Positions 1 to 64,000 of a stretch of DNA of 64,000 nucleotides are shown one piece after another (within the stretch, counting starts at the first letter, position 1; each line of letters starts with the position of its first letter). Location of the stretch: assembly GCA_043810025.1 (NCBI GenBank), contig JBDRON010000053.1, positions 462-64,461 on the forward strand. Reading direction: 5' to 3'. Below the pieces are notes generated by a model. The model was not told the origin of the DNA. It saw only the letters and a list, made by a program, of their open reading frames with translations, and searched no databases. Source of the DNA: Elusimicrobiota bacterium (lineage in GTDB: Bacteria > Elusimicrobiota > JBDRON01). The translations under genes were made by a program, and so were the position numbers.

Positions 1-733
1 AAAAGAAAAAGAAGTTGTCAGGTTTGGAACAAGAAAAATAAATTTCTTTGTCCAACGAAGTAAACGCTGGACCGTAAGTCTTTTCGTTGATCCCAAAGAG
101 GGAGTATATTTGCGCGCTCCCTTTGGCCTTTCCCTGGATTCACTTTCTAAATTGGTCTATCAAAAGGGAATCTGGATATTGAAGAAGCAAAGACAAATAG
201 CGGAGTTAAGCGAATCTATACCGATAAAAGAATTCGTTTCCGGGGAATCTTACTTATATCTGGGCCGACAACTGCGACTGAAAATACTTACTTCAAAAAA
301 AACCAGCAAACCTGGTGTTACTGCAAAAGAAGGCCGTTTTATCGTTAGATTAAACGCCCGTTATAGTGGTGCAGGTAAAAAAAGGGTTATTCGCAACGCT
401 CTTATTCAGTGGTATAAAAATAAAGCTGCTAATATTTTAGGGAATCGAATCCGCTGCTATGCCCCGAAACTAAATGTTTCCTGTTCTAAACTAATATTGG
501 CGAATCAAAGTAAGCGCTGGGGTAGTTGCAGCCACGACGGAAACATCCGCCTAAATTGGCATATTCTGATGGCTCCAGTGGTTTTGGGCGATTACATAGT
601 AGCGCATGAATTGTGTCACTTAAGATTTAAGAATCACTCCCAAAGTTTTTGGAAGCTGCTTGGGAACATTATGCCTGATTATGAAGTTCGCCGTAAACGT
701 CTCTGTATTGAGGGAACTAGATATTATTTCTAA
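1..733 (+). CDS. DUF45/YgjP-like (WLM-type) zinc-dependent hydrolase; 5' end lies outside the window
   Basis: The reading frame is open from base 2 to the stop at 733. HEXXH motif (VAHELCHL) near the C-terminus. The N-terminal part resembles the DUF45 family pattern. The listed start at 110 is only an alternative TTG inside a longer frame. Confidence 0.6.
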   Translation, partial: KEKEVVRFGTRKINFFVQRSKRWTVSLFVDPKEGVYLRAPFGLSLDSLSKLVYQKGIWILKKQRQIAELSESIPIKEFVSGESYLYLGRQLRLKILTSKKTSKPGVTAKEGRFIVRLNARYSGAGKKRVIRNALIQWYKNKAANILGNRIRCYAPKLNVSCSKLILANQSKRWGSCSHDGNIRLNWHILMAPVVLGDYIVAHELCHLRFKNHSQSFWKLLGNIMPDYEVRRKRLCIEGTRYYF

Positions 734-767
734 AGAGAAAGACATTACATCCAATGTAAGAAAAATT

Positions 768-796
768 ATTGAATTTTTTTGCGGATATGGTATAAT
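768..796 (+). promoter_or_regulatory. sigma70-like promoter (TTGAAT-17-TATAAT with TGn extended -10) upstream of the jag-fragment/mnmE unit
   Basis: TTGAAT at 768-773, 17-bp spacer, TATAAT at 791-796 preceded by TGG. Located in the 733-871 intergenic region. Confidence 0.45.
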
Positions 797-870
797 GGAA
801 AATATTGCGGTTGGCTTTGGCGCAAAATATTTTGAGATTTTTAATCTCGGGAAATTAGCAAGAGGATAAA

Positions 871-1068
871 ATGATGGAGTTGGAAGTTCAAGGGATAGAT
901 GTCGAAGAAGCGATTAAAAAGGGGCTGGCGCTCCTCAATACTGAACGGGAGAACATTATTGTTAAAATTCTCGATGAAGGAAGCCCGGGGTTGTTCGGGC
1001 TGGAGGGGGCGAAGCCGGCCAGAGTAAAATTACTGCTTAAAGAAGACTTGCCGTTGATTACCGTTTAG
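871..1068 (+). CDS. Jag/KhpB N-terminal domain protein (short, lacks the KH/R3H domains)
   Basis: 65 aa. Resembles the Jag_N domain (EVQGIDVEEAIKKGLALL...). Sits immediately upstream of mnmE, as jag does in the rnpA-yidC-jag-mnmE neighbourhood. Only the N-terminal domain is present. Confidence 0.5.
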   Translation: MMELEVQGIDVEEAIKKGLALLNTERENIIVKILDEGSPGLFGLEGAKPARVKLLLKEDLPLITV

Positions 1069-1077
1069 GTTTACCTC

Positions 1078-2466
1078 ATGAACCAGGACTCCACTACTAC
1101 GATCGCTGCTGTTTCCACACCTGCTGGTGAAGGGGGAATTGGTATCGTCCGGCTTAGCGGGCCAAAGGCAATCGCCATCGTTGACCGGATATTTAAGGCG
1201 GCAAACCGGCAGAAAATATCGGCCTTCCAGTCTTCTACCACCCATCTGGGCAAGATTTTTGAGCGTTCGGAAATTGTCGATGAAGTGCTGGTCGGCGTTT
1301 TTCGCGCGCCGCACAGTTATACCCGGGAAGATGTGGTGGAAATAAACGCTCACGGCGGTTTGGCTGCGGTCCAAAAAATCCTTATCCTCTGTTTGAACAG
1401 CGGCGCCCGGTTAGCGGAACCCGGCGAGTTTACCAAACGCGCTTTTCTCAACGGGCGAATAGATTTGACCCAGGCCGAGGCCGTCGCCGACTTGATTCAG
1501 GCAAAAACGGAACAATTTCTAAAAGTAGCGGCCAGTCAGTTAACCGGCGGTCTGTCGAAAAAAATAAAACTAATTCGGGATAAAATCGTCGGTCTGCTGG
1601 CCGCCATCGAAGTAAATTTGGATTACAGCGAGGAAGATTTACCGGTTTTATCAGCGGAAAATATTCAAGCGCAAATAAAGCTGGCCGGGCAGGAAATCGA
1701 AAAACTTCTCCACACCGCTTTCCGTGGAAAAATTCTTCGCCAGGGTCTGCGGATCGGCATTTTGGGCAAACCGAATGTCGGTAAATCCAGCCTGCTCAAT
1801 ATCCTCATTGAGGAAGAAAAAGCGATTGTAACTAATATCCCCGGCACGACCCGCGATATTCTGGAAGGGGAAATAAATTTAAAAGGTGTCCCGGTATTAT
1901 TCTACGATACCGCCGGGATTCGCGTCCCGAAAGATGAAATCGAAAAACTGGGAATCGAGCGAAGCAAAAATAAAATTGAACATTCCGATTTGATTCTTTT
2001 TGTTTTGGACGGTTCGCTCCCGCTTGCCGAGGAAGATAATCTTATTGCCAAAGAATTACAGGGTAAAAAAAAATTTGTTTTAATTAATAAAACCGATTTA
2101 CCGGCGGCGTTCTCAGAAAAAGATGTTTCTTCCCTCTTCCCTGAGGAACAGTCGGCTGTTCTTCATGTTTCAGTTGTTCAGGGAAAGGGCATAGAAAATT
2201 TGAAAAATTCTATTTACGATCTTTTTCTGGCCGGTGAGATTAGTCAGCCGGAATTGATCGTGACTAACCTGCGCCATGAACAGGCTTTGCGGCAGGCTAA
2301 AGAAAGACTTTTATCCGCCCAAGAGGGGATGAAGCAGCGCTTAAGTTTGGAATTTATTGCCGCTGATTTAGCCCAGTCCTTGAATTTTCTCGGCGAAATA
2401 ATCGGAGAAACGGTTACCGAAGATATTTTAAAGGAAATTTTTTCCCGTTTTTGTGTAGGAAAATGA
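1078..2466 (+). CDS. mnmE: tRNA modification GTPase MnmE (TrmE)
   Basis: 462 aa. N-terminal THF-binding region, G-domain motifs (GKPNVGKSS, DTAG, NKTD) and C-terminal CVGK motif. Confidence 0.93.
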   Translation: MNQDSTTTIAAVSTPAGEGGIGIVRLSGPKAIAIVDRIFKAANRQKISAFQSSTTHLGKIFERSEIVDEVLVGVFRAPHSYTREDVVEINAHGGLAAVQKILILCLNSGARLAEPGEFTKRAFLNGRIDLTQAEAVADLIQAKTEQFLKVAASQLTGGLSKKIKLIRDKIVGLLAAIEVNLDYSEEDLPVLSAENIQAQIKLAGQEIEKLLHTAFRGKILRQGLRIGILGKPNVGKSSLLNILIEEEKAIVTNIPGTTRDILEGEINLKGVPVLFYDTAGIRVPKDEIEKLGIERSKNKIEHSDLILFVLDGSLPLAEEDNLIAKELQGKKKFVLINKTDLPAAFSEKDVSSLFPEEQSAVLHVSVVQGKGIENLKNSIYDLFLAGEISQPELIVTNLRHEQALRQAKERLLSAQEGMKQRLSLEFIAADLAQSLNFLGEIIGETVTEDILKEIFSRFCVGK

Positions 2467-3350
2467 ACGAACACGGCCATCATCACATTACTGTCCAGGA
2501 AAAATTGCTTTTTGCGGTTATCTTAACCGCACTCGTCTTTTTTGTCGAATTGTTCGGCGGTTTTTGGACCAGATCGCTGGCCCTGCTCTCCGACGCTATC
2601 CATGTTTTCATGGATTTGTTTGCTTTGCTGTTGAGCTATTTGGCCATTTATCTGGCCTCCCGGCCGATCAGCGAACGGCGTAGTTACGGTTGGCATCGAG
2701 CGGAAGTTTTTGTCGCTTTCTTTAACGGTTTAACCGTCTTTATTATCGCGCTGGGAATTATCTTTAGCGCCATCCAGCGATTGCTAGTCCCTCAGCCGAT
2801 CAAAGCCGGCCCAATGTTTGTGATCGCCGTTCTGGGTTTAGCGGTCAACCTGCTGGTGATGAAAATACTTGCCCAGCACTCGCATAAGGATCTTAATCTG
2901 CGCAGCGCCTTCCTTCATGTTGTCGGTGACACTTGCTCTTCGGCCGGTGTAGTTATTGGCGGGATTGTCATGTATTTCACCGGCAACTATCTTGCTGACC
3001 CGATTGTCGGGATGTTAATCGGTTTGGTTATCTCGGCGGCCTCTTTTCGTCTGTTGAAAGAAGCCGGCGAAATCCTGCTGGAAGGAGTGCCGCGCGGGGT
3101 CGATCCCAATAAAGTGATGGAAGAAATCGCCAAGGTGCCGGGGGTTGTTAAAGTCAACGATTTGCATATTTGGTGTATTTGCACCCATCTCTGCACGCTC
3201 TCCGCCCATGTCCTCATCGAAACCGAACAGTTAGCCCAGCAAAAGAGAATTCTTCAACAGTTAGAAAAGATGCTGAAAGAAAAATTCGGCGTCGCTCATT
3301 CCACCATCCAGATTGAAACCAGGGATAAAGAAGACGGTCATGAAGCCTGA
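2463..3350 (+). CDS. cation diffusion facilitator family transporter (CzcD/ZitB-like)
   Basis: His-rich N-terminus (HGHHH), six predicted TM helices and a C-terminal cytoplasmic domain. The ATG at 2463 overlaps the mnmE stop (ATGA). The listed 2451 start is an upstream TTG. Confidence 0.85.
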   Translation: MNEHGHHHITVQEKLLFAVILTALVFFVELFGGFWTRSLALLSDAIHVFMDLFALLLSYLAIYLASRPISERRSYGWHRAEVFVAFFNGLTVFIIALGIIFSAIQRLLVPQPIKAGPMFVIAVLGLAVNLLVMKILAQHSHKDLNLRSAFLHVVGDTCSSAGVVIGGIVMYFTGNYLADPIVGMLIGLVISAASFRLLKEAGEILLEGVPRGVDPNKVMEEIAKVPGVVKVNDLHIWCICTHLCTLSAHVLIETEQLAQQKRILQQLEKMLKEKFGVAHSTIQIETRDKEDGHEA

Positions 3351-3424
3351 TTTTTTTTGACAATTAATTTGCTTAGTAGTATAATCTCTCTAACAGTGAT
3401 TGGATTGCGGAATTCCCAAAACAA

Positions 3425-3527
3425 GTCATGGGTTATGAGTCATGAGTCATGAGTCATGAGTCATGAGTCTTGAGCTTGAAAGACTCGATTCCTTTAAGCT
3501 CACAACCCACAATCCTTGACTCATGAC
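3425..3527. repeat. imperfect long palindrome containing (ATGAGTC)x5 heptamer tandem repeat; copy 1 of a 2-copy element
   Basis: gtcatgggttatgagtc(atgagtc)n...gagctt / aagctcacaacccacaatccttgactcatgac inverted arms. Second copy at 28895-28970. Confidence 0.6.
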
Positions 3528-3613
3528 CTGTGTTCTTTATAGGTGTGAAAATATTTTGAGCTTTTTCGTTTCAGTTCTCACAACCGATCTCGGTTCTAGA
3601 GTGTGGAATTTTT

Positions 3614-5137
3614 ATGAAGATAATGGGGGTTGCTTTAATCGTGATGTTTATTCCTTTCTTCGGTTGTTCGGCGGAAAAAAAGCTGGAGCGGGATCCGGCC
3701 GTCGCCGGTCAGTTTTATCCGTCGGATAAAGAAAAATTGACGGAAGTAATTAAAGTCTATTTACGGCAGGCCGAAAAAAAGTCCGTGGCGGGGAAGTTGA
3801 CGGCTTTACTGGTGCCGCATGCCGGCTATGTTTTTTCTGCGCCGACCGCCGCCTACGGCTATAAATTGCTGGAAGAGCAAAAATTTTCGACGGTGGTAAT
3901 TATCGGGTTAAGCCACCGCTATCCTTTAGAAGGAGCGGCGCTTTTTCCCGCCGGCGGTTTTCGCACACCGCTGGGGCTGGTGGCCATCGATGAGGATTTA
4001 AATAAAAAACTGGCTCAAGCTTCGCCGCTAATCAAGGTTATCCCGCAGGCCCATCTTAGCGAGCATTCCGTCGAAGTTCAACTGCCGTTTCTCCAATATT
4101 TATGGAAAGATTTTAAGTTTGTGCCTATTGTTACCGGCAACCCCGATCTGGAAACTTGTCAGAAGATCGGTGAGGCCATTGGGCGGGCAATTAAAGATTA
4201 TTCGGGAAAAGATAAATCCGTGCTGTTAATTGCTTCCTCGGATCTGTCCCATTATCCGCGGGGCAGGGATGCGGAAAAGGTTGACCGGGGTACTTTGTCG
4301 ATGATTGAAGAATTCGATCCGCAGAAACTTTATAACTGGGATAGACAACAACTGGATTTGGGAATAACTAATTTAGATTGTGTTCTTTGCGGCGAGGGGG
4401 CGGTGTTGATCACCATGGCGGCGGCAAAAGTTTTAGGGGCTGACCAGGTGACGGCGCTCAATTATGCCCATTCCGGTAAAGTAAGCGGTGACGATCGTCA
4501 GGTAGTCGGTTATGGCGCGGCAGCTTTTTCGGTTAGCGGGGCGGGAAAGCCGGCGCAAAGTAAAACAGAAATTAAAAAGGAAGAATTTAGTTTGTCCGTT
4601 GAAGCCCAGAAAGAGTTGTTGTCTTTTGCCCGGAATTCGATCAGTTATTTTTTAAAAAATCATCGGTTGCCTTCACTGGAAGTAAAATCGGCCGAGTTAA
4701 AAAAACCGGCAGCTGTCTTTGTTACCCTTCGGGAGTCCGGCCAATTAAGGGGCTGTATCGGGCACACCCAGGCTTATCTGCCGTTGTCGGAGGCGGTAGC
4801 TCGGATGGCTGTTGCCGCGGCTATCGAAGATCCCCGTTTTCCGCCGGTAACTACTGAGGAACTTAAAGGTATTCAGATAGAAATTTCCGCCCTTTCCCCG
4901 CTACAGGCGATCGAGCATCCCGACCAGATTGTGCTGGGAAAACACGGGGTAATGGTGAGCAGTAACGGCCGTTCAGGTCTTTTTCTTCCCCAAGTATTCG
5001 AGGAAACCGGTTGGAGTAAAGAAGAATTTTTGTCCGAACTCTGCAGTCAGAAGGCCGGTTTGTCCCCGCAGGCCTGGAAAGACAAACAAACCAAGTTGTC
5101 GATCTTTACGGTGTTTTCCTTCGAAGAAAATAAATAG
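3614..5137 (+). CDS. MEMO1-like (AmmeMemoRadiSam system protein B) fused to a C-terminal AMMECR1 domain; N-terminal signal/lipoprotein-like peptide
   Basis: N-terminal half matches the Memo family (LLVPHAGYVFSAPTAAYGY, SDLSHYP). C-terminal roughly 190 aa matches AMMECR1 (VFVTLRESGQLRGCIGHT...). Confidence 0.75.
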   Translation: MKIMGVALIVMFIPFFGCSAEKKLERDPAVAGQFYPSDKEKLTEVIKVYLRQAEKKSVAGKLTALLVPHAGYVFSAPTAAYGYKLLEEQKFSTVVIIGLSHRYPLEGAALFPAGGFRTPLGLVAIDEDLNKKLAQASPLIKVIPQAHLSEHSVEVQLPFLQYLWKDFKFVPIVTGNPDLETCQKIGEAIGRAIKDYSGKDKSVLLIASSDLSHYPRGRDAEKVDRGTLSMIEEFDPQKLYNWDRQQLDLGITNLDCVLCGEGAVLITMAAAKVLGADQVTALNYAHSGKVSGDDRQVVGYGAAAFSVSGAGKPAQSKTEIKKEEFSLSVEAQKELLSFARNSISYFLKNHRLPSLEVKSAELKKPAAVFVTLRESGQLRGCIGHTQAYLPLSEAVARMAVAAAIEDPRFPPVTTEELKGIQIEISALSPLQAIEHPDQIVLGKHGVMVSSNGRSGLFLPQVFEETGWSKEEFLSELCSQKAGLSPQAWKDKQTKLSIFTVFSFEENK

Positions 5138-5170
5138 TAGAGACGCAAAATTTTGCGTCTCTACCTTTTT
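5138..5170. terminator. bidirectional rho-independent terminator between convergent genes
   Basis: Perfect palindrome tagagacgcaaaattttgcgtctcta followed by ccttttt. Lies between the stops at 5137 (+) and 5169 (-). Confidence 0.6.
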
Positions 5171-5531
5171 AAGACAGGCATTTTCTAACTTTGGCGATAA
5201 AGTCTTCGATGTTAAACGGTTTAAACAGGTATTCGTTGGCTCCATTCTTAAGTAATTCTTCGGCAGTTTCGGTAGTGGCGTAAGCAGTAATGAACATAAA
5301 AATGATTTGCGGATATTTCTCTTTGACCGCTTTCAGCAGTTCTCGCCCATCCATTTCGGGCATTTTTAGATCGCTAATGATTAGTTTGTATTGCTTGACC
5401 TGCAGCAAATCCAGGGCTTCTTTACCGTTATTTGCGCAATCAACCGCATGACCTTCCCTTTTTAAGATTCTGCTGCAGATTGCCTGGATGCTCTTCTCAT
5501 CATCAACGACAAGAATATTTTCCTGGACCAT
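5169..5531 (-). CDS. single-domain response regulator (CheY-like receiver)
   Basis: VVDDE...DLKMPEMDG...KPF receiver motifs. The start is most likely the internal Met (MVQEN) at 5531, with a GGGAGG RBS 8 nt upstream. The listed ORF extends to 5615. Confidence 0.8.
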   Translation of the reverse strand: MVQENILVVDDEKSIQAICSRILKREGHAVDCANNGKEALDLLQVKQYKLIISDLKMPEMDGRELLKAVKEKYPQIIFMFITAYATTETAEELLKNGANEYLFKPFNIEDFIAKVRKCLS

Positions 5532-5627
5532 AATTTTTTCCCTCCCATACAAGGTATAGCCGAAATTTGAAAAAAAGCTACAAGTTTTTACAGTGAGATT
5601 CTGCGGTATTGACAAATCGATCTTCTT

Positions 5628-6197
5628 TTGATAAAAATGTTCTCGTTGGGAATGAAACCAATGAAAATTCTAAAATTGAAACCGGTTAAAATAACCGCAG
5701 AAATTTTATCGTTTCTGGAAAAAAGGGATTTAATCAAAACACTGACACCGACAAAAAAAACCTTGAAGGTTAAGGAAGGTCAGGTGGCGGTTGATCAGTT
5801 GTATTCTTCCCAGCCGCAGTTTGGCGGTCACAAGTTAATCTGTATCGGACTGAATATCACGGTAATTAAATTGAATTATCATCCGGACAACGAAGAGTTC
5901 ATTATGGTCAAGAACCCGCAGGATAAATTTAAACCGTTGTTTTTGATCGTCGGGTTGGAGAAATACGAAAAACTGGAAGAAAAAGCGAGAAAAAACAAAT
6001 TGACCGAAAAAGATTTTCTGGCCTTAAGAATGGAATACAACCGGCCGCAAACCAGCATTTTTACCATGCTTAAATATACCCCGCATTGCGAAGCAACCTT
6101 GTCTGGGAAGGGTCGTCATCCTAATTTTTTCGTCACCGAACCCACCGCTATCCAAATAAGCTATTTAAATTTATCCGAACATGAATTGACGATTTAA
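5628..6197 (+). CDS. hypothetical protein
   Basis: 189-aa ORF divergent from the response regulator. No family recognised. Confidence 0.35.
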   Translation: MIKMFSLGMKPMKILKLKPVKITAEILSFLEKRDLIKTLTPTKKTLKVKEGQVAVDQLYSSQPQFGGHKLICIGLNITVIKLNYHPDNEEFIMVKNPQDKFKPLFLIVGLEKYEKLEEKARKNKLTEKDFLALRMEYNRPQTSIFTMLKYTPHCEATLSGKGRHPNFFVTEPTAIQISYLNLSEHELTI

Positions 6198-6317
6198 AAT
6201 GGCCGAAAAAAATCTTGACAAATAGGCAAACTATAACTAAAATCAGGATTCCAGGCTTAAATAAGGCTCTTCTGGGCCGGTAATTGTTGTTTTTTGAGAT
6301 AACCGATCTTCGAATAG

Positions 6318-6345
6318 GCAGGGAACGCATATATGCGTTCCCTAC
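6318..6345. promoter_or_regulatory. REP-like palindrome variant (GCAGGGAACGCATATATGCGTTCCCTAC) immediately upstream of the SBP gene RBS
   Basis: Perfect inverted repeat GGGAACGC-ATATAT-GCGTTCCC. A second copy of this variant lies at 60211-60240. Confidence 0.5.
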
Positions 6346-6363
6346 AACAATAGGAGGAGATGG

Positions 6364-7587
6364 ATGTCTAAAGGAAAACTTTTGTTAGTTGGTCTGTTGA
6401 TGTCGTTTTTGTCCGCTAAGGCTTTGTTGGCTGAAGAAATAACGATATGGGCGATGGGCGCCGAAGGGATGAAAATCGCCGCGGTGGCCAGAAAGTTTGA
6501 AAAAGAAAATCCTGGAATCAGGGTAAAAACCCAAGCTATTCCATGGGAGGCCGCGCATGAAAAGTTGGTTATTGCGGTAGTGGGCGGGATACCGCCGGAT
6601 CTTGCCCAGCTGGGCACAACCTGGATGGCGGAATTTAAGGCGATGGATGCGCTCTCTCAACTGGATGATTTGGCCAAACAATCTAAAATTATTCAGGCGG
6701 ATAAATTTTTTTCGGGGTCCTGGAATACCTGTTTAATCAAAGATAAGTTGTATGGTGTGCCCTGGTATGTGGATACGCGGGTGCTCTTCTACCGGAAAGA
6801 TATTTTAAAAAAGGCGGGTTATGAAAAGCCTCCGGCAACCTGGGAAGAATTTAAAGAGCTTTGTCAGGCCCTGGTCAAAGACCGGGGAAAAGAGAAAAAA
6901 TTTAGCATCGCTTTGCCGATAAAGGATTGGGGATCGGTTTCTTTGTTTATTTGGCAGAACGGCGGTGAACTTCTGGCCCCGCTGGATCCGAAATTTAAGG
7001 AAGCGGTTGTTTATTATAAGAGCTTTTTTGATGAAAAGTTAGCCCCGACTAAAGAATCGGCCGATGTTGATCTTTACCATGCTTTCTCTACGGGGTATTA
7101 TCCGATGTTTATTTCGGGACCCTGGACGATCGAGCAGTTAAGAAAGGGATTACCCGAACTCAACGATAAGTGGGATGTGGCCATGCTGCCCAAAAAACTT
7201 GCTCCCACTTCGTTTGTCGGCGGCTGTAATTTGGTTGTTTTTAAAGGCAGTAAGCATAAAGCTGCGGCCTGGAAGTTTATTGAATATTTAAGCCGGCCGG
7301 AGGCGCAAGTGGAGTGGTATAAAAACACTACCGATCTCCCGTCTTTAAAGTTGGCCTGGAAAGATCCTTATATTCAATCCCAGCCAAACATCAAGGTTTT
7401 TGAAGAACAGATGAAATTCACCAAAAGTCCTCCCGCTTTGCCGGAATGGGAACAGATTGCCGATGCTTTGCAAAACCGGATGGAGCAGATGATTTTGAAT
7501 AAAAAAACTATCGATGCAGGTTTAAAAGCTTTTGACGAAGATCTTCGGGAAATAATCCCGGAGTATTTTAAAAATGAGAAAAAATAA
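6364..7587 (+). CDS. ABC transporter substrate-binding protein, family 1 (sugar/oligosaccharide)
   Basis: Signal peptide, 407 aa, MalE/UgpB-like architecture. Followed by two permease genes. Confidence 0.85.
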   Translation: MSKGKLLLVGLLMSFLSAKALLAEEITIWAMGAEGMKIAAVARKFEKENPGIRVKTQAIPWEAAHEKLVIAVVGGIPPDLAQLGTTWMAEFKAMDALSQLDDLAKQSKIIQADKFFSGSWNTCLIKDKLYGVPWYVDTRVLFYRKDILKKAGYEKPPATWEEFKELCQALVKDRGKEKKFSIALPIKDWGSVSLFIWQNGGELLAPLDPKFKEAVVYYKSFFDEKLAPTKESADVDLYHAFSTGYYPMFISGPWTIEQLRKGLPELNDKWDVAMLPKKLAPTSFVGGCNLVVFKGSKHKAAAWKFIEYLSRPEAQVEWYKNTTDLPSLKLAWKDPYIQSQPNIKVFEEQMKFTKSPPALPEWEQIADALQNRMEQMILNKKTIDAGLKAFDEDLREIIPEYFKNEKK

Positions 7588-7596
7588 AATAGAACT

Positions 7597-7725
7597 GTTC
7601 CCCCTTTTGAAAGGGGGATGAAGGGGGATTTTAAAATATTGATCAAATCTCCCCTACCCCTCTTTTTAAAGAGGGAAAAAAACGTCACAGATAGGTAAAG
7701 TTCCGAGCGAAGCTCGGACTAACTT
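7597..7725 (+). repeat. mosaic multi-hairpin intergenic element, copy 1
   Basis: Four consecutive stem-loops: TTCCCCCTTTTGAAAGGGGGA; GGGGGATTTT..AAAATCTCCCC; CCCCTCTTTTTAAAGAGGG; CCGAGCGAAGCTCGG, then GACTAACTT. Confidence 0.7.
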
Positions 7726-7756
7726 AAACCTTAAACCTGCTGTATGAAGGACTAAA

Positions 7757-8653
7757 GTGATCTCAAAAATTGCGCGGTTTATTAAAGCTTATTATATTGG
7801 ATATTTATTTATCGCTCCAGCCTTGATAATTTTAGCTGTCTTTTTGTTTTTTCCGATCGTTCAATCTTTCCTGATGAGTCTTACCGATTACAAAATAACC
7901 AGTATGCACGATGTGCATTTTATCGGGATAAAAAATTATCTGAAGCTCTTTCAAGATCAGATATTTTTGCAATCGCTTTTAAACACCGCCTATTTTGTCT
8001 TTGTGGGCGCGCCTTTAAGCATGGTTGTATCTTTGTTTATGGCGGTAATTCTGAACGAAAAATTCATAAAATATAAAACTTTTTTTCGGGCTTCGTTTTT
8101 TGCTCCGGTCGTGACGACAGTTGTGGCTGTAGCCGTTATTTGGCGCTGGCTTTATCAACCGGATTATGGCTTGTTTAACTGGGCGCTGCGGACAGTGGGG
8201 ATTAATCCGGTTAACTGGTTGTCCGATGTCCGGTTCGCCATGCCTTCCTTAATTTTGATGTCCGTCTGGAAAGGGTTCGGTTACAATATGATTATTTTTA
8301 TCGCCGGATTGCAGACGATCCCCGAGACTTTATATGAATCCGCCCGGATTGACGGAGCCAACTGGTGGAAATGTTTCCGTTACATCACCTTGCCGGGGTT
8401 GCGCCATACAATACTATTTGTCACAATTATGACTACTATCGGGTTTTTTCAATTTTTCGGCGAGTCGTATGTGATGACCAAAGGCGGTCCGTTAAACAGC
8501 ACTATTTCCATCGTTTATTATATGTATAACCAGGGTTTTAAATTTTTCAATTTAGGTTATGCCTCAGCGATCGCTTATGTTTTGTTCGGCTTAATTTTCA
8601 GTTTCACGATGATCCAATTATGGCTACGGCCAAAATATTCCGGAGAAGACTAA
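7757..8653 (+). CDS. ABC sugar transporter permease (MalF/UgpA type)
   Basis: Six TM helices and the EAA-like motif (ESARIDGAN). GTG start. Confidence 0.85.
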   Translation: MISKIARFIKAYYIGYLFIAPALIILAVFLFFPIVQSFLMSLTDYKITSMHDVHFIGIKNYLKLFQDQIFLQSLLNTAYFVFVGAPLSMVVSLFMAVILNEKFIKYKTFFRASFFAPVVTTVVAVAVIWRWLYQPDYGLFNWALRTVGINPVNWLSDVRFAMPSLILMSVWKGFGYNMIIFIAGLQTIPETLYESARIDGANWWKCFRYITLPGLRHTILFVTIMTTIGFFQFFGESYVMTKGGPLNSTISIVYYMYNQGFKFFNLGYASAIAYVLFGLIFSFTMIQLWLRPKYSGED

Positions 8654-8812
8654 GATATCAAAGATCAAAAATCAAAGATCAAAATTTAAAGGCAAAATAT
8701 ATAATTAATATTAAGTACTAAGAAGATAGACTACAGAAAGAAAAGTGAGATGCATTTCCAAATTCGATGGCTGTTGGTCTTTTTAATTTTGATATTTGAA
8801 CTTTGATATTTT
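8654..8812. mobile_element. MITE-like insertion with terminal inverted repeats built from ATCAAAG heptamers, lying between the two permease genes
   Basis: Left end gatatcaaagatcaaaaatcaaagatcaaaattt. Right end aattttgatatttgaactttgatatttt, the reverse complement of the left. Roughly 160 bp, AT-rich, no ORF. The two permease genes are normally adjacent. Confidence 0.45.
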
Positions 8813-9649
8813 ATGACCCGTTACCGTTTATATACGATAATCCGAAATAGCCTTATTTATCTCTTCCTGATTTTAGGGATCGCGGTTACTTTAGCGCCCT
8901 TTGTTTGGATGTTTTTGACTTCTTTTAAATCCAGCGGGGGTATCTTTGCCTACCCTCCCGAATGGCTGCCCAAGCATCCTACTTTTGCCCATTACCAAAA
9001 GCTTTTTTCTGAGATCAAGTTTTTCCTGCATTTAAAAAATAGTCTGATTGTGGCGATTTCGGCCACAGTGATTAATTTGTTTTTAAGTTCAATGGCCGGT
9101 TTTGCCTTCGCCAAATATAAATTTCCCGGCCGGGAAAAGATTTTTACTTTTCTTCTAGCTTCGATGATGATCCCCGGACAAGTGACGATGATGCCGATAT
9201 TTTTATTGCTGAAAAAGTTCGGTTTACTGAACACCTATTTTGGCTTGATTGCCACCGGCGCGGTCAGCGTCTTCGGCATTTTTCTGATTCGCCAGTTTAT
9301 GATCAGTATCCCCAACGACCTCATCGAGTCCGCCCGGATTGACGGTTGTTCGGAGTTTAGAATTTACTGGAATATAATGCTGCCTTTATGCAAACCGGTG
9401 CTGGCCACCCTGGGAATCTTTTCTTTTATGGGCGCCTGGAACGATTTTCTCTGGCCGTTGATTGTGATGATTACCGAGGATATGTATACCTTGCCGGTGG
9501 CTCTGGCTAACCTTAACGGACAGTTCCCCACAGAGTTTGGGCTGTTAATGGCCGGCGCGGTAGTTGTTGTAGCGCCGATTTTGTTAATTTTTATTTTCGC
9601 CCAGAAATTTATCATCAAGGGCATCGCCACCACGGGATTAAAAGAATAA
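8813..9649 (+). CDS. ABC sugar transporter permease (MalG/UgpE type)
   Basis: Six TM helices and ESARIDGCS EAA motif. Confidence 0.85.
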   Translation: MTRYRLYTIIRNSLIYLFLILGIAVTLAPFVWMFLTSFKSSGGIFAYPPEWLPKHPTFAHYQKLFSEIKFFLHLKNSLIVAISATVINLFLSSMAGFAFAKYKFPGREKIFTFLLASMMIPGQVTMMPIFLLLKKFGLLNTYFGLIATGAVSVFGIFLIRQFMISIPNDLIESARIDGCSEFRIYWNIMLPLCKPVLATLGIFSFMGAWNDFLWPLIVMITEDMYTLPVALANLNGQFPTEFGLLMAGAVVVVAPILLIFIFAQKFIIKGIATTGLKE

Positions 9650-9653
9650 AAAA

Positions 9654-12146
9654 ATGAACATGGCGCTGGAAGCAGGCAAGTTTGTTTTGAATGGTCATCC
9701 TTTTTTTATTTATTCCGGGGAGATCCATTATTTTCGGATTGCGCCGGATAAATGGCGGCTGCATCTGCAGAAAGCAAAAAAAGCCGGCCTGAATACGGTT
9801 AGTTCTTATATCCCCTGGATCTGGCATGAACCGGAGGAAGGGAAATTTGATTTTTCCGGTCAAACCCATCCCCAGCGCAATTTAAAAAAATTTCTTCAGT
9901 TGGTGGAAGAGATGGGTTTGTATTTTATTCCGCGGGTCGGTCCGATTTCCAACGCCGAATTGGTTAACGAAGGTTTGCCGGCCTGGCTGTTAAAAAAACA
10001 TCCGGAAATTTATTCTGCGGGAAGCGGGATTATTAATCTGCCGCATGTGACTATTTTATCTTACCTGCATCCTGTTTTTCATGAATATGTTGAAAAATGG
10101 TACAGAAAAGTCCTGCCGATTATTCAAGAAAACCAACTGAGCGCCGGTGGGCGGATGATCCTGCTTCAGCTCTGTAACGAAATCGGGATGGTGGCCTGGG
10201 TCAACAAATGCGGTGATTACAACCCAAACACCGACAAACTTTATCGGCAGTTCCTCAAAGATAAATATCAAAAAATAGATTTTCTTAATCAGGCCTGGAA
10301 GACCAGTCATGCTAATTTTGATCAGCTAATTCAACCGCGGGAAGAAACTACCGGCAAAAATTTCCAGATGTTTTTCGACTGGGCGTTGTTTTATCGCAAT
10401 TATTATGCTTCTTACTTCGCCTCTTTAACCCGGCTGGTTAAGGAGAAAGAAATTACTCTGCCTTTGATTGCCAATATTCCGCAGTTTTACGATTTCGATG
10501 TGCGCGGCCGCGGTGTTTACAGCCCGATGACCACCTCGTTTTACCGCAATTTCCCTGATTATGTCGGTCCGGTAGTGATGGGGGGGGCCTATCAGATGCG
10601 CCGGCTGGATTACGAAAATTTTCATGATATTTCCATTACCACCGAGGCGGTGAGAATGACCAGCCAGTTAAGCCCGCCCGCAGATTTTTACCCGATAAAA
10701 TTAAATCACAAGAATTTTAACGATGCGCTAATTTCTCAGGAAGCGGGAGATACCGATCAATATGTGGAACTGCCCGTTTTTTGCGCTGAACTGCAGTTTG
10801 GAATTATGCGCGACCGTCCTCGTCTTTACCCCAGCGATGTGGAACTAAATTTAAAGACCTCGACCGCTCACGGACTGAACGGATTGAACGGTTATATGTT
10901 TTCCGGCGGGGTAAATCTGCCGGAGTTGGCAGCCTTTGGCCGTTATCATGAATGGCAGGCGCCGGTTTCTTCCACCGGTGAGGAGCGGGACCATTTCCGT
11001 CCGATTCAGGAATTCGGCCGGTTAATCAAAACCTACGGGCAAAAACTTGCCCAAACCAAGAAATTTTCCGATACCGCTCTCGGTTTTTATCTGCCCTATT
11101 TTACCAGCGAATTTTTACATGGTAAATGGGTGGAGCTGTTGGAGGCAAAAAGGAACGGTCTTTTCTTTGACGGGATAGCCCGTCTTCTGCAGTTGGCCGG
11201 CTTAAATTTTTCGATGGTCGATATCCAAAGAGCTTCCTTAAATAAACTGTTGGAATATCCCCGGTTGTGGGTTTTCTCGCTGGAGTTTATGGACCGCGTA
11301 ACTCAAAAAAAATTGACCGACTATGTTAAAGCCGGCGGGATTTTAATCCTGAATCCGGAGCTGCCGGTAAAGGATTTGACCGGGGAAAAAGAGACCTATC
11401 TGGCCGAAGAATTTTCTTTCAATAAATTAGAAAAAATTGCCGGCGCGACTGTCCAATTAAAAGATAAAGGCCCGGTCAAAGATTGCTATGTTTCCGGGGA
11501 TATCTCTGTTTTTCATAGTCCGGAGTCCCAGGTGCTAGCCGAGAGTTCCAGCGGTCATTCCTGCGCGATGATGAAAAAAATTGGCAAAGGTAAATTAATG
11601 TTCTTAGGGTTTGGGTTGTCCCATATTTATGATTATCAGGTCGATTTGGTTAAATCTTGGGCGGCAAAATTGGGGCTCCAACCCAAAATTACTGTCCAGC
11701 CGGCGGACATTCAGGCCGTCTTGCGCAGCGGAGAAGATTTTGCTTTCCTTTTCCTGTTTAATTATCACCAGGTGAGCAAGGAAGTAAAAGTGTCGTTTTC
11801 CCTGGACGGTTCAAAAACGGTTTATCGCCTGCCCGGCAAGAAAAAAATAGTTTTAGAACCAAATCGCGGCTATCTGTTGCCGATAAATTTAAAATTGGAT
11901 GAAGAGTATCGGATCAATTACTCTACCCTGGAAATTTTATCTTTCCAGAAAAAGCCGAAAGAATTAATCCTCCATCTGCGCCAGACCACTCTTCCCACAT
12001 GGGCGGAGATCAGTTTCAACTCCACCCGCTTGCCAAAAAAAGTAAAAGTTGACGGACAACCCGTTAGTTTTAAACGTCAAGGGCAAAATTTCCTCATCTC
12101 TTTTACGGCTCCCGCCGGAACAAAAGAACTTCGGTTACAGTTTTAA
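9654..12146 (+). CDS. glycoside hydrolase family 35-like beta-galactosidase
   Basis: 830 aa. The N-terminus (FVLNGHPFFIYSGEIHYFRIAPDKWRLHLQKAKKAGLNTVSSYIPWIWHEPEEGKFDFSG) matches the conserved GH35 catalytic-domain entry pattern. Confidence 0.7.
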   Translation: MNMALEAGKFVLNGHPFFIYSGEIHYFRIAPDKWRLHLQKAKKAGLNTVSSYIPWIWHEPEEGKFDFSGQTHPQRNLKKFLQLVEEMGLYFIPRVGPISNAELVNEGLPAWLLKKHPEIYSAGSGIINLPHVTILSYLHPVFHEYVEKWYRKVLPIIQENQLSAGGRMILLQLCNEIGMVAWVNKCGDYNPNTDKLYRQFLKDKYQKIDFLNQAWKTSHANFDQLIQPREETTGKNFQMFFDWALFYRNYYASYFASLTRLVKEKEITLPLIANIPQFYDFDVRGRGVYSPMTTSFYRNFPDYVGPVVMGGAYQMRRLDYENFHDISITTEAVRMTSQLSPPADFYPIKLNHKNFNDALISQEAGDTDQYVELPVFCAELQFGIMRDRPRLYPSDVELNLKTSTAHGLNGLNGYMFSGGVNLPELAAFGRYHEWQAPVSSTGEERDHFRPIQEFGRLIKTYGQKLAQTKKFSDTALGFYLPYFTSEFLHGKWVELLEAKRNGLFFDGIARLLQLAGLNFSMVDIQRASLNKLLEYPRLWVFSLEFMDRVTQKKLTDYVKAGGILILNPELPVKDLTGEKETYLAEEFSFNKLEKIAGATVQLKDKGPVKDCYVSGDISVFHSPESQVLAESSSGHSCAMMKKIGKGKLMFLGFGLSHIYDYQVDLVKSWAAKLGLQPKITVQPADIQAVLRSGEDFAFLFLFNYHQVSKEVKVSFSLDGSKTVYRLPGKKKIVLEPNRGYLLPINLKLDEEYRINYSTLEILSFQKKPKELILHLRQTTLPTWAEISFNSTRLPKKVKVDGQPVSFKRQGQNFLISFTAPAGTKELRLQF

Positions 12147-12159
12147 GATAATGTATAGT

Positions 12160-12360
12160 AATTCCAATGTTGTTGAAGTGTTTCTCCTTTGAAATGTGTT
12201 GTAGGGAACGGTCGCGACCGTTCCTTTGTGTGTTCCCCCTTTTGAGGGGGACTGAGGGGGATTTTAAAATATTGACAAAATCTCCCCTACCCCTCTTTAT
12301 AAAGAGGGAAAAAAACGTCACAGATAGGTAAAGTTCCGAGCGAAGCTTGGACTAACTTGG
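12160..12360 (+). repeat. mosaic multi-hairpin element, copy 2, with a nested REP-like palindrome (12201-12225)
   Basis: Head AATTCCAATGTTGTTGAAGTG, then GTAGGGAACGGTCGCGACCGTTCC, then the four-hairpin body ending GGACTAACTTGG. Confidence 0.7.
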
Positions 12361-12390
12361 CGGCAGTCATCCCTGTTCCTTTTAAAATTT

Positions 12391-13032
12391 ATGCAATGTA
12401 GGAAACAACGTCCCCTAAGTTTATTTTTCCTCATTTTTTTGCACTCCGCTGGGACAGTTTTTTGTTTGGGCAAAAAAACTGAACCGTTGCCGGCAGAAAT
12501 TTTAATTGTGGACGACTTCAATAACGGTCCCGCAGGAACCAATAATTTAGGCGGTGAACGCGGGGTTTGGGTGGACAAGCCTGAAGCGATGGACAGCGAC
12601 TGTGTGGTATCGTTTGACAGGAAGGATAAAGTAGGCCGGCAAGGATATTCTTTACAGTTAAGTTATACGGTGGATAGTTTGCGTCCGTCGGCCAACGGTT
12701 ACTGGACAAAATTAAACGGTTTGGACGCGCGTGGCTATCGCTGGCTTGTTTTGTCTGTTAAAGGCAATCCCAAAACCAAGTTCACTACACAATTAAAGAT
12801 TGAGCTAAAAAATCAGGATCAAATCGGGGTTTATGAAATCAAGGAAATAACCAGGCGCTGGAAAAAAATTATTATCCCCTTAAATCAGTTTGCCGGCATC
12901 ACCCGATTCGACAACCTCACCGAGCTAACCATAGATTTCGAAAAAAATTTCGTTACTTCCCTTAAAGGCGAACTAAACATCGACAACATCTACTTTTCCA
13001 CTGAAGAAAACCCTGCTGCAAATTTGCGTTGA
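12391..13032 (+). CDS. secreted hypothetical protein, possibly carbohydrate-binding-module-like
   Basis: Signal peptide and a beta-rich composition. No confident family assignment. Confidence 0.4.
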   Translation: MQCRKQRPLSLFFLIFLHSAGTVFCLGKKTEPLPAEILIVDDFNNGPAGTNNLGGERGVWVDKPEAMDSDCVVSFDRKDKVGRQGYSLQLSYTVDSLRPSANGYWTKLNGLDARGYRWLVLSVKGNPKTKFTTQLKIELKNQDQIGVYEIKEITRRWKKIIIPLNQFAGITRFDNLTELTIDFEKNFVTSLKGELNIDNIYFSTEENPAANLR

Positions 13033-13058
13033 CACGCCTGTATTATATTTTGTATAAT
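13029..13058 (+). promoter_or_regulatory. sigma70-like promoter of lexA (TTGACA-18-TATAAT, TG-extended) overlapping an AT-rich inverted repeat ATTATA-N5-TATAAT
   Basis: TTGACA at 13029-13034, TGTATAAT at 13051-13058, ATG at 13067. Confidence 0.5.
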
Positions 13059-13066
13059 TTAGTATA

Positions 13067-13678
13067 ATGTTAACCAAAAAAGAAATTGATACGATTAAAC
13101 ATATTCGAAACTTTCTTGTTCACGAGGGCGAAATGCCGACCTACCGTAAACTTATGGCGGCTTTGGGCTACAAATCTCCGCGGTCAGTTACTTTGTTGGT
13201 TAATCAACTAATTAAGAAAAAAATATTAAAGAAAACTTCTAATGGAAGAATACGGATGTTAAATTACTCGGAAGAGAATAACGGCCAGGCCCAAACAATA
13301 AGCGTTCCTTTGCTCGGGCGGATAGCCTGCGGCCGGCCTTTGCTGGCCGAAGAAAATATCGAAGGAATGATCCCTGTTTCGATTAAGTTAGCCCGTCTGC
13401 CGCACAAATATTTTTTGTTAAAAACCAAAGGTGATTCCATGAATGAAAAAGGAATCAATGACGGCGATTTGGTTTTGGTCAGACAGCAGAATACGGCAAA
13501 CAACGGGGACTTAGTTGTTGCTTTAATTGATGGAGAATCAACAATAAAAGAATTCATCAAGTCGGAAGGCGCAATTATCTTGAAACCCCGTTCCTCAAAC
13601 AAGAACCACAAACCGATTATTTTGACCCAAGATTTTCAAATCCAGGGGATTGTCGTTTCAGTGATAAAAGGATTGTAG
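13067..13678 (+). CDS. lexA: LexA repressor (S24 peptidase)
   Basis: N-terminal winged HTH. C-terminal autocleavage module with the catalytic Ser in GDSM and the Lys ([14 protein letters not shown]). Confidence 0.9.
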
Positions 13679-13748
13679 GATTGCCGGGTGTGCCAAAATT
13701 ATTAGACAGCAAAAAGGGAAAAAAATACAAAAATTGATAGGAGGGGGT

Positions 13749-14252
13749 ATGTCGAATAATATTTTTGAACAGATCAAGAAAGTTAACGAGTATGGCCAAG
13801 AGTACTGGAGCGCCAGAGCTCTCTGTACATTATTAGGATATACCGAATATGGTAAATTTCTGCCGGCGATAGAAAGAGCTAAAGAATCTTGCAAAAACAG
13901 CGGGCAAAAGATTGATGATCATTTCGCTGGCGTGAGCGATATGATAACTATCGCTACCGGGACCCCCAAAGAAACTCAGCGGCCTGTAGATAACTATCGT
14001 CTTTCCCGGTATGCCTGTTACCTGATTGCGCAAAACGGAGATCCTCGTAAAGAAGAGATAGCAATAGCTCAAACTTACTTCGCAATTCAAACACGGAAAC
14101 AGGAAGTTCACCAACAGCTAATCGAAGATAATAAGCGCGTACATCTGCGCAATGAAATGAAAACGCATAATAAACAGTTAGCTCAAGCGGCCAAAGAAGC
14201 CGGTGTAATTAATTATGCTAATTTTCAGGACTACGGATATTTGGGAGGGTAA
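13749..14252 (+). CDS. DNA-damage-inducible protein D (DinD) family, truncated paralog (N-terminal two-thirds only)
   Basis: Matches E. coli DinD from the FWSAR motif through NKQL..AGV ([13 protein letters not shown]...[16 protein letters not shown]...[12 protein letters not shown]) but stops after about 170 aa. ATG at 13749 with a GGAGGGGG RBS. Lies 70 bp downstream of lexA. Confidence 0.8.
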
Positions 14253-14255
14253 ACA

Positions 14256-15113
14256 ATGAGTCATTTAATAGCAAAAGAATATAAATCATTTGAAGAGATA
14301 AAGCATCTTTCGGAGGATGGCCATGAATTTTGGTATGCCCGTGAGCTGGCCATGGTACTTGAATATGTGCAATGGCGTAATTTCGTGAAAGTTTTGGAAA
14401 GGGCAATGCTTGCTTGCAAAAACAGCGGGTATGCGGTTCTGGATCATTTTGCTGAGGTCAGCAAAACGATAAATATGCCTAAAACTGCTACTAAAGAAGT
14501 TGTTGATTTTAGACTCACTCGGTATGCCTGTTATTTAATTGTTCAAAATGGAGACCCACGAAAAGAAGTTATTGCATTGGGGCAAACCTATTTTGCCATT
14601 CAAACCAGGCGGCAGGAAGTAGCCGATTACTTTAATCAACTTGATGAGGATAACAAGCGTTTGGTAATAAGGGGCGATATTAAGCAATGGAACCAGATGC
14701 TTGCCGAGGCCGCTCACAATGCGGGTGTTATGAGCGATGAGGAATATGCCGCTTTTCAGAATGCTGGTTATATGGGGTTGTATGGCGGAATGAAGGTCGA
14801 GGATATTCATAAAAAAAAGGGGATAAGGAAAAACGACCGGGTTCTTGACTTTATGAGCAGTACAGAGTTAATTGCAAATTTATTTAGAATATCTCAGACT
14901 GAAGAAAAATTAAAAAAAGATACAACAGCAACTGCTGATGCTGCTAATGAAATACATTTTATCGTTGGGAAAGAGGTTCGAGGCACGATTGAACGAGTGG
15001 GCGGCACAATGCCGGAAGATTTGCCCACTCCAGACAAAAGTATCAGTGATGTTGAGCGAAAACAGTTAAAAAAACTTAAAAATTCTCCAAAAAAATTAAT
15101 GCTTGATGAATGA
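14256..15113 (+). CDS. dinD: DNA-damage-inducible protein D (DinD) family, full length
   Basis: Collinear with E. coli DinD over its whole length, including the C-terminal STELIANLFRISQTEEKLKK...GTMPEDLPTP. RBS lies within the 3' end of the upstream paralog. Confidence 0.85.
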   Translation: MSHLIAKEYKSFEEIKHLSEDGHEFWYARELAMVLEYVQWRNFVKVLERAMLACKNSGYAVLDHFAEVSKTINMPKTATKEVVDFRLTRYACYLIVQNGDPRKEVIALGQTYFAIQTRRQEVADYFNQLDEDNKRLVIRGDIKQWNQMLAEAAHNAGVMSDEEYAAFQNAGYMGLYGGMKVEDIHKKKGIRKNDRVLDFMSSTELIANLFRISQTEEKLKKDTTATADAANEIHFIVGKEVRGTIERVGGTMPEDLPTPDKSISDVERKQLKKLKNSPKKLMLDE

Positions 15114-15342
15114 TGAGCAACTGGAATGAGGTCGTTCGTGGTCAATATTGAACCGCAATCAGGAAAAACTGTGGTGTCCAGCGATAATTTTCTTGGTGAG
15201 AAAAAGAGAAAACAGCTAGATTAAATACTTCCGATTGACTTGACAATATTTAACTAATAAAATGCTTTATATTATTGCATAAAGTAGCCAGAAAATCGGG
15301 AGTCTTCCTTCAATTAAGAAATTAAATAGAAAGAGGTGTTGA

Positions 15343-15633
15343 ATGCAGAATTTGCTTAACGAATTAACCGAACTGCTGGCCAAAGATGAACGGCTTGTTG
15401 TTGAAGGGAAGCTGCTAAAGAATAAAATCATTGAGCTTGCTCTGGGGATGGATGCGGACTTAATCAAGCTTCTCTTGAAAAACAAAAGCATTAAGAAGCA
15501 TTTTTTTGCAGAAGCGGGAGATGTGCTTGTTTTCGATAAAATCAAATTTCAGCATTTCGTTTCCAATAAAGAATTTCTCCCCGACAGTTACACCGCTTTT
15601 AAGAATAAGATCGGCCTGATGAACGAACGATAA
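15343..15633 (+). pseudogene. N-terminal remnant of a restriction-modification-type DNA methyltransferase (Mod-like)
   Basis: The 96-aa ORF ...KKHFFAEAGDVLVFDKIKFQHFVSNKEFLPDSYTAFKNKIGL resembles the N-terminal leader of type III/IIG adenine methyltransferases. No catalytic domain follows. Assigned from recalled similarity only. Confidence 0.3.
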
Positions 15634-15840
15634 GATGGCTGGGTATTTGTAAGGAGCTGGGATTATAATCTGACGCAAACCATTCCTCATGGCTGGCAAG
15701 AGATCGAGATTAAGGATTTTCTTAAATTTACTCTGAAAAGATGATAGCTATTGCCGGGATTTACCAATGAATAGTTTCTTAATCTGAGAATAGTGGTTGC
15801 TTGGAAAATTTGACAAAAAACCTCTTCATATTTTTGACTT

Positions 15841-15868
15841 TGTACGGAACGGTCGCGACCGTTCCGCA
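15841..15868. repeat. REP-like palindrome TGTACGGAACGGTCGCGACCGTTCCGCA
   Basis: Perfect 28-bp palindrome. Member of the GGAACGGTCGCGACCGTTCC family. Confidence 0.7.
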
Positions 15869-15954
15869 CTATACCATCTCGGGTATGCTCGCACCTTTCG
15901 GGTACAAAAATATTTTGCTGTTTTACGTTTCGGTTTTTTGGCTGGCCATCCATA

Positions 15955-15983
15955 TTGACTCTAAATTTAAAATAATCTAAAAT
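15955..15983 (+). promoter_or_regulatory. candidate promoter for the cas operon (TTGACT-17-TAAAAT)
   Basis: Sequence motifs only. Lies about 170 bp upstream of cas3. Confidence 0.3.
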
Positions 15984-16154
15984 AATATATACAATTACAG
16001 GATAATGTCCAATTTCAGGGAGAGGTTGTAAATGCCCCAAAAGATTGCTCATGTAAAACAAAATGCCATGGTTCATGGGCGCCCGCTCATAAACTTTCTG
16101 ACCATTTACAAGGCGTTGCCGAAAGGGCATTCTTATCAAGGAGCAGGTTAAGAA

Positions 16155-18647
16155 ATGAATAATCTACAGAAATGTATTGCTCATCGCGGAAAAAATGGTT
16201 CAATACAAACCCTTGAATGTCATCTGGAGGAAGTATCTGATAAAACAGGTAAATTTGCTGCGAAGATTGGATTAAAAGAACAGGGAGAATTGATAGGCCT
16301 TTTACATGATATCGGAAAAGCAAGCGAGGAATTTCAGAGATATATTCAATCGGCAACAGGTTTGATCAATTCTGATGAAGACGATTATGTTGATACATCA
16401 GGGATGAAAGGTAAAATTGACCATTCCAGTGCTGGGGCACAAATAATTGCGCGGCACCTTTTAGATAAAGGGAACGAGACTGTTTTTGCCAAACAGTTAT
16501 TATCATTGTGCATTGCGTCTCACCATTCAGGGCTAATTAATTGTATCGCACCTGATGGTACCGATGTGTATTCAAAAAGAATGTCAAAACCGACGGACAA
16601 AACTCATTTTGATGAAATATATTCGAAGATTGATGATGCGCAACGCAAGAGAATAGAACAAGCATTACAATCAAAGGATATTACCAAAACTTTAAAAGAT
16701 CAGCTTAATAATTTGTGTGAAAAAAACAGGGATTCAAAAGAAACATTGATGTTCAAATATGGTTTGATGGTACGGTTTCTTTATAGTTGTCTAATAGATG
16801 CTGACCGATTAAGTACAGCTGATTTTGATTATCCGGCAACAGCAAAAATCAGAAATAACGGTAACTATATTTCTTGGAGCGAATTGATTAAACGATTCAG
16901 AGTGAAATTACGAAGCTTTAAGGGCAAAAAAAATACAATTGACAAATTGCGGCAGAATGTATCAGACCACTGCCGTGAATTTGCCGATAAACCGAAAGGT
17001 CTGTATCAATTAACCGTCCCGACTGGCGGAGGAAAAACACTGTCCAGCCTGCGTTTTGCGTTGCATCACGCCCAAGCGCATGGGATGGACAGGATAATGT
17101 ATGTTTTGCCCTACACAACCATAATAGACCAGAATGCCGATGAAGTTAGGCAGATTCTTGAAGATAAAGATGAGACCGGAAAATACGCTGGGCGGGTTGT
17201 TCTGGAACATCATTCAAACCTAACTCCCGATGAAGAAACTGTACAACAAAAAGTACTTGCCGAAGATTGGGATGCCCCAGTAGTCTTTACGACTGTTGTA
17301 CAGGTTTTGGATGCCTTGTTCGGTTCAGGAACGCAGACTGCGCGCCGTATGCACCAGCTGGCAGATGCAGTGATAATATTTGATGAAGTCCAATCTCTTC
17401 CTATTAAATGCGTTCAAATGTTTAACTTGGCGATCAGATTTTTAGTTCATAACTGCGGCTCAACAGTTGTGCTTTGTACGGCTACCCAACCGCTTTTAAA
17501 TCAAATAAAGCCGGAATCCAGGGCTTTGACGATTGCTCCTAATCAACAGATAATACCAGACATTCAAAAACTATTCAAGGATTTAAAACGTGTTAAAGTT
17601 ATTGATCGATGTAGAGTTGAGAAATGGAACTTAACCGATATAAAAATATTGATTGCCCAAGAACTAAAAATAGCAGGCAGTGTTTTAGTAATAGTGAACA
17701 CAAAGAAAGCGGCAAGAGAAATTTATCAGCAATGCAATAACGATATGCAAGCAAAAGTATATCATTTAAGCACTTATATGTGTCCGGCGCATCGTACGGA
17801 GAAATTGAGAGAAATAACAGCAGGTTTAGAAAATTTAAAGAATAACGAACCGAATAAAGAGCCGATTATTTGCGTAAGCACTCAGCTTATTGAGGCGGGT
17901 GTTGATATTGATTTTGGAGCGGTCATTCGTTCGCTGGCCGGTCTTGATTCTATGGCGCAAGCCGCTGGCCGGTGCAACAGACATAATGAACGAGGTGAAC
18001 CTGGCAGAGTTACAATAATAAATCCGGTAAACGAAAATATTGATGAAATAAAAGAAATTAGGATCGGGAGAGAAAAGGCCGAACGCGTTCTTGGCGAATA
18101 TAAAAAGAACCCCGATATTTTTGATAGAGATATTCTAGGACACAAAGCAATAGAATGTTATTATCAGTATTATTTTTATGACAGAACAAATGACATGAAT
18201 TATCCCGTCAGCAGTAAGTCAGTTGTAAAAAGAAATGACAATTTGTTCATTTTGCTTTCCACAAATACGACTTCTATTGGAGAGTATAAGCGTATCAATA
18301 AAGTATTTCCAGCAATCCCTTTAAGATACTCGTTTATGGCGGCAGCAAAAACTTTTAATGTAATTGATTCGCCCGCGCGTGGTATTGTTGTGCCTTACGG
18401 ACAAATGGGACGGGAAATAATCAACAAACTTTGTTCCGCGTTCGATATTGAGAAACAATACCTTCTTATAAAGGAGGCACAACGATATTCTGTAAATTTA
18501 TTTGAAAATGATTTAAAGAAATTGGGTTGTGCTGTTTGTGAAGTTCAAAAAGGGTCAGGGATTTTATATCTTGACGAGCGTTATTACAGCGATGACTTTG
18601 GGATAAGTGAAAAACCGGTAAACGAGATGGGGTTACTAAACCGCTGA
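16155..18647 (+). CDS. cas3: Cas3 HD-nuclease/helicase, type I-C
   Basis: N-terminal HD motifs (H..HDIGK, SHHSG). DEAD/DEAH helicase motifs (GGGKT, DEVQ). C-terminal domain. 830 aa. Confidence 0.92.
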   Translation: MNNLQKCIAHRGKNGSIQTLECHLEEVSDKTGKFAAKIGLKEQGELIGLLHDIGKASEEFQRYIQSATGLINSDEDDYVDTSGMKGKIDHSSAGAQIIARHLLDKGNETVFAKQLLSLCIASHHSGLINCIAPDGTDVYSKRMSKPTDKTHFDEIYSKIDDAQRKRIEQALQSKDITKTLKDQLNNLCEKNRDSKETLMFKYGLMVRFLYSCLIDADRLSTADFDYPATAKIRNNGNYISWSELIKRFRVKLRSFKGKKNTIDKLRQNVSDHCREFADKPKGLYQLTVPTGGGKTLSSLRFALHHAQAHGMDRIMYVLPYTTIIDQNADEVRQILEDKDETGKYAGRVVLEHHSNLTPDEETVQQKVLAEDWDAPVVFTTVVQVLDALFGSGTQTARRMHQLADAVIIFDEVQSLPIKCVQMFNLAIRFLVHNCGSTVVLCTATQPLLNQIKPESRALTIAPNQQIIPDIQKLFKDLKRVKVIDRCRVEKWNLTDIKILIAQELKIAGSVLVIVNTKKAAREIYQQCNNDMQAKVYHLSTYMCPAHRTEKLREITAGLENLKNNEPNKEPIICVSTQLIEAGVDIDFGAVIRSLAGLDSMAQAAGRCNRHNERGEPGRVTIINPVNENIDEIKEIRIGREKAERVLGEYKKNPDIFDRDILGHKAIECYYQYYFYDRTNDMNYPVSSKSVVKRNDNLFILLSTNTTSIGEYKRINKVFPAIPLRYSFMAAAKTFNVIDSPARGIVVPYGQMGREIINKLCSAFDIEKQYLLIKEAQRYSVNLFENDLKKLGCAVCEVQKGSGILYLDERYYSDDFGISEKPVNEMGLLNR

Positions 18648-18664
18648 TCAAAAGGAAGGTTCTT

Positions 18665-19393
18665 ATGGAAAAAGAAAACAAAGCAGAGTTCAAAGTATCA
18701 GGCAAGTATGCACTTTTTACCGACCCGCTTACAAAAATTGGCGGAGAAAAATGTTCTTATCATATTCCCACTTATGAGGCATTGAAAGGAATCATTAGTT
18801 CTGTATACTGGAAACCGACTATTGTTTGGATTATTGATAAGATCAGAGTTGTTAGCCGCATACGCACTCAGACCAGAAGCACAAAACCGCTTGATTTTAA
18901 CGGCGGCAATTCTCTTGCTATTTATACTTATCTTGCTGATGTGGAATACCAGGTACAGGCGCATTTTGAGTGGAACTTACATCGTCCTGATTTGGAAAAA
19001 GATAGAAACGAGAATAAACATTTTTTTGTTGCACGGCGCATGATAGAAAAAGGCGGTAGGAGGGATATTTTTTTAGGTGCCCGGGAATGTCAAGGATATG
19101 TAGAACCATGCAAATTCGGCGAGGGTAAAGGTGATTATGATGGTTATGGTGAGTTGGCTTTTGATTTGATGTTTCATGGTTTTGATTACCCTGATGAATC
19201 GGGTAAAGACGAGCTTTATGCGAGATTTTGGAAAAACATCAAAATGATAGATGGTGTAGTTAAGTTTCCGTATCCAGGGGAATGCACGATTAGAAAATTT
19301 GTAAGGCCGATGAAAGCCCAGACTATGCAAACAAGCGGATTAAAAGAAGAGGGGTTGCTTGAAAGTTATGTTGAGTCGGAGGTGGCGCAATGA
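18665..19393 (+). CDS. cas5: Cas5c (Cas5d) type I-C
   Basis: 242 aa. Conserved Cas5c N-terminus (KVSGKYALFTDP...SYHIPTYEALKGI). Confidence 0.9.
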   Translation: MEKENKAEFKVSGKYALFTDPLTKIGGEKCSYHIPTYEALKGIISSVYWKPTIVWIIDKIRVVSRIRTQTRSTKPLDFNGGNSLAIYTYLADVEYQVQAHFEWNLHRPDLEKDRNENKHFFVARRMIEKGGRRDIFLGARECQGYVEPCKFGEGKGDYDGYGELAFDLMFHGFDYPDESGKDELYARFWKNIKMIDGVVKFPYPGECTIRKFVRPMKAQTMQTSGLKEEGLLESYVESEVAQ

Positions 19394-21552
19394 GTTGGAT
19401 CCACAGATTGTATGAGACTTATGAAAACTGCCGCGCAATGATTGGTAAAATAGAGGATGATAGTAAAGTACCGCTTCTGCCGATATGCCACACAACGCAA
19501 AAAGCTCAGATTGAAATTATCATTGATGAGAAAGGTAATTTCCAACGCGCACGGCTCGTTCCAAGAGAACAGGCGAGAACCATTATCCCCTGTACCGAAG
19601 CGTCCGGTGGACGCACCAGGGGCGAAGCCCCTCATCCTTTGTGCGATAAATTGCAATATATTGCGGCCGATTTTAAGAAATTTACTGGCGAGGATTCGTA
19701 TTACTTTGCCATGATTGCTGAAGATGATTTTAAAACATTTGGAAAGAAAGATGAGTTGAAGTATTTGATTGAAGGGCTGCACAAGAGCGGTTATATTGAT
19801 AACGCTGGAATAATTCAATCAAGTTTTAATGTACTGAATAATGTCCATGAGCTACATATAGATAAATCATGGGAAAAGAAAAAAGATAAAATCTATGGAA
19901 AACTACTTGAGAAAAATAATAAAGCTTACAGTAACCTTTTGTCTGATTGGTGTAAACCTGAGCATGCACATCGGAAGGCTACGGCTGTTTTTAAATATGT
20001 TCAAAAAGGCGGTGTCATCAAGGATTTAATTGATCATAAAATATTGCATGTTGATGCTGATGGAATATTGCTAAAAAAACGGGCGGAAAAGAAGGACGGT
20101 GAGGTAAAAGACATTTTTGATTTGCTTCCGGGAAGAGAAAACAAAAAAAATGGTAAATTTGAAAATTGGCAGGCGGATGCTTTTATCCGCTGGGAAGTTG
20201 AAATACCAAATGATGTTTGTTCGAAAGCATGGGAAGACAAAACATTGCGGGATAGCTGGATTAAGTTTTATTCAGGAACAAAACAGAATAAAATACTTTG
20301 TTATGTGACAGGCGAAAAACAATTTCCTGCCGATCAGCATCCAGCTAAGTTAAGAAATGATGGAGATAAGGCGAAGCTGATTTCTTCCAATGATTTGTCA
20401 GGGTTTACTTTTCGCGGGCGGTTCACAGAGGCTGAACAGGTTTGTGCTATTGGTTTTGAAGTGACTCAAAAATCTCACAGTGCGTTGCGATGGCTTATCA
20501 GCCGGCAGGGCAATGTTTTTTTTGAAGGGAAAGGTATTAATAAAAAACCGAAATTAACTATCGTAGCTTGGTCAACTGTAGGAAAGCAGATACCAAAGCC
20601 AATGGATGATTCTTTTGACATGTTGGGTGTTTGTGAATTGGTTAGTGATGAAAAGGAAGTTGCTGCTACTGCTCAGTACCTCGCGTTAAAATTGAAGAAA
20701 AAAATCGCGGGATACAAAGCAGATTTGGGCACAACTGATTCTATTGTTGTCATGGGGCTTGATTCTGCGACACCAGGCCGCATGGCAATAACATATTACC
20801 GTGAATTGACAGGTTCAGATTTTCTTGATCGTTTAGACCACTGGCATGAATCCTGCGCATGGATTCACGATTACCATTTCGTTGAAGAAAAGTATATCCG
20901 GTTTGTCGGTGCGCCTGCGCCAAAGGATATAGCTGAGGCAGCCTACGGAAGCAAATCTGATGATAAATTAAAGAAGACTACCGTTGAACGTCTTCTGCCG
21001 TGCATTATAGAAGGCCGTCCGCTTCCCAGAGATATTGTGGAGTCAGCTGTTAGAACGGCTTGTAAACGCTTGGCCATGGATGAATGGAAGTGGAACAAAA
21101 CTCTAAGTATTGCTTGTGCATTATACAAAAAATATTGCGAAAAGGAGGATTACATTATGTCGTTAGAACATGAGCGTAAAACAAGAGATTATTTGTATGG
21201 GAGATTGCTTGCCGCTGCGGACTGCATGGAGAAATTCGCGTTGTTTATTTCTGAAAAAAAGCGTGACACGAACTCCGCGAGATTGATGCAGCGTTTTTCC
21301 GATCGTCCTTGTAGTACATGGAAAATTATAGAACTTTCTTTAGCATCCTATAAAGCGAGACTGGGCGGTAGAGCAAAGAAATACACTGATGTTATTGATG
21401 CGGTTATGAATAAGTTCGACCCACCAGAAGATTTTATAAGTGATAAACCATTGAGCGGTGAATTTTTGTTGGGATATCATTGCCAGAGAGAAAATTTGAA
21501 ACCAAAGAAGGACGAACCGGAAAGCGTAGAGGATGCCGTTGTAGTGGAATAA
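19390..21552 (+). CDS. cas8c: Cas8c (Csd1) large subunit, type I-C
   Basis: 720 aa, in the cas5-cas8c-cas7 position. Start overlaps the cas5 stop. Confidence 0.85.
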   Translation: MSWIHRLYETYENCRAMIGKIEDDSKVPLLPICHTTQKAQIEIIIDEKGNFQRARLVPREQARTIIPCTEASGGRTRGEAPHPLCDKLQYIAADFKKFTGEDSYYFAMIAEDDFKTFGKKDELKYLIEGLHKSGYIDNAGIIQSSFNVLNNVHELHIDKSWEKKKDKIYGKLLEKNNKAYSNLLSDWCKPEHAHRKATAVFKYVQKGGVIKDLIDHKILHVDADGILLKKRAEKKDGEVKDIFDLLPGRENKKNGKFENWQADAFIRWEVEIPNDVCSKAWEDKTLRDSWIKFYSGTKQNKILCYVTGEKQFPADQHPAKLRNDGDKAKLISSNDLSGFTFRGRFTEAEQVCAIGFEVTQKSHSALRWLISRQGNVFFEGKGINKKPKLTIVAWSTVGKQIPKPMDDSFDMLGVCELVSDEKEVAATAQYLALKLKKKIAGYKADLGTTDSIVVMGLDSATPGRMAITYYRELTGSDFLDRLDHWHESCAWIHDYHFVEEKYIRFVGAPAPKDIAEAAYGSKSDDKLKKTTVERLLPCIIEGRPLPRDIVESAVRTACKRLAMDEWKWNKTLSIACALYKKYCEKEDYIMSLEHERKTRDYLYGRLLAAADCMEKFALFISEKKRDTNSARLMQRFSDRPCSTWKIIELSLASYKARLGGRAKKYTDVIDAVMNKFDPPEDFISDKPLSGEFLLGYHCQRENLKPKKDEPESVEDAVVVE

Positions 21553-21582
21553 TGTAATAAAAATCTAAAAGGAGGATTATTT

Positions 21583-22524
21583 ATGTCGGAAAACAAGTCA
21601 GAGTCTTTGAAAAACAAAATTGATTTTGCAGTAGTGTTTGGTGTTAAAAATGCGAATCCTAATGGTGATCCGCTTAATGGGAACAGACCACGGGTGAATT
21701 ATGATGGTTACGGAGAGGTTTCAGATGTTTGTATAAAGAGAAAAATCAGAAATCGTCTCAAAGATTTGGGATGCAAGATTTTTGTGCAATCCGATGACAA
21801 TCGGGATGATGATTGCCGTAGTCTTAAAGAGAGGGCAGACAAGATACTCGCTGATGTTATGGGTGACGAGAAGAAATTGCGTGAAAAGGCATGCGCAGAA
21901 TGGATTGATGTTAGGGCGTTTGGACAATTGTTTGCTTTTAAAGCTGATAAAAAAAGCAAAAAAATTAAGAAAAATTCCGAAGTTGAAACTGAATCTCAAG
22001 AGTCTGGTGTTTCCATCGGAATTAGAGGTCCTGTTTCTATTCATTCAGCATTTAGCGTTATTAGCGTAAATGATCGTGTGGAGAGTATTCAAATCGTAAA
22101 GAGTGTTAGTGGAGAAGGAGATGGTAGTAAGCGTGGTTCCGATACTATGGGGATGAAACACCGTGTTGATCATGGCGTATATGTATTTTTTGGAACCATG
22201 AACACTCAGCTTGCCAGTAAAACTGGGTTTAGTGATAGTGATGCAGAATCAATTAAGAAGGCATTGCAAAGTATGTTCCAAAATGATGCATCGTCTGCAC
22301 GGCCTGACGGAAGCATGGAGATATTGAAAGTTGTCTGGTGGAAGCACAATTGTCCGCATGGCCAATACTCATCTGCACAGGTTCACCGGTCATTAAAAGT
22401 AGAGGTTAAAAAAGATGTCGTTGATCCAAAAAGTTTTGATGATTATGATATTAAAGTTGACGATCAGAAAACACCGGGTTTGGAGTACAAACCTCTATTA
22501 GATGGGGCTATCTTTGTGAACTAA
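21583..22524 (+). CDS. cas7: Cas7 (Csd2) type I-C backbone subunit
   Basis: 313 aa. N-terminal FAVVFGVKNANPNGDPLNGNRPR motif typical of Csd2. Confidence 0.9.
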   Translation: MSENKSESLKNKIDFAVVFGVKNANPNGDPLNGNRPRVNYDGYGEVSDVCIKRKIRNRLKDLGCKIFVQSDDNRDDDCRSLKERADKILADVMGDEKKLREKACAEWIDVRAFGQLFAFKADKKSKKIKKNSEVETESQESGVSIGIRGPVSIHSAFSVISVNDRVESIQIVKSVSGEGDGSKRGSDTMGMKHRVDHGVYVFFGTMNTQLASKTGFSDSDAESIKKALQSMFQNDASSARPDGSMEILKVVWWKHNCPHGQYSSAQVHRSLKVEVKKDVVDPKSFDDYDIKVDDQKTPGLEYKPLLDGAIFVN

Positions 22525-22646
22525 TGTCCGTATATAATGTTTTCCAAAGACGACTTGCTCTCAATATCCAGCCTGCAACATATCATTTTCTGTTTCCGGC
22601 AGTGCATGATACATTTCAATCGTCTTGGAAGAAAGGAGTGATTTTT

Positions 22647-23477
22647 ATGCAAACAGACGCAAAAATTGCCATTTTTAAAGGTAAAAAAATCAGGAAAGCT
22701 TTGCATAACAACGAATGGTGGTTTTCGGTGGTAGATGTTGTTGAAGCGCTTACCGACAGCGCAGATGCCGGCGCCTATTGGCGAAAATTAAAACAGCGGT
22801 TAAAAGAGGAAGGAAGCGAGGTCGTGACATTTTGTCACGGACTGAAATTGCCTGCTGCCGATGGGAAACAATACGAAACCGATTGCGCTGATACTGAGGG
22901 GATCTTCCGCCTTATCCAATCCATTCCTTCCCCCAAAGCCGAGCCGTTTAAACGTTGGCTGGCTAAAGTGGGTTATGAGCGCGTTCAGGAGATAGAAAAT
23001 CCGGAGCTGGCCACAAAAAGAACCCGCATGCTTTACAAGCTCAAGGGATACAGCGAGGATTGGATTGAAAAGCGTCTGCGGGGTATCGCTATCCGCGCCG
23101 AACTTACTGATGAATGGCAGAACCGTGGGGCGGAAGAAGATAAAGATTTTGAGATTCTGACCGCGGAAATATCCAAAGCGGCTTTTGGCATCACTCCTTC
23201 CCAGTATAAAGAGCTTAAAGGGCTTCAGCGGGAAAACCTGCGCGATCATATGGATGATTTTGAATTGATCTTTACGATGTTGGGAGAGCGCTCTACTACG
23301 GAGATTCATCGTAATGAGGACTCGCGCGGGGTAAGCAAGTTGATGAAAGATGCCGGCGCCGGTGGAAAAATTGCCGGTGACGCCCGGAAGGCTTTGGAAA
23401 AACGGCTGAAAAGGCCGATTGTTTCCGGGCATAATTATTTGCAGGAAAAAGAGTCGCAGAAAAAAATTAGGAATTAG
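22647..23477 (+). CDS. DinD/Bro-N family (antirepressor-like) protein embedded in the cas operon
   Basis: The N-terminus KIRKALHNNEWWFSVVDVVEALTD is a Bro-N/DinD-type motif. The C-terminus (KGLQRENLRDHMDDFELIFTMLGERSTTEIHRNE...GGKIAGDARKALEKRL) is collinear with the DinD C-terminus seen at 14256-15113. ATG at 22647 with an AAAGGAG RBS. The listed ORF start at 22524 is upstream read-through. Confidence 0.75.
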   Translation: MQTDAKIAIFKGKKIRKALHNNEWWFSVVDVVEALTDSADAGAYWRKLKQRLKEEGSEVVTFCHGLKLPAADGKQYETDCADTEGIFRLIQSIPSPKAEPFKRWLAKVGYERVQEIENPELATKRTRMLYKLKGYSEDWIEKRLRGIAIRAELTDEWQNRGAEEDKDFEILTAEISKAAFGITPSQYKELKGLQRENLRDHMDDFELIFTMLGERSTTEIHRNEDSRGVSKLMKDAGAGGKIAGDARKALEKRLKRPIVSGHNYLQEKESQKKIRN

Positions 23478-23481
23478 CTTA

Positions 23482-24036
23482 ATGTATTCTGAAAACGACT
23501 TGCTATATATTTCCGCTCTGCAGCATTTTGTCTTTTGCCGGCGGCAGTGCGCCCTCATTCATATCGAGCAGTCGTGGGTGGAGAACCGCTTTACCGCCGA
23601 GGGCCGGGTGATGCACGAAAATGTGCATGAGTTGGGCAGGGAAAACCGCAAGGATGTGCGCAACAATCTTTGGGTTCCCTTTCCGGTAGAGTATAAACGG
23701 GGCAAGCCTAAAACAAATAATTGCGACAAAGCGCAGCTCTGCGCTCAGGCGATCTGTCTGGAAGAAATGATGAATACGCAGATCCCTTCAGGCGCGTTGT
23801 TCTATGGAAAAACACGGCGCCGGCTGGATGTTGAATTTACCGAAGAACTGCGCAAGGAGACTGAAGAAATTTCACAAGCTTTGCATGAATTCATTAAAGC
23901 GGAAAAAACACCGATCGCGCTGTATGAAGAAAAATGCGATACCTGTTCGTTAAAAGAACTTTGTCTGCCGGAAACTTCCGGTGGAAATCCGAATACGGTA
24001 AAAAATTATATTTTTCGGGCCACGGAAGAAAAATGA
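23482..24036 (+). CDS. cas4: Cas4 (RecB-like nuclease with Fe-S cysteines)
   Basis: Begins MYSENDLLYISALQHFVFCRRQCAL. C-terminal CDTCSLKELC cysteine cluster. 4-nt overlap with cas1. Confidence 0.85.
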   Translation: MYSENDLLYISALQHFVFCRRQCALIHIEQSWVENRFTAEGRVMHENVHELGRENRKDVRNNLWVPFPVEYKRGKPKTNNCDKAQLCAQAICLEEMMNTQIPSGALFYGKTRRRLDVEFTEELRKETEEISQALHEFIKAEKTPIALYEEKCDTCSLKELCLPETSGGNPNTVKNYIFRATEEK

Positions 24037-25034
24037 AAAAATATCTCAATACGCTTTTTATCACTACCCAGGGCGCCTATCTTTCCAAGGAAGGAGAAAC
24101 CATTGTCGTAAGCGTGGAGCATGAGACTAAGCTTCAGCTGCCCGTTCATACGATCGGGGGAATCGTCTGCTTCGGCCAGGTTTTGATCAGCCCGCCGTTA
24201 ATGGGTTTTTGCGCAGAAAACAGTGTTTCCATCACTTACATCAATGAATACGGGAAATTTCTGGCCAGCATTAACGGCCGGACTTCCGGCAATGTTCTTC
24301 TCCGGCGCGAACAATACCGCTGGGCTGATGCCCCGGATCGCTCGTCACAGATTGCCAGGAATATCTTGATCGGTAAAATAGCCAACTGCCGCTCCGTGCT
24401 TCAGCGCGCGCTCAGGGACCACGAAGGCCGGATCGAAAGCGAAAAACTTGCCTGTGCCTCCGAACAGCTCTTTCAGGCGATTGGCAAGTTGAAAGAAAAA
24501 ACTTATGACCTGGATACCCTCCGCGGTATTGAGGGGGACTGCGCGGGATCATATTTTTCCGTTTTTGACAATCTGATTCTTGCCCAGAAAGAATCTTTCC
24601 GCTTTATTAACAGAAATCGCCGGCCGCCGATGGATAAGGTCAATTGTCTGCTTTCATTCCTCTATACGCTTTTAATGCACGATGTGCGTTCCGCGCTGGA
24701 AGCTGTTGGACTGGATTCTTATGTCGGTTTCCTTCACCGGGACAGGCCCGGAAGGCCCAGCCTTGCGCTGGATATGATGGAGGAATTCCGGCCATTTATC
24801 GCCGACAGGCTTGTTTTGTCACTGATTAACCGGGAACAGATCAATACAAAAGGTTTTAGTAAATCGGAATCAGGCGCGGTTTTGATGAATGACGATACAA
24901 GAAAAGAAGTGCTTGTTGCCTGGCAGAAAAGAAAACAGGAAGAGATTATGCACCCCTTTCTAAAAGAAAGTGACGGATCGCTTCCCAACCGGTTAAACCG
25001 TTATGGTCGCGCCCCGTGCGGGCGCGTGGATTGA
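24033..25034 (+). CDS. cas1: Cas1 integrase, type I-C; 3' end runs into CRISPR repeat 1
   Basis: Starts MKKYLNTLFITTQGAYLSKEGETIVV, the typical Cas1 N-terminus. 334 aa. The last 9 codons (GRAPCGRVD) are encoded by the first repeat. Confidence 0.88.
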   Translation: MKKYLNTLFITTQGAYLSKEGETIVVSVEHETKLQLPVHTIGGIVCFGQVLISPPLMGFCAENSVSITYINEYGKFLASINGRTSGNVLLRREQYRWADAPDRSSQIARNILIGKIANCRSVLQRALRDHEGRIESEKLACASEQLFQAIGKLKEKTYDLDTLRGIEGDCAGSYFSVFDNLILAQKESFRFINRNRRPPMDKVNCLLSFLYTLLMHDVRSALEAVGLDSYVGFLHRDRPGRPSLALDMMEEFRPFIADRLVLSLINREQINTKGFSKSESGAVLMNDDTRKEVLVAWQKRKQEEIMHPFLKESDGSLPNRLNRYGRAPCGRVD

Positions 25035-25238
25035 AACGACTAAACCTAGTAAAACAGCGTGACCCATATTGGTCGCGCCCCGTGCGGGCGCGTGGATTGA
25101 AACGGATGAAATATCGTATCGTCAAACCAACGGCCTAAGGTCGCGCCCCGTGCGGGCGCGTGGATTGAAACCCAGTTCATTTTTGCGTAGTTCGTTTCGA
25201 CGTTGGGTCGCGCCCCGTGCGGGCGCGTGGATTGAAAC
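25006..25238 (+). CRISPR. CRISPR array: 4 repeats of 32 bp (GTCGCGCCCCGTGCGGGCGCGTGGATTGAAAC) and 3 spacers of 34/36/35 bp
   Basis: Repeats at 25006-25037, 25072-25103, 25140-25171 and 25207-25238, all identical. The repeat is the typical type I-C class ending ATTGAAAC. An AT-rich flank follows at 25239-25350. Confidence 0.92.
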
Positions 25239-25350
25239 TTAGCCAGCCTTAGCGAAAAAATTGGGAAAAAAATCACTGAAATTTTCGTTGACAAAAACTT
25301 TTCTAAATTGTTAGTCTCTAAATTAATATAGATTAATTGTTTGGAGGTAA

Positions 25351-25569
<219 letters not shown>

Positions 25570-25586
25570 GTGCGCATAATCCGGTA

Positions 25587-25631
25587 TGAAATTTAAAACC
25601 GATGAAAATCTCCCTCATTTGTGGTGAAACC
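25587..25631 (+). pseudogene. decayed DUF5615-like toxin gene remnant
   Basis: Encodes MKFKTDENLPHLW then a stop. DUF5615 proteins begin M.F..DENLP. Only 13 codons remain. Confidence 0.35.
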
Positions 25632-25834
25632 GATTGATTGTGTTTTAAAGGCTCCCATTCAATCATGAAATATCCATCTCCCCAAAAATATCCTGTTGAC
25701 TGTTGCTGTTGCAAGAAAACCCTTGAGGAAAAATAAAATATTTGATAATATCAATAAGATTATTAATATCCTGTTTGAGAAATTGGTTTTTTAGAAATTT
25801 TTCAAGCAAATACTGAAAAGGAGTAAATAAACAG

Positions 25835-27748
25835 ATGCGGAAAAGAATATTGGTTTATGGGTTAGTGTTGTTAATGGGTATTGTGTCGCAAGGATTTGCG
25901 GCGAAGAAAACGGATCTTTCGTCCGCAGAACTAAAATATTTGCAGGATTTGGCCAAGGCTACTTACAGTTGTATCAAGCATTATGTTGATCCCAAGACGG
26001 GTTTGCCGTTGGACAATACCGCTCCGGGACTTTATTATACATCCAGCACGAATATCGGGTTATATTGTGTGTCTCTAATTGCGGCGGTGGAGATGGGTTT
26101 GGAGACAAAGGCCGAAGCTTTAAAGAGAATTAGCAAGACTTTGGACAGTTTGGATAAAATTGAGAAATGGAATGGGATGCCGATCAACTGGATCCATGTT
26201 TCCACTTTGCAAAAGGAAAAAAACGGTTTTGTTTCCACGGTGGATTTGGGCAACCTTTATGCCGGTTTAATGGTCACTGCCCAGGCTTTCCCGGAATTGG
26301 ACGAGCGCTGTGACCGGATAATTAAAGCGGCCGATTGGACGAAACTTTATAATGCCAAAGCGAAATATTTGAATATCGGCTACGAAAGTGTTAAAGGGGA
26401 ATATACCCCGTACCATTATGTGGAATTGGGTTCGGAAGCGCGGACCGCTAACTTTTTATCTATTGTCAGTAGTCAGCTGCCTTTGGAAAGCTGGAATGTT
26501 TTAAGCCGGGGGTTGGAAGAAAAATACGGGGTTAACTACCTGAAACCCGGATGGCAGGGCGGTTTGTTTACCCAGTTTTTACCGGGTATTTTTATTGATG
26601 AAGAAGGAACTTTAATGGGTAAATCGGCGGCCAACGAAGCTTATGCCCAGATGCTGCATATGAAAAAGATTAAATATCGGGTCTGGGGCTGGTCGCCCTC
26701 CGATTCTCCCGGCGATGGGTACCGGGGAATTAATAATATTATTGATAAAATCGTTACACCGCATGCCTGCGTGCTGGCCGTGCAGTATTTTCCTAAAGAA
26801 GTGATTAAAAACTTAAAAGAACTTGAAAAATTAGGGGTCAGGCCGCTCCATCTGGTCGGAGAGGAAGAGTATGATTTTGGTTTTCGCGATGCGATGAGCA
26901 TGAAAAGCGGCTGGATAAACAAGAATTATTTAGTCTTGGATCAGGCGATGTTGTTTTTAAGTTTGGCTAATTTCCTGGATGACAAAGTGATCAATCGTTA
27001 TTATCAGGCTGATCCGCTGGTACAGCGCGGGCTGAGGTTGTTCCCGGAATACAAGAATCGAAAAAAAGGCGAGATAAAATATCCGGTAAATCTGGCTTTG
27101 GAATTAGGTCTGCCGCAAGGCTCGGCTTCTACCGGTGCGCGTCCGGAATATCCGGCCAAGTATGCGGCCCAGCCGATAGTGTTGGACGGCCAGTTGAATG
27201 AATGGAAGGGGGTAAAGCCGATTGTTTTAGACCTGAACCATTTTGAGTTTGGCAATATGATTTCGCCGCTGGATTTAGGGGCAACTTTTTATTTCCTTTG
27301 GGATGAGCAGAATCTGTATTTCGCTGCCCAGATTCTGGATGAATCGAATGTGGCCAAAAATGAAAAACCGTTTATCTATAAAGATGATGTAATTGAGTTG
27401 TTTATGACGGCTAAGGAGCAGTTAACCTGGGGTAATCCGGATGATTTTCAGATTGGTTTTGGCCCCTCGAAGAAAGAAGGCCTTCGGGTATACGCCTGGT
27501 TTCAGAAAGGGGAACCCGGTTCGGAACAATTAAGGGCAAAACAGAAATTTACTCCGGAGGGATATAGCATCGAAGCGGCAATCAGCTGGAATTTCTTAGG
27601 GATAAAACCGAAAAAAGGCCTAGTTTTGGGCATCTCCCCGGCGGTGCACGATGTGGATACCGATGGGAGTCTGGAATCAAAGATGAATTATTATTTTAAA
27701 AAAGACGGTGATCGGATTATACTGGGTAAAGTAACTTTAGAAAAATAG
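25835..27748 (+). CDS. secreted glycoside-hydrolase-like protein (DUF3131/GH144-like alpha-helical domain) with a C-terminal CBM9-like carbohydrate-binding domain
   Basis: Signal peptide. C-terminal roughly 200 aa (DGQLNEWKGVKPIVLD...FYFLWDEQNLYFAAQILDE) resembles CBM9. N-terminal domain family assigned from recalled similarity. Confidence 0.45.
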   Translation: MRKRILVYGLVLLMGIVSQGFAAKKTDLSSAELKYLQDLAKATYSCIKHYVDPKTGLPLDNTAPGLYYTSSTNIGLYCVSLIAAVEMGLETKAEALKRISKTLDSLDKIEKWNGMPINWIHVSTLQKEKNGFVSTVDLGNLYAGLMVTAQAFPELDERCDRIIKAADWTKLYNAKAKYLNIGYESVKGEYTPYHYVELGSEARTANFLSIVSSQLPLESWNVLSRGLEEKYGVNYLKPGWQGGLFTQFLPGIFIDEEGTLMGKSAANEAYAQMLHMKKIKYRVWGWSPSDSPGDGYRGINNIIDKIVTPHACVLAVQYFPKEVIKNLKELEKLGVRPLHLVGEEEYDFGFRDAMSMKSGWINKNYLVLDQAMLFLSLANFLDDKVINRYYQADPLVQRGLRLFPEYKNRKKGEIKYPVNLALELGLPQGSASTGARPEYPAKYAAQPIVLDGQLNEWKGVKPIVLDLNHFEFGNMISPLDLGATFYFLWDEQNLYFAAQILDESNVAKNEKPFIYKDDVIELFMTAKEQLTWGNPDDFQIGFGPSKKEGLRVYAWFQKGEPGSEQLRAKQKFTPEGYSIEAAISWNFLGIKPKKGLVLGISPAVHDVDTDGSLESKMNYYFKKDGDRIILGKVTLEK

Positions 27749-27769
27749 CGCAGGGGAGAAAGGAGATTT

Positions 27770-28870
27770 ATGGCTCAGGTTATTCTAAAAAGAATTACTA
27801 AACGGTATGGGGATGTGGAGGCCGTAAAGGACATCAGTCTGGAGATTGTCGATAAAGAATTTTATGTTTTGGTCGGACCTTCCGGCTGCGGTAAATCAAC
27901 TACTTTGCGGATGATTGCCGGGTTGGAAACAACCGACGAGGGCGAAATTTGGATTGGCGATCGGATGGTTAAGGATGTGCCGCCTAAAGACCGGGATATC
28001 GCCATGGTCTTCCAGAATTACGCGCTTTATCCGCATATGACTGTTTATGATAATATGTCTTTCGGTTTAAAGCTGCGGAAATATCCGAAGAAAGAAATTG
28101 ATGCCCGAGTACGCGAAGCCGGCGAGATTTTGAATCTGTGTCCTTACCTTAAAAGGTATCCGCGGGAACTTTCCGGCGGACAAAGACAACGGGTTGCTGT
28201 CGGCCGGGCGATTGTGCGTAAACCGCAGGTGTTTTTGTTTGACGAACCGCTTTCCAATCTTGACGCCAAGCTTAGGGTGCAGATGCGCATGGAGTTAATT
28301 AAACTGCATCAAAGCCTGAAAACAACGATGATCTATGTCACGCATGACCAAATTGAAGCGATGACCATGGGTGATCGGATTTGTGTGATGAAGGATGGAA
28401 TTATTCATCAGGTGGATGACCCGCTGACTCTTTACAATAAACCGGTGAATCAATTTGTGGCCGGTTTTATCGGCAGTCCGCCGATGAACTTTATTGAAGT
28501 ATATTTGTTTGAAAAAGAAGGCGGGGTTTGGGTTGATGAAGGTAAGATTCAGGTTCGGATTCGTCCGGAGGTAGAAGACGGGGTTCGGGAGCATTTAGGC
28601 AAAAGAGTTTTTTTAGGCATCCGGCCGGAGGATATTTATGACCGTTTATTCGCTGTCGGCGGCACGGAAGAAAATGTGGTGAAGGTTTCCGTTGATGTTG
28701 TCGAGCCGATGGGCGCGGAAACTATTTTATATGTGAGCACGGGAAAAAATAATTTAATTGTCCGCGCCGACTCCAACAGCCGCGTCTTGGAAGGCCAGGT
28801 CATTGAGCTGGTGTTGAATATGGAAAAAGCCCATCTTTTTTGCAAGGAGACAGGTCAAAGAATCGTTTAA
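27770..28870 (+). CDS. ABC sugar transporter ATP-binding protein (MalK/UgpC/MsmK type)
   Basis: Walker A GPSGCGKST, signature LSGGQRQR and Walker B, plus the C-terminal regulatory domain. Confidence 0.9.
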   Translation: MAQVILKRITKRYGDVEAVKDISLEIVDKEFYVLVGPSGCGKSTTLRMIAGLETTDEGEIWIGDRMVKDVPPKDRDIAMVFQNYALYPHMTVYDNMSFGLKLRKYPKKEIDARVREAGEILNLCPYLKRYPRELSGGQRQRVAVGRAIVRKPQVFLFDEPLSNLDAKLRVQMRMELIKLHQSLKTTMIYVTHDQIEAMTMGDRICVMKDGIIHQVDDPLTLYNKPVNQFVAGFIGSPPMNFIEVYLFEKEGGVWVDEGKIQVRIRPEVEDGVREHLGKRVFLGIRPEDIYDRLFAVGGTEENVVKVSVDVVEPMGAETILYVSTGKNNLIVRADSNSRVLEGQVIELVLNMEKAHLFCKETGQRIV

Positions 28871-28894
28871 TGTGTAGAAACCTTAAAGAATGCA

Positions 28895-28970
28895 GGTCAT
28901 GAGTCATGGGTTATGAGCTTAAAAGAGTCGAATGTTTTAGACTCAAGGCTCATGACTCAAAACCCAAGAC
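28895..28970. repeat. copy 2 of the gtcatgagtcatgggttatgagctt palindromic element
   Basis: Shares about 25 bp with 3425-3460, and the aagctcat..gac return arm. Confidence 0.55.
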
Positions 28971-28989
28971 TTGTTTTGGCACTTAAAAT

Positions 28990-30252
28990 ATGGATAAAAT
29001 TTTGGGTTGGAAAAAACCGGTGCGGTTACATTTATGGGTAATGCCCGATGCCGGCTTTGATACTCGTAAAATAATTGAGTCTAAGTTAAAAATCTTCAAA
29101 AAATCCCACCCTGGAGTAGAGATCTCCCTCAGTATTATCCCCTGGTCCCAAGCCTGGGATCGCTTAATGAACCTGGTTAAACGAGAAGAAAAAACGGATT
29201 TGCCCGATGTTATTCAAGTCGGTAATACCTGGACGGCGACCCTGGCTTATTTAGGGGCGATCGCCGAACTTACCGATGAAGTAAGCCAGATTAATAAAAA
29301 AGATTATATCCCGCAGAGTTGGAAGTATTGTTATTTACCCGGTAATGAGCGGATCTTTGCCGTGCCCTGGTTTACTGATTTGCGGGTGCTCTATTACCGC
29401 CGGGATATACTTAAAAAATTTAATTTGGACGAAAAAAATCTGATTGACTGGAAAAGTTTCGAGGAAACCTGCCGGATTGTTAACGGGATAAAACTTAACG
29501 GGCGCAGACATTTTGCCTTAAGTTTATCCGGGCAAAGGGAAGAAATCTGGACGAACGATCTCGCCCCGTGGATTTGGGGCAGCGGAGGAGATTTTTTTTC
29601 CGAGGATTTAAAGAAAGCAATTTTTCAGCAAAAGGGTTTGGAAGGGATTAGTTTCTTTTTTAATTTGATTGTGCAGAGATTTATTCCGTTAATTGGGCGG
29701 GATACGGTTTTCCCGATCGGAAATTTTTTTACGGGCAATTATACTTTCCAGTTTTCCGGGATGTGGCCGATTCACAGTTATTTCAACCCGCATCACTCTG
29801 ATTACTCTCCGGTGGCGGCAAAAAATTATGGGGTAACATCCTTTCCCAGCGGACCGGCCGGCCGTTCGACATTTATTGGGGGAAGCAATCTGGTAATTTC
29901 CCGGTTCACGAAACATTTTGAACAGTCCTGGCAGTTGATCGCATTTTTATCGCGGCCGGAGGTGCAGAGCGATTATGCCCGTAATATCGGTAAACTTCCC
30001 TGCCAGTATGCGGCCTGGGATGAACTTTTTGAGGATCATCAGCAGGTGGGGAATGTTTTTCGTAAATCCCTGCAGTTTGCCTCCGCTCTTCCCGTGATTA
30101 GCACCTTTGGGACGATAGAAAAAATTATTAGCGATACCTGCAGAAAAATTTTGGATGTGATCCGTTTCCATGAATACAGCAACGAAATTTTAAAAAAAGA
30201 ATTTGGGATGAGCGCCAAAGATGTAGAGCATATTCTTTCTCTTTATGACTAA
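28990..30252 (+). CDS. solute-binding-protein family 1-like protein without a signal peptide (possible cytoplasmic ligand sensor)
   Basis: SBP_bac_1-like sequence (PWFTDLRVLYYRRDILKKFN) but no N-terminal hydrophobic segment. Overlaps the downstream GGDEF gene by 8 nt. Confidence 0.55.
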   Translation: MDKILGWKKPVRLHLWVMPDAGFDTRKIIESKLKIFKKSHPGVEISLSIIPWSQAWDRLMNLVKREEKTDLPDVIQVGNTWTATLAYLGAIAELTDEVSQINKKDYIPQSWKYCYLPGNERIFAVPWFTDLRVLYYRRDILKKFNLDEKNLIDWKSFEETCRIVNGIKLNGRRHFALSLSGQREEIWTNDLAPWIWGSGGDFFSEDLKKAIFQQKGLEGISFFFNLIVQRFIPLIGRDTVFPIGNFFTGNYTFQFSGMWPIHSYFNPHHSDYSPVAAKNYGVTSFPSGPAGRSTFIGGSNLVISRFTKHFEQSWQLIAFLSRPEVQSDYARNIGKLPCQYAAWDELFEDHQQVGNVFRKSLQFASALPVISTFGTIEKIISDTCRKILDVIRFHEYSNEILKKEFGMSAKDVEHILSLYD

Positions 30253-31732
30253 AAAAACGGCAAGAATCTCCAGTCACTTCAAATTATTGCGGCGTCACAT
30301 CAGCGTTCTTCGGGAGACAAAGGAGAACCTGCAAAGCAGCAGCATGTCTTTGGAGGAGGCTTTAGAGCGCAGTCTCTGGCAGTTATTTTACGATCTTGGT
30401 TACGATCGGGCGATGATTTTTTTTTATGATCAGGAAAAATTGGTTCTGCAAACCAAACAGATGATGCATCTGGGCGAGGTTTTGGCGGGGGAAGAAGAAA
30501 TAGTTTTGCCGCCGGACAACCCCTTGTACGAGCTAATCGTCGATAGAGAAAGAGATTACTGGTATGAGAAGCAGGAGTATGCCTTGTATCTTCCTTTGTT
30601 GAATGCCGGCCGCACTTTAGGGATGCTGAGGGTGGATAACGGGATCAAGAAAAAAAATATTCCTCCCGCCGATTATATTTTGTTAGCTGATTTCGCTAAC
30701 GAATTAGCCGCCGGACTGGAAAAGATTAGTTTATTGGAAGAAAACCATCAGCAGGTTAAACGATTGTTGACTTTTTCGGAAATCAGCACGGCGATTATCA
30801 GTTCACTGCGGATGCCGGAGGTTTTAAGGTTGATGGCCTTAAGCCTGATTAAAAATTTATATTTTGACCGGGTAAAATTGTATTTGGTGGACAAAAAAGA
30901 AGGCCTGTTAAGAGGGGAAGTTTCGGCCGGTTTGATCGGTAAAATCAGCCGGATTAATACTGAGGTTTATCCTCTGCATTCCGGGATTAATACGATGGTC
31001 GATATTGTTTTGGAAAAAAAACTTGACCCGATGTATCATAAATTTAAACAAAACATTGTTTATGTGCCGTTGAAGGTGAGAAGAGAGATTATCGGGATTT
31101 TGGAAGTGGATAATATTCTTAGTCAGCGGAAGATTTCCTGGGATGATGTGGAGCTGTTGAATTCGTTTGCCGGGCAGGTAGGTTTGGCCATTGAAAACGC
31201 CCGGTTGTTCGAGGAGGTAGACCGGCTTTCGACGACCGACGGGTTAACGAGGTTGTATGTGTTTCGTTATTTTAAACAGCGGTTTAATGAAGAGTTGGCG
31301 CGTTCGGAACGGTTTACTCAGAAGCTGTCCTTGATTATGTTTGACATCGATCACTTCAAAGAATTTAACGATAGTCATGGGCATTTAATTGGCGATATGA
31401 TTTTAGTGGAAGTGGGAAAAAAAGTTTTGCAATGTATTCGAAAAATTGATTTTGCCGCCCGCTACGGAGGGGATGAATTTATTATTTTTTTACCGCGGGC
31501 CAGCGAGGAAGAGGCTAAAATTATCGCCAGCCGTATTTTTCATTCGATTAGGGATAATGAAATAAAAGCATCACCGGACTACTCTTTAAAACTGACGGTG
31601 AGTCTGGGGATCGATACTTTTCCCGATCATGGCAAATCGGGCGAAGAACTTTTAAAACGAGTTGACGAAGCTCTTTACTGGGCAAAAACCCACGGACGCG
31701 ACCAAATGTGCAGTTATTCGGAAATAAAATAG
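30245..31732 (+). CDS. GAF domain-containing diguanylate cyclase (GGDEF)
   Basis: C-terminal GGDEF domain with RYGGDEF. GAF-like regions upstream. Confidence 0.85.
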   Translation: MTKKTARISSHFKLLRRHISVLRETKENLQSSSMSLEEALERSLWQLFYDLGYDRAMIFFYDQEKLVLQTKQMMHLGEVLAGEEEIVLPPDNPLYELIVDRERDYWYEKQEYALYLPLLNAGRTLGMLRVDNGIKKKNIPPADYILLADFANELAAGLEKISLLEENHQQVKRLLTFSEISTAIISSLRMPEVLRLMALSLIKNLYFDRVKLYLVDKKEGLLRGEVSAGLIGKISRINTEVYPLHSGINTMVDIVLEKKLDPMYHKFKQNIVYVPLKVRREIIGILEVDNILSQRKISWDDVELLNSFAGQVGLAIENARLFEEVDRLSTTDGLTRLYVFRYFKQRFNEELARSERFTQKLSLIMFDIDHFKEFNDSHGHLIGDMILVEVGKKVLQCIRKIDFAARYGGDEFIIFLPRASEEEAKIIASRIFHSIRDNEIKASPDYSLKLTVSLGIDTFPDHGKSGEELLKRVDEALYWAKTHGRDQMCSYSEIK

Positions 31733-31761
31733 GGTGTCAATAATTTATAAGCCTGATCTGT

Positions 31762-31915
31762 GGAAATTTCAGTGTTGTTGAAGTTTTCCCCCTTTTAGAA
31801 AGGGGGACTGAGGGGGATTTAGAAAATATTGTCAAAATCTCCCCTACCCCTCTTTATAAAAGAGGGAAAAAAAGTCGCCGCAAATATGTAAAGTTTCGAG
31901 CGAAATTAAGACTAG
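31762..31915 (+). repeat. mosaic multi-hairpin element, copy 3
   Basis: Head GGAAATTTCAGTGTTGTTGAAG plus the four-hairpin body. Confidence 0.7.
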
Positions 31916-32003
31916 CCGAAATTTTTTTCCTTTCCTTGACAGCATGTGGAAATTATTGTAAAGTTAGAAGGTGTTTATTTGAAAAGGAGTTTTAGGGTAA
32001 ATC

Positions 32004-32378
32004 ATGAGTAAGATTTTAATTGTTGATGATGAAGAAGAAATAGTGGAAATGGTCAGGTTTAGTCTGGTCCGCCATGGACATCAGGTTTTGTCGGCCAATG
32101 ACGGGAATACGGCCATTGAAATCCTTAAAAAGGAAAAACCGGACTTGATTATTCTGGATGTAATGTTACCCGGGATAGATGGCTACACTTTACAGTTGCA
32201 CATCTCCCAGGATCTGGAATTGCAGAATATACCGGTGATCATTTTGACGGCTTATCATTCAGTGGAAGGGCTTTTTGATAAATTTTTGCAGGTAAAAAGT
32301 TTTATCGCCAAGCCGTTTGACCCTGAATTTCTGTCGCATAAAGTTAAAGAGATGCTGGAGAAGGGCAAAGATGAGTAG
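32004..32378 (+). CDS. single-domain response regulator (receiver)
   Basis: ILIVDDEEE...DLIILDVMLPGIDG...KPF. Confidence 0.8.
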   Translation: MSKILIVDDEEEIVEMVRFSLVRHGHQVLSANDGNTAIEILKKEKPDLIILDVMLPGIDGYTLQLHISQDLELQNIPVIILTAYHSVEGLFDKFLQVKSFIAKPFDPEFLSHKVKEMLEKGKDE

Positions 32379-33678
32379 CGCTGAAAAATTTGATTGCGTT
32401 GTTGTGGGGGCCGGGCCGGCGGGGATCGCCTGCGGTTATATGCTGGCTAAAGCCGGCTTGTCTACGGTGATTTTTGAACGGGGAGATTATCCTGGTTCAA
32501 AAAATGTCATGGGAGGTGTGCTCTACCGTCAGATGACGGAGGAAATTATTCCCCGTTTCTGGGAAAAAGCGCCTCTGGAAAGACCGATTGTGGAACAGCA
32601 GTTATGGGTTTTGTCGGAAAAATCCGGGATGAAGATGGGATATTCCAATCAAGATTTTGCCCAGGAACCTTATAACAATTTCACTGTTTTAAGAGCAAAG
32701 TTTGATCGCTGGTTTGCCGGGCAGGCGGAAGAGGCCGGAGCCTTAATCATCAATAAAACTGTTGTTGAGGATTTCATTATTGAGAATGGAAAAATAGTTG
32801 GTGTCAAAACCGATCGGGCGGATGGAGATTTGTTTTGCGATGTGGTGGTGTTGGCGGAAGGGGTAAATTCTTTGCTTTCCAAAAAGATCGGGCTGCATGC
32901 TTACAAAGAAATCCCGCCGAAGAATGTGGCTTTATCGGTGAAAGAAGTAATTGCTTTGCCTAAAGAAATTATCGATGGCCGCTTTGGACTAAAAAATGGA
33001 CAGGGTGTGACGATTGAGCTGGTCGGTGAAATAACCAAAGGGATGATGGGGTTGGGGTTTCTCTACACGAATAACGATTCATTGTCGTTGGGGGTGGGCG
33101 TAGTGCTGGCGGATTTGCGGAAGAATTCTTATAAACCTTATGATTTATTGGAAGGGATGAAGGAGCATCCGCTGATCGGTCCTTTGTTGGAGGGCGGTAA
33201 ACCAATCGAATATTTGGGGCACTTGATTCCTGAGGGGGGATATAAGGCCGTCCCTAAACTTTATAGTGACGGGGTGCTGGTGGTTGGTGATGCGGCGATG
33301 CTGGTGAATAGTCTGCATCGGGAGGGGTCAAATTTGGCTTTGACTTCCGGCAGGTTGGCCGCAGAAACAGTAATTAAAGCTAAAGAAAAAAATGATTTTT
33401 CCGCGCAATCGCTTTCTTTTTATCAAAAACTGTTGGAAGACAGTTTTGTGATGAAAGATTTAAAAAAATATAAAAATGCTCCTGGTTTTTTTGATTCTCA
33501 TCCCTATCTTTTCAGCCTTTATCCGGAAATTGCCGACTTTGCCCTTAAGGAAATGGTGACCGTGGATGGTGTGTCTAAAAAAGAAAAGCAAAAGAAAATA
33601 TGGAAAAAGGTGAGGAAAAAAAGAGGCATTTTTCAGATCATCCAGGATCTTTTTCAGATTTGGCGGGTGTTGAAATAG
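32371..33678 (+). CDS. FAD-dependent oxidoreductase, FixC / ETF-quinone oxidoreductase / geranylgeranyl-reductase-like
   Basis: DCVVVGAGPAGIACG dinucleotide-binding motif. The ATG at 32371 overlaps the response-regulator stop. The listed ORF starts upstream at 32317. Confidence 0.7.
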   Translation: MSSAEKFDCVVVGAGPAGIACGYMLAKAGLSTVIFERGDYPGSKNVMGGVLYRQMTEEIIPRFWEKAPLERPIVEQQLWVLSEKSGMKMGYSNQDFAQEPYNNFTVLRAKFDRWFAGQAEEAGALIINKTVVEDFIIENGKIVGVKTDRADGDLFCDVVVLAEGVNSLLSKKIGLHAYKEIPPKNVALSVKEVIALPKEIIDGRFGLKNGQGVTIELVGEITKGMMGLGFLYTNNDSLSLGVGVVLADLRKNSYKPYDLLEGMKEHPLIGPLLEGGKPIEYLGHLIPEGGYKAVPKLYSDGVLVVGDAAMLVNSLHREGSNLALTSGRLAAETVIKAKEKNDFSAQSLSFYQKLLEDSFVMKDLKKYKNAPGFFDSHPYLFSLYPEIADFALKEMVTVDGVSKKEKQKKIWKKVRKKRGIFQIIQDLFQIWRVLK

Positions 33679-33684
33679 GGGGGG

Positions 33685-34227
33685 ATGGTGGAGGTAAGAC
33701 TAAAAAATACTAAAATCGAGTTGCTGCAGGGGGACATCACCGCCTTGGATGTGGAGGTAATTCTTAGCCCGGTGGATAAAAATTTGAGTATGGATCGAGG
33801 GCTGGCTTCGGTGATTAAGAAAATTGGCGGGGCGGAAATAGAGAAAGAAGCCGTTCTTAAAGCTCCGGCGGAGATGGGCGGCGTTTTGGTGACTAGCGCG
33901 GGCAGTTTGTTGGCAAAATATGTGTTTCATTTAGTGATTATTGAAAAAAAATATATCGAACGGGAAGTATTACGCAAGGCGCTGCAGGGCGCATTTCAAT
34001 TAGCCGATGCTTATCAATTAAAATTGATGGCTGTGCCGTTTTTGGGATCGCCGGTCGCGAAGAGTCCGGCTGACGCTTTTGCCCGCTTAATGTTGGAAGA
34101 AACCGTCCTTTTTATCCAGCAGCATGAAACAGGCCTGGAAAAGATAATTTTTTGCCTCTACAATAAGGAGTTCTACAAATATTTTGAAGATCAATTAAAC
34201 TTCCTGCGGCAGACATATTTCTTTTGA
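33685..34227 (+). CDS. Macro-domain protein (ADP-ribose binding/processing)
   Basis: LLQGDITALDVEVIL...GGV pattern resembling the Macro fold. Moderate similarity. Confidence 0.5.
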   Translation: MVEVRLKNTKIELLQGDITALDVEVILSPVDKNLSMDRGLASVIKKIGGAEIEKEAVLKAPAEMGGVLVTSAGSLLAKYVFHLVIIEKKYIEREVLRKALQGAFQLADAYQLKLMAVPFLGSPVAKSPADAFARLMLEETVLFIQQHETGLEKIIFCLYNKEFYKYFEDQLNFLRQTYFF

Positions 34228-34287
34228 CAATCAATAGTATTTTTAGTATAATAACCTCTCGTTTAAATATTTAAAATTTAAAGTGTA

Positions 34288-34453
34288 GAAAATTCAATGT
34301 TTGTTTTGTTTGTGTTCCCCCTTTAAAAAGGGGGATTAAGGGGGATTTTGAAAATAAGAAATATTGTCTAAATCTTCCCTACCCCTCTTTTTAAAAGAGG
34401 GAAAAAAATGTCACAGATATATAAAGTTCCGAGCGAAGCTTGAACTAGCTTGG
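34288..34453 (+). repeat. mosaic multi-hairpin element, copy 4
   Basis: Head AAATTCAATGTTTGTTTTG plus the four-hairpin body. Confidence 0.7.
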
Positions 34454-34481
34454 AATTTTGATTTTATTTTTGGAGGCTTTT

Positions 34482-34793
34482 ATGTTTGCGGTCATTGCGC
34501 AAGGGAAAAAACAATATAAGATTGTACCGGGTGAAGTAGTAAACCTGGAGAAGATTCCTGGTAATGTCGGGGATAAGGTTGAGTTCGATCAGGTGATTTT
34601 ATTCAGCGATCAGGATAAGGTTCTGGTTGGCAAACCGAAGTTGGCCGGGGCGAAAGCTTTTGGCGAGATTCTCTTGCAGGACCGGGCAAAAAAGGTGGTT
34701 GTCTTTAAGAAAAAACGAAAAAAAGGCTATCGCCGGACAATCGGTCACCGGCAGAGTTTTACCCAAGTGAAATTTGAAAAAATAGAAGCGTAA
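34482..34793 (+). CDS. rplU: 50S ribosomal protein L21
   Basis: MFAVIAQGKKQYKI... GGAGG RBS at 34472. The listed ORF includes an upstream in-frame extension. Confidence 0.93.
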   Translation: MFAVIAQGKKQYKIVPGEVVNLEKIPGNVGDKVEFDQVILFSDQDKVLVGKPKLAGAKAFGEILLQDRAKKVVVFKKKRKKGYRRTIGHRQSFTQVKFEKIEA

Positions 34794-34925
34794 GAAGAGC
34801 GTAAAACGCAAAGCGTAAAACGCAAAACGAAAGTCAAAAGCTAAAAGTTTCGAGTCTTTAAAGGTTTTTAAACTTTGAGTTTTGCGCTTTGCACTTTGCG
34901 TTATTAGATTTTGGAGGAAGGATAT

Positions 34926-35198
34926 ATGGCACATACAAAAGCCCAGGGTAGTTCCGGAAACGGCAGAGACAGTTGTGGTAAACGTTTAGGTGTGAAGCGG
35001 TTTGCGGGGGAAGTGGTGAAGGCTGGCGCAGTGCTTGTCCGTCAGCGCGGAACAAAATTTCATCCCGGAAACAATGTCGGCCGTGGTTCGGATGACACCT
35101 TGTTTGCTAAAATAACCGGCGTAGTTCATTTCAGTTGGAAAACCAAATATTGCCGTCAAATCAGCATCTACCCAAAATCCGCAGCAGTAGTTGGTTAA
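34926..35198 (+). CDS. rpmA: 50S ribosomal protein L27
   Basis: [24 protein letters not shown]...[25 protein letters not shown]. Confidence 0.93.
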
Positions 35199-35230
35199 GA
35201 CAAATAAGGCTCTTGTAATTTTAAAGCATA

Positions 35231-35392
35231 GGAAATTCAATGTCTTTTTTTGTGTTCCCCCTTCAAAAAGGGGGATTTTGAAAATTAGAAATATTGTCCA
35301 AATCTTCCCTACCCCTCTTTTTAAAGAGGGAAAAAAATTCCCAAGCAGATATGTAAAGTTTCGAGTGCAACTCGGACTAGCTTGAAAAGTAT
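35231..35392 (+). repeat. mosaic multi-hairpin element, copy 5 (second hairpin partly deleted)
   Basis: Head GAAATTCAATGTC plus the hairpin body. Confidence 0.65.
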
Positions 35393-35399
35393 TTGTGGC

Positions 35400-35771
35400 T
35401 CAATAATCTGGAACAAACAATTTTATTCTTTTATCCGGATAATGTTTGACATTGCGTGTTACCAAAACTTGATTAGTTTTTAACGCCGAGGCACAAACCA
35501 GACAATCATAGAGTTGCAATTGATGGCCTTTAGCCAAATTTTTTATTTCATATGATAATCTGACAATCGTTTTATCGACGGGAATTTCTTCTAAACTATT
35601 TAACAAAGTCAAGGTTTTTTCTTTTTCTTCCAATTTCATCCCGAACAATATTTCTCCGGAAGTTATTACACTGCAATAATTTTTTTCATTTTTAAATTTT
35701 AACAGAATATCTTTTGCTTCCCGCCTTCCTCGTAAATGGTCAATTAGTATATCGGTATCAAACAAAGCCAT
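35400..35771 (-). CDS. vapC: PIN-domain toxin VapC
   Basis: MALFDTDILIDHL... acidic PIN residues. Overlaps the upstream antitoxin gene. Confidence 0.8.
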   Translation of the reverse strand: MALFDTDILIDHLRGRREAKDILLKFKNEKNYCSVITSGEILFGMKLEEKEKTLTLLNSLEEIPVDKTIVRLSYEIKNLAKGHQLQLYDCLVCASALKTNQVLVTRNVKHYPDKRIKLFVPDY

Positions 35772-36019
35772 CAAAAGGCTCTCCCTTTACGCATTTTCCT
35801 TACATACCGATCCACACCTTCCTTTAATTCCGGATGTCCGTCACCTTTCCAACCGGCAAAACTAGTATTTATTCCTTCAACATAACTTAATCCTCGCAAA
35901 TAGTTTTTGATTGCTGCAACGATGAAATCAGTAAAATTTATCTTATTCTTATCCATCACCGGCCGAATCTCCGCCAAAATTTCGACAGGAAATCTGATCG
36001 TTTTTACCACGCTTTTCAT
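35771..36019 (-). CDS. VapB-type antitoxin (small DNA-binding protein)
   Basis: 82 aa, immediately upstream of vapC with a 1-nt overlap. Confidence 0.5.
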   Translation of the reverse strand: MKSVVKTIRFPVEILAEIRPVMDKNKINFTDFIVAAIKNYLRGLSYVEGINTSFAGWKGDGHPELKEGVDRYVRKMRKGRAF

Positions 36020-36168
36020 TTAAGGACACCCCTGATTATGGTTTATTTTCTATCCTTGCATAGTGTAATACATTTTATAAAATTTGTCAATACATTTATA
36101 TTTGTTCTGTATTACACAAAAACATTTAAGGATTGGATGTCTGTGCATGTCTCGAGGCAAATAACAAT

Positions 36169-37806
36169 TTATAACGAATGGCTTGCTTTTTCTTCTTGTA
36201 AAATTTTATGGTATCGTTTTGGATATTTTAATTCTTTTTCATATTGTTTATTATGATCTTCATGCCATTCCACTGCTGCATAATGTGCAACTATTAAACC
36301 GATCATTCCTAAGCCCATAAACACAATAGTGAGGTTGGGCAGCAGAAGAGATAAAAATATCTGAGCCGAGATTACCGAAACGAAAGGAACGGAATAAGAT
36401 ACTCCATCCCAAAAGATCACTAATCTCTCCTCTGCTGTGGATTCTTTAGTCTCAAATCGTGTGCCGCCAAATAATTTTTCCGTAGTAATAATCTTTTTAT
36501 GCGCTTCAGCAAACCACCAGCTGGATAACACTGTTGTAGCTGCCACAGTGAGCAGGCTTACTGCTGTGATTAGTAAATTGCTTTCTGGATAATTAAAAAA
36601 AAGAAAATCTGAGATAAGATAGGCAATGACGAATGGGATTGACCGATATTTCCGCTCTTCTTGTTCTTCGGTCATAGTTTCATCATCATCGATAATTGAC
36701 AATAAAAAGCCTCTGTTTTTTTCCAAATCGTTACTTGTTTCATTTGTTAATTCCGATATTAGTTTTTCTATATCATCTTTTTGAATATGTTCACAACATT
36801 TCAATGCTTTATTTAAAACATCAATCGCCTTTTTATAGAAATATTTTCCTCTAATTTTGTCCGATATTTTCCAATGGTTACCTCGACAGATATAGATGTT
36901 CGCTAACGCTTTCCAATAAAGAGCGGGCAATGAATTCTGGTTATAGATAATTATTCTGCTGTTAAGGTCAAAAATACGAGGGAGTTCATCCTCAGCATCA
37001 GCCGGAGAACGGCGTTTGTATTCTTCAAGGTTAAATGTTATTATTTGCCGTGAATAATAATCTAAGATTAGTATGTAATTTTTTATTTTTACCCCCGCTG
37101 AAACATATCCATTTGAATCCAGAGCTGCTATTCCGGCATCTGGCGGTAAAGTCATTGTTCCCAATAGTTTTGTTAGCGCATAACTGCTTAATTGGCTGCT
37201 GATAAGCTTTAAGTCGTTGGGAGAAACTTCATCCGTTCCTATCAAGTCGGCCATAAGACTTTGTACATGTAAATCAATCGAATTTAGATGTTTCTCCTCA
37301 TCAAAAACTTGTTTGAGCATTTTATTAAGAGAAAATACATATTGAATAAAATCATCTGCATTTGCCAGTTCATATTTAAATAAATGCTCCAAATAATTGA
37401 GAAAATTTTCACTTCCAGACAGACTTTCCCCCGCCAAATACCTAGTTTTCTCTTTAGATGTTAAATACAAATTGAGAAGAGCGCTAGACGATTCTGTCCT
37501 AATATTGTTTTTTTCATGCTGTCTACTTTTTACTTTTTCAACAAACCTGCTGAAATTGCTAATTAAAGGTAGTAGAAATTTTTCACCTTCTTCTCCGATT
37601 ATTAATCTTGCCAGTTCATCCATTTGAGTCTGATGTTTTGTTGCATCTTTTTTCCCCTCGGTACTAAATTCCACAATTTTCATTTTTGTGCTGGGAACTC
37701 GCAAATGGTTTCTTTCCAATAGTTCTCCCCAACAAGCGCTAGAAAAAAACATCTCGGCCGTCAAAATGCAGCTGACCAATTTAAACAAAATATTTTTTAG
37801 AGTCAT
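36169..37806 (-). CDS. hypothetical membrane protein (N-terminal signal/lipobox-like, large soluble domain, four C-terminal TM helices); AT-rich
   Basis: 545-aa ORF in a low-GC segment. No recognisable family. Confidence 0.4.
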   Translation of the reverse strand: MTLKNILFKLVSCILTAEMFFSSACWGELLERNHLRVPSTKMKIVEFSTEGKKDATKHQTQMDELARLIIGEEGEKFLLPLISNFSRFVEKVKSRQHEKNNIRTESSSALLNLYLTSKEKTRYLAGESLSGSENFLNYLEHLFKYELANADDFIQYVFSLNKMLKQVFDEEKHLNSIDLHVQSLMADLIGTDEVSPNDLKLISSQLSSYALTKLLGTMTLPPDAGIAALDSNGYVSAGVKIKNYILILDYYSRQIITFNLEEYKRRSPADAEDELPRIFDLNSRIIIYNQNSLPALYWKALANIYICRGNHWKISDKIRGKYFYKKAIDVLNKALKCCEHIQKDDIEKLISELTNETSNDLEKNRGFLLSIIDDDETMTEEQEERKYRSIPFVIAYLISDFLFFNYPESNLLITAVSLLTVAATTVLSSWWFAEAHKKIITTEKLFGGTRFETKESTAEERLVIFWDGVSYSVPFVSVISAQIFLSLLLPNLTIVFMGLGMIGLIVAHYAAVEWHEDHNKQYEKELKYPKRYHKILQEEKASHSL

Positions 37807-38012
37807 TTTAGCCTCATTAATCGTTACCTATTTTTATCCTCGTTAATAATAGTATAGAAAATCCATGTTAAGTTTATGTTAAGATTATGTTAATTTTTTG
37901 TAAATTTTTTCCTATCCGGGAACTGATTGACAGCGGTTTTTTTTTCTGGTAAGATTAGTTAATGTAAGAGTGGCAATCATTTCTATAACTGTAATTGATT
38001 GTCTGAGTGGTA

Positions 38013-38042
38013 GCGTAGGGAACGGTCGCGACCGTTCCCTGC
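38013..38042. repeat. REP-like palindrome CGTAGGGAACGGTCGCGACCGTTCCCTGCA
   Basis: Perfect palindrome 125 bp upstream of yebC. Confidence 0.7.
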
Positions 38043-38167
38043 AAATAAGGGAATATAAAGTTTTTTTTTGATATTATCCAAGTAATCGCGGTTCCGGTAT
38101 AATGGTGTTCGGTGCTTGCTAACCTCAAGCCTCGAGACCCGGGCCCCGAATAACAGGGAGGTTTTCC

Positions 38168-38926
38168 ATGTCGGGACATTCGCGTTGGGCGGGGATTAAA
38201 CATAAAAAGGCGGCGATTGATTCACAGCGGGGAAAAGTATTTACCAGAATAATTCGAGAAATTGCTGTGGCCGCCCGTCAAGGGGGAGGCAACCCGGAGA
38301 ACAACGCCCGGTTACGCAAAGTGATGGAAATGGCCCGGGAATCGAATATGCCCCAGGAGAATATAAAGAAGGCCTTGCAGCGCGGTATGGGGGAGTTGCC
38401 CGGCATGACTTATGAAGAGTTGGTCTACGAAGGTTACGGTCCGGGGGGTGCAGCGATTATCTGTGAGGCGACTACTGATAATAAAAACCGCTCGGCTTCG
38501 GAGATCCGGAAAATTTTTTCTTCCCATGGAGGAAATATGGGTGAAGGCGGCTGCGTTTCCTGGATGTTTGCCAAGCGCGGTTATTTTACCGTTAATAAAA
38601 AAAATGCGAAGGAAGATGATTTGCTGTCTTTGGTCTTAGAATCCGGCGCCGAGGATATGAAAACAGAAGATGCAGACATCTTTGAAATTATCACTGACCC
38701 GGCGGATTTCGAAAAAGTAAAAACTGCTTTGGAATCTAAAAATATTCTTTTGGAAAGCGCCGAAATTACCCTGGTTGCCAATACCTATATTCCTTTGGAA
38801 GGAAAGGAAGCTGAACAGATGCTGGCCTTAATGGAGGATCTGGAAGGCCACGATGATGTCAGCAATGTCTACGCCAACTTCGATATTTCCGAAGAATTTA
38901 TCGAGAGATATTCAACATCCAAATGA
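38168..38926 (+). CDS. yebC: YebC/PmpR family DNA-binding regulatory protein
   Basis: MSGHSRWAGIKHKKA... Strongly conserved family N-terminus. Confidence 0.92.
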   Translation: MSGHSRWAGIKHKKAAIDSQRGKVFTRIIREIAVAARQGGGNPENNARLRKVMEMARESNMPQENIKKALQRGMGELPGMTYEELVYEGYGPGGAAIICEATTDNKNRSASEIRKIFSSHGGNMGEGGCVSWMFAKRGYFTVNKKNAKEDDLLSLVLESGAEDMKTEDADIFEIITDPADFEKVKTALESKNILLESAEITLVANTYIPLEGKEAEQMLALMEDLEGHDDVSNVYANFDISEEFIERYSTSK

Positions 38927-39429
38927 TTGTCATCGGAATTGATCCAGGCACAGCGATTACCGGTTGGGCGGTTGTGGAAGCCAAAGATAAAACGCAGTTT
39001 TTTGCCCACGGCTATGATTGTGTTCGCACCGCTTCATCCTTACCCTTGCCGGAGCGGCTGAGTATCATCTATAACAGTTTAAAGAAGATCATCCAGTTGC
39101 ATCATCCTCAGGCGCTGGCGCTGGAGGAATTGTTTTTTGCTAATTACGGGAGAGGTAATTTTTCAGTCAGCCAGGCCCGCGGGGTAATCATGCTGGCGGC
39201 GGCAGAAAACGGTATCCCGGTTTTCGAATACAACCCCAAGACAGTAAAAATTTCTTTAACCGGTTACGGACAGGCGGATAAAAGCCAGGTCCAGTTAATG
39301 GTTAAACAGCTGTTAAGTTTAAAGGAAATCCCTCAACCTGACGATGTTGCCGATGCGCTGGCCATTGCGGTTTGTCATCTGCAAGATTATCGATGGAGAA
39401 TACCCAATGATTGCCTGCCTGCGCGGTAA
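38923..39429 (+). CDS. ruvC: Holliday junction resolvase RuvC
   Basis: MIVIGIDPGTAITGWAVVE... Confidence 0.92.
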   Translation: MIVIGIDPGTAITGWAVVEAKDKTQFFAHGYDCVRTASSLPLPERLSIIYNSLKKIIQLHHPQALALEELFFANYGRGNFSVSQARGVIMLAAAENGIPVFEYNPKTVKISLTGYGQADKSQVQLMVKQLLSLKEIPQPDDVADALAIAVCHLQDYRWRIPNDCLPAR

Positions 39430-40006
39430 AATAGCCAACAAACAGCCCAAAAAAATTATTATTGATGTGCAAGGCGTGGGGTATGAGGTTTTTATCCCTT
39501 ATTCCACTTACGAAAACTTGCCTGGAGAAGATGAGGAAGTGAAATTGGAGGTCCTTGAGTCTACCAGTCTTTACGGCGGAGGGGTAACCTTTTATGGGTT
39601 CCTCACCGAGCGGGAGAAAGAAATTTTTCTGCTCTTAAAAGAAGTTGTTCCCGGAACGGGAGCAAAGAAAGCGCTGGAATATTTAGAAAAGATTATCAAA
39701 TCGCTGCCGGAGTTTGCCGAAGCGGTGCGAAAAAAAGATAAAAATTTACTGGACAAAGTTTTTGGGTTTCGGGCGAAGACAGCCGAAAAACTGATTGCCA
39801 GTTTACAGGGAAAAATTAATCTCGAACAGTTGGAAACAGAAAACGGGCTGCAAGTGCTTTCCCGGAACAATTTTGAGGAAGCGCTGGCCGGGTTGGTCTC
39901 GCTGGGCTACAGCCAATTTGAGGCCCGCGCGGCTTTAAAGAAGCTGGAGAAGAAGGAAGAAAATTCTGTGGAAGAAATAATCCGCCTGGCTTTGAGGTGT
40001 TTATAA
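39407..40006 (+). CDS. ruvA: Holliday junction helicase subunit RuvA
   Basis: MIACLRGKI...[10 protein letters not shown]. The start at 39407 overlaps the ruvC 3' end. Confidence 0.9.
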
Positions 40007-40007
40007 A

Positions 40008-41030
40008 ATGGATTCTACTGAGGAAAGATTAGTTAAATCCGATAAATTGCCCGGCGAAGAAATAGTGGAGAAAAACCTTCGTCCAAAAAAGTTGGACGAA
40101 TTTGTCGGGCAGGAGAAGCTGAAGGCAAACCTAAATGTTTTTATCCAGGCGGCAAAAAAAAGAAGCGAGCCGTTGGATCATTGTTTGTTTTACAGCCCGC
40201 CAGGGTTAGGTAAAACGACTTTGGCTCATATTATCGCTTATGAGATGGGTGGAAATTTAAGGGTTACCTCCGGTCCGGCTTTGGAGCGGGTGGGGGATTT
40301 AGCGGCGATCCTGACCAGTCTGACGCCGGGGGATGTTTTTTTTATCGATGAGATTCATCGGCTGAACCACCTGGTGGAGGAGGCTTTGTATCCGGTGATG
40401 GAGGATTTTAAGGTTGATGTTGTTTTAGGCCAGGGGCCCGGAGCAAGGATTATCAATTTAGCCGTTCCGCCGTTTACTTTGATCGGAGCGACGACGCGGG
40501 CCGGTTTGCTAACCAGTCCGTTGCGGGACCGGTTCGGGATAGTGACCCATCTGCAGTTTTATGAACGGTGGGAGCTGGAAAAAATTATCTGCCGTTCCGG
40601 CCGGATATTGGATGTGGAAATTGAAGAAGAAGCCACGAAAGAAATAGCCAAATGTTCCCGGGGAACGCCGAGGATTGCCAACCGGCTTCTACGCCGTTTG
40701 CGCGATTTTGCCCAGGTGAAGGGCGAGGGGAAAATTGATTGTCAAATAGCCGAGGATTCGTTAGCGGCCTTGGAAGTGGATAAATTGGGGCTCGACGCCA
40801 TGGACCGGCGGATCTTGGCGGCGATTATAGAAAAATTTTCCGGCGGCCCAGTCGGGCTGGAGACGATTGCCGTGGCGGTTTCCGAAGAGGTGGATACGAT
40901 CAGCGATGTCTATGAACCTTATTTGATCCAAACCGGGCTTTTAGCGCGCACCGCCCGCGGCCGGGTGGTTACCTCTCTGGCTTACCAGCATTTGGGTTTG
41001 AAGGGCGGGGGTGAAGGTGAACTTTTCTGA
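40008..41030 (+). CDS. ruvB: Holliday junction helicase RuvB
   Basis: AAA+ motifs: [17 protein letters not shown]. Confidence 0.93.
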
Positions 41031-41929
41031 TTCAAACTAAATACGAATTAATTCAAGCCAAAACGATACTCAATAAGCTGGCCGAGCCGGACGAATATTT
41101 TCGCTGCACTTATACCGTCAATCCCTATCGCGGCTGTCAACATGACTGCCAGTATTGTTATGTCCAAGCCAAAAAATATTTACCTTCCGAGAATAGAGAA
41201 GATTTTTCCCAAAAAATTCAGATCAAGACTACCGCTCCCTTTTTGCTGAAAAAAGCTTTAGAAAAAATCAAACCAGGCGGGCTGATTTGTTTGGGGTCGG
41301 CTACCGATCCCTATCAGCCGATTGAAGAAAAATACCAAATTACCCGCCATCTTTTAGAGATAATTTTTAGTTTCTGCTATCCGGCGCAGATTATTACCAA
41401 ATCACCCTTAATCCGCCGCGATATCCGGTTAATCAAAGAGAATTCCAAGAAATCATTCTGCACGGTTTCCCTCTCCTTAATTTCCCTGAATCCCCGGCTG
41501 GTAAAAATTTTCGAACCGATGGCCCCTTCTCCTCAATCAAGGTTGGAAACGGTGCAGGAGTTGGCTAGAGCCGGGATCAGCGTGGGGATCACCTTAATGC
41601 CGATCCTGCCCTATCTCACCGAAGGCGGCGATTTGGAAAAGGTTTTTTATGCCGCTAAATCCGCCGGAGCAACATACGTTTTGCCCGGCGCCTTGACCTT
41701 GCGGGACAATGTCCAGCAGCGTTTTTTCAGTTTGCTCCACCAGCATTACCCCCAACTGCTCCATCGCTACTCTGCTCTCTACGATCGAGGAATAAACCCG
41801 TCGATCACTTTTCTCCAGCGAATCAATCAGGAGCTTGCGCACCTATCCCAAAAATACAAACTCCCTTTATCTTTTCCCTGCGAGCCGGAGAAAATCTTCC
41901 CCTACCCCCGCCAAGGCGAATTCTGGTGA
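41027..41929 (+). CDS. SPL-family radical SAM protein (CxxxCxxC); start codon uncertain
   Basis: The frame is open from 41021, directly after the ruvB stop. The CQHDCQYC cluster lies upstream of the first ATG at 41243, so translation must begin at a non-ATG codon (CTG at 41027 or ATT at 41030) or the 5' region is defective. Confidence 0.55.
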
Positions 41930-42020
41930 ACTTTGGGGACGGAGTTAGGTAATTAGGTAATGATTTTTTACTTGACAATGTATGATGTATAATGTATATT
42001 ACAGCAAGGAGGTAAAAATC

Positions 42021-42296
42021 ATGAGTAATTTACATCGAACCCAAATCTATATCGATGAAGAGCAAATGTATCAACTCAAACTTGAAGCAGATAAAGAACA
42101 TCTTACGGTGTCGGAAATAATCCGAAGAGCAATTAAGGATTTCTTTAAATTGCGGACAAAAAAGATCGATTGGAACAGTGATTCCCTGACAAAGTCAATT
42201 GGTAGAATTAAACTTAAGAGTTCTGATACCTCGGAAGATCACGATCAATATCTATATGGTGAAAAATTGGCTAAACCTCTTTACCGGAAAAAATAG
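42021..42296 (+). CDS. ribbon-helix-helix antitoxin (VapB/CopG-like)
   Basis: MSNLHRTQIYIDEEQMYQLKLEA... AAGGAGG RBS. Upstream of a PIN gene. Confidence 0.55.
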   Translation: MSNLHRTQIYIDEEQMYQLKLEADKEHLTVSEIIRRAIKDFFKLRTKKIDWNSDSLTKSIGRIKLKSSDTSEDHDQYLYGEKLAKPLYRKK

Positions 42297-42299
42297 TTT

Positions 42300-42719
42300 A
42301 TGGAAAAAATTTTTGTCGATACCAGCGGCTGGGTAGCGCTTTTTGTTGAGGACGATAAACATCATTTAAAAGCAAAAAATGTTTTTGAGGAGATTAAAAA
42401 ATCAAAAGCAGCGTTGTATACTTCGGACTATATTATCGATGAAACCATCACCATTATTCAAGCAAGGGGTGGATATCAACAATCGCTGGTTGTTGGTGAA
42501 GTTTTCTTCACCAGCAAAGTGATTGAAATAGTCTCCGTTTTTCCTGATCATTTTCACGCCGCCTGGCAACTGCACAAAAAATATAAAGATAAAGAATTCA
42601 GTTTTACTGATCTCACTTCTTTCTCCATAATAAAAAATCTTAATATCGGCAAGGCTTTTGCTTTTGATAAACATTTCCGGCAAGCCGGCATCGAGCTTGC
42701 CTTCCAATTTAACATTTAA
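42300..42719 (+). CDS. vapC: PIN-domain toxin VapC
   Basis: MEKIFVDTSGWVALF... PIN acidic residues. Confidence 0.8.
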   Translation: MEKIFVDTSGWVALFVEDDKHHLKAKNVFEEIKKSKAALYTSDYIIDETITIIQARGGYQQSLVVGEVFFTSKVIEIVSVFPDHFHAAWQLHKKYKDKEFSFTDLTSFSIIKNLNIGKAFAFDKHFRQAGIELAFQFNI

Positions 42720-42894
42720 ACTCATCAATTTGCCCGCAACTCTTCAAAAAAGCTTAACAAAAAATTAACAACTTCTTAACAAAAAATTAACAACTTCTTA
42801 ACATAAACTTAACATGGGTTGTGTATACTATTGGTGAAAGCAAAAAAGTTTAGATATAATTTATTGTGATCAGTTTTTTTATTGGCGTAATATT

Positions 42895-44325
42895 ATGTTT
42901 AAAAAACTAAATCTTATTATTGTATCGGTTAGTTTTATTTTAGCTATTGTCGGGCCGGATTGTCTTTGGGCTCTTCGGCCGCCGGCTAATGAAGAAAAAA
43001 AATCCCTAATATTAGAAAAAGCAATAGATCCCAAAAACAGTATCATAACTGTGTCACCATCAATTCTGCAAATTGATAATGTAAAAAAGGCTGTCTTCCA
43101 AAAATACTTTTTAGCCCAGGTGTTTTCGCTGCTTAAGAATGAAGACGAATATATTTCTCGTGGCGGTTTGAAAAATTTAGATATAGTGACGAAGGTTCTG
43201 ATTGCTGATGCTGGGCCTAAAGGCATAAAAATCGTTGAAAAATTAATTTTCCCCGTTCTTCTTAACAAAGAATATTCATGGCCGAATGATAAATTTGCTT
43301 GGGGAGTTTTTGCCAAAATAATACAAATTCTTATAGATGCAGGGCCCGAAGGAATTAAACTATTACAAGAACAACTACTTCCTGCATATTTTGGTGTTTC
43401 TAAAAAAAATTTACATGGAGAAGTATGGCGGTCGTTCGGTGCAGTGTCGCAGGCATTGTTAATTATTGATCCTTCAGGGAAGAAGTTTTTAGAAGAATGC
43501 CTTCCTTTTTACAGAATGGCCGTTAAGTATAAATTCGAAATGAATGATTATAATGTGCCTGAGCAAATTTTTGATGTTGTGTCCCTAGCGCTAAAAACTG
43601 TTGATCCTTCCGGAAAAAGGCTTGCCGAAGAACGTATCTTTCTTTATTCCACAGCCCTTAATTATCCAGCAAATTCAGAGGCTTCTAAAAATGCCTGCAA
43701 GGTTCTAACAGAGATGTTAATCAGTGGTGATCCTACTGGCCGGAGATTTTTAGATGAATTTATTCCGCTTTACAATCATGTCCTGACGAATTCAAATTCA
43801 TATATTCGTGACAATGCTTGGAAAAATTTTGCGGAAGTGTTAGAAACAGTAAATTTGGCTGGCCCTGAAAAAATTAAGCTTTTCGAAGCCATCGTTTCTG
43901 TTTATAAAAAATTGCTCAATCATTCAGATTCGAGAATTCGCGCCGCTGCTTTAGGAAGTTTTGCTGAGCTGTCCAAAGTATTAATGATCATTGATCCAAG
44001 CGGCAATAAATTTTTAAATGAATACTTGCCGTTATATAGTAAAGCCCTTGAAAATTCGGACACCAATATTTCCAGCGGCGCTTGGGAAAGTTTCCCTAAA
44101 CTTTTACAAATACTCCCTGCTTTTGACGCTGAGCAGGATAAACTATTGGAAGCGATGTTTGCCATTTATAAAAGTTTGCTAAATAATTCAGATCTAACGG
44201 TTTTGAGCAATGCTTGGAGAAATTTCACTGAGGTGTCAAAAGCAGTAATGCTCGTTGATCCCAGTGGAAAAAAATTTATTGGAGAATATCTTCCTCTTTA
44301 TAGTAGATGGGATAAAAATTTTTGA
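42895..44325 (+). CDS. secreted HEAT/ARM-like repeat protein (about 40-aa repeats: DPSGKKFL.EYLPLY...AL.NSD..I...AW.NF.EV)
   Basis: Signal peptide plus at least 9 tandem helical repeats. The frame ends at 44325, but the repeat pattern continues in another frame. Confidence 0.6.
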   Translation: MFKKLNLIIVSVSFILAIVGPDCLWALRPPANEEKKSLILEKAIDPKNSIITVSPSILQIDNVKKAVFQKYFLAQVFSLLKNEDEYISRGGLKNLDIVTKVLIADAGPKGIKIVEKLIFPVLLNKEYSWPNDKFAWGVFAKIIQILIDAGPEGIKLLQEQLLPAYFGVSKKNLHGEVWRSFGAVSQALLIIDPSGKKFLEECLPFYRMAVKYKFEMNDYNVPEQIFDVVSLALKTVDPSGKRLAEERIFLYSTALNYPANSEASKNACKVLTEMLISGDPTGRRFLDEFIPLYNHVLTNSNSYIRDNAWKNFAEVLETVNLAGPEKIKLFEAIVSVYKKLLNHSDSRIRAAALGSFAELSKVLMIIDPSGNKFLNEYLPLYSKALENSDTNISSGAWESFPKLLQILPAFDAEQDKLLEAMFAIYKSLLNNSDLTVLSNAWRNFTEVSKAVMLVDPSGKKFIGEYLPLYSRWDKNF

Positions 44326-44575
44326 AGAGCAGTTCTTAGCTTCCTATGAAAAGGCCTTTTCGGGTGACTATCTACCTATTTTAGGATATGCTCGGTATAC
44401 GGCGGGAGGTGTGGCTAAAGCTCTGATCTTAGCTGGCCCGAAAGGAATAGAACTTGTGGAAAAACGGCTTTTCCCTTCGTTTAAAGAGAAAGATTTTTAT
44501 TATAGTAGTGATTTCGATACAATTTTTACTCCGATCATCGCCGAAGCCGGGCCGGAAAGTACTGAACTTTTTTAA
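44255..44575 (+). CDS. continuation of the HEAT-like repeat protein in a different frame (frameshift near 44300)
   Basis: Same repeat motif (GPKGIELVEKRLFPSF...). No independent start context. Confidence 0.35.
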   Translation: MIPVEKNLLENIFLFIVDGIKIFEEQFLASYEKAFSGDYLPILGYARYTAGGVAKALILAGPKGIELVEKRLFPSFKEKDFYYSSDFDTIFTPIIAEAGPESTELF

Positions 44576-44596
44576 AAATGGTTTCCTAAAGCTACC

Positions 44597-45208
44597 TTGA
44601 ATGATTCATCTTTAAAAGACCGGCCGAAAACTGCGGAAAATTTGGATAAAGAGGGGCAAATCCCGGAAAATTTATGGGAAATTGCCCAAACACAGATTAC
44701 CAATGATCGAACAGGCGAAAAGTTTTTAGAGAAAAGCTTACCTTTATACGATAATGACTTTAACGACAAAGATTTTCGTATTCGTGAAACTGCAGCCGCA
44801 AATTTTATTGGATTGTCTCCTTTTGTTGGCTTTGATTCCAATGGTATCTCCCAGACACCGGAAGAAATATGGGAGACGATGAAAAATATTCCGATGCCAT
44901 CCGACCCAGGATCTGTTAATACTCTCACTATGCTTGCTCTTCTCTTGCTATCCGAGGAGAATCTTGCTGAACATAAAGATCCGGCACAAGTATGGGAAAT
45001 AGTCAGTAGAATTTTAAAGATACTTTCCGGCTTACAAGAAGGACTTTTAGCAACGGAACTTTCCTCAAGATTAGTTGAGGTTCTTTCCCGTAAAGGTGAT
45101 CGGATGGACGAAAAAATTATTCAGCAGACTTATCAAGATTATTTTAAAACGAATGAACTTCCTCGGCAACACAGCGGCCCGAAAGATCTCCTTGGACAGA
45201 TCATTTGA
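44597..45208 (+). CDS. further continuation of the HEAT-like repeat protein, separated from the previous segment by an in-frame TAA at 44573
   Basis: Same frame as 44255-44575. Carries the EKFLEKSLPLYDN repeat motif. Confidence 0.4.
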   Translation: MNDSSLKDRPKTAENLDKEGQIPENLWEIAQTQITNDRTGEKFLEKSLPLYDNDFNDKDFRIRETAAANFIGLSPFVGFDSNGISQTPEEIWETMKNIPMPSDPGSVNTLTMLALLLLSEENLAEHKDPAQVWEIVSRILKILSGLQEGLLATELSSRLVEVLSRKGDRMDEKIIQQTYQDYFKTNELPRQHSGPKDLLGQII

Positions 45209-46005
45209 AGGAAGTGGAACGTTTTTTAGTCGAAGAGACATTAGGAGAGAAAAAAACATCAATGGCAGGGAATGAAGTTTATTTACCGGTAATTGATGCT
45301 ACGATAAGTGTCGAAGATAACCCGATTGAGACGATGCATTTAGGCTGGCCAAAATTGGGCGGGAGCTGTCTGGATATTGTAGAAGGTGCATATCAGTATA
45401 AAGCCGCAGGTTATCTGTTAAATCCAGCAGTGCGTGTAATCTATATTCGTGATAAAAAAAATCCTCAGAAACCTTTGGCCCGGGTGAGTGTATGGTTCGA
45501 TCCGGCAAGCAAAACTTTAGTCGCGATTAGTCCGATAAAAGCATCCGCTCCATATGGCTTTATGCCGTTAGTAAGAAATTTATTTAAAGAATGGGCAAAA
45601 TATTCAAGTATAACAGTTGTTCTTCCTACTTCGTTAGGTTATAATAAAAATTTGGGTGACAATTTCGTATCTGATAAAAGAAAAGTTTCTCTGCCCAAAG
45701 GACTATTAAGGTTGTATTCGGATTTAACTGGTGAGGTTAACGGTTGGGAAAGTCTCGTGGAAGGATGGGTTTTTGAAAATAAGGCAGATGTCTGGAATTT
45801 AACAAATGTTGTTACAAAAGAACTTGAGACTATGGATAAAACTATTTTAGGTTTATTGAAACAAAATTCATGGTGGAAAATAAGAATAGCAATCAGTGGA
45901 ATATTAAGAAATATAGGAAAAGTAAATATTGGAAAAATTAAACACGAAAAAATATCCGATTTTATGCATAAAATATCCAAAAAGTATGTTGATCGAGCAA
46001 TTTAG
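45205..46005 (+). CDS. hypothetical protein
   Basis: 266-aa ORF translationally coupled (ATGA) to the preceding segment. No family recognised. Confidence 0.4.
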   Translation: MKEVERFLVEETLGEKKTSMAGNEVYLPVIDATISVEDNPIETMHLGWPKLGGSCLDIVEGAYQYKAAGYLLNPAVRVIYIRDKKNPQKPLARVSVWFDPASKTLVAISPIKASAPYGFMPLVRNLFKEWAKYSSITVVLPTSLGYNKNLGDNFVSDKRKVSLPKGLLRLYSDLTGEVNGWESLVEGWVFENKADVWNLTNVVTKELETMDKTILGLLKQNSWWKIRIAISGILRNIGKVNIGKIKHEKISDFMHKISKKYVDRAI

Positions 46006-46217
46006 AACTTTAACAAGTTTATCCAAGCTTTGCCTTCCATGATTTATAATGTTATTTAACTTGACTAAATAACATGTATATGTTATTTTAATATTATGAT
46101 CTTTAAGCGTTTGTTAAGCCTGAATAATTTAAAGCGGTCGGCCTATATTAAAGAAGAAATTCAAGCCGAAGCAATTACTCGCAACATCGGCGCTTTTCAA
46201 CGTTTCTTAAATGTTGC

Positions 46218-46318
46218 CGCTTGATTATTTTGGATATTATGCTGCCCGGGATAGATGGATTAGAGATTTGCCGTTTGCTCAAACAGGAGGCCAAGCTAAA
46301 AACTATCCCGACCAGTTT
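46218..46318 (+). pseudogene. response-regulator receiver-domain fragment
   Basis: Encodes LIILDIMLPGIDGLEICRLLKQEAKLKTIP. Flanking frames are broken on both sides. Confidence 0.4.
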
Positions 46319-46326
46319 GATAAATA

Positions 46327-46917
46327 TTACTTATAACCGTAAGCGATGTAATAATCTTTGCCTTCTTCAATCGTATTGTTATTGAATCCTGCTTTTTTTA
46401 AGAGCGATATCATCTTTTCGTCATCTGGCATGTGGTCCTGGGCTACCGGGACTCCCACCTTACGATGAAATGAATTTATTGTTTCTCTCACATCAGTGTG
46501 TGCGATAATTAAATTGCCTCTGGGTTTGAGTATCCGGAATAATTCCTTCAACACTTTCAATTTATTTGGAAAATGTGGAAAGACAGCAAAGCAGATTACA
46601 ATATCAAACAAGGCATCGTCAAATGGTGTTTCCCCGGCATCAGCGCAAATATATTCAAAAGCATCGCCATATTTCGCCTTTGCTTTCTCCAGCATCGGCG
46701 CGGAATAATCAAGAGCTGCTACTTTGCCTTTTTTGCCGGCGCTCTTTTTCAAGAATGGCAAAAGTATCCCTGTGCCGCTTCCCACATCAAGAATATATTC
46801 AGCTTTCTTTATCTTAAATAATGGCAGTAAATCTTTTTCTATCCTTCTGATAATGTCCTTGGTGATAAAATTATCCCACTTTTCTGCATGCCGATCAAAG
46901 AACTGTTTACGATTCAT
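46327..46917 (-). CDS. class I SAM-dependent methyltransferase
   Basis: Motif I: ILDVGSGTGILLP. Confidence 0.8.
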   Translation of the reverse strand: MNRKQFFDRHAEKWDNFITKDIIRRIEKDLLPLFKIKKAEYILDVGSGTGILLPFLKKSAGKKGKVAALDYSAPMLEKAKAKYGDAFEYICADAGETPFDDALFDIVICFAVFPHFPNKLKVLKELFRILKPRGNLIIAHTDVRETINSFHRKVGVPVAQDHMPDDEKMISLLKKAGFNNNTIEEGKDYYIAYGYK

Positions 46918-47728
46918 AATCTTTGGCTCTCCTTTTTGGTGAAAATGTCATACAAATTATAAAGATCATACTAGATACAATAATGATTACAGCGCCGGAA
47001 GGAACATTAAAGTAATACGATAGAAAAAGCCCTGTAAGGCAGGACATAACACCGAACAACGCAGAAAGAAAATACATCTTTTTCAAGTCATAAGTAAGCT
47101 GATAGGCTGCCAAAGGCGAACTGGTTATCAAGCTGAAAATGAGCAGTCCGCCGACGGTATTCAGGTTCAAAGTAACAGTCATCCCGCATAATGAAAGCAA
47201 CAGGTAAAGTATTGTTTTCTCGGGTATGCCGACAGCTTCTGCAATTTCGCAGTTGAAAAGAACCGCCAGTATTTCCCTGAATAAAAGTTTAAGAACTAAA
47301 ATTATTAAAGCTGCTGTTACCAAAAGTAAGACTATCTCTTGATTAGACACAGTCAATATATTACCCCAAAGAAAGTTTAATGCTTCTGTTTTTGAGCCTC
47401 TGAGAAGCCCTAGGCACAGGAAAGCAATACCCAACACAAATGAAAAGATAACTCCAACAGAAATATTAGGAGAAAAATCCCCTCTGTCTGCTATCGGGCC
47501 AATAAGCACGGCAGAGGCAAGACAAAAAAGCATTGAAGTTATAAGCGGGTTTAGGCCAATTAAGACGCCGAACACCGCCCCGGCAAATGCGGAATGTGAC
47601 ATCGCCACACCGACAAAGGGAATATTGAGAAGTATAACCCAAACGCCGACTATCCCGCAGGTTATTCCGCCAAGCAGGGAAGCGGCTATTGCTCTTTGAA
47701 CGAATTCGTAACTCAACAATTCAAACAT
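46907..47728 (-). CDS. metal ABC transporter permease (ZnuB/TroC family)
   Basis: Eight-TM hydrophobic profile. In an operon with the ATPase and the substrate-binding protein. Confidence 0.8.
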   Translation of the reverse strand: MFELLSYEFVQRAIAASLLGGITCGIVGVWVILLNIPFVGVAMSHSAFAGAVFGVLIGLNPLITSMLFCLASAVLIGPIADRGDFSPNISVGVIFSFVLGIAFLCLGLLRGSKTEALNFLWGNILTVSNQEIVLLLVTAALIILVLKLLFREILAVLFNCEIAEAVGIPEKTILYLLLSLCGMTVTLNLNTVGGLLIFSLITSSPLAAYQLTYDLKKMYFLSALFGVMSCLTGLFLSYYFNVPSGAVIIIVSSMIFIICMTFSPKRRAKDYES

Positions 47729-47736
47729 AATCTTCC

Positions 47737-48525
47737 TTAAAGATGGGATTGTCCAGCATGAAAATGTCTTTTACCATGGATCAGTCCTATTTCAATTGGG
47801 CAATCGTAAAGCTTTGAAAGCAAATTCTCTTTTAACGCTTTTTCTGAACTTCCGGCATACATAATTTTCCCCCGTTGCATCAGTACGGCATAGTCACAAC
47901 AGGCGGGGATATGGCTTAGAATATGAGTAACAAATACTATGGTGTACTTCTTTTCCGAGTAAATTCTTTCAATTAACCGCATAATCTCGCCCTGGGATTT
48001 AGGGTCAAGATTCGATGTCGGTTCGTCAAACAAAATTATTTTCGGCTGCTGCGCCAAGGCCCGGGCGATAGAAACCTTTTGATGTTCACCGCCAGACAAA
48101 TGTCCGATTGGTTTATTCTCTAAATTGCTTATACCAACTTCAGCCATCGCTGACCTGACAAGGTCATCATCAGCAGAAGTCCATTTTTTGAACAATCCGA
48201 TTTTGCCAAATCTGCCGATACTTACTGCCTGATAAACAGATATTGGCGATCTCGGGTCAATATTCAGGTGTTGAGGGATATAACCGATATCCTTGCGGAT
48301 CTGCGAAATGTTTTTGTTTTCAATACGCTGACCAAATACTTTTACTGAACCTGAGAGAATTGCGCCAAGCCCGTTGATCACAGTAAGCAGAGTGGTTTTA
48401 CCTGCGCCGTTAGGTCCGATGACAGAGACAAATGAACCCTCATCTATCTCTAAGGTTATATTTCTTAGCGCAATATTTTCCCGATAAGATACAGTTACAT
48501 GATCCAGCTCGATAATTTTACTCAT
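47737..48525 (-). CDS. metal ABC transporter ATP-binding protein (ZnuC-like)
   Basis: Walker A GPNGAGKTT, signature LSGGEHQ, Walker B. Confidence 0.85.
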   Translation of the reverse strand: MSKIIELDHVTVSYRENIALRNITLEIDEGSFVSVIGPNGAGKTTLLTVINGLGAILSGSVKVFGQRIENKNISQIRKDIGYIPQHLNIDPRSPISVYQAVSIGRFGKIGLFKKWTSADDDLVRSAMAEVGISNLENKPIGHLSGGEHQKVSIARALAQQPKIILFDEPTSNLDPKSQGEIMRLIERIYSEKKYTIVFVTHILSHIPACCDYAVLMQRGKIMYAGSSEKALKENLLSKLYDCPIEIGLIHGKRHFHAGQSHL

Positions 48526-49330
48526 TTAAGGCCTTGTCAATGGTTTCTATGTTATTTTCTAAAGTTTTAAAATAGGAATCTTCGAGTGGAAAATTTGAAA
48601 GCGTAACATGTTTTATTTTAAGGTCTTTTGCCAGCTGTAATCCTGCGTTGGCGCCGCTTTGCAGGTTATCAACAACAAGCCGGGTTTTTTCTTTTTTAGC
48701 AAGCGCCATAATATTTGCCAACTCACGGATGTTCAAGTCTTCCGGCCGGCCGTAAGTTTTTACTATATCCAACCCCAGCCAGAGAAGAAAATCTTTTTGC
48801 TGCTCGGAGCATAGCGCTTTTATCCCTTCATACTGTGTTTTTGTTTTTATCTTTTTTCTAAGCATTTCAACCTTGCTGGCGTAATCTTTAAGATTTTTTT
48901 GATAGTAACCCTTATTCAGCACATCGGTCTCGGAAAAAAGGCCGGCAACTTCAGCCGCGGCTTTGACATTTACTTCGGGTATCATCCAGTTGCCCTGTGT
49001 TGATATTTGCTTCTTCAAAATGTTTTTATTGTCTATTTTAGCAAGCAGATTTTCAATCCATTTCTCCCAGCTATGGCTGATCAATAATTTTGACCGGCTA
49101 ATCTTTTTCATTGTGACAGGTTCCATGTCAAAATGACCTGGGCACATACTGCCCGGCACCAGAATTATCACTTCGATCTTTTCCTTTCCTATTTGTGCTG
49201 CAATTGAACCTAGATGAGTGGTAGTTGTGACCACTTTTATTTTTGTAGATTCTTTTTCCATACAGTTACCCGGTACAACAAGAGAGGTAAGCAAAACTGA
49301 AAATAATAGGCGCTTGCTGAGTATTTTCAA
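48518..49330 (-). CDS. metal ABC transporter substrate-binding protein (ZnuA/TroA family)
   Basis: Signal peptide and TroA-like fold signature. Upstream of the ATPase and permease. Confidence 0.7.
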   Translation of the reverse strand: MKILSKRLLFSVLLTSLVVPGNCMEKESTKIKVVTTTTHLGSIAAQIGKEKIEVIILVPGSMCPGHFDMEPVTMKKISRSKLLISHSWEKWIENLLAKIDNKNILKKQISTQGNWMIPEVNVKAAAEVAGLFSETDVLNKGYYQKNLKDYASKVEMLRKKIKTKTQYEGIKALCSEQQKDFLLWLGLDIVKTYGRPEDLNIRELANIMALAKKEKTRLVVDNLQSGANAGLQLAKDLKIKHVTLSNFPLEDSYFKTLENNIETIDKALNE

Positions 49331-49380
49331 ATTATTCTCCTTTTGTTAAGTGAAGGAACAACTGAAAAAAATAGAGTGTT

Positions 49381-49409
49381 GCAGGGAACGGTAGCGACCG
49401 TTCCCTGCA
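49381..49409. repeat. REP-like palindrome GCAGGGAACGGTAGCGACCGTTCCCTGC overlapping the presumed promoter region of the metal ABC operon
   Basis: Near-perfect 30-bp palindrome about 50 bp upstream of the start at 49330. Confidence 0.7.
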
Positions 49410-49425
49410 CAAGCAAAGAGAGAAA

Positions 49426-49457
49426 TCAAAAAGCCCGCACCGAAGGTGCGCTAATTT
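49426..49457 (-). terminator. rho-independent terminator (minus strand) downstream of the TonB-receptor gene
   Basis: Minus strand reads AGCGCACC-TTCG-GGTGCGGGCT followed by TTTTT. Confidence 0.6.
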
Positions 49458-49569
49458 GAAGCTAAGGAATTTCAATGTTGTTGACGGTAAAGCTAATTTG
49501 TTTTTGACTTTGTAGTTTGCCGATTTATCGGCGTTTTAAGGCGCCCCATAAATGGGGCAGCTACAATGA

Positions 49570-49631
49570 CGTAGGGCAGGGCTTTAGCCCTGCGGTTTTA
49601 AAGACGCAAAAGCCTAAAGGCTTGCCCTACG
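49570..49631. repeat. multi-stem structured element A (outer stem GTAGGGCA/TGCCCTAC enclosing two small hairpins)
   Basis: An inverted copy lies at 52012-52071. The two copies bracket the TonB-receptor gene and its upstream region. Confidence 0.6.
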
Positions 49632-49696
49632 AAATCAACAACAAATACTTATCATTTAAGGTAAAGTCCGACCGCCGGCTTTTTGGCGGTCTTAAC

Positions 49697-51481
49697 TTAT
49701 CCAAAGATGTAATTAAGGCCGAGTGTTAAAGTTCTTTTGGGCATTGTATAAAGCCCGCCGTTATAAATCTGGTATTCCTTATCGGTTAGATTATCTATCG
49801 CGCCGAATACAGACAAATTGTTTAGCAGTTTATAATCAACTTTTGTATTAAACAGAAGATAATCATCGATCTTGCCCGTTGAATTATCGCCGGAATAATA
49901 CCTTCCTGCATATTCTCCGGTGATTATGGCATTCACTTTCTTTTTTGAATATTTCAGGGATGCGCCGGCTTTGTTGCCCGGCCTGCCGGTTGTCTGTGTT
50001 CCCGGGTCAAAATAGGTATAGTTCACCTGAGTGTTAAAAGAATCTGAGATCTTTGCGATGAGCATTGTCTCAATACCTTTAAACTCAAAATCGCCGATGT
50101 TCACATTCTTGCCGGCACGCGACTGTATGAGGTCAGCCCCTTTCATTATAAAACCAGCAAGATCAAGGTCTATTGATTCACCAAACTTCTGGCGAAGCCC
50201 GATTTCAGTATTAGTAACTTTTTCAGGTTTCAGATCCTTATTGCCACCCCAGAGAAACAAATCATTTATCTGCGGCGCGCGGAATCCCCGGCTCCAAATA
50301 CCTCTAAGTATTGTGCCGTTCAAGGTATTATAAACAACCCCCAGCTTGGGATTAACAATGTCCTTTGCAAACTCGTCATTGTTATATCTTGCGCCGCCGT
50401 TAAGAGTAAGTTTTTCCAAGAAGGTATGTTCATCATTGATATAAACGCCGTATTCATATTTATGGTAATGGCCAATCATAAACGCAGGCGCAGTATTGAG
50501 CACATCGCCGAACTGATACCGATAATCCAGCCCGACACTTAATTCGTTGTTTTCCAACAACTTTGTTTTACTGTGCGCCATTAAGCCATCCGTATAGTCT
50601 TTGGAATGGAAACCATTCGAGAATTTGTGTTCACCGAAACTGCGGTAAATTTTCAACGAATTATTAAAATTCCCGGCAATTCGATTATAGGTTAGATCAA
50701 CCGAACCCCTGCCGTAATCGTTCCATGTCCCGGCTGCTGAAGGAAATGGCTCGTTTTTTATCCCGGTAAAATACTTGGAGCTTAAAGAAATATCCGAATA
50801 CCCCGACAAGGCATACCCGAACTGGCCGGAATAGTCAGTTGCCTTAAACGAGGAATTTTCCTTATGCCCAGCAGTTGACCTTTTGTTTACACTGATAAAG
50901 TAATCAACTTTATCAATTTTGCTTCCCTGCTGAAAAAGATAGTTTTGCGTATTAAAGGTTCCCAGCGAGGCTAGGAAGTTTCCTTCCAGTTTTTTTGCCG
51001 CTCTTTTTGTAATTATATTCACTACGCCGCCAAAGGCGTCGGATCCATAGAGAACAGATTCCGGTCCTCTGATTACTTCAATTCTTTCCACATTATTCAT
51101 CGGCAGGGTGTGCGTTACGGAACAGCCGAATACGCCCATTTTATCAGGTCTTCCGTCAATGAATATTCCTAGCTGCCTCCCGTTTCCACCTATCCCTCTT
51201 ATATCAATATCCGCTCTTCCGAAATCACCGGATTTCCTGATAAATATGCCGGGAAGTTGGCCAAGAATATCAGTAGTCTGTTTTGCGTTAGACATCTTAA
51301 TATCCTCTTTTGTAATAACACTTGCGCTTACGGGAAGTTTGTTTATCCATTGCTCATACCTTGATGCTGTTATCATCTTTCTTTCCAGGGAAAGATACAC
51401 CTCTGCGCTAAAACCAATTACTGCCGTTGAGACTAAAACAGACATAGACACTGCTACAACATTTGCTCTGACAAATCGCAT
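49697..51481 (-). CDS. TonB-dependent outer-membrane receptor
   Basis: Signal peptide, plug domain, beta-barrel with a C-terminal aromatic residue. 594 aa. Confidence 0.85.
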   Translation of the reverse strand: MRFVRANVVAVSMSVLVSTAVIGFSAEVYLSLERKMITASRYEQWINKLPVSASVITKEDIKMSNAKQTTDILGQLPGIFIRKSGDFGRADIDIRGIGGNGRQLGIFIDGRPDKMGVFGCSVTHTLPMNNVERIEVIRGPESVLYGSDAFGGVVNIITKRAAKKLEGNFLASLGTFNTQNYLFQQGSKIDKVDYFISVNKRSTAGHKENSSFKATDYSGQFGYALSGYSDISLSSKYFTGIKNEPFPSAAGTWNDYGRGSVDLTYNRIAGNFNNSLKIYRSFGEHKFSNGFHSKDYTDGLMAHSKTKLLENNELSVGLDYRYQFGDVLNTAPAFMIGHYHKYEYGVYINDEHTFLEKLTLNGGARYNNDEFAKDIVNPKLGVVYNTLNGTILRGIWSRGFRAPQINDLFLWGGNKDLKPEKVTNTEIGLRQKFGESIDLDLAGFIMKGADLIQSRAGKNVNIGDFEFKGIETMLIAKISDSFNTQVNYTYFDPGTQTTGRPGNKAGASLKYSKKKVNAIITGEYAGRYYSGDNSTGKIDDYLLFNTKVDYKLLNNLSVFGAIDNLTDKEYQIYNGGLYTMPKRTLTLGLNYIFG

Positions 51482-51932
51482 GATCGTTTCCTCCTTTTAG
51501 AATTTGCTTGCCCAGCTACATAACGCCGCTTGTTTAGCCTAATTATTGATTGCTGAAACCACCTCCTTTTCTCAAGCTGCATACTTATTTTGCAATAGTG
51601 CTACGGTCAGGCAAAAAAATATATTACTCTGCGCTGTAATTGTCTGCCTGATAAAATCTTCTATAACGAATTAGCGGTGACATTGAATCATCCTTTGGTG
51701 CATACGTTTTTTATAATTGTAACACTTTTTTTAAAAAAGTCAATACTGCAGAAACTTCAGACAACATTCAAATTGAAAGTTCCTTGCGGAAAACCAGAAA
51801 ACTGTGCGAACGAAATTAAGTTCGCGCGGTTTTTTTAAAAAAGTTCACATTGGCTTCACAATTTTGTCACCTGGTTGTTTTATAATTACTTTAAGGAGGA
51901 GAAATAAATGAATTACCAATTTACATCATTAA

Positions 51933-52181
51933 TTCAGAGGTCATAGCAAACAGCCACAAAAAAACCAGATCGACGGAAGGTTTTTCTAAAAATAGCTTGC
52001 CGATTTTGAAATGTAGGGCAAGCCTTTAGGCTTGCATCTCTAAAACCACAGGGCTAAAGCCCTGCCCTACGGCATCACTTTACCCGTAAACAAACGAGCA
52101 AAGTATTACAATGATGTGCCATATCGGAAAAGTATTTTTTGAAAATTCAAAAAAAAGCGGTTGTTTGCTATGACCTCTGAA
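51933..52181. mobile_element. MITE-like element with 25-bp terminal inverted repeats (TTCAGAGGTCATAGCAAACAGCCAC ... GCGGTTGTTTGCTATGACCTCTGAA) carrying element B (52012-52071)
   Basis: The terminal inverted repeats are reverse complements with 2 mismatches. Internal A-runs abut both repeats. A third solo copy of the terminal repeat lies at 52374-52400. Confidence 0.5.
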
Positions 52182-52408
52182 GAAGGTAAATTAATGGTAA
52201 GACTAAAAATATTTAGCGATCCTGAAATAGATTATGCAGCCAGACATCTTTGTGAAGACCTCAATCAAATGAACCCGGTTACATTGGACAAGTTTCAACT
52301 CCCAATCTGCTATAAAGTGGTATAAAGTGGTATAGGGTGCCGGAAAAAGATTTTTGAAAAAATTTAAGTGTTGTGGCTGTTTGCTGCTACCTCTGAATTA
52401 GTGATTAC

Positions 52409-52567
52409 ATGTTGAAAGATTCTTCCACTGTTCCTCGCGCCCTGCCGCTACTTTTAATTGCCCGCCACCTGGAACGCATCTGCGGCCATGCCACCAACAT
52501 CGCCGAAGATGTCATCTATCTGATTGAAGCCAAAGTTGTCAAACACCATCCGGAAAAATTAAGCTAG
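52409..52567 (+). pseudogene. PhoU C-terminal fragment
   Basis: Encodes ...LLIARHLERICGHATNIAEDVIYLIEAKVV, the second PhoU repeat. The frame opens only 4 codons upstream, directly after a solo copy of the MITE terminal repeat. Confidence 0.55.
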
Positions 52568-52852
52568 TCCTCTCTACGCTCGGAACTAACTTGGGGGGTG
52601 GATACCCGCACTTGTAAGTCATTTTGTCATGCCCGAATGTTTTTATCGGGCATCTGACTATAAAAATGGATTCTCGATTAAAGATTTCGTGAATGACAAA
52701 ATTGCCAAGGATGAATAGTGGTATTACTATTGCAAATGCGGGGATGCACCCAAACTTGGGCGCCGATTTGACTTTCCTTGGTTTTTTAAATATACTTTAT
52801 GTTTAGCGGTTATCTGGATAGTTTGTAGGGTTCATTCATTAAGGATGGAGCG

Positions 52853-53179
52853 TTGGCTATGGAAAATCAGGGGACCGGGGAACTGGAAAAAGTAAAGATT
52901 CGGGGGTTGGTGCGGGCCGCTGGCTGGATTTTTTTAGTTTGGGGGGTAGTTATTGCCCTGAAAGGCCTGCTTGATGCTTTCTGGCTGGAACCGGAGGCAA
53001 ACTATTATTCTTTGAAAAGATGGGAATTTATTTCCTTGGATCAGTGGATTCGCTACGCCACTTTTGAAGTTGTCTATGGAGTAGTTTGCATTGTTATCAG
53101 CGGATTGCTTTTTGAGTATTCTAAACGCCTTGTCGAATATATTTCGCGTCCAAGAATTGAGGACGAAGAAATATTTTAA
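52853..53179 (+). CDS. hypothetical small membrane protein
   Basis: 108 aa, two TM segments. Confidence 0.4.
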   Translation: MAMENQGTGELEKVKIRGLVRAAGWIFLVWGVVIALKGLLDAFWLEPEANYYSLKRWEFISLDQWIRYATFEVVYGVVCIVISGLLFEYSKRLVEYISRPRIEDEEIF

Positions 53180-53185
53180 ATGATT

Positions 53186-53284
53186 TTCCCTCTCCCCTTG
53201 CGGGAGAGGGCAGGGTGAGGGGCAAATAAAGGAATCGAAGCTTTAACACCCTCACCTTAATCCTCTCCCCTCAAGGGAGAGGAA
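53186..53284. repeat. CCTCTCCCC/GGGAGAGG hairpin element, copy 1
   Basis: CCCTCTCCCCTTGCGGGAGAGGG ... GGGTGAGGG..CCCTCACC ... CCTCTCCCCTCAAGGGAGAGG. Confidence 0.6.
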
Positions 53285-53349
53285 ATGGCTTTCATTGTAG
53301 GAATAACTTGTGCCTTGTGATAAATAATCCTGAAGAACGGAGTGAGACG

Positions 53350-54540
53350 ATGTTCGAACCTAGTGAGAAGTTGAAGCGGTTGCCGCCTTATATTTTTTCA
53401 CGGATTAGCAAGTTGAAGCAGGAAGCTTTTCAGAAAAATTTGGATGTGATTGATTTGGTGATGGGTAATCCCGATCTGCCGACGCCGGCAGAGATTGTCG
53501 ATCAGTTTTGCGAGACGGTAAAAAATCATCCCCGGACTCATCGTTACCCGCAAGCCAAAGGGATGCCTAAATTCCGGAAAGCGGTCTGTGACTGGTATGA
53601 TCAACGGTTTGGGGTGAAGTTAAATCCGGATAAAGAGGCTTTGGCCCTGGTTGGTTCGAAAGAAGGTGTCGCCCATTTGTGTATGGCTTTTCTTAATCCC
53701 GGTGACGGAGTATTGGTTCCTAACCCCGGTTATCCGGTCTATAACAACGGAGTGATTTTAGCCGGCGGTGAAGTTCTAGATCTGCCTTTACTGCCGGAAA
53801 ACAATTTTTTGCCGGATTTGGGAAAAATTCCTCAGGATATGGTGAAAAAAGCCAAAATGATGTTTTTTAATTATCCGAACAACCCGACGGCGGCGGTAGT
53901 GGACGGACTGGATTTTTTCAAAGAGGTTGCGCAGTTTGGTAAAAAAAATAATATCATCATCTGTCATGACAACGCTTATTCAGAGGTCACCTTTGACGGT
54001 TATGATGCCCCCTCGTTTTTACAGGCGCCGGGAGCAAAGGATATCGGGATAGAGTTTCATTCCTGTTCAAAAAGTTATAACATGGCCGGTTGGCGGATCG
54101 GGTTTGTGGTGGGTAACGAAACGGTGATCGCCGCTTTGGAAAAGTTCAAAAGCTTTCTCGATTACGGTGTGTTTACTGCCATTCAGTTGGCGGCGGTTAC
54201 GGCTTTAAATAATAGCCAAAAATTTGTTAAACCGACAGTGGAGATCTATCAACGCCGCCGGGATAAGTTCGTTCAAGGGTTAAATAAACTGGGCTGGCCG
54301 GTAAGTTTGCCGAAAGCGACGATGTATCTTTGGGCCCCGTTACCACCCGGGTTTGAAAAGATGGGTTCTTTGGAGTTTTGCGAATTCCTGTTAACGGAGA
54401 CCGGCGTTGCCGTTACCCCGGGGATCGGTTTCGGCACTCACGGCGAAGGTTATGTTCGGATGTCTCTGGTTACTCACGACAACCGTTTCCACGACGCCCT
54501 GCTTCGGATCAAGAAGTTTTTGAAGACTGTTCGCGCGTAG
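53350..54540 (+). CDS. PLP-dependent aminotransferase, class I (AspC/AlaA/LL-DAP-aminotransferase-like)
   Basis: Fold-type I aminotransferase pattern with the SKSYNMAGWRIG PLP-lysine region. Start at the MFEPSEK Met. Confidence 0.85.
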   Translation: MFEPSEKLKRLPPYIFSRISKLKQEAFQKNLDVIDLVMGNPDLPTPAEIVDQFCETVKNHPRTHRYPQAKGMPKFRKAVCDWYDQRFGVKLNPDKEALALVGSKEGVAHLCMAFLNPGDGVLVPNPGYPVYNNGVILAGGEVLDLPLLPENNFLPDLGKIPQDMVKKAKMMFFNYPNNPTAAVVDGLDFFKEVAQFGKKNNIIICHDNAYSEVTFDGYDAPSFLQAPGAKDIGIEFHSCSKSYNMAGWRIGFVVGNETVIAALEKFKSFLDYGVFTAIQLAAVTALNNSQKFVKPTVEIYQRRRDKFVQGLNKLGWPVSLPKATMYLWAPLPPGFEKMGSLEFCEFLLTETGVAVTPGIGFGTHGEGYVRMSLVTHDNRFHDALLRIKKFLKTVRA

Positions 54541-54575
54541 ATAAGGTGTAAGGTGTAAGGTTTAAGGTTTAAGGG
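54541..54575. repeat. heptanucleotide tandem repeat (TAAGGTG/TAAGGTT) x5 upstream of the HD gene
   Basis: Sequence ataaggtgtaaggtgtaaggtttaaggtttaaggg. Confidence 0.7.
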
Positions 54576-54602
54576 AAAATAACTTGTAATAAAGGTTGGA
54601 GT

Positions 54603-55958
54603 ATGAGCGAAATAAGAGATACCATTTATGGTTTTATTACTCCATCAGATACAGAGTTAAATATTATAAACTCAACCCTTTTCCAGAGATTAAGGAAAAT
54701 TAAACAGCTTTCTTTGGAAAGTCTTGTCTATCCTGGCGCTCAGCATACGAGATTTGAGCATTCGCTTGGCGTACTATATATAGCAAAGACAATGGCAGAA
54801 AAGCTTTTATTAGTAGATAGCGATAGCGACAAAATAAGAATTATCAGATTTGCTGCCTTGTTGCATGATGTCGGACACGGCCCTTTTTCTCATGTTTCAG
54901 AAGATATTTTGGATAAATATTCCGCAGCCGATGAAAATAGCGCCAATAAAGATAAAATTCATGAGAAAATAACTGTAAAAATTATCGAAACGAATAAAGA
55001 ATTATCGAAAGTGTTGGGTTCCGAAGAGAGAAAGCAAATCGTAGGCCTTTTAAACGGTGAAAGTAGTGATCTGTCGCTGATGAGAGAAATTGTATCAGGT
55101 CCTATAGACGCTGACAAACAGGACTATTTGTTAAGAGACAGTTATTATTGCGGTGTTAAATATGGAGTATATGATTTTCATCGTTTAATTAATACACTTA
55201 CTCATTATGAAGAAGAGGATGATAAACATATCGCTATAAATTATGATGGGGTTAATGCTTTAGAGCAATTTGTTTTAGCAAAATATTATATGACAACTCA
55301 GGTTTACAGGCACAAAATAAGACTTGTTTCCGATGCTATGATTGTAAGAGATATTGAACTTGGAATTGAAAAAGATGGAATCGGGTGTCTAGCTGAATTA
55401 TACAATTATAATGATTCGGAAAAATACCTGATGAATTATTTATCTTGGTATGATGAAAGGTTGATTTGCGAGATAATTTATAATCAGAAAAATGGATTTG
55501 CAAATGAAATTTTTTCTAGGCTTAATGAGAGAAATCTTTTTAAAACAGTTTTTAGTCTGAATTTCAAAAATTTTCCAGAGACAATTCCTTCTAAAGTGAG
55601 AACTTTGATGGCTGATATTTGCAATAAAGAAAATAAAGGTAAAAAAATATTATTAGAAAGCGGAATAGCGAATATATTAGGAACAGAACCGGAATTTACA
55701 ATTGTTTATGTTTTTAAATTTAAGTCTGTTAAAAAAAAGTCGGGAGATTCTGAGGGGCAGATAATGGTAATTCAGCGGGATGGAAGACCAAATAGTTTTG
55801 AACAGGAATCTACTGTTTTTAGAGCAATTGATGGAGATATCGATGACATAATATTTGAAATTTATGCTCCGATGGATTATTCTAATGATCTTGATGATAA
55901 GATAAAAAAACTATCCAAATTCAAGAGAGATATAGTAGAATATTTATCAAGTATTTAA
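54603..55958 (+). CDS. HD-domain phosphohydrolase of the dGTPase/SAMHD1-like (COG1078-type) family
   Basis: QHTRFEHSLGV ... LLHDVGHGPFSH ... DADKQDYLLRDSYYCG motifs. 451 aa. AT-rich gene. Confidence 0.8.
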   Translation: MSEIRDTIYGFITPSDTELNIINSTLFQRLRKIKQLSLESLVYPGAQHTRFEHSLGVLYIAKTMAEKLLLVDSDSDKIRIIRFAALLHDVGHGPFSHVSEDILDKYSAADENSANKDKIHEKITVKIIETNKELSKVLGSEERKQIVGLLNGESSDLSLMREIVSGPIDADKQDYLLRDSYYCGVKYGVYDFHRLINTLTHYEEEDDKHIAINYDGVNALEQFVLAKYYMTTQVYRHKIRLVSDAMIVRDIELGIEKDGIGCLAELYNYNDSEKYLMNYLSWYDERLICEIIYNQKNGFANEIFSRLNERNLFKTVFSLNFKNFPETIPSKVRTLMADICNKENKGKKILLESGIANILGTEPEFTIVYVFKFKSVKKKSGDSEGQIMVIQRDGRPNSFEQESTVFRAIDGDIDDIIFEIYAPMDYSNDLDDKIKKLSKFKRDIVEYLSSI

Positions 55959-55969
55959 GGAGGTGTAAG

Positions 55970-56509
55970 ATGAAATTAAGGGATTTTTTGATTGCAATTT
56001 TAGGAGCAATGGGTGGGCAAATACAAAGTAAAACAAAAATCCAAAAACTTTGTTACTTTTTATCAATTGTTCTAAATAAAGATTTTGGATTTCAGGCGCA
56101 TTACTATGGACCTTATTCACAGCAAGTTGAAGAGGCGCTTGGCGATCTTTTGGGAATGGGTTTTGTAACTAAAACAACGAACAATTTTGGCGCTATCTCA
56201 GCCGGATTTGAGGTCGTAAGGTATGACTATTCCCTGACAAAAGAAGGTAAAGCAATTTATGAGGATATTCAATCTACTCCAGAATCTAATGAAGTTATAA
56301 ATAAACTAAAAATAATCGGTGATATAGACTACTTAAAACTTTCTATAGCGGCAAAGGCACACTACATTTTAAGTAAAGGTTCTCAAGCTCTGGATGTTAG
56401 TAAGATAAAAGATAAAGCAAAAAGTTTTAAGTGGAATATTACAGAAGAAGATATAGATACGGCAATAAATTTTTTAGAAAAAATGAATCTTGTTTTAGTT
56501 GCAAAATAA
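55970..56509 (+). CDS. Panacea (DUF4065)-like protein
   Basis: N-terminus ...KTKIQKLCYF......F.FQAHYYGPYSQQV resembles the SocA/GepA Panacea signature (KLQKLLYF...F.AW.HGPV). 11-nt gap after the HD gene, with a GGAGGT RBS. Confidence 0.55.
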   Translation: MKLRDFLIAILGAMGGQIQSKTKIQKLCYFLSIVLNKDFGFQAHYYGPYSQQVEEALGDLLGMGFVTKTTNNFGAISAGFEVVRYDYSLTKEGKAIYEDIQSTPESNEVINKLKIIGDIDYLKLSIAAKAHYILSKGSQALDVSKIKDKAKSFKWNITEEDIDTAINFLEKMNLVLVAK

Positions 56510-56550
56510 TGCCAAAAAATAATAATCAATCTTTTTCCTAGAGGAGTGTT

Positions 56551-57177
56551 ATGAGATTATTACAAAAGGTTTTATCCCTGTTCATTGTATTAGTAATGGG
56601 TACTTTTGCTTATTCCCAGACAGTTTATCCTGCCAAGCAAAAGATCCAAAAGAAGCCAAAAATTGTTATTTCGGACAAGGGTGTTGGTCCCATCAATGAG
56701 AAGACTTTGTTCGAATACGCCGAAATACAAAGGCTTTTTCCTGGCCTGGTGGTTAAAAAGGTTGAGGATGGCGGTGGGTTTGAAGATATGGGATTTCCCA
56801 TTATTAATGTTCTGGACAAAGGCCAGACACTTATTACGATTAACCCTGTGAATGGGAATAACGATGATAAAAGAATTTACAGTGTTGTTGTAAAAAGCAA
56901 TCTAGTCGAAAATTCTTTAGGGGCAAAGATTGGTTCAACATATGCTCAAATCTATAAATCTGGTATTTCTTCAAACTGTAAGCCGGGAATGGAACAAGAC
57001 TCCGGAACAATTATAGATCAAGATCCTAATTCTAAGCATGTTCGTTATGTCTTCGAAGGGGAATGGAATGGCGAGGATGGAAGTATTCCTCCATTTGAAG
57101 TGCTTAAAACATGGAAAATTACTGAAATTATTTGGAACCCCGTGTTGTTAGATATCAATGAAGTGAGATTCAAGTAG
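56551..57177 (+). CDS. secreted hypothetical protein
   Basis: Signal peptide. 208 aa. Confidence 0.4.
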   Translation: MRLLQKVLSLFIVLVMGTFAYSQTVYPAKQKIQKKPKIVISDKGVGPINEKTLFEYAEIQRLFPGLVVKKVEDGGGFEDMGFPIINVLDKGQTLITINPVNGNNDDKRIYSVVVKSNLVENSLGAKIGSTYAQIYKSGISSNCKPGMEQDSGTIIDQDPNSKHVRYVFEGEWNGEDGSIPPFEVLKTWKITEIIWNPVLLDINEVRFK

Positions 57178-57229
57178 ATCATTGTAATATTGATTTTAGA
57201 CATTCAGAAGTATGGACTCAAGTTGTTTT

Positions 57230-57316
57230 CCTCTCCTTCGATGGGAGAGGATTAAGGTGTGGGTGTATATTTTAAAAAGCACCCCTCACCCTACCCTCTC
57301 CCCCAAGGGGAGAGGG
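57230..57316. repeat. CCTCTCC/GGGAGAGG hairpin element, copy 2
   Basis: CCTCTCCTTCGATGGGAGAGG ... CACCCCTCACC ... CCCTCTCCCCCAAGGGGAGAGGG. Confidence 0.6.
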
Positions 57317-57394
57317 AGCATCAATGTGCGATGTTTTTCCGTTTTATGCGGGCTAAATTTAAGGTGAAATGAGTTTTTTTTAAACGAGGTTAAG

Positions 57395-58702
57395 ATGAAA
57401 AAAATTAATTTGGGGTTGATTGGGTTTGGGACGGTGGGCGCTGGTGCGATAAAAATTATACAGAGTAATCTGGCGCTTTTGGAGAAGAAGATTGGCGCGA
57501 AGATCGAGTTGGTGAAGATTTGTGATAAAGATTTATCTTCTCCCCGACCAGGGGTTAAACTTAATCCAAAGATGTTAACCTCTGATTACCACGAAATTAT
57601 CAATGATCCGAGTATCGATATCGTGGTTGAATTGATCGGCGGCTATGAGCCGGCGCGGACGATAATTTTGGAGGCGATGGCCAAAGGTAAACATATTGTG
57701 ACGGCCAATAAGGCCTTAATGGCCAAATACTGGGATGAAATTCTAACTGCTGCCCGGGCAAACCAGGTGCTGGTTTATTTCGAGGCTTCAGTGGGTGGAG
57801 GGATACCGGTGATCCAATCCCTCAACGAAGGGTTGGCCGCCAACCATATTTTATCGATCGCCGGAATTTTGAACGGAACGACCAACTATATTTTAACCAA
57901 AATGACCAGGGAAGGGATAAACTTCTCCCATGCCTTAAAGATGGCGCAGTCGGCCGGGTTCGCCGAGGCTGACGCCAGGTTCGATTTGGAAGGGATAGAT
58001 GCGGCGCATAAGTTATCAATTCTGGCTTCGATTGCTTTTGGCAGTTGGGTGAAGTTGGAAAACATTGCCTGCCAGGGAATTAATCAGATTGATTGCCGTG
58101 ATCTGGTTTATGCCCAGGAATTCGGCTATATCCTTAAACTGATTGGGATGGCTAGAAACAAGAACGGGGAAATCGAGATTCGGGTGGCTCCCACTTTAAT
58201 TTCTCCCAACCATCCGTTTGCCAACGTGGAAAATGAATATAACGCTATTTTAATTCATGGCGATGCTGTCGGCGATGTAATGCTTTACGGTAAAGGGGCC
58301 GGACAGATGGCCGCGGCCAGCGCGGTGGTTTCTGATATTATCTTTTTGGCTCGTCAGGTAAACAGCGGGATGGCCGGCAAAATTCCTTATGTTACTTATG
58401 ACCGGAAAAAGAAACTAAAATTCTTACCTGAGGAAAAAAGCGCCGGGAAATATTATTTAAGGTTTACCACCGAGGACAAACCGGGGGTGCTGGCCACCAT
58501 CGCCGGTCTACTCGGTAAAAACGATGTTTCCATTGCCTCCGTATCTCAGAAACAAAAACACCCCCCACAAAAAGGTGTGCCTATTCTGATCATTACCCAC
58601 CGGGCTAAAGAAGGAGATGTTGTTAAATCGTTAAAATTAATCGATAAACTTTCCGTAGTCCGGGCAAAAACGGTAATTTTTAGGATAGAAGAAAAATTGT
58701 AA
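57395..58702 (+). CDS. hom: homoserine dehydrogenase with C-terminal ACT domain
   Basis: NAD-binding GFGTVG motif, catalytic domain and ACT domain. Confidence 0.92.
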   Translation: MKKINLGLIGFGTVGAGAIKIIQSNLALLEKKIGAKIELVKICDKDLSSPRPGVKLNPKMLTSDYHEIINDPSIDIVVELIGGYEPARTIILEAMAKGKHIVTANKALMAKYWDEILTAARANQVLVYFEASVGGGIPVIQSLNEGLAANHILSIAGILNGTTNYILTKMTREGINFSHALKMAQSAGFAEADARFDLEGIDAAHKLSILASIAFGSWVKLENIACQGINQIDCRDLVYAQEFGYILKLIGMARNKNGEIEIRVAPTLISPNHPFANVENEYNAILIHGDAVGDVMLYGKGAGQMAAASAVVSDIIFLARQVNSGMAGKIPYVTYDRKKKLKFLPEEKSAGKYYLRFTTEDKPGVLATIAGLLGKNDVSIASVSQKQKHPPQKGVPILIITHRAKEGDVVKSLKLIDKLSVVRAKTVIFRIEEKL

Positions 58703-58718
58703 AACAACTTGATGTCGA

Positions 58719-58866
58719 GGAAATTCAACTTTGATGAAGTGTTCCCCCTTTTAAAAAGGGGGATTAAGGGGGATTTTGAAAATAAGAAATATTGTCTAAA
58801 TCTCCCCTACCCCTCTTTTATAAAGAGGGGAATTAATATTCTGAGCGAAGCTCGGACTAACTTGAA
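58719..58866 (+). repeat. mosaic multi-hairpin element, copy 6
   Basis: Head GGAAATTCAACTTTGATGAAG plus the four-hairpin body ending GGACTAACTTG. Confidence 0.7.
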
Positions 58867-58871
58867 GTTAA

Positions 58872-58988
58872 GGAAATTCAATGTTTGTTTTGTGCGTGTT
58901 CCCCCTTTAAAAAGGGGGACTAAGGGGGATTTAGACAATAATAATTATTAAATCTCCCCTAACCCCTCTTTATAAAAGAGGGGAATAA
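58872..58988 (+). repeat. mosaic multi-hairpin element, copy 7 (tandem, lacks the fourth hairpin)
   Basis: Head GGAAATTCAATGTTTGTTTTG plus three hairpins. Confidence 0.65.
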
Positions 58989-59054
58989 AAAAAGAAGGAA
59001 ATTTTAAAAGTCAGCGCCGCAGGCGCTTAATTTGATAAACAGTGAGGTTGTTTT

Positions 59055-60131
59055 ATGGATGATAATTATTCCGGTTTAATTGAGCGGTATCGGGCCTATT
59101 TGCCGGTGTCGGAAAAAACTCCGGTGGTGACACTTTTGGAGGGGAATACAGCTTTGTTATTTGCTCCCAAGTTGAGCAAGCATTTGGGGTTGGAGAAGAA
59201 ACTGGAGATTTATCTGAAGCTGGAAGGGCTGAACCCGACCGGTTCTTTTAAAGATCGGGGGATGACGCTGGCCATTTCCAAAGCTTTGGAAGAAGGATCG
59301 CAGGCGGTAATTTGCGCTTCCACCGGAAATACCTCGGCTTCCGCGGCGGCTTACGCGGCTCGGGCCGGGATAAAATGCGTGGTGTTGATCCCGGAAGGGG
59401 CGATCGCTTTAGGGAAGCTTTCCCAGGCCATTATGCATCATGCCTTGGTTTTAGCGATAAAAGGAAATTTTGATCAGTGTTTGCAATTGGTCCGGGAAAT
59501 TACCCAAAAATCTCCGATTACTTTGGTGAATTCAGTTAATCCTTACCGGCTGGAAGGACAAAAAACCGGGGCGTTTGAAATCGTTGATGTCTTAGGCGAT
59601 GCCCCTGATTTTCAGTTTATTCCCGTGGGTAATGCCGGCAATATTACGGCTTACTGGAAAGGATACCGGGAATACCAGGCCAAAGGGAAATCGAACAAAT
59701 CTCCGAAGATGATGGGGTTTCAGGCGGCCGGGGCGGCCCCGATTGTCCAAGGGCATCCCGTAGCTAATCCCCGGACGATTGCCTCAGCCATCCGGATCGG
59801 TAATCCGGCTTCCTGGAAAAGCGCCGTTCAGGCTCGGGACGAGTCCGGCGGAATAATCGACCTGGTTACCGACGATGAAATTGTAGCGGCCTATAAAATT
59901 GTTGCCCAGTTGGAAGGTGTATTTTGCGAGCCGGCTTCCGCGGCTTCGGTTGCCGGATTAATCAAATATACGGAAAAGGGATATTTCAAAACAGTGGAGA
60001 AAGCGAAAGCGGTTTGTATCCTTACCGGTAACGGTCTAAAGGATCCGGATACGGCGATTAAAGTGGCTAAACCGTTCAAAAAAATTCCGGCGCAATTAGA
60101 GGAAGTATTGAAAGAAATCGGGGTTAATTAA
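59055..60131 (+). CDS. thrC: threonine synthase
   Basis: PLP-lysine motif PTGSFKDRG. 358 aa. Confidence 0.93.
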
Positions 60132-60156
60132 ATTTCAATGTGATAGTGATGTCAGT

Positions 60157-60240
60157 TGTAGGGAACGGTCGTGACCGCACCTTATATAAACCAAAGAGAA
60201 AGAGACCAGTTGTAAGGAACGCATATATGCGTTCCCTGCA
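60157..60240. repeat. pair of REP-like palindromes (degenerate GGAACGGTCGTGACC copy, then TGTAAGGAACGCATATATGCGTTCCCTGCA variant) upstream of the DUF3467-cinA unit
   Basis: 60157-60181 and 60211-60240. Preceded by the head motif AATTTCAATGTGATAGTGATG. Confidence 0.6.
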
Positions 60241-60281
60241 AAATTTAAAATTTTTAATTCTTTAGAGACAGGGGAGGAGAG

Positions 60282-60590
60282 ATGGCCGAGCAAGATAAAC
60301 AGCCGGAGAAACAGTTGGAGATTGAAATTGACGAGCTTACTGCGCAGGGGGTCTATGTAAATTTAGCCTCGATTACCCATTCTGAGGCGGAGTTTATCCT
60401 GGATTTTATTTTTATCCGTCCGGAAGGCGGTAAAGCCAAGGTGCGGGCGAGAATAATTTCCTCTCCCACCCATACGAAAAGATTGATGTTGGCGCTGAAC
60501 GAAAATATGAAAAAATATGAAGAGAAATTTGGGCCAATCAGTTCCGCTCCGCTTACCGGAGAGCAGAAAAAGGTTGGGTTCTATCATTGA
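60282..60590 (+). CDS. DUF3467-like small protein
   Basis: 102 aa. Conserved core GVYVNLASITHSEAEFILDFIF. Confidence 0.45.
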   Translation: MAEQDKQPEKQLEIEIDELTAQGVYVNLASITHSEAEFILDFIFIRPEGGKAKVRARIISSPTHTKRLMLALNENMKKYEEKFGPISSAPLTGEQKKVGFYH

Positions 60591-61840
60591 ATGTGGAATT
60601 GATTTGTGTCGGCAGTGAACTGTTAAGAGGAAAAAACGACCTGCATGGCCGGTTTATCGGTTTACGCTTAGCCTCCTTAGGGTTAAGTCTGCGGCGGCAA
60701 ACCTTAATCGCGGATAATCAAGGGCTGATTAAGGAAACCCTAAGCGAAGCCTTGAAACGGTCTTCGCTGGTTTTGGTCACCGGCGGATTAGGACCGACCT
60801 TCGATGATTTAACCCGCCAGTCGGTGGCTGAGGTTGTTGGCCGCCGGTTAATTTTTAATCCAGGTTTATTGACCCAGATTAAAGAGCGTTTTAAAACCCT
60901 GCATCGCCGGATGCCCAAGTTTAACCGCGGTCAGGCCGATGTGATCGAAGGAGCGAAAATTATTCCCAATAATTTTGGCACGGCTCCGGGGATGATTGTG
61001 GAAACCGGAGCAGCCACGATCGCTATCCTTCCCGGACCGCCTCAGGAAATGCAGCTGATGTGGGATAAATATGTATCCCCTTATTTGCAGGAGCATTATC
61101 AATGCCTACAAACGGCAAATTGTATTTTACGTCTTTGCGGACTGCCGGAATCAGCGGTCGATGAAAAAATTCGTCCGATCATTGAACAGGAAAAAAAGAA
61201 ATTTAAAGAAGCAATTAATTTCATTATTCTCGCTCATCTTTCTGTAGTGGAAATACAAATCAGTCTGGTTGGCATAAAAAGTAAAATCGCCAAAGAATTG
61301 GAGCGGATTAAGAAAAAATTTTATTGTCTGTTTAAAGAAAATATTTTTGCGGAAGGGCATGCAGTTTTGGAGGAAATAGTCGGTGGTCTGCTGCGAAAAA
61401 AAAATTTGACGATCGCTGTGGCCGAATCGTGCAGTGGCGGGCTGCTGGCTCACCGCTTGACTAATGTTGCCGGAAGTTCAAATTATTTCCAAGAAGGAAT
61501 TGTTGCTTACGCTAATAAATCCAAGATTGAACGACTGGGTGTCAAAGTGAAGACTTTAAAAGAGTTTGGGGCGGTCTCCGGCGAGGTTGCTTTGGAAATG
61601 GCTGAGGGGGTAAGAGAAAAACTGAATACCGATCTGGCCTTATCCGTTACCGGCATCGCCGGTCCGGGAGGAGCAACCAAAACCAAACCGGTCGGGGTTG
61701 TTTATATTGGCTTAGTAACCAAAAACACGAAAAGAATTTATCAAAATAAATTTCTGGGAACCCGCATCGAAATTAAAGAAAAAACCGCCATCTGGGCGCT
61801 TGATTTACTGCGCCGGGAACTGGTTGCTAAATTCAATTAA
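60587..61840 (+). CDS. cinA: competence/damage-inducible protein CinA (MoCF-like and NMN deamidase domains)
   Basis: MNVELICVGSELL N-terminus. C-terminal CinA domain (AVAESCSGG). Confidence 0.88.
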   Translation: MNVELICVGSELLRGKNDLHGRFIGLRLASLGLSLRRQTLIADNQGLIKETLSEALKRSSLVLVTGGLGPTFDDLTRQSVAEVVGRRLIFNPGLLTQIKERFKTLHRRMPKFNRGQADVIEGAKIIPNNFGTAPGMIVETGAATIAILPGPPQEMQLMWDKYVSPYLQEHYQCLQTANCILRLCGLPESAVDEKIRPIIEQEKKKFKEAINFIILAHLSVVEIQISLVGIKSKIAKELERIKKKFYCLFKENIFAEGHAVLEEIVGGLLRKKNLTIAVAESCSGGLLAHRLTNVAGSSNYFQEGIVAYANKSKIERLGVKVKTLKEFGAVSGEVALEMAEGVREKLNTDLALSVTGIAGPGGATKTKPVGVVYIGLVTKNTKRIYQNKFLGTRIEIKEKTAIWALDLLRRELVAKFN

Positions 61841-62204
61841 AATCAGTCCTTGATCAAAGACCAGATTTCCGGAAATAAAAAATCTGCCGAAGATTTAGGC
61901 CGGCAATTAGCCGCAAGAATCCTCAAAAAAGATTTTACCTGCCAGATTCTCGACAAGGCAAAGAGAGCTTAAAAATCCTCATGTTTTTGAGATTGTCCAA
62001 CAATAACCAGAAAAGGTAGCCGCAGGCTTTAGCCTGCGTCGTTATCCGACGGTAAGACTAACGTTGAAAAATCTGGCAAGCGGTGGGAAGTATAGTTGCT
62101 TTATAAGGCCTTTAAAGGTCGGAGATAATCTTTCATTAAGCATATTATGATTAAAGCAAGTTTCTCTTTTAAAAGCAAGTTTAAAACTGCAGGTTTTAAA
62201 TTCC

Positions 62205-62234
62205 TTGCTTTTAAAAGCTGGTTTTTTATATAAT
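62205..62234 (+). promoter_or_regulatory. promoter TTGCTT-18-TATAAT for the MNT/HEPN pair; a near-identical copy lies at 63803-63832
   Basis: Shared roughly 45-bp block ttgct(t/a)ttaaaagctg(g/a)ttttt(t/a)atataatcta. Confidence 0.45.
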
Positions 62235-62267
62235 CTAAGTTGTTGTTGTCGGATCAGGAGAAGATAA

Positions 62268-62588
62268 ATGGTTGAGAAAAAATTGATTACAGAAATTTCT
62301 GATAAAATAAAAACTTATTTTCACCCCCAGAAGATAATTCTCTTTGGTTCCTATGCCTGGGGCAAACCTAATAATGATAGTGATATCGATTTATTCCTGA
62401 TAATGGATTCTAATTTAAGAAGAGACGAGAGGGCGGTTCAGGTATCTGATCTTTTTCCTGACCGGACATTCCCTTTGGATATTATTGTATATACTCCTGA
62501 AGAGGTGGAAATGAGCCTGAAAAGGGATAATCCTTTCACGCGAGAAATTTTAACCAAGGGAAGAGTATTATATGAACAAAGACTCTAA
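62268..62588 (+). CDS. minimal nucleotidyltransferase (MNT) antitoxin-type protein
   Basis: Motif GSYAWGKPNNDSDIDL. Confidence 0.8.
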   Translation: MVEKKLITEISDKIKTYFHPQKIILFGSYAWGKPNNDSDIDLFLIMDSNLRRDERAVQVSDLFPDRTFPLDIIVYTPEEVEMSLKRDNPFTREILTKGRVLYEQRL

Positions 62589-62973
62589 AAATTATGAAGA
62601 CTGGTTCTTAAAAGCAGATCACGATCTAAAAGCGGCTGAGGCCATTTTAGACTATTACGAACAACCACCAACTGATACTATTTGTTATCATTGCCACCAG
62701 ACAGCGGAAAAATCATTAAAAGGTTTTCTTGTTTATAAGGAAGCAACATTACCAAAAATTCATGATTTGATAGCGCTGTTAAGCCTTTGTTTGCCTAAAG
62801 ATAAAACTTTAGAAATTTTAAGAAATGAAGTTAGGGCGCTTAATAAGTACTTTATCGAAACAAAATATCCAACAGATATGCCGATAGATTATCCCAAAGA
62901 AGAAGCGAAAGATGCGATAAGCAAGGCAAAATTTGTGATGGAAGTAATAAAAGAAAAGATTGGATTAAAGTAA
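62572..62973 (+). CDS. HEPN-domain protein (toxin partner of the MNT)
   Basis: 133 aa. HEPN-type helical protein overlapping the MNT gene. Confidence 0.7.
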   Translation: MNKDSKNYEDWFLKADHDLKAAEAILDYYEQPPTDTICYHCHQTAEKSLKGFLVYKEATLPKIHDLIALLSLCLPKDKTLEILRNEVRALNKYFIETKYPTDMPIDYPKEEAKDAISKAKFVMEVIKEKIGLK

Positions 62974-62987
62974 ATATTGGAGAAAAA

Positions 62988-63410
62988 TTAACGAATTGGG
63001 CGGTGTTCTGTTCGAAATTTTGTGTTTATTTTCTTCAAGACAAATTTTTTTACTTGCAGAGCCATTGTGTATGCTTCTTTTGCTTCTTCGATTGTGGGTA
63101 TGTAAAAATCATCGGGGTAACGAAATTCTACGGCGTATTCAGTTAAGATATCTGTGTTTTTCAGAGCCACAAATTCCGGATCTAAAGTCAAACAGGCCAG
63201 CAGAATTTTTTCGATCTTATGGGTTTTTTCCGGTTCAATATCTTTGAAAACCAGATAGGCTTTTAAATATTTTTCTATGGCCTGTTGAGCATGGAAGCAA
63301 ATAGCATCAGTAACGGGGTTAGCCGTTTTTAGATCTTTACCGGCTATGGTAAGATCGTTATTCGCTTTGATCATCCATTGTTGAACTTTTTCATTGATCA
63401 TTTCTGCCAT
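62988..63410 (-). CDS. HEPN-domain protein
   Basis: 140 aa. Paralogous to 62572-62973 (..CFHAQQAIEKYLKAYLV vs ICYHCHQTAEKSLKGFLV). Confidence 0.7.
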   Translation of the reverse strand: MAEMINEKVQQWMIKANNDLTIAGKDLKTANPVTDAICFHAQQAIEKYLKAYLVFKDIEPEKTHKIEKILLACLTLDPEFVALKNTDILTEYAVEFRYPDDFYIPTIEEAKEAYTMALQVKKFVLKKINTKFRTEHRPIR

Positions 63411-63721
63411 ATTATTTTCCCTTCCCGGTTAATTGCTCGGGAAATGGTGGGGAACAGCGTATCGGCGATATGCTTCTTTTGATCTTTTAATAAGACATCG
63501 GCGTTGTATCCAGCCAGGGCAATGTCCCAGCGCAAATCGGCGAGGGTTTTCAATTTTTCCTTCCGGTCATATTCTCTATTTGTTAGTATGAGAAAATCAA
63601 TATCGCTTCTTTCCCGCGCATCGCCCCGGGCATAACTGCCAAAAAGTATTACTTTAACAGCGTCTGGGATGTCTCGGAGTATAATATTTTTTATCGCGGT
63701 AAAATCTTTTTCTGTATACAT
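63398..63721 (-). CDS. minimal nucleotidyltransferase (MNT)
   Basis: Motif GSYARGDARERSDIDF. Confidence 0.8.
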   Translation of the reverse strand: MYTEKDFTAIKNIILRDIPDAVKVILFGSYARGDARERSDIDFLILTNREYDRKEKLKTLADLRWDIALAGYNADVLLKDQKKHIADTLFPTISRAINREGKIIWQK

Positions 63722-63802
63722 TATTTTCCTTCCTCAAATATCTTATACAAAATTAAAGAGAAAGAATCAATAAAAATTCAGGAATTACAGGTTTTTAATT
63801 GC

Positions 63803-63832
63803 TTGCATTTAAAAGCTGATTTTTAATATAAT
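63803..63832 (+). promoter_or_regulatory. second copy of the MNT/HEPN-type promoter block (TTGCAT-18-TATAAT), pointing toward the window end
   Basis: Near-identical to 62205-62234. No ORF is visible before the window ends. Confidence 0.35.
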
Positions 63833-64000
63833 CTATGGTAACATTGTTGTTATCGCTTACATCTTTTATCAAAGATTAATAATTTTGTGTTTTTTTACCC
63901 ACACTAAACCCAGTAGACCCCGGTTTATTAGTGATATTACTTTCAGTTTCCTTAGTGGAAGAAAGATTGATTGAAACTAAATAAGAATTGACAAAATATA

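Follow-up and report, generated by a model that had tools for sequence, protein, structure and literature searches.

Mosaic intergenic repeats of an Elusimicrobiota genome are built around an inverted pair of putative intrastrand triplex motifs

Introduction

Intergenic spacers of a 64-kb stretch of an Elusimicrobiota MAG (the whole stretch analyzed, hereafter the window) harbor several copies of a non-coding repeat of 95-200 nt, rich in hairpins and uniformly oriented. This raises the question of whether the repeat acts as an RNA, moves as a MITE, or belongs to the repeat DNA of the REP/BIME kind. The REP and BIME sequences of enterobacteria (the malE-malF REPs, for example) are short intergenic palindromes of alternating orientation with fixed linkers, and REPINs are inverted REP doublets. 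Further systems with which the repeat can be compared are the MITEs Correia, ERIC, RUP and Nezha, and the SAS/ESAS, reportedly start-associated sequences of cluster K mycobacteriophages.

Results

Seven copies of the repeat, all on the plus strand, are spread over six intergenic spacers. Sequence inspection, alignment and nhmmer searches (E-values of 2.5e-37 to 2.3e-54) all place them where the original prediction had located them; minus-strand nhmmer matches correspond to the same seven loci and arise merely from the palindromes. Pairwise identity between copies is 70-91%. The 21-mer AAATCTYCCCTACCCCTCTTT occurs six times in the window, and the head and the tail motifs four times each at ≤3 mismatches, none of them being expected even once. 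The predicted repeat family is real, it has no conserved ORF, and its elements fold into the four stem-loops that had been proposed. The flanking SBP, GH35, GGDEF, Macro and L27 genes were confirmed by Pfam, and hom was likewise confirmed.

Judging by their sequence, stem-loops 1-3 together make up two class-II purine-type intrastrand triplex motifs (BoxC / PIT / TM) in inverted arrangement. A motif has three arms, first pyrimidine, then purine, then a mirror image of the purine arm, and each strand carries one motif: TCCCCCTTT - loop - AAAGGGGGA - TTA - AGGGGGATTT on the plus strand, and CCCCTCTTT - loop - AAAGAGGGG - TA - GGGGAGATTT on the minus strand. Arms 1 and 2 form a Watson-Crick hairpin; the third arms of the two motifs, which point towards each other, pair into the middle, bulged hairpin. 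Only the inner flank of the palindromes bears the mirror arm (9-10 of 10 triplets, vs. 4-5 of 10 for the outer flank), and the asymmetric AAAGAGGGG arm has a mirror fit of 9/9 and a direct fit of 4/9. An ITxF-like scan detected 18 class-II motifs in the window; 40 dinucleotide shuffles gave 0.43 on average and 4 at most. The plus-strand motif precedes the minus-strand motif in every copy except the fifth, which has suffered a deletion.

Numbered along the plus strand, the copies are organized as follows. Copy 1 (7597..7727), located between the SBP gene and an ABC permease gene, is headless and consists of a G5-type triplex motif (7598-7630, plus), an AT loop, a GAG-type motif (7646-7676, minus), an A-rich spacer, the mini-hairpin CCGAGCGAAGCTCGG and the tail. 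Copy 2 (12158..12361), 3′ of the GH35 gene, comprises a head (12158-12181) and a degenerate half hairpin, then a GTAG-type REP insertion (12201-12228), the motif pair (12233-12309), mini-hairpin and tail. Copy 3 (31762..31921), 3′ of the GGDEF gene and upstream of a promoter-like site (31936-31964), includes a head and the motif pair (31786-31867), together with a mini-hairpin and a tail that have both decayed. Copy 4 (34288..34454), with a perfect sigma-70 promoter consensus on one side and rplU on the other, has a type-2 head, the motif pair (34315-34401), mini-hairpin and tail. In copy 5 (35231..35388), between the convergent genes rpmA (plus) and PIN (minus), loss of one 10-nt AAGGGGGATT repeat has turned the plus-strand motif into a plain hairpin, the minus-strand motif (35301-35330) being intact. 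Copy 6 (58719..58866) starts 17 nt past the hom stop codon and contains a head, the motif pair (58742-58830), a short spacer, mini-hairpin and tail. Copy 7 (58872..58988) follows it in tandem, with a head and the motif pair (58899-58984), and without mini-hairpin and tail.

The three-arm layout is that of the BoxC / PIT / TM / TMECO motifs (Hoyne & Maher 2000 cited in Holder et al. 2015, NAR 43:10126, PMC4666352), intergenic sequences whose stems are highly conserved while their loops vary and which often come as inverted pairs of two different types. The repeat resembles them in its loops of 1-6 nt, its strictly intergenic position, its near-invariant stems and variable loops, its frequent two-type inverted pairs and its decay by partial deletion to plain hairpins. 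The window also contains a second, E. coli BoxC/TMECO-like kind of pair at 53188..53284 (unstranded; CCCTCTCCCC ttg CGGGAGAGGG ca GGGTGAGGGG ... followed by the inverted partner) and a further TMECO-like inverted pair at 57229..57316 (unstranded), upstream of hom; both fit the E. coli TMECO consensus except for a 2-nt second loop. The seven copies, in contrast, use A/T-extended G5 and GAGGGG stems instead of CCCTCNCCC, sit inside a larger block (up to ~200 nt) with head, mini-hairpin and tail, are all co-oriented whereas TMECO motifs lack strand bias, and reside in an Elusimicrobiota host.

Related sequences were found well outside this phylum. E. coli genomes have a median of 12 places matching the TMECO-like variant of the window. 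The G5+GAG pair, with invariant stems, is present in a Gammaproteobacteria MAG, in Smithella and in Nitrospirota, a variant pair (G5+GGGAGG) is carried by an Acinetobacter plasmid, and inverted motif pairs with identical stems are also present in phage contigs. Among 103 G5 hairpins from viral contigs, unselected for a third arm, 52 have a perfect third arm within 1-6 nt, compared to 1/103 in a control taken 200 nt away. In the Pasteurellaceae, the GAG motif lies within the ~50-nt terminal inverted repeats of MITE-like elements of 130-290 nt. Because stem-loops 1-3 represent a known motif class, and the same stems occur in unrelated phyla and phages, the core of the repeat is neither new nor genome-specific; it belongs to the known BoxC / PIT / intrastrand-triplex class. 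The motif pair appears to be an old, cross-phylum module. Neither head nor tail was detected in any of the fetched loci, in related Elusimicrobia or in JGI metagenomes; this genome alone yielded the head, the A-rich spacer, the GCGAAGC mini-hairpin and the tail, which are probably modules added by the Elusimicrobiota lineage.

These data effectively refute chance similarity or an assembly artifact of collapsed repeats, an explanation with nothing in its favor: shuffles yield no expected match to the 21-mer, head or tail and hardly any class-II motif (the mean given above), the copies diverge mutually by 9-30% and sit between different, unique and well-supported genes, and the same core recurs in many independent assemblies.

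The lineage-specific modules (head, GGAAATTCAATG...; tail, GACTAACTTG) are combined in a mosaic fashion. A GTAG-tagged REP joins the head and other lineage modules, so that the BIME-like modularity previously noted is borne out. A solo head (two mismatches; HMM E = 2.5e-7) lies on the plus strand at 49466..49486, between a znuA-like and a TonB receptor gene, both on the minus strand, with a REP (49381-49408) 60 nt upstream. A second solo head had been proposed at 60131-60156; this sequence is matched neither at ≤3 mismatches nor by the head HMM, and is head-like by eye only. The weak head-like stretch (60131..60181, plus) begins with the PALP stop codon and precedes a GTAG-type REP (60158-60181). 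The proposed tail remnant is real, yet composite: at 52554..52594 (unstranded), a remnant of tail and mini-hairpin is made of an inverted partial copy beside a direct one, a minus-strand tail-like piece (52554-52587, E = 3e-4) adjoining plus-strand GCTCGGAACTAACTTGG. The GTAG tag is on the plus strand in the three REPs of the window that have a clear tag.

Whereas a genuine GTAG-tagged REP thus shares mosaics with the Elusimicrobiota modules, the triplex-motif modules lack both the GTAG and the CGTC tag, the window revealed no RAYT gene, and the stems are conserved across phyla, unlike the species-specific REPs. As in REPINs, two related palindromic units are inverted around a short spacer and can fold into a hairpin each or jointly into a single long one; in the repeat, however, the units differ in type and each has a third mirror arm, and we know of no RAYT that goes with the triplex-motif pair.

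Evidence of how the repeat changes as DNA comes from the copies themselves. The 10-nt slippage deletion of copy 5 is seen independently at a Methylococcaceae locus, and the closest pair of copies (91%) are neighbors. The tandem at 58719/58872 could reflect insertion, as could the hom-thrC spacer, which is 29 nt long in a relative and 352 nt in the window. A classical MITE, with head and tail as the ends for a transposase encoded elsewhere and the triplex-motif pair as cargo or internal structure, would agree with the last two observations, with the size, intergenic position and multiplicity of the copies, and with the Pasteurellaceae elements mentioned above. Like Correia, ERIC, RUP and Nezha, the repeat is presumably co-transcribed with its neighbors and has short terminal inverted similarity: head (TTCAATGTT) and tail (AACTTGAA) form an inverted repeat, and a CTTGAAG-like heptamer is present before the head and at the end of the tail in several copies. 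The inverted repeat is, however, only 8-9 nt long and imperfect, and the ends are weak, least conserved and often missing (the head in copy 1, the tail in copy 7). No clear target-site duplication was found at the copies, no empty site in a close relative, and no transposase among the ~60 ORFs of the window, nor any integrase; we know of no cognate transposase. The modules recombine mutually and with another REP, which is BIME-like and unlike fixed MITEs. With copies only 70-91% identical, the recently active MITE suggested earlier finds no backing, and we regard a classical MITE as an unlikely explanation.

It had also been stressed that every copy lies just downstream of a plus-strand gene. 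This is close to chance expectation: since 84% of the coding sequence is on the plus strand (~47.7 kb vs. 9.4 kb on the minus strand), such locations are largely expected, and 26 of the 31 spacers of at least 40 nt come after a plus-strand gene. Copy 4, moreover, is separated from the macro-domain gene by the perfect promoter consensus TTGACA-17-TATAAT (34224-34252) and is more aptly assigned to the rplU-rpmA leader. The uniform orientation (7/7) gives a two-sided p of ~0.016, or ~0.03 with the tandem pair taken as a single event; as the window is only 64 kb of one MAG, and GC skew is positive throughout, gene strand and replication strand are not separable as its cause.

The sense orientation of all seven copies would be accounted for by a dedicated strand-specific RNA (a 3′-UTR or leader structure, or a small RNA), with selection acting on the plus-strand transcript and the likeness to triplex motifs incidental. 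The phage data agree with this. In tandem-gene contexts of phage contigs, the G5 motif is sense in 50 cases and antisense in 11 (29:11 once Shine-Dalgarno-type cases are removed); in ~30% of phage G5 cases, the third arm has Shine-Dalgarno-like spacing. A long-ORF start codon lies 5-14 nt past the second G run in 34/111 viral motifs, compared to 10/119 in the control, which indicates that RNA-level use of the motif is possible. Phage G5 thereby recalls SAS/ESAS, being a repeated hairpin plus purine run 5-14 nt before the start codons of many genes, but the sequences are unrelated and no window copy is start-associated or has a start codon after the G run. By rough ORF calls, five of six G5-containing pairs elsewhere (other bacteria, Acinetobacter plasmid) are sense to the nearest co-linear ORF, whereas lone GAG-type motifs of other phyla show both orientations relative to their neighboring ORFs. 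Compared with shuffled sequence, the folds have a far higher stability (z ~-4.8), but the minus strand is nearly equal (z = -4.6); folding energies show no consistent asymmetry and hence nothing that points specifically to selection on the transcript. The stems hardly vary between copies, which renders covariation uninformative, and no Rfam family matched the element. The copies, furthermore, occupy varied transcript positions (inside an operon, 3′ region, leader, between convergent genes), and the solo head is plus-oriented between two minus-strand genes. A dedicated RNA element is therefore doubtful in our view. The terminator reading of the original prediction fares no better, as no hairpin of the window copies is followed by a T-tract.

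The orientation could instead track replication direction, the triplex/hairpin and the GCGAAGC mini-hairpin serving as a single-stranded-DNA signal on the lagging-strand template, either as substrate of a Y1-type (RAYT/IS200-like) enzyme or as sites where replication pauses or is primed. Positive GC skew together with mnmE at 1078-2466 suggests that the plus strand is probably leading-strand sequence, that is, lagging-strand template. Stem-loop 4 (CCGAGCGAAGCTCGG) holds the exact core GCGAAGC of the GCGNAGC type, an extraordinarily stable DNA mini-hairpin that is far less stable as RNA (PMC13037366), and purine-motif triplexes are likewise DNA-specific or far stabler as DNA (PMC4666352). Coexisting REPs with plus-strand GTAG tags and the solo head among minus-strand genes agree with such a signal. 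The known natural examples of GCGNAGC are at single-strand replication origins; GCGAAGC-like hairpins also accompany triplex motifs in phage contigs. However, a choice of strand cannot account for the motif pair, as both strands of each copy carry a motif. No RAYT was found in the window, seven copies are too few, E. coli TMECO motifs lack strand bias (PMC4666352), and the phage data link the motif to transcription or translation. A replication signal is, on balance, quite improbable.

Discussion

The reading that we favor, with a probability of roughly 60%, is that the repeat is non-autonomous repeat DNA of the REP/BIME kind, tolerated in sense orientation and with REP-like effects on mRNA. 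It resembles REP/BIME in joining short palindromes of alternating orientation through fixed linkers, in lying within one operon, including the spacer between solute-binding-protein and permease genes, and presumably in being transcribed with neighboring genes. The block, which encodes nothing, would spread into intergenic spacers at the DNA level, either through recombination or with the help of machinery provided in trans. When single-stranded, it would fold into three or four very stable hairpins, possibly with a triplex on DNA, and such folding would favor slippage, deletion and tandem duplication. Against this reading count the confounded orientation of the copies, the mixed orientation of single GAG-type motifs elsewhere and the lack of a consistent strand asymmetry in folding energy; the E. 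coli PIT/BoxC elements, moreover, showed neither promoter nor terminator activity nor strand bias, and their triplexes were not detected in vivo (PMC4666352).

Since all copies are sense-oriented in presumably transcribed spacers, the hairpins would also be present in mRNAs. The copy between the SBP and permease genes, the copy between a consensus promoter and rplU and the 50:11 sense bias of phage G5 are suggestive of effects at this level. We infer that the most likely physiological effect is not termination but REP-like: the hairpins may protect mRNA ends and uncouple expression within operons, for instance that of the SBP from that of the permease.

Seven diverged copies form one repeat family

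The seven loci at which the original prediction placed a mosaic multi-hairpin repeat (copies 1–7, starting at 7597, 12160, 31762, 34288, 35231, 58719 and 58872, all on the + strand) were read and aligned, and they do form one real family, in which a head is followed by stem-loops 1–3, an A-rich spacer, stem-loop 4 and a tail. An HMM built from the copy alignment identified exactly these seven places on the + strand, with E-values from 2.5e-37 to 2.3e-54, and nothing comparable elsewhere in the window; its minus-strand matches were the same seven loci, recognized via their palindromes. The core 21-mer AAATCTYCCCTACCCCTCTTT occurs six times in the window against 0 expected, and the head and tail motifs four times each, again against 0 expected for each. 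Pairwise identity between copies is 70–91%, and distinct, well-supported genes flank them (SBP, ABC permease, GH35, GGDEF, Macro, L21, L27, PIN and hom); the hom protein is 100% identical to an Elusimicrobiota MAG entry, its next best homologue reaching just 63%. As the copies have diverged and their flanks are unique, the family is not an artefact of assembly, one of the outcomes that had been named as a possible refutation.

The solitary pieces proposed alongside the copies fared unequally. Motif search and HMM agree that the solo head at 49466 is genuine, whereas that at 60131 is a weak resemblance only. The tail remnant near 52575 is real sequence, and proved to be a small composite of an inverted piece and a direct piece instead of a simple remnant. 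It lies in a 1.37-kb stretch (51481–52853) devoid of any ORF of at least 70 codons and of any Rfam match.

The core is an inverted pair of predicted triplex motifs

By its sequence, the core of the mosaic repeat is a BoxC/PIT-type motif pair with a predicted triplex. Stem-loop 1 pairs TCCCCCTTT with AAAGGGGGA, and 3–4 nt later comes AGGGGGATTT, the mirror image of the stem-loop 1 purine arm with T replacing A. Stem-loop 3 pairs CCCCTCTTT with AAAGAGGGG; when the opposite strand is read, TA and then GGGGAGATTT, the mirror of the stem-loop 3 purine arm, come after it. What had been described as stem-loop 2 is these two third arms paired together, with a one-base bulge. We scanned the window for class-II intrastrand triplex motifs, defined as a pyrimidine arm and its complementary purine arm separated by a loop of 1–6 nt and then, across another loop of 1–6 nt, an arm that mirrors the purine arm; stems had to reach 8 nt, and no more than one bad triplet was allowed. 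The window holds 18 of them, all in intergenic spacers; 40 shuffles that preserved dinucleotide composition averaged 0.43 and never exceeded 4.

The first two arms (at least 8 nt of pyrimidine, a gap of 1–6 nt and a Watson–Crick purine arm with at most one mismatch) are present in all 14 hairpins of the copies and also in four hairpins of a second sequence type described below. A third arm 1–6 nt downstream, mirroring the purine arm (G against G, A or T against A), is present in 13 of the 14 modules. The exception is the + motif of copy 5 (35231), from which a 10-nt deletion has removed exactly one of two AAGGGGGATT repeats; the same slippage deletion recurs independently in a Methylococcaceae locus. 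With this one exception every copy has a motif on the + strand and, after it, one on the − strand, and the window contains, besides copy 5, eight complete +/− pairs, six of which combine the G5 type (the + strand motif of the copies) with the GAG type (the − strand motif). Because the hairpins are palindromic, their outer flank serves as an internal control for the mirror arm, which is confined to the inner flank (9–10 of 10 triplets fit there, compared with 4–5 of 10 outside). The asymmetric arm AAAGAGGGG is fitted 9/9 by a mirror and 4/9 by a direct repeat. The two motifs as oligonucleotides read TCCCCCTTTAAAAAGGGGGATTAAGGGGGATTT and CCCCTCTTTATAAAGAGGGGTAGGGGAGATTT, their assignment as triplexes being one of sequence criteria. 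A G-quadruplex within the element was discarded, with just three G runs per strand.

Two further inverted pairs, at 53188–53284 and 57229–57316, are of the second sequence type, which is E. coli BoxC/TMECO-like (CCCTCTCCCC..GGGAGAGGG..GGGTGAGGG). With the 57229–57316 pair as the query, E. coli genomes have a median of 12 matching places each, the flgF–flgG spacer among them, and searching the literature for the TMECO-like string brought up Holder et al. 2015 (PMC4666352). As described there, BoxC was rediscovered by Hoyne and Maher as the "potential intrastrand triplex" (PIT) element of E. coli, Synechocystis and H. influenzae, and the same motif, named TMECO by Holder et al., is one case of the class-II purine-type intrastrand triplex motifs that abound in prokaryotes (PMC4666352). 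BoxC/PIT/triplex motifs are on record from E. coli, Haemophilus, cyanobacteria and numerous other bacteria. TMECO lies exclusively between genes, favours neither strand, and its stems are conserved to an extraordinary degree; in K-12 it forms an inverted pair five times, always of type A with type B (PMC4666352). Its loci are unusually variable across strains, palindromic pairs often decaying into plain hairpins, and earlier work found neither promoter nor terminator activity in the motif (PMC4666352). RNA, according to the same paper, is unable to form purine-motif triplexes. All tested sequence-level features of the class were found in the window, except for the exact E. coli consensus (CCCTCNCCC N3-6 GGGNGAGGG N3 GGGNGAGGG), which fits none of the seven copies and fits 53188–53221 (+) and 57283–57316 (−) only with a 2-nt second loop. 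Literature searches with the G5 and GAG strings gave no related papers. The core is of a kind already described; the composite, the host phylum and the strict co-orientation are new details.

The core pair outside the window

A scan with the 21-mer, over one genome per species, gave at least 80 matches; those listed are mostly from Pasteurellaceae, and the others include Nitrospirota, Deltaproteobacteria (Smithella and Syntrophaceae among them), Methylococcaceae, Ca. Kapaibacterium, Firestonebacteria and Acinetobacter. The flanks of the matches carry the whole module, beyond the 21-mer alone. Among the matches listed, five outside loci show the same two-type pair in the same order, and an Acinetobacter plasmid has the same layout with the second motif variant. 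When four window copies were aligned with four outside pairs, stems and linkers were invariant and loops free. BLAST against plasmids returned three Acinetobacter matches, and against phages a 39-nt match in Haemophilus phage SuMu plus one other. Judging from these matches, the core pair is old and widespread.

Other arrangements occur outside the window, namely single motifs and pairs in which the third arms are outermost and the hairpins lie between them. Single motifs retain the third arm without a pairing partner, and the three-arm unit is therefore the basic module. Among 103 G5 hairpins picked from viral contigs without any third-arm requirement, 52 have a perfect third arm within 1–6 nt on one or both sides, against 1/103 in a control 200 nt away. 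In other phyla, single GAG-type motifs take either orientation relative to neighbouring ORFs. In Pasteurellaceae (Haemophilus, Aggregatibacter, Actinobacillus) the GAG motif makes up the inner part of the ~50-nt terminal inverted repeats (TAATTTCTTCG...CTGCCAAATCTCCCCTACCCCTCTTTGCTAAAGAGGGG) of MITE-like elements 130–290 nt long (fetched loci L001, L012, L015, L020 and many others); a literature search on these MITEs gave nothing relevant. In the same family, one inverted pair found upstream of a conserved gene keeps its place from genus to genus (L011, L014, L019, L075, L076, L080).

Modules specific to this genome and their mixing

The head, A-rich spacer, stem-loop 4 and tail had no significant match in the genome loci fetched from other phyla or in the plasmid and E. 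coli loci, nor in three related Elusimicrobia regions. A scan of the JGI metagenome collection for stem-loop 4 plus tail gave a single match, in a GC-rich coding region, which was taken as chance. In the related Elusimicrobia, TMECO-like motifs number about one in every 20 kb, compared with 18 motifs in the 64-kb window, and the composite element was absent from the regions examined. Stem-loop 4 holds GCGAAGC, the core of "mini-hairpin DNA", which is extraordinarily stable as DNA and far less so as RNA (PMC13037366). Hairpins of GCGAAGC type (e.g., GGCGGCGAAGCCGCC, GTCGGCGAAGCCGAC) were also seen in phage contigs, adjoining triplex motifs or sitting inside their second loop (L109, L115, L173, L186, L212).

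The head adjoins, in addition, another palindrome, GTAGGGAACGGTCGCGACCGTTCC, which bears the GTAG tag typical of REPs. This near-perfect palindrome, GTAGGGAACGGTCGCGACCGTTCC(CTGCA), defines a second repeat family located at 12201–12228, 15842–15869, 38015–38042, 49381–49408 and 60158–60181, and also at 49500–49690 and 60203–60235; the tag is on the + strand in 3/3 clear cases. More GTAG-type hairpins are clustered in the 49.3–49.7 kb spacer. In contrast to REP/BIME modules, the triplex-motif modules of the copies have neither GTAG nor CGTC beside them. The combinations present are head, pair, mini-hairpin and tail; head, REP and pair; pair without head; head and pair without tail; REP at a distance before a head; and head with REP. 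Since modules are thus mixed and matched, the head with the REP included, the comparison with BIMEs that had been drawn for this family is apt.

Signs of change at the DNA level and a proposed mode of propagation

Several features point to events at the DNA level. Two copies stand in tandem after hom, the head is missing from one copy and the tail from another, and the copies most similar to one another are neighbours flanking the permease–GH35 genes. In a relative sharing the aminotransferase–hom–thrC synteny (locus L282, 4794–4822), distant at ~62% identity in hom, the hom–thrC spacer is 29 nt long and has its own AAGGAG, against 352 nt holding two copies in the window. A classical MITE mobilized by an unseen transposase would account for such insertions, and the elements in Pasteurellaceae have that form; the terminal inverted repeat here, TTCAA(T)GTT / AACTTGAA, is just 8–9 nt long and imperfect, and neither transposase, integrase nor RAYT (the Y1 transposase associated with REPs) was found among the ~60 ORFs of the window. 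CTTGAAG-like heptamers are present at both borders, either as target sequence or as part of the element. We consider the MITE explanation unlikely, and favour propagation as DNA via a trans-acting or recombinational mechanism, the copies being retained in sense orientation within transcribed spacers, where the hairpins would most plausibly be REP-like at mRNA ends.

Genomic context and RNA-level analyses

The + strand carries about 84% of the coding sequence, and among the 31 spacers 40 nt or longer, 26 come after a + gene. The placement of every copy downstream of a + strand gene, as originally noted, therefore carries little information. GC skew is positive throughout the window and mnmE lies near its left end, so the + strand is probably the leading-strand sequence as well. 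Co-orientation and a mini-hairpin stable as DNA could also be read as a replication-linked single-stranded-DNA signal, which we regard as very improbable. The spacers that hold the copies are of different kinds. Copy 1 (7597) is located between the SBP gene and its permease gene, and copy 5 (35231) between convergent genes. A perfect sigma-70 consensus (TTGACA-17-TATAAT, 34224–34252) precedes the rplU–rpmA operon; copy 4 (34288), between this consensus and rplU, therefore falls in the leader.

The element encodes nothing, and it is neither a terminator nor a known RNA family. An Rfam scan of the window at gathering thresholds gave 0 matches, and a permissive scan of copies 6–7 returned just sub-threshold hairpin noise, such as miRNA precursors and a match to Aggregatibacter JA04 with 30.9 bits against a threshold of 81. 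A terminator function, one of the roles first suggested, was rejected because no T/U tract directly follows the hairpins: within the two regions scanned, covering 5/7 copies, just hairpin 3 of copy 6 (tail AATTAATATT) was flagged, and terminator counts did not exceed those of shuffled sequence. Folding is much stronger than in shuffled sequence on both strands; strand-specific folding and G.U asymmetry gave no consistent difference between + and −. A dedicated strand-specific RNA element is, in our view, unlikely.

Orientation and start-codon spacing in viral contigs

Orientation of G5 motifs was analyzed in 93 stretches of IMG/VR viral contigs (L085–L177) with rough ORF calls. Between co-directional genes, 50 motifs were sense and 11 antisense (p = 5e-7), a ratio that became 29:11 once cases resembling ribosome-binding sites were removed. 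Contigs hold up to six G5 motifs, mostly on one strand (e.g., L108, L109, L135), several having 4–6 copies on one strand. Of 111 distinct viral motifs, 34 have their second G run followed at a distance of 5–14 nt, with a peak at 8–10 nt, by the start codon of an ORF 60 codons or longer; the other-strand control gave 10/119. Given this spacing, the second G run of about 30% of the viral motifs is probably used as a Shine–Dalgarno sequence. Sense bias and Shine–Dalgarno spacing are observations absent from PMC4666352 as we read it; they constitute a lead rather than proof, because independence does not hold for every copy and the ORFs were called only roughly. Translational coupling was considered for the phage pairs of −+ order and is not a general explanation, because a stop codon immediately upstream and a start codon immediately downstream occur together in just 6/57. 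In the window, none of the seven copies forms such a start-associated cassette; their G run leads into the loop and then the second motif.

These data raise the possibility, to which we give a low chance, that the three-arm motif is mainly an expression module working at the RNA level, and not primarily an element of DNA structure. The stable hairpin, with its purine arm repeated, would display a free Shine–Dalgarno-like G run just 3′ of it; phages and mobile DNA would have spread the module across phyla; and cellular copies, such as these seven, would be kept only in sense, shaping mRNA stability or translation. If true, this would provide a testable function for the BoxC/PIT elements, a class in search of one since the 1990s.

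Other features of the window

A type I-C CRISPR-Cas locus occupies 16155–25238 (cas3, cas5d, csd1/cas8c, cas7, cas4 and cas1), with a BRO-N domain ORF (22524–23477) wedged between cas7 and cas4; its array (25006–25238) has just four identical repeats, and the interval from cas1 to the array showed no separate cas2 ORF. At 13067–15113, a LexA-like S24 peptidase gene precedes two BRO-N paralogues sharing a 122-nt internal repeat (13986–14107, 14499–14620), a region that may be a prophage or defence remnant. Toxin–antitoxin-like genes at 62268–63721, 41982–42719 and 35400–35774 comprise two nucleotidyltransferase–HEPN pairs, an RHH–PIN pair and a lone PIN gene; the nucleotidyltransferase–HEPN pairs are tail to tail, with a 53-nt flanking sequence repeated (62185–62237, 63783–63835). 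Intergenic tandem heptamers (AGTCATG x7, ATCAAAG x4, AAAACGC x4, TAAGGTG x5) are found at 3424–3474, 28896–28917, 8657–8683, 34803–34829 and 54542–54574.

Significance

The BoxC/PIT class now reaches the Elusimicrobiota, inside a larger co-oriented mosaic with a DNA mini-hairpin and a GTAG-type REP. For annotation, such blocks should be labelled BoxC/TM-type repeats and not new RNA genes, terminators or small ORFs. One two-type pair has its stems conserved base for base across unrelated phyla and on plasmids, and this conservation, together with the sense bias in phages and the Shine–Dalgarno placement, suggests a testable RNA-level role. If the phage observations are upheld, an old descriptive category would become testable with reporters.

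Follow-up and report, generated by a model that had tools for sequence, protein, structure and literature searches.

Does the lexA gene at this locus head an ordinary SOS module, or has it placed defence genes under the control of a DNA-damage sensor? In the 64,000-nucleotide stretch that was analysed (the window), lexA is followed by a truncated and a full-length dinD gene and then by a CRISPR-cas operon. On the basis of sequence comparisons with related loci, we judge it probable that this is a self-repressed lexA operon carrying horizontally acquired cargo, and that it is one case of a variable defence slot present throughout a clade of lexA genes.

An intact LexA behind a promoter predicted to be leaderless

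The regulatory part of the locus comprises the following features.

13029-13034, + strand: lexA promoter, −35 hexamer (TTGACA), which overlaps the stop codon of ORF 12391-13032 upstream
13053-13058, + strand: −10 hexamer TATAAT, 8 nt 5′ of the lexA ATG
13039-13068, + strand: candidate LexA operator, three direct (T)GTAT repeats recognized by their conservation in the clade
13067-13678, + strand: lexA, 203 amino acids, with a winged-helix DNA-binding domain and an S24 self-cleaving domain

The lexA product matches the LexA equivalog model TIGR00498 over its full length (164.8 bits; cut-off 110.95) and aligns end to end with the Escherichia coli LexA structures. Its C-terminal domain is recognized as Peptidase_S24 (6e-30), and the Pfam LexA_DNA_bind model returns 23.2 bits, slightly below its cut-off of 23.7. 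Alignment to the E. coli structures places the catalytic serine in GDSM and the catalytic lysine in IKEF, and these residues (Ser124 and Lys161) are unchanged in 40 of 40 relatives. The cleavage site in the structure-based alignment is Cys-Gly (IACG, residues 88 and 89), the counterpart of Ala84-Gly85 in E. coli; the cleavage site of UmuD is likewise Cys-Gly. Judged from these alignments, the gene encodes an intact, bona fide LexA with the Ser/Lys dyad that had been attributed to it, and the protein is predicted to cleave itself. Its clade has roughly 5,240 members; LexA proteins at 57-65% identity come from metagenome-assembled genomes (MAGs) that carry the labels Elusimicrobiota, Bacteroidota, Scalindua and Omnitrophica. 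Among those ORFs of the 64-kb window that were annotated, neither recA nor uvrA nor any further SOS gene was identified.

The strong promoter originally proposed for lexA, TTGACA and TATAAT separated by 18 nt, proved to be the sole 12-of-12 promoter match within positions 12000-16300; an extended −10 element was ruled out by the promoter scan. Because the −10 hexamer lies just 8 nt before the ATG, a leaderless lexA mRNA is predicted. The same layout characterizes about 60 related loci, in which a −35 box is followed by three (T)GTAT repeats 10-12 nt apart and by an ATG approximately 38 nt past the −35 start. Specifically, 48 of 61 loci have a TTGAC element at the matching distance ahead of the ATG, and the first in-frame ATG falls 34-42 nt past the −35 start in 48 of 61, with a mode of 38 that equals the value in the window. 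This clade-wide arrangement points to a leaderless and self-repressed lexA.

The repeats themselves stand out from chance, as GTAT-N5-8-GTAT is found in 54 of 79 lexA upstream regions compared with 1.7 (maximum 5) in shuffled sequences. They also persist in loci that have no TTGACA/TATAAT promoter (L182, L102 and others). The window contains TGTATTAT at 13039, TGTATAAT at 13051 and AGTATAAT at 13061; the second falls on the −10 box, and the third directly adjoins the lexA ATG. The fit of this operator to the clade position weight matrix is weak (13.8 bits; training minimum 18.2), and its repeat signal partly coincides with the −10 box. An inverted repeat, ATTATA-N5-TATAAT, had been proposed to overlap the promoter. 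It is present at 13042-13058, and an operator-like element does overlap the −10 box, but the inverted repeat alone is AT-rich and weak and the unit conserved in the clade is the direct repeat. The candidate site is thus better called a set of GTAT direct repeats. No further GTAT box occurs in the 64-kb window, including upstream of cas3, and LexA control of the cas operon was rejected on this ground.

A direct-repeat LexA box, TTACACATATTTTWTACATA, has been validated by electrophoretic mobility shift assay (EMSA) in Balneolaeota (PMC7739468). Like that box and the alphaproteobacterial GTTC-N7-GTTC boxes, the candidate operator is built as direct repeats roughly one helical turn apart and not as a palindrome. 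It differs from both in having three units of (T)GTAT, which merge with the −10 box and with the start of a predicted leaderless mRNA.

Two dinD genes of apparently separate origin

The lexA gene is followed by two dinD genes.

13749-14252, + strand: dinD-short, 167 amino acids, Bro-N domain and following helices, 3′-truncated
14256-15113, + strand: dinD-full coding sequence, 285 amino acids, full-length DinD of the PDC-S13 class
14242-15117, + strand: dinD-full cassette (ribosome-binding site (RBS) and ORF), with 88.7% DNA identity to L001 over exactly this span

The tandem pair described in the original prediction, with its first member truncated, is borne out by the DinD model NF008573: dinD-full reaches 396 bits (cut-off 242) over positions 4-281 of 288, and dinD-short, at 223 bits over positions 10-177, stays under the cut-off. 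The true start of dinD-short is the ATG at 13749, behind the RBS GGAGGGGG, and not the TTG at 13734. The spacer between lexA and dinD-short is 70 nt long and contains no terminator, and the only promoter-like site in the lexA-dinD interval is a 9-of-12 match at 13734 that overlaps the RBS and start codon. A gap of 3 nt separates the two dinD genes, and the stop codon of the short copy lies inside the RBS region of the full copy. As had been remarked, this arrangement is not that of E. coli, in which dinD stands alone with its own SOS box and dinF comes after lexA.

We rejected a recent tandem duplication as the source of the pair, given that the copies are 52% identical and that dinD-full is far nearer to genes in other phyla and one archaeon (88-92% identity; Desantisbacteria, Methanoperedens and others). 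The DNA similarity of dinD-full to these homologues is limited to the ORF and its RBS, and the flanks are unrelated. dinD-short falls in a different subclade, whose members extend beyond its truncation point. By these comparisons, dinD-full is a gene-sized cassette of recent horizontal origin, and dinD-short is what is left of an older dinD that belonged to another subclade.

A decayed defence island downstream

Beyond the dinD genes, the features in the window are as follows.

15343-15633, + strand: N-terminal fragment of a type III restriction-modification (RM) methylase, 96 amino acids
16155-22524, + strand: type I-C effector genes (cas3 16155-18647, cas5c 18665-19393, cas8c 19390-21552, cas7 21583-22524)
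22537-22641, + strand: cas4 5′-end remnant, 34 codons, upstream of the embedded gene
22647-23477, + strand: cas-embedded Bro-N gene, 276 amino acids, second PDC-S13 subfamily, real start at ATG 22647
23482-24036, + strand: cas4, 184 amino acids, with an internal deletion
23934-25034, + strand: cas1 ORF, truncated, running into the first CRISPR repeat
25006-25238, + strand: mini CRISPR array of four repeats (GTCGCGCCCCGTGCGGGCGCGTGGATTGAAAC) and three spacers, without cas2 and without a leader

The start of cas3 (16155) lies 1,041 nt past the dinD-full stop codon, in agreement with the predicted distance of about 1 kb. The methylase fragment in this interval (PF12564, 1.8e-25; PADLOC MTase_III, positions 4-98 of 708) is, by its truncated match, a decayed defence gene. 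The cas4 remnant, which shares 70% DNA identity and 57% protein identity (E = 2e-9) with the start of the real cas4, is a further sign of decay, as are the methylase fragment, the truncated dinD and the truncated cas1. Parts of a sugar-uptake gene cluster enclose the island, which extends from lexA to the CRISPR array. Scanning the window for Rfam families and for tRNA genes gave no matches. A mobile unit bounded by repeats was rejected: the palindrome GGAACGGTCGCGACCGTTCC flanks the lexA-dinD module at 12205 and 15846 but also occurs at 38019, 49385 and 60162, and its distribution marks it as a dispersed REP-like or terminator-like element.

Both lexA-linked DinD proteins and the cas-embedded protein match the PADLOC defence candidate PDC-S13, which upholds the suggested link between DinD and defence contexts. 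The lexA-linked copies match PDLC04919 (2e-110 for dinD-full and 6e-68 for dinD-short), the cas-embedded gene matches PDLC04920 (398 bits, 4e-120), and the C-terminal part of dinD-full cross-matches PDLC04920 at 1e-12. BLASTP detects no similarity between the cas-embedded gene and DinD, and comparing their two Bro-N families profile to profile yields only a weak local match (E = 0.03) from alignments that are both shallow. Because that match is weak, their relatedness rests on the PADLOC models, and the cas-embedded gene is related to DinD only at the level of these family models. A homologue of the cas-embedded gene with 88% identity fills the same cas7-cas4 slot in L163-L166, and this Bro-N type is seen repeatedly, either in that slot or as the partner of a short Cas4. 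It is the only one of the three copies embedded within a multi-gene defence system, being co-oriented in the type I-C operon; the lexA-linked copies sit beside defence genes and not within a system. The lineage-specific expansion of the DinD family that had been proposed does not fit the divergence of the two lexA-linked copies, the closeness of dinD-full to other phyla or the lack of BLASTP similarity to the cas-embedded gene. Instead, all three genes look like independent horizontal acquisitions.

PDC families are defence candidates predicted by "guilt-by-embedding"; their validation has been limited to seven Hma-embedded candidates, and anti-phage protection by PDC-S13 is a prediction (bioRxiv 10.1101/2024.01.29.577857). 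A literature search for "PDC-S13" by name returned no matches.

DinD outside this locus

The statement that DinD has no established molecular function was too strong, as inhibition of RecA filaments by E. coli DinD has been published (Uranga 2011, cited as reference 97 in PMC4457935), and an SOS box is present at E. coli dinD (PMC6590174). The family is large and mobile in appearance: it has more than 8,000 homologues, and many of these are 85-92% identical across phyla. Its proteins combine a Bro-N DNA-binding domain with a helical C-terminal region. A lexA gene lies within 6 kb in 0 of 80 dinD loci of other genomes, and 1 of 78 dinD homologues has a Gram-positive-type SOS box (GAAC-N4-GTTC) upstream. 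Damage inducibility is therefore not a trait of the DinD family. No protein in the PDB is related to DinD by sequence, and an AlphaFold model built from a shallow alignment (mean pLDDT 57) is confident for the Bro-N domain only. Given its membership in PDC-S13 and the fact that the E. coli protein is LexA-regulated and inhibits RecA filaments, DinD here is most likely a damage-induced modulator of recombinase activity or other DNA transactions, which may aid against invading DNA or reset the SOS signal.

The slot behind lexA carries interchangeable cargo

The gene directly 3′ of lexA is co-oriented with it in 61 related loci, mostly with gaps of −4 to +20 nt, and these first genes belong to 32 families. 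DNA methyltransferases are the most frequent (19 loci), followed by DUF2188/PDC-S16 (8) and SMODS or SAVED (7), with rarer occurrences of Y-family polymerase (3), RecA (1), PycTM (1) and Bro-N (1). Second and third genes include DpnII, TdeIII, R.Pab1, HaeIII and EcoRII nucleases, a bacterial HORMA protein and an AAA ATPase. For example, a Scalindua MAG has a methyltransferase followed by a HinfI-type nuclease behind its lexA, and lexA precedes CBASS with Cap15 in one 3.7-Mb genome, SAVED and SMODS genes in another relative and a PDC-S13 homologue in L088; in an Omnitrophica MAG it adjoins type IV secretion genes.

RM or CBASS genes account for 26 of 58 first downstream neighbours of lexA compared with 0 of 53 upstream neighbours (p = 1.5e-9). 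The counts are not independent events, as some of the 58 loci come from related lineages (9, for example, have a single DpnII-like architecture). As far as these comparisons reach, the slot directly 3′ of lexA in this clade is a site of interchangeable cargo consisting mostly of defence systems. This position suggests that immunity genes are wired to a DNA-damage alarm.

A model for damage-gated expression

If this reading is correct, LexA would bind the GTAT repeats and block its own leaderless transcript. DNA damage, or DNA breakage induced by phage, would stimulate LexA self-cleavage through RecA and lift the block, and the transcript would then run through the terminator-free spacer into dinD-short and on into dinD-full, which would be translationally coupled to it. 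The arrival of dinD-full would have removed the 3′ third of the older, different dinD.

Operons led by lexA are familiar from lexA-dinF in E. coli and from the lexA-imuA-imuB-dnaE2 cassettes of Pseudomonas and other bacteria. The proposed operon resembles these in that an autoregulated lexA would be co-transcribed with damage-response genes, and some relatives do carry a Y-family polymerase, recA or a DnaE-like gene. It differs in that the cargo here and in most relatives is of the defence type (RM, CBASS, Pycsar-like genes, PDC-S13 and PDC-S16) and is swapped between lineages. The relationship to E. coli dinD (pcsA) is comparable: the genes belong to the same Bro-N-containing NF008573 family and LexA-governed expression is expected here too, but in the window there are two divergent copies, one truncated and the full one recently acquired by horizontal transfer, and control would come through co-transcription with lexA.

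Alternative explanations

An unlikely alternative is that the locus is an ordinary SOS module with no bearing on defence, in which lexA is a housekeeping gene, DinD damps RecA filaments in the manner of RecX or DinI and the adjacency of cas genes is incidental. The E. coli family member is under LexA control and acts on RecA, and dinD-full passes the DinD equivalog model. A few relatives have classic genes after lexA (Y-family polymerase at 3 loci, RecA at 2 and one DnaE-like gene), and searches of the phage and plasmid collections found no member of the LexA clade at or above 50% identity. However, the high identity of dinD-full across distant phyla and an archaeon is expected of a mobile accessory gene and not of core repair, and the protein matches, in addition to a defence-candidate family, the N-terminal part of a fusion model for type I specificity subunits. 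Within the phage collection, full-length DinD proteins come mainly from phage satellites. Also difficult to reconcile with this explanation are the genes right beside dinD, namely the remains of a type III methylase and the cas operon, and the dominance of RM and CBASS behind lexA in relatives.

Somewhat less probable still is that no regulatory link exists, and that the 3′ flank of lexA is merely a tolerated insertion site whose cargo is expressed from its own promoters. The extreme variety of the cargo and the decay of the island are in keeping with such a genomic sink, as is the insertion of DinD into unrelated contexts, with no conserved neighbours and 176 Pfam families among 141 neighbouring genes; a promoter-like site (9 of 12) does exist at 13734. 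That site, however, overlaps the RBS and start codon of dinD-short. Furthermore, no terminator follows lexA, the co-oriented cargo with its short gaps leaves little room for promoters, and the asymmetry between the downstream and upstream neighbours of lexA would be hard to obtain from a neutral sink alone.

A prophage remnant, in which a CI-like S24 repressor is paired with a Bro-N anti-repressor (Ant), is largely refuted and very improbable: the S24 domain does match the phage repressor families phrog_4 and phrog_6201, and the cas-embedded protein weakly matches Ant families through its Bro-N domain, but the repressor is a full-length LexA equivalog match with a LexA-type winged helix and not HTH_3, its closest LexA-like matches in phages are at most 37% identical, the DinD copies match only phrog_8036 (a phage family of unknown function) and no Ant family, and the neighbourhood has neither a tRNA nor phage genes for structural proteins, integrase or replication.

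A mobile regulatory module?

The preferred reading, a self-repressed lexA operon with acquired defence cargo, can be extended to the LexA clade itself. We tentatively propose, as a possibility that falls short of even odds, that the clade is a mobile regulatory module: a portable sensor of DNA damage whose leaderless promoter is operated through GTAT repeats and which crosses phyla on defence islands and conjugative elements and puts the cassettes in its 3′ slot under RecA-dependent control. Four observations lead to this proposal, namely the 57-65% LexA identity across differently labelled MAGs, the copy adjoining type IV secretion genes, the position of the present island between parts of the sugar-uptake cluster, and the retention of operator repeats where the promoter type has changed. 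The cargo that would fall under the proposal comprises RM, CBASS, Pycsar-like genes, DinD/PDC-S13 and PDC-S16. If it is true, immunity would be SOS-gated, and expression would be low and safe when a cassette arrives.

Implications

Our literature search found no description of lexA-led defence operons, and the variable, defence-rich slot behind lexA in this clade is apparently a new observation. Damage-responsive regulators of defence include CapH/CapP and the WYL regulators CapW and BrxR (bioRxiv 10.1101/2022.04.27.489752, PMC9122588, PMC9122601). As in those cases, a repressor gene here lies next to defence systems of several kinds and could make their expression respond to DNA damage. Those regulators are helix-turn-helix and metallopeptidase or WYL proteins, whereas the sensor here would be RecA-stimulated self-cleavage of LexA. 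If immune systems do sit wired behind lexA, LexA would join the short list (CapH/CapP and the WYL proteins) of regulators that couple immunity to DNA damage, and defence cassettes in this position would suggest how toxic ones can be acquired safely.

The leaderless lexA promoter with its GTAT repeats is also a candidate SOS box for little-studied phyla such as Elusimicrobiota and Omnitrophota. For DinD, a protein that is widespread, strongly conserved and freely exchanged among genomes, a natural lexA-dinD operon would offer a direct experimental handle.

An intact lexA gene precedes two dinD genes

The segment between 13.0 and 15.1 kb of the window comprises three co-oriented genes.

13067–13678: lexA, 203 aa; 164.8 bits on the LexA equivalog model (cut-off 110.95), plus an S24 domain
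13749–14252: dinD-short, the first, 3′-truncated dinD, 167 aa; positions 10–177 of 288 of the DinD model, 223 bits (cut-off 242)
14256–15113: dinD-full, the second dinD, 285 aa; full length on the DinD model, 396 bits

The original prediction of an intact lexA, then a truncated and a full-length dinD, about 1 kb before a cas operon, was correct; cas3 of the type I-C operon begins 1,041 nt beyond dinD-full. Alignment to E. coli LexA structures places the catalytic serine in GDSM and the catalytic lysine in IKEF, and Ser124 and Lys161 are invariant across 40 relatives. The cleavage site is Cys-Gly, which corresponds to Ala84-Gly85 of E. coli in the structure-based alignment. The −35 box of lexA overlaps the last codon of an upstream ORF (12391–13032) that encodes 213 aa with a signal-peptide-like N-terminus; the product of this ORF has no match in Pfam, NCBIfam, PHROGs or PADLOC.

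The lexA promoter carries a candidate operator

The sole 12/12 promoter match in the region consists of TTGACA (13029) and TATAAT (13053) with 18 nt between them. Because 8 nt lie between the −10 box and the lexA ATG, with no ribosome-binding site (RBS), the lexA mRNA should be leaderless. We compared this promoter with 80 metagenomic loci carrying LexA relatives at 48–64% identity, and a few found by exact protein look-up, a set that is not phylogenetically de-replicated and mostly lacks taxonomy. Nearly all share one layout, consisting of a −35 box, a GTAT/ATAC element in the spacer, a TGTATA(A/C)T −10 box, a third TGTAT and the ATG. The pattern GTAT-N5–8-GTAT occurs in 54 of 79 lexA upstream regions, compared with a mean of 1.7 (maximum 5) after shuffling, and the distance from the −35 start to the first in-frame ATG is 34–42 nt in 48 of 61 loci, with a mode of 38 that is also the value in the window.

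The three repeats persist where the TTGACA/TATAAT promoter is missing upstream of lexA (as at L102, L127 and L182), so the −10 box alone does not account for them. At these three loci and at L113, L118 and L138, TAnnTTTG-like elements replace TTGACA/TATAAT upstream of lexA while three GTGTAT repeats are retained. We take these elements to resemble Bacteroidota promoters. Bacteroidota reportedly lack canonical LexA genes, and promoters of this type would fit acquisition of such genes by that phylum.

In the window, the GTAT-type repeats are TGTATTAT (13039), TGTATAAT (13051) and AGTATAAT (13061). The ATTATA-N5-TATAAT inverted repeat proposed originally marks the same site, although the element is better seen as GTAT repeats. 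This site is the top position weight matrix match of the 64-kb window but is weak, at 13.8 bits compared with at least 18.2 bits for the training sites. A GTAT-N6-GTAT match at 52312–52335 was rejected as spurious, being produced by a short tandem repeat where a coding region ends (two copies of TATAAAGTGG and a partial third, TATAgGGTG). We infer that LexA would bind the candidate GTAT operator at its own promoter; a direct-repeat LexA box has been validated by EMSA in Balneolaeota (PMC7739468).

The 70-nt spacer between lexA and dinD-short has no terminator-like site, and its only promoter-like match (9/12) is positioned over the RBS. The stop codon of dinD-short falls inside the dinD-full RBS, leaving an intergenic gap of 3 nt. 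The simplest reading of this spacing is that the dinD pair is co-transcribed from the lexA promoter.

The dinD genes have separate origins

The true start of dinD-short is the ATG at 13749, preceded by the RBS GGAGGGGG. The dinD-full protein is 88–92% identical to products of genes from Desantisbacteria, the archaeon Methanoperedens, Lentisphaerae, Nitrospirota, Marinimicrobia and others, whereas dinD-short is 50–55% identical to all of these relatives. The two lexA-linked copies are themselves only 52% identical, and the lineage-specific DinD expansion suggested originally thus gives way to acquisitions. At the DNA level, dinD-full is 88.7% identical to a Desantisbacteria locus over exactly 14242–15117, an interval comprising the RBS and ORF, with unrelated flanks. 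The closest relatives of dinD-short (81% and 67% identical) extend beyond its stop with GLYGG...DIHQKKK, a sequence typical of full-length DinD. The incoming dinD-full cassette thus truncated a dinD that was already resident, removing its 3′ third.

In E. coli, dinD carries an SOS box (PMC6590174), and PMC4457935, citing Uranga 2011, counts DinD among the regulators acting on RecA filaments. Among 80 dinD loci from other species, none has lexA within 6 kb, neighbours are essentially random (176 Pfam families among 141 neighbours), and a GAAC-N4-GTTC SOS box lies upstream of dinD in 1 of 78 loci (mainly clostridial). The ‘damage-inducible’ name is therefore inherited from E. coli, and the lexA–dinD linkage is special to the window locus.

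Both DinD proteins match PDC-S13, a PADLOC defence candidate; they also match a type I specificity-subunit fusion model over its N-terminal part. PADLOC candidates of this kind are unvalidated and came to notice through their location within BREX, DISARM or type I restriction–modification (RM) systems (bioRxiv 10.1101/2024.01.29.577857). A full-length DinD is present in only 42 of 50,697 phage records, and most of the best-matching carriers in the phage collection are Streptococcus phage satellites. No solved structure is related to DinD by sequence, and the AlphaFold model is confident for the Bro-N domain only.

A related Bro-N gene is embedded in the cas operon

22537–22641: 5′ remnant of cas4, 34 codons, flanked by cas7 and the embedded Bro-N gene
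22647–23477: cas-embedded Bro-N gene, true start ATG 22647
23482–24036: cas4, 184 aa, about 28 residues missing
23934–25034: cas1 ORF, ending inside the first CRISPR repeat (25006–25037)

The embedded gene matches a second PDC-S13 model at 398 bits, and the C-terminal part of DinD-full cross-matches this model at 1e-12. BLASTP between the embedded gene and DinD gave nothing significant, and a shallow profile comparison gave only a weak local match. The gene, originally called DinD-like, thus belongs to the broad DinD family (PDC-S13) but to a separate subfamily. Its homologues are 80–88% identical across phyla, making it as mobile and conserved as DinD. At L088 a 56%-identical homologue directly follows lexA. 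In two further loci (L016, 6858–7733; L003, 6610–6954) a homologue immediately adjoins dinD, and the two PDC-S13 subfamilies thus occasionally travel as a pair.

The missing cas4 segment includes a GxxGKxDVVEF stretch that other type I-C Cas4 proteins have. An 88%-identical homologue of the embedded gene occupies the same cas7–cas4 slot of another type I-C operon, two others are directly followed by shortened Cas4 genes (126 and 171 aa) outside any cas operon, and homologues recur immediately 5′ of cas4 or shortened solo Cas4 genes (L163–L178). This recurrence suggests either a functional Bro-N/Cas4 pair or insertion targeted to the 5′ end of cas4. The cas1 ORF covers the Cas1c model only to position 310 of 340, the array (to 25238) has just four repeats and three spacers, and the region 23934–25238 contains neither cas2 nor a leader. 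The adaptation module seems to have suffered deletion or decay.

Sugar-uptake genes lie upstream of the lexA-to-CRISPR block (6364–12146; binding protein, two permeases and GH35/42 glycosidase) and downstream (25835–30252; glucoamylase/CBM9 protein, MalK-like ATPase and binding protein), and this block of 12 kb may have been inserted into a single such cluster. Within it, a 96-aa ORF (15343–15633) is the N-terminus of a type III RM methylase (full length about 700 aa); this gene fragment has a separate promoter-like site (15235). The perfect 20-nt GC-rich palindrome GGAACGGTCGCGACCGTTCC occurs at five intergenic positions of the window (12205–12224, 15846–15865, 38019–38038, 49385–49404 and 60162–60181), two copies having 1–3 mismatches, where chance predicts none; it looks like a dispersed REP-like or terminator-like element.

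Defence genes follow lexA in related loci

The gene after lexA is co-oriented in 61 related loci, mostly with gaps of −4 to +20 nt, and these first genes represent 32 families.

Genes following lexA in related loci
First gene: DNA methyltransferase, 19 loci; DUF2188/PDC-S16, 8; SMODS or SAVED, 7; Y-family polymerase, 3
First gene, one locus each: RecA, CinA, PycTM, Schlafen/AlbA, Bro-N, Vsr
Second or third gene, nucleases: DpnII, TdeIII, R.Pab1, HaeIII, EcoRII
Second or third gene, others: more SMODS, bacterial HORMA with AAA ATPase, 4TM effector, RecA, DnaE-like polymerase, SSB

The DUF2188 protein (73–97 aa; PDC-S16 is another PADLOC defence candidate) is a recurrent lexA partner, directly following it in L097, L098, L101, L106, L107, L117, L123 and L132. 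A Scalindua MAG has lexA followed by a methyltransferase and HinfI-type nuclease, a 3.7-Mb genome carries, behind lexA, a pair of CBASS modules with Cap15 next to a type I RM system, and in an Omnitrophica MAG lexA adjoins type IV secretion genes.

On this evidence we consider it probable that the window contains a self-repressed, leaderless lexA operon. LexA would repress its own promoter, and its cleavage would permit read-through from lexA and expression of the horizontally acquired DinD cargo. The arrangement probably exemplifies a trait of the whole clade, in which lexA is followed by interchangeable cargo, most of it of a defence type. Every regulatory statement on the locus is deduced from sequence. 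RM or CBASS genes make up 26 of 58 downstream and 0 of 53 upstream neighbours (p = 1.5e-9, for loci that are not phylogenetically de-replicated), the upstream neighbours being mostly housekeeping genes and a few toxins; beside these counts, an ordinary SOS module unrelated to defence is an unlikely reading, although a few loci do carry RecA or polymerase genes downstream. A neutral insertion sink, in which each cargo has an independent promoter, is slightly less likely again, next to the prevailing co-orientation and short gaps. Descent from a prophage repressor and anti-repressor is very improbable.

The literature on defence-system regulators describes WYL and CapH/CapP, with one remark placing some defence genes under LexA in regulatory networks; the literature searched, which was not exhaustive, held no description of lexA-led defence operons. 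LexA proteins are 57–65% identical between MAGs labelled as four different phyla; the clade is absent at ≥50% identity from the phage and plasmid collections. Beyond the self-repressed operon that we favour, we tentatively raise the possibility that LexA of this clade is a DNA-damage sensor that is mobile in its own right and holds acquired immune cassettes under its control.

Follow-up and report, generated by a model that had tools for sequence, protein, structure and literature searches.

DdrC of Deinococcus radiodurans (DR_0003; PDB 7qvb, 7udi and 8u0g) is a member of the radiation-response regulon and is not known to be embedded in an operon. The protein binds DNA at nicks as well as at double-strand ends, bridging two breaks, and Lys-170 is placed inside the duplex by the authors' model (PMC11347143). 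The title of that study calls DdrC 'a unique DNA repair factor', and its text mentions neither DinD nor Bro-N (PMC11347143). DinD (NCBIfam NF008573, COG3645), which is SOS-inducible in Escherichia coli, consists of an N-terminal Bro-N domain and a C-terminal helical region. Bro-N domains are also typical of phage antirepressors (Bro-N/Ant), in which they are combined with C-terminal KilAC or ANT domains. A fourth point of comparison is PDC-S13, one of the candidate phage-defence families defined by being embedded in defence operons. No assay for PDC-S13 has been reported (Payne et al. 2024, bioRxiv 10.1101/2024.01.29.577857), and the main text of that paper mentions neither CRISPR nor the PDC-S13 family. 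In the main texts searched, which covered Bro-N or DinD in connection with Cas4 or cas operons as well as surveys of CRISPR-linked genes, we found no description of an association of the kind presented below, in which a Bro-N gene, here called X, lies inside a type I-C cas operon.

Organization of the type I-C locus

The window, that is, the whole stretch of 64,000 nucleotides analysed here from a contig of an Elusimicrobiota bacterium (JBDRON010000053.1), contains X between cas7 and cas4. The gene order proposed in the initial annotation, cas3-cas5c-cas8c-cas7-X-cas4-cas1, was borne out by open reading frames (ORFs), translations and family matches. The features of the locus are as follows.

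13067-13678, plus strand: lexA-like gene (Pfam Peptidase_S24 and LexA_DNA_bind)
13734-14252, plus strand: dinD, 3'-truncated, 172 aa (NCBIfam DinD 222.9 bits, below the cut-off of 242)
14256-15113, plus strand: dinD, full length (NCBIfam DinD 396 bits)
16155-18647, plus strand: cas3 (ORF and translation)
18665-19393, plus strand: cas5c (ORF and translation)
19390-21552, plus strand: cas8c (ORF and translation)
21583-22524, plus strand: cas7 (type I-C Csd2), final gene of the effector module (Pfam Cas_Cas7, E 1.2e-75)
22537-22641, plus strand: cas4 5' relic ORF, 34 codons and a stop, beginning MFSKDDLLSISSLQHIIFCFRQC and filling most of the gap between cas7 and X
22635-22638, plus strand: GGAG ribosome-binding site of X, 8 nt upstream of the start codon and within the end of the relic ORF
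22647-23477, plus strand: X, 276 aa, Bro-N domain and DdrC/DinD-like helical domain (PADLOC PDC-S13 family)
23482-24036, plus strand: cas4, 184 aa, beginning 4 nt past the X stop codon (Pfam Cas_Cas4, E 1.1e-23)
24033-25034, plus strand: cas1 of type I-C (NCBIfam cas1_DVULG, 469.6 bits)
25006-25237, plus strand: residual CRISPR array, four repeats of GTCGCGCCCCGTGCGGGCGCGTGGATTGAAAC and three spacers

The successive junctions from cas3 to cas1 measure 17, -4, 30, 122, 4 and -4 nt, in agreement with the earlier observation that every cas junction other than the one before X is tight and that X and cas4 are separated by 4 nt. Upstream of X in the same operon, cas3, cas5c and cas8c (16155-21552) are 61-78% identical to their counterparts in a canonical type I-C locus without X (L104), and judged from their sequences they apparently form an intact type I-C effector module. 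The NCBI name carried by the protein P0271 is type I-C Cas7/Csd2.

Decay was found on the adaptation side of the locus. Alignment with seven Cas4 homologues revealed an internal deletion of about 28 residues in cas4, which removes the conserved GKxDVVEF segment containing the RecB motif II Asp, and matches to the Cas4 model are broken into two stretches. The 3' end of cas1 is lost: the gene matches only positions 1-310 of the 340 in the cas1_DVULG model, similarity to Cas1 stops at 24986, and the frame continues into the first CRISPR repeat. The residual array has no leader, and a tblastn search with Cas2 found no cas2 anywhere in the window. Beside the decayed cas4 and cas1, X is intact and retains all invariant residues of its family, which suggests that it does not strictly need Cas4-Cas1-Cas2. 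There was no signal of replacement of the whole adaptation module in the window: the identity of Cas1 to relatives is about 70-73% whether or not these carry X.

Domain composition and predicted fold of X

As initially proposed, X is not a core Cas protein. It carries the Bro-N-type motif EWWFSVVDVVEAL and a Pfam Bro-N domain (PF02498; residues 15-107 aligned to positions 2-92 of the 96 in the model; E 1.3e-13; score 51.8 bits, gathering threshold 25.6), the only Pfam family matched at E <= 0.01. The N-terminal Bro-N domain is common to X, DinD and the phage antirepressors. Unlike the C-terminal halves of the latter, that of X contains neither a KilAC nor an ANT domain according to Pfam, and the X family is nearly absent from phage genomes. 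Over its full length, X belongs to PDC-S13 in PADLOC, with residues 1-273 matching positions 1-275 of 286 in the model PDLC04920 (E 4.1e-120). X also shares the embedding in a defence operon by which such candidates were defined, whereas the PDC-S13 catalogue entry includes neither the cas4/cas1 junction context nor the DdrC-like fold seen for X.

The initial annotation had counted three DinD paralogs in the window and described the C-terminus of X as collinear with that of DinD. Two DinD genes do lie together with the lexA-like gene about 8 kb upstream of X; they are 52% identical to each other, but one is truncated and spans only positions 10-177 of the 288 in the DinD model. X itself was rejected as a DinD orthologue, since it has no match to the NCBIfam DinD equivalog (NF008573; cut-off 242 bits) at E <= 0.01 and no BLASTP similarity to DinD. 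The two proteins match different PDC-S13 sub-models, PDLC04920 for X and PDLC04919 for DinD. What stands of the collinearity is a distant relation at the profile level: residues 123-252 of the window DinD match PDLC04920 at 129-259 (E 1.1e-12), and hhalign aligned X 153-256 with DinD 149-251 (E 4e-4, at a probability of only 36%). By these profile comparisons the C-terminal half of X is distantly related to DinD, and the two window DinD genes are putative distant paralogues of X.

We then compared an AF2 model of X (pLDDT 90) with known structures. Among solved PDB structures, the only significant match was DdrC, with which the model shares a two-domain architecture of winged helix and helical bundle. 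The identity between the two is only 12-13%, and the TM-scores were 0.35-0.49 because the domain orientation differs. In profile comparison, positions 137-248 of the X profile aligned weakly with DdrC 114-219 (E 0.026), the motif KG.K...RD..ELI being common to both; the N-terminal domain of X gave no sequence-level match to the PDB, and DinD gave no PDB match. The position aligned with DdrC Lys-170 is Gln (Q194) in this X and Lys in the family consensus. X also differs from DdrC in that its family is found across many phyla and inside defence operons. Viral structures matched only weakly (TM 0.25-0.36), for the most part within the Bro-N domain. We tentatively regard X as a putative two-domain DNA-binding protein, in which a Bro-N winged helix is followed by a helical domain common to DinD and DdrC.

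Ten longer members of the X family were scanned for fusions. None was fused to a Cas protein, Cas4 and Cas1 included, and some of the fusions among these ten look like gene-calling chimeras. The family member P0175 carries an N-terminal Effector-associated domain 11.

Origin of the gap between cas7 and X

The spacing of 122 nt between cas7 and X is as initially described, but the sequence, taken at first to be a non-coding gap, is mostly a decayed duplicate of the 5' end of cas4. Positions 22535-22605 directly repeat the start of cas4 at 23480-23550 (70% identical ungapped, 82% over 67 nt when gapped), and the relic ORF matches Cas4 residues 1-31 by tblastn (E 9e-6 and 3e-5). The stop of this ORF lies 5 nt before the start codon of X. 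When 16 loci were compared, Shine-Dalgarno-like sites (GGAG; GGGAG in three) preceded X in 12, and no such site was seen in L044, L067, L046 and L019.

A simple scan detected no sigma-70-like promoter or terminator-like site inside 22525-22646, and the putative promoter that had been placed in the gap was therefore not upheld. Because the gap is a cas4 relic without a promoter-like site, X has no upstream region of its own. Both arms of the long-range inverted repeat thought to bracket the promoter are present at 22542-22553 and 22620-22630, but the pairing contains a 1-nt bulge and is not significant. The RNA fold of 22525-22660 was no more stable than shuffles (z = -0.44), the pattern was absent from the 92 loci compared, and a repeat search of the window did not report it. 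On the shuffle test and the absence from the 92 loci, we rejected a role of this repeat as a DNA or RNA element.

Of the cas4 genes compared, the one in the window itself is most similar to the relic (65% identity in amino acids and 82% in nucleotides), the amino acid identity to cas4 of the X-less relative L104 being 50%. This closeness favours local duplication at insertion and makes it less probable that the relic was left by a foreign cas4 that has been displaced. Partial cas4 duplicates flank X in other loci as well as here. The duplication beside X in L044 covers 154 nt at 90% identity, L095 has a full cas4 followed by X and a 5'-truncated cas4, and reading by eye suggested a possible relic of six cas4 codons in L096.

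A LexA box, for which the initial annotation had proposed a search, was likewise not found. Twelve LexA-box patterns (10 published consensus types and two relaxed ones), which may not be those of the host lineage, gave no match upstream of lexA, dinD, X or cas4, and a palindrome search of the same regions found nothing.

Recurrence and co-inheritance of X with cas genes

X recurs, co-oriented, in cas operons of independent lineages. The family was embedded in this way in 17 of 80 species-level GTDB loci and in 8 of 10 close relatives. The usual position is the effector/adaptation junction of types I-B, I-C, I-E and V-A, where X mostly precedes cas4 or cas1 immediately or lies between the two; in some loci X lies upstream of cas3. 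Contexts assigned by PADLOC included cas6e-X-cas1e-cas2e in type I-E, cas12a-X-cas4 in type V-A and mod-X-res in type III restriction systems, and a type I-B cas4-X-cas1b arrangement is carried by plasmid pACLO of the cultured isolate Arcobacter cloacae LMG 26153. Among type I-C relatives, L106, the closest by Cas7 (79% identity), carries an X-family gene separated from cas7 by 10 nt, and L104 (Cas7 75% identical) has no X. The insertion had been considered unlike any described type I-C architecture; it proved common and recurrent, and the family is already catalogued, but only as the candidate PDC-S13.

The remaining family members, in 63 of the 80 species loci, lie outside recognised cas loci, many of them in CPR bacteria, and some X-family genes adjoin housekeeping genes. 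Because most of the family lies outside recognised cas loci, the role of X does not appear to be strictly tied to a neighbouring nuclease. Other genes near X include PDC-S23, another embedded candidate, in L058 and L073, and members of the RhuM, ORF6N and Fic families. Directly upstream of X in one relative is a gene encoding HTH_3 and Peptidase_M78 (ImmA/IrrE-like) domains.

The family is highly conserved: between cas loci, X is 68-93% identical and Cas1 of the same loci 57-91%. Averaged over pairs, the identity of X is 78%, that of Cas1 67% and that of Cas4 58%. The identity of X tracks that of Cas1 (Mantel r 0.55, p 0.002) and does not track that of Cas4 (r 0.16, not significant). L013 and L098 are 93% identical in X, 87% in Cas4 and 91% in Cas1, against 38% in Cas7. 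By this last comparison, X-cas4-cas1 does behave as an adaptation-side unit. This part of the initial proposal held, but the upstream region assigned to the unit did not.

Possible roles of X

The reading that we favour, tentatively and as a possibility rather than a probability, is that X is a promoterless gene of the cas operon encoding a putative broken-DNA-binding accessory, of DdrC/DinD type, of defence systems that cut DNA. X would share a transcript with the cas genes, its translation starting from a Shine-Dalgarno site of its own. The protein, as a dimer, may clamp DNA that neighbouring nucleases have nicked or cut, where the breaks could come from Cas3 interference, restriction cleavage or prespacer processing. 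Such a clamp might serve to retain pieces of invading DNA or else to protect the chromosome of the host. X may have entered the locus by recombination anchored in cas4, an event that would have left the cas4 5' relic seen as the gap. Several observations bear against this reading. The likeness to DdrC is mainly structural, this X has Gln where DdrC has Lys-170, and most of the family lies outside recognised cas loci. The position at the adaptation junction together with the co-variation with Cas1 could instead mean an adaptation-specific role.

DNA ends are entry points for spacer acquisition. X might be a dedicated adaptation accessory, the first of the two readings in the initial annotation, that couples acquisition to DNA damage by sensing broken DNA or its ends and passing them on to Cas4-Cas1-Cas2. 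The predicted break-sensor fold would suit such a role, as would the near-constant placement of X upstream of or between cas4 and cas1 in cas loci of four types, the tracking of Cas1 identity, and the movement of the X-cas4-cas1 block between different effector modules (L013 versus L098). We nevertheless consider it unlikely, given that X has stayed intact here beside a cas4 without its catalytic segment and a truncated cas1, in a window that has no cas2. Family members 78-79% identical also sit between type III mod and res, and others lie upstream of cas3 or in genomes where no cas gene is nearby. Fusion to Cas4 or Cas1 is not seen in the 10 longer members, and X identity does not follow that of Cas4.

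A broader form of this idea, in which the whole family consists of sensors resembling DdrC that would catch DNA with nicks or breaks and supply it to Cas4-Cas1-Cas2 or gate that complex, linking acquisition to DNA damage in types I-B, I-C, I-E and V-A, with the same clamp reused by type III restriction, seems distinctly unlikely.

Also doubtful is the role implied by the listing of X under PDC-S13, that of an autonomous single-gene anti-phage system (abortive infection or effector), which would use the cas operon only for expression and co-transfer. The full-length match to PDC-S13, the other candidates beside X (PDC-S23, RhuM, ORF6N and Fic), the effector-associated domain of P0175 and the survival of X in a decaying locus are all in line with this. 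However, no member of the family has a reported defence phenotype, X has no recognisable enzymatic or toxic domain, its predicted fold being purely DNA-binding and helical, and the strong positional preference beside cas4 and cas1 would be left unexplained.

The initial annotation had also considered a parasitic or anti-defence gene of mobile-element origin, such as an antirepressor or anti-CRISPR, lodged in the operon. The Bro-N domain, weak matches of X to several PHROG Ant families (via Bro-N only), the direct cas4 repeats around X, which resemble an insertion scar, and the degraded adaptation module here could be read in this way. Yet the family occurred in only 4 of 50,697 phage records, all at <=53% identity, with 9 full-length matches in 72,556 plasmids, and we rejected a phage or plasmid origin because the family is very rare in both collections. 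The carriage by phages or mobile elements expected of an anti-CRISPR is thus not seen for this family. Because of this rarity in phages, and because X is better conserved than Cas1 while diverging in step with it, we regard the anti-defence reading as very unlikely. Moreover, X is always co-oriented and tightly spaced in the cas- and RM-embedded loci examined, and no transposase, integrase or aca-like gene accompanies it. Judged by size and alignment, most X-bearing cas loci examined (e.g., L001, L013, L048, L096, L098 and L099) have full-length cas4 and cas1, and cas2 is present in most of them wherever the contig reaches that far.

Finally, that X regulates transcription of the cas operon in a sequence-specific manner, possibly as part of a LexA/SOS circuit, is hardly plausible: the winged-helix Bro-N domain, the position of X at 5' boundaries of operon modules, the lexA-like and dinD genes 8 kb upstream and the HTH_3/Peptidase_M78 gene in one relative could suggest it, but copies 70-88% identical occur in operons whose promoters are unrelated, among them four types of CRISPR locus, type III RM and housekeeping contexts, none of the LexA-box patterns scanned and no palindrome precedes X or is shared by its upstream region with those of lexA or dinD, and the gap contains no promoter-like site.

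Implications

The fold comparison links DdrC, so far treated as lineage-specific, with DinD and a defence-island family of very large size, and it gives PDC-S13, catalogued but uncharacterised, a concrete biochemical hypothesis. If the association with cas genes is not functional, the locus would show how a promoterless gene is recombined into an immune operon with the operon's own genes as homology anchors, and how an embedded gene outlives its host system. If it is functional, X would be a conserved and widespread factor added to the spacer-acquisition side of several CRISPR types, and a DdrC-like break sensor would offer a handle on how the adaptation machinery finds its substrates and avoids self-damage. 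Arcobacter cloacae LMG 26153, with cas4-X-cas1b on pACLO, is a cultured isolate in which this arrangement can be tested.

Operon layout and the region upstream of X

The type I-C operon of the window has X between cas7 and cas4.

Genes of the type I-C operon
16155-18647, + strand, cas3
18665-19393, + strand, cas5c
19390-21552, + strand, cas8c
21583-22524, + strand, cas7
22647-23477, + strand, X
23482-24036, + strand, cas4
24033-25034, + strand, cas1

The junction spacings reported in the initial annotation were correct: all are at most 30 nt or overlapping, save the 122 nt before X, and cas4 starts 4 nt past the end of X. The protein of 276 aa, which contains EWWFSVVDVVEAL, matches Pfam Bro-N (E 1.3e-13), as had been proposed, and retains all invariant residues of the X family. 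An identical protein from an Elusimicrobiota MAG (record P0001) is titled 'Bro-N domain-containing protein'.

The gap before X (22525-22646) had been described as a non-coding upstream region bearing a putative promoter and an inverted repeat. Its length was right, but it is a cas4 relic. The start of cas4 (23480-23550) recurs as a direct repeat at 22535-22605 (70% identity ungapped, 82% over 67 nt gapped), and both copies begin with TAATG. A 34-codon ORF in the gap (22537-22641, MFSKDDLLSISSLQHIIFCFRQCMIHF...) aligns to Cas4 residues 1-27; its stop lies 5 nt upstream of the X start codon, and the GGAG of X falls within its end. No sigma-70-like or terminator-like sites were found within the gap. 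The inverted repeat did not hold up either: it has a 1-nt bulge, the RNA fold of the gap was not better than that of shuffled sequences (z -0.44), and the repeat was absent from the related loci examined. X therefore has no upstream region of its own; the simplest reading is co-transcription with cas7, with translation starting from a Shine-Dalgarno site belonging to X.

Identity and predicted fold of X

X is a full-length member of PDC-S13, a candidate defence family (PADLOC model PDLC04920, E 4e-120; Payne et al. 2024, bioRxiv 10.1101/2024.01.29.577857), whose source paper mentions neither the X family nor CRISPR in its main text. Orthology to DinD was rejected, as X has no NCBIfam DinD match and BLASTP against the DinD encoded at 14256-15113 finds no similarity. 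The proposed collinearity of the two C-termini holds at the superfamily level, where DinD residues 123-252 also match the X model PDLC04920 (E 1.1e-12) and hhalign aligned X 153-256 to DinD 149-251 (E 4e-4, probability 36%). The window's DinD itself matches PDLC04919, a sister of PDLC04920.

An AlphaFold model of X built on 42 diverse homologues was confident (pLDDT 90), and among PDB structures only DdrC, from Deinococcus radiodurans, matched it significantly (Foldseek E 1.8e-7, probability 1.0). For the C-terminal domain, a profile search added weak sequence support (E 0.026), with the motif KG.K...RD..ELI in common. DdrC acts as a dimer that binds to nicks and to double-strand ends and links two breaks (PMC11347143); the paper mentions neither DinD nor Bro-N. 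In one X-family member (protein P0175), Effector-associated domain 11 (EAD11) is fused N-terminally to the X module, which hints at an effector use of the module within NTPase-based conflict systems.

Distribution and genomic contexts

The X family is large and unusually conserved. The best 120 of more than 8000 scored proteins, from many phyla, show 79-100% identity; matches at E <= 1e-30 form 939 clusters at 50% identity, and at least 590 matching stretches occur in the species-representative genome collection. Judged from the records searched, the family is nearly absent from phages (relatives in 4 of 50,697 records, at most 53% identity) and plasmids (9 full-length matches in 72,556).

Neighbours of X in 80 species-level loci were heterogeneous, the commonest recurring ones being Cas4, Cas1, Cas6e, Cas7 and restriction/modification proteins; 17 of these loci were cas-linked.

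Gene orders around X
Type I-C and relatives: cas7-X-cas4-cas1 or cas4-X-cas1
Type I-E: cas6e-X-cas1e-cas2e
Type V-A: cas12a-X-cas4-cas1
Type III RM: mod-X-res

Of ten close relatives (79-88% identity), eight are cas-linked, two of them with X immediately 5' of cas3, and one close relative adjoins a truncated cas4 without a surrounding cas locus. In a cultured isolate, Arcobacter cloacae LMG 26153, a type I-B operon on plasmid pACLO has the order cas4-X-cas1b-cas2, its X being 50% identical to that of the window. Cas-linked copies formed two groups in an NJ tree.

Several other genes accompany X. Members of the 23S_rRNA_IVP family (four-helix bundle, Avd-like) lie beside it in three cas loci (L095 7326-8695, L096 6427-6933, L099 3430-3936), and in L095 the gene forms a fusion with the end of a cas4 that is truncated at its 5' side. 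A second embedded candidate with a Bro-N-like N-terminus, PADLOC PDC-S23/PDC-S05, directly follows X in a type I-E operon (L058, 4184-5179) and in a cas7/cas4/cas1-bearing, I-C-like operon (L073). An AAA_14/DUF4143 ATPase is found between cas3 and cas4 in the pACLO operon (L103 3230-4489) and near an orphan X-cas4' pair (L005 10400-11551). Such pairs, in which a truncated cas4 follows X without a cas locus (126 aa in L005-L012, about 44 codons in L014), suggest that X moves with a piece of cas4 or outlasts loss of the locus. At the locus encoding protein P0066, a 411-aa HTH_3 + Peptidase_M78 (ImmA/IrrE-like) gene stands immediately 5' of X-cas3-cas5-cas8c. IrrE and an XRE-type repressor control ddrC in Deinococcus, and by analogy this gene could mark damage-inducible control.

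Evolution and insertion of X

In pairwise comparisons of ten cas loci, X averaged 78% identity, Cas1 67% and Cas4 58%; the identity of X was correlated with that of Cas1 (Mantel r 0.55, p 0.002) and did not track that of Cas4 in the same test (r 0.16). Loci L013 and L098 share 93% identity in X, 87% in Cas4 and 91% in Cas1, with Cas7 at 38%, and the adaptation block, X included, moves from one effector module to another. In L104, a related type I-C locus whose Cas7 is 75% identical, the layout is canonical, without X; L106, the nearest by Cas7 (79% identical), carries an X-family gene 10 nt past cas7.

Partial cas4 duplications lie beside X in several loci, including the window. The duplication spans 154 nt at 90% identity in L044, L095 has the order full cas4, X, 5'-truncated cas4, and a possible six-codon relic, MFTEDE, was seen by eye in L096. 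Each relic resembles the cas4 of its own locus. We infer that X entered by recombination anchored in cas4, either through single-crossover integration of a circle or through homology-facilitated illegitimate recombination; both routes would copy the anchor.

Decay of the adaptation module and flanking features

Aligned with seven homologues, the window Cas4 is missing about 28 residues (IER..LRS..LGL.GK.DVVEFH), and its HMM matches are split because of this. The deletion in cas4 (23482-24036) is internal and in-frame, about 28 codons long, and takes out the conserved GKxDVVEF segment, with the catalytic Asp, of the RecB-type nuclease; the protein is probably nuclease-dead. Cas1 matches the type I-C model over positions 1-310 of 340 only: similarity stops at 24986, the frame continues until it enters the first CRISPR repeat (25006), and the 3' end of cas1 abuts that repeat directly (24986-25237). 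The array consists of only 4 repeats and 3 spacers (25038-25071, 25104-25139, 25172-25206) and has no leader, and cas2 is absent from the 64-kb window. By these features, the adaptation side of the locus is decayed.

Other remnants surround the operon. Between dinD and cas3, a 96-aa ORF (15343-15633) corresponds to the N-terminal part of a methylase subunit of type III RM (PF12564, E 1.8e-25), indicating a decayed type III RM system beside DinD; elsewhere, X relatives lie between type III mod and res. At 13734-15113, a 3'-truncated dinD (172 aa) stands 4 nt ahead of a full dinD with only 52% mutual identity, the same pattern of a 5' fragment before a complete homologue as in the cas4 relic upstream of X. 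A perfect 28-bp palindrome (15842-15869, GTACGGAACGGTCG|CGACCGTTCCGCAC) about 290 bp 5' of cas3 is a possible operator or terminator whose spacing differs from that of the Gram-positive LexA box. Directly past the array (25354-25625), a DUF433 gene (71 aa) precedes a very short ORF, MKFKTDENLPHLW*, which we take to resemble the beginning of a PIN-like (DUF5615) partner, now truncated; if so, the two look like a degraded toxin-antitoxin pair.

Possible roles of X

With the family, fold, recurrent embedding and insertion scars of X established, we tentatively favour a general break-binding accessory, a reading that falls somewhat short of an even chance. Given an intact X beside a dead adaptation module, it ranks above a dedicated adaptation factor, which we consider unlikely. 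An autonomous defence gene is unlikely to a similar degree. An anti-defence or parasitic gene, one of the options raised initially, is highly improbable, and a specific regulator slightly more so. The other option had linked X to DNA-damage signalling; scans for the known types of LexA box upstream of X, lexA and dinD gave no hit, leaving an SOS link possible but unsupported.

The family already had a catalogue entry, PDC-S13, and the embedding of defence genes is known in general; the literature searched contained neither the recurrent placement of X at the cas4/cas1 junction in four subtypes of CRISPR nor the DdrC-like fold. As a general break-binding accessory, X would be a dimeric binder of broken DNA, co-expressed with DNA-cutting immune systems, and may clamp nicks or ends arising in interference, restriction or prespacer processing. 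A cultured carrier of X exists in A. cloacae LMG 26153.
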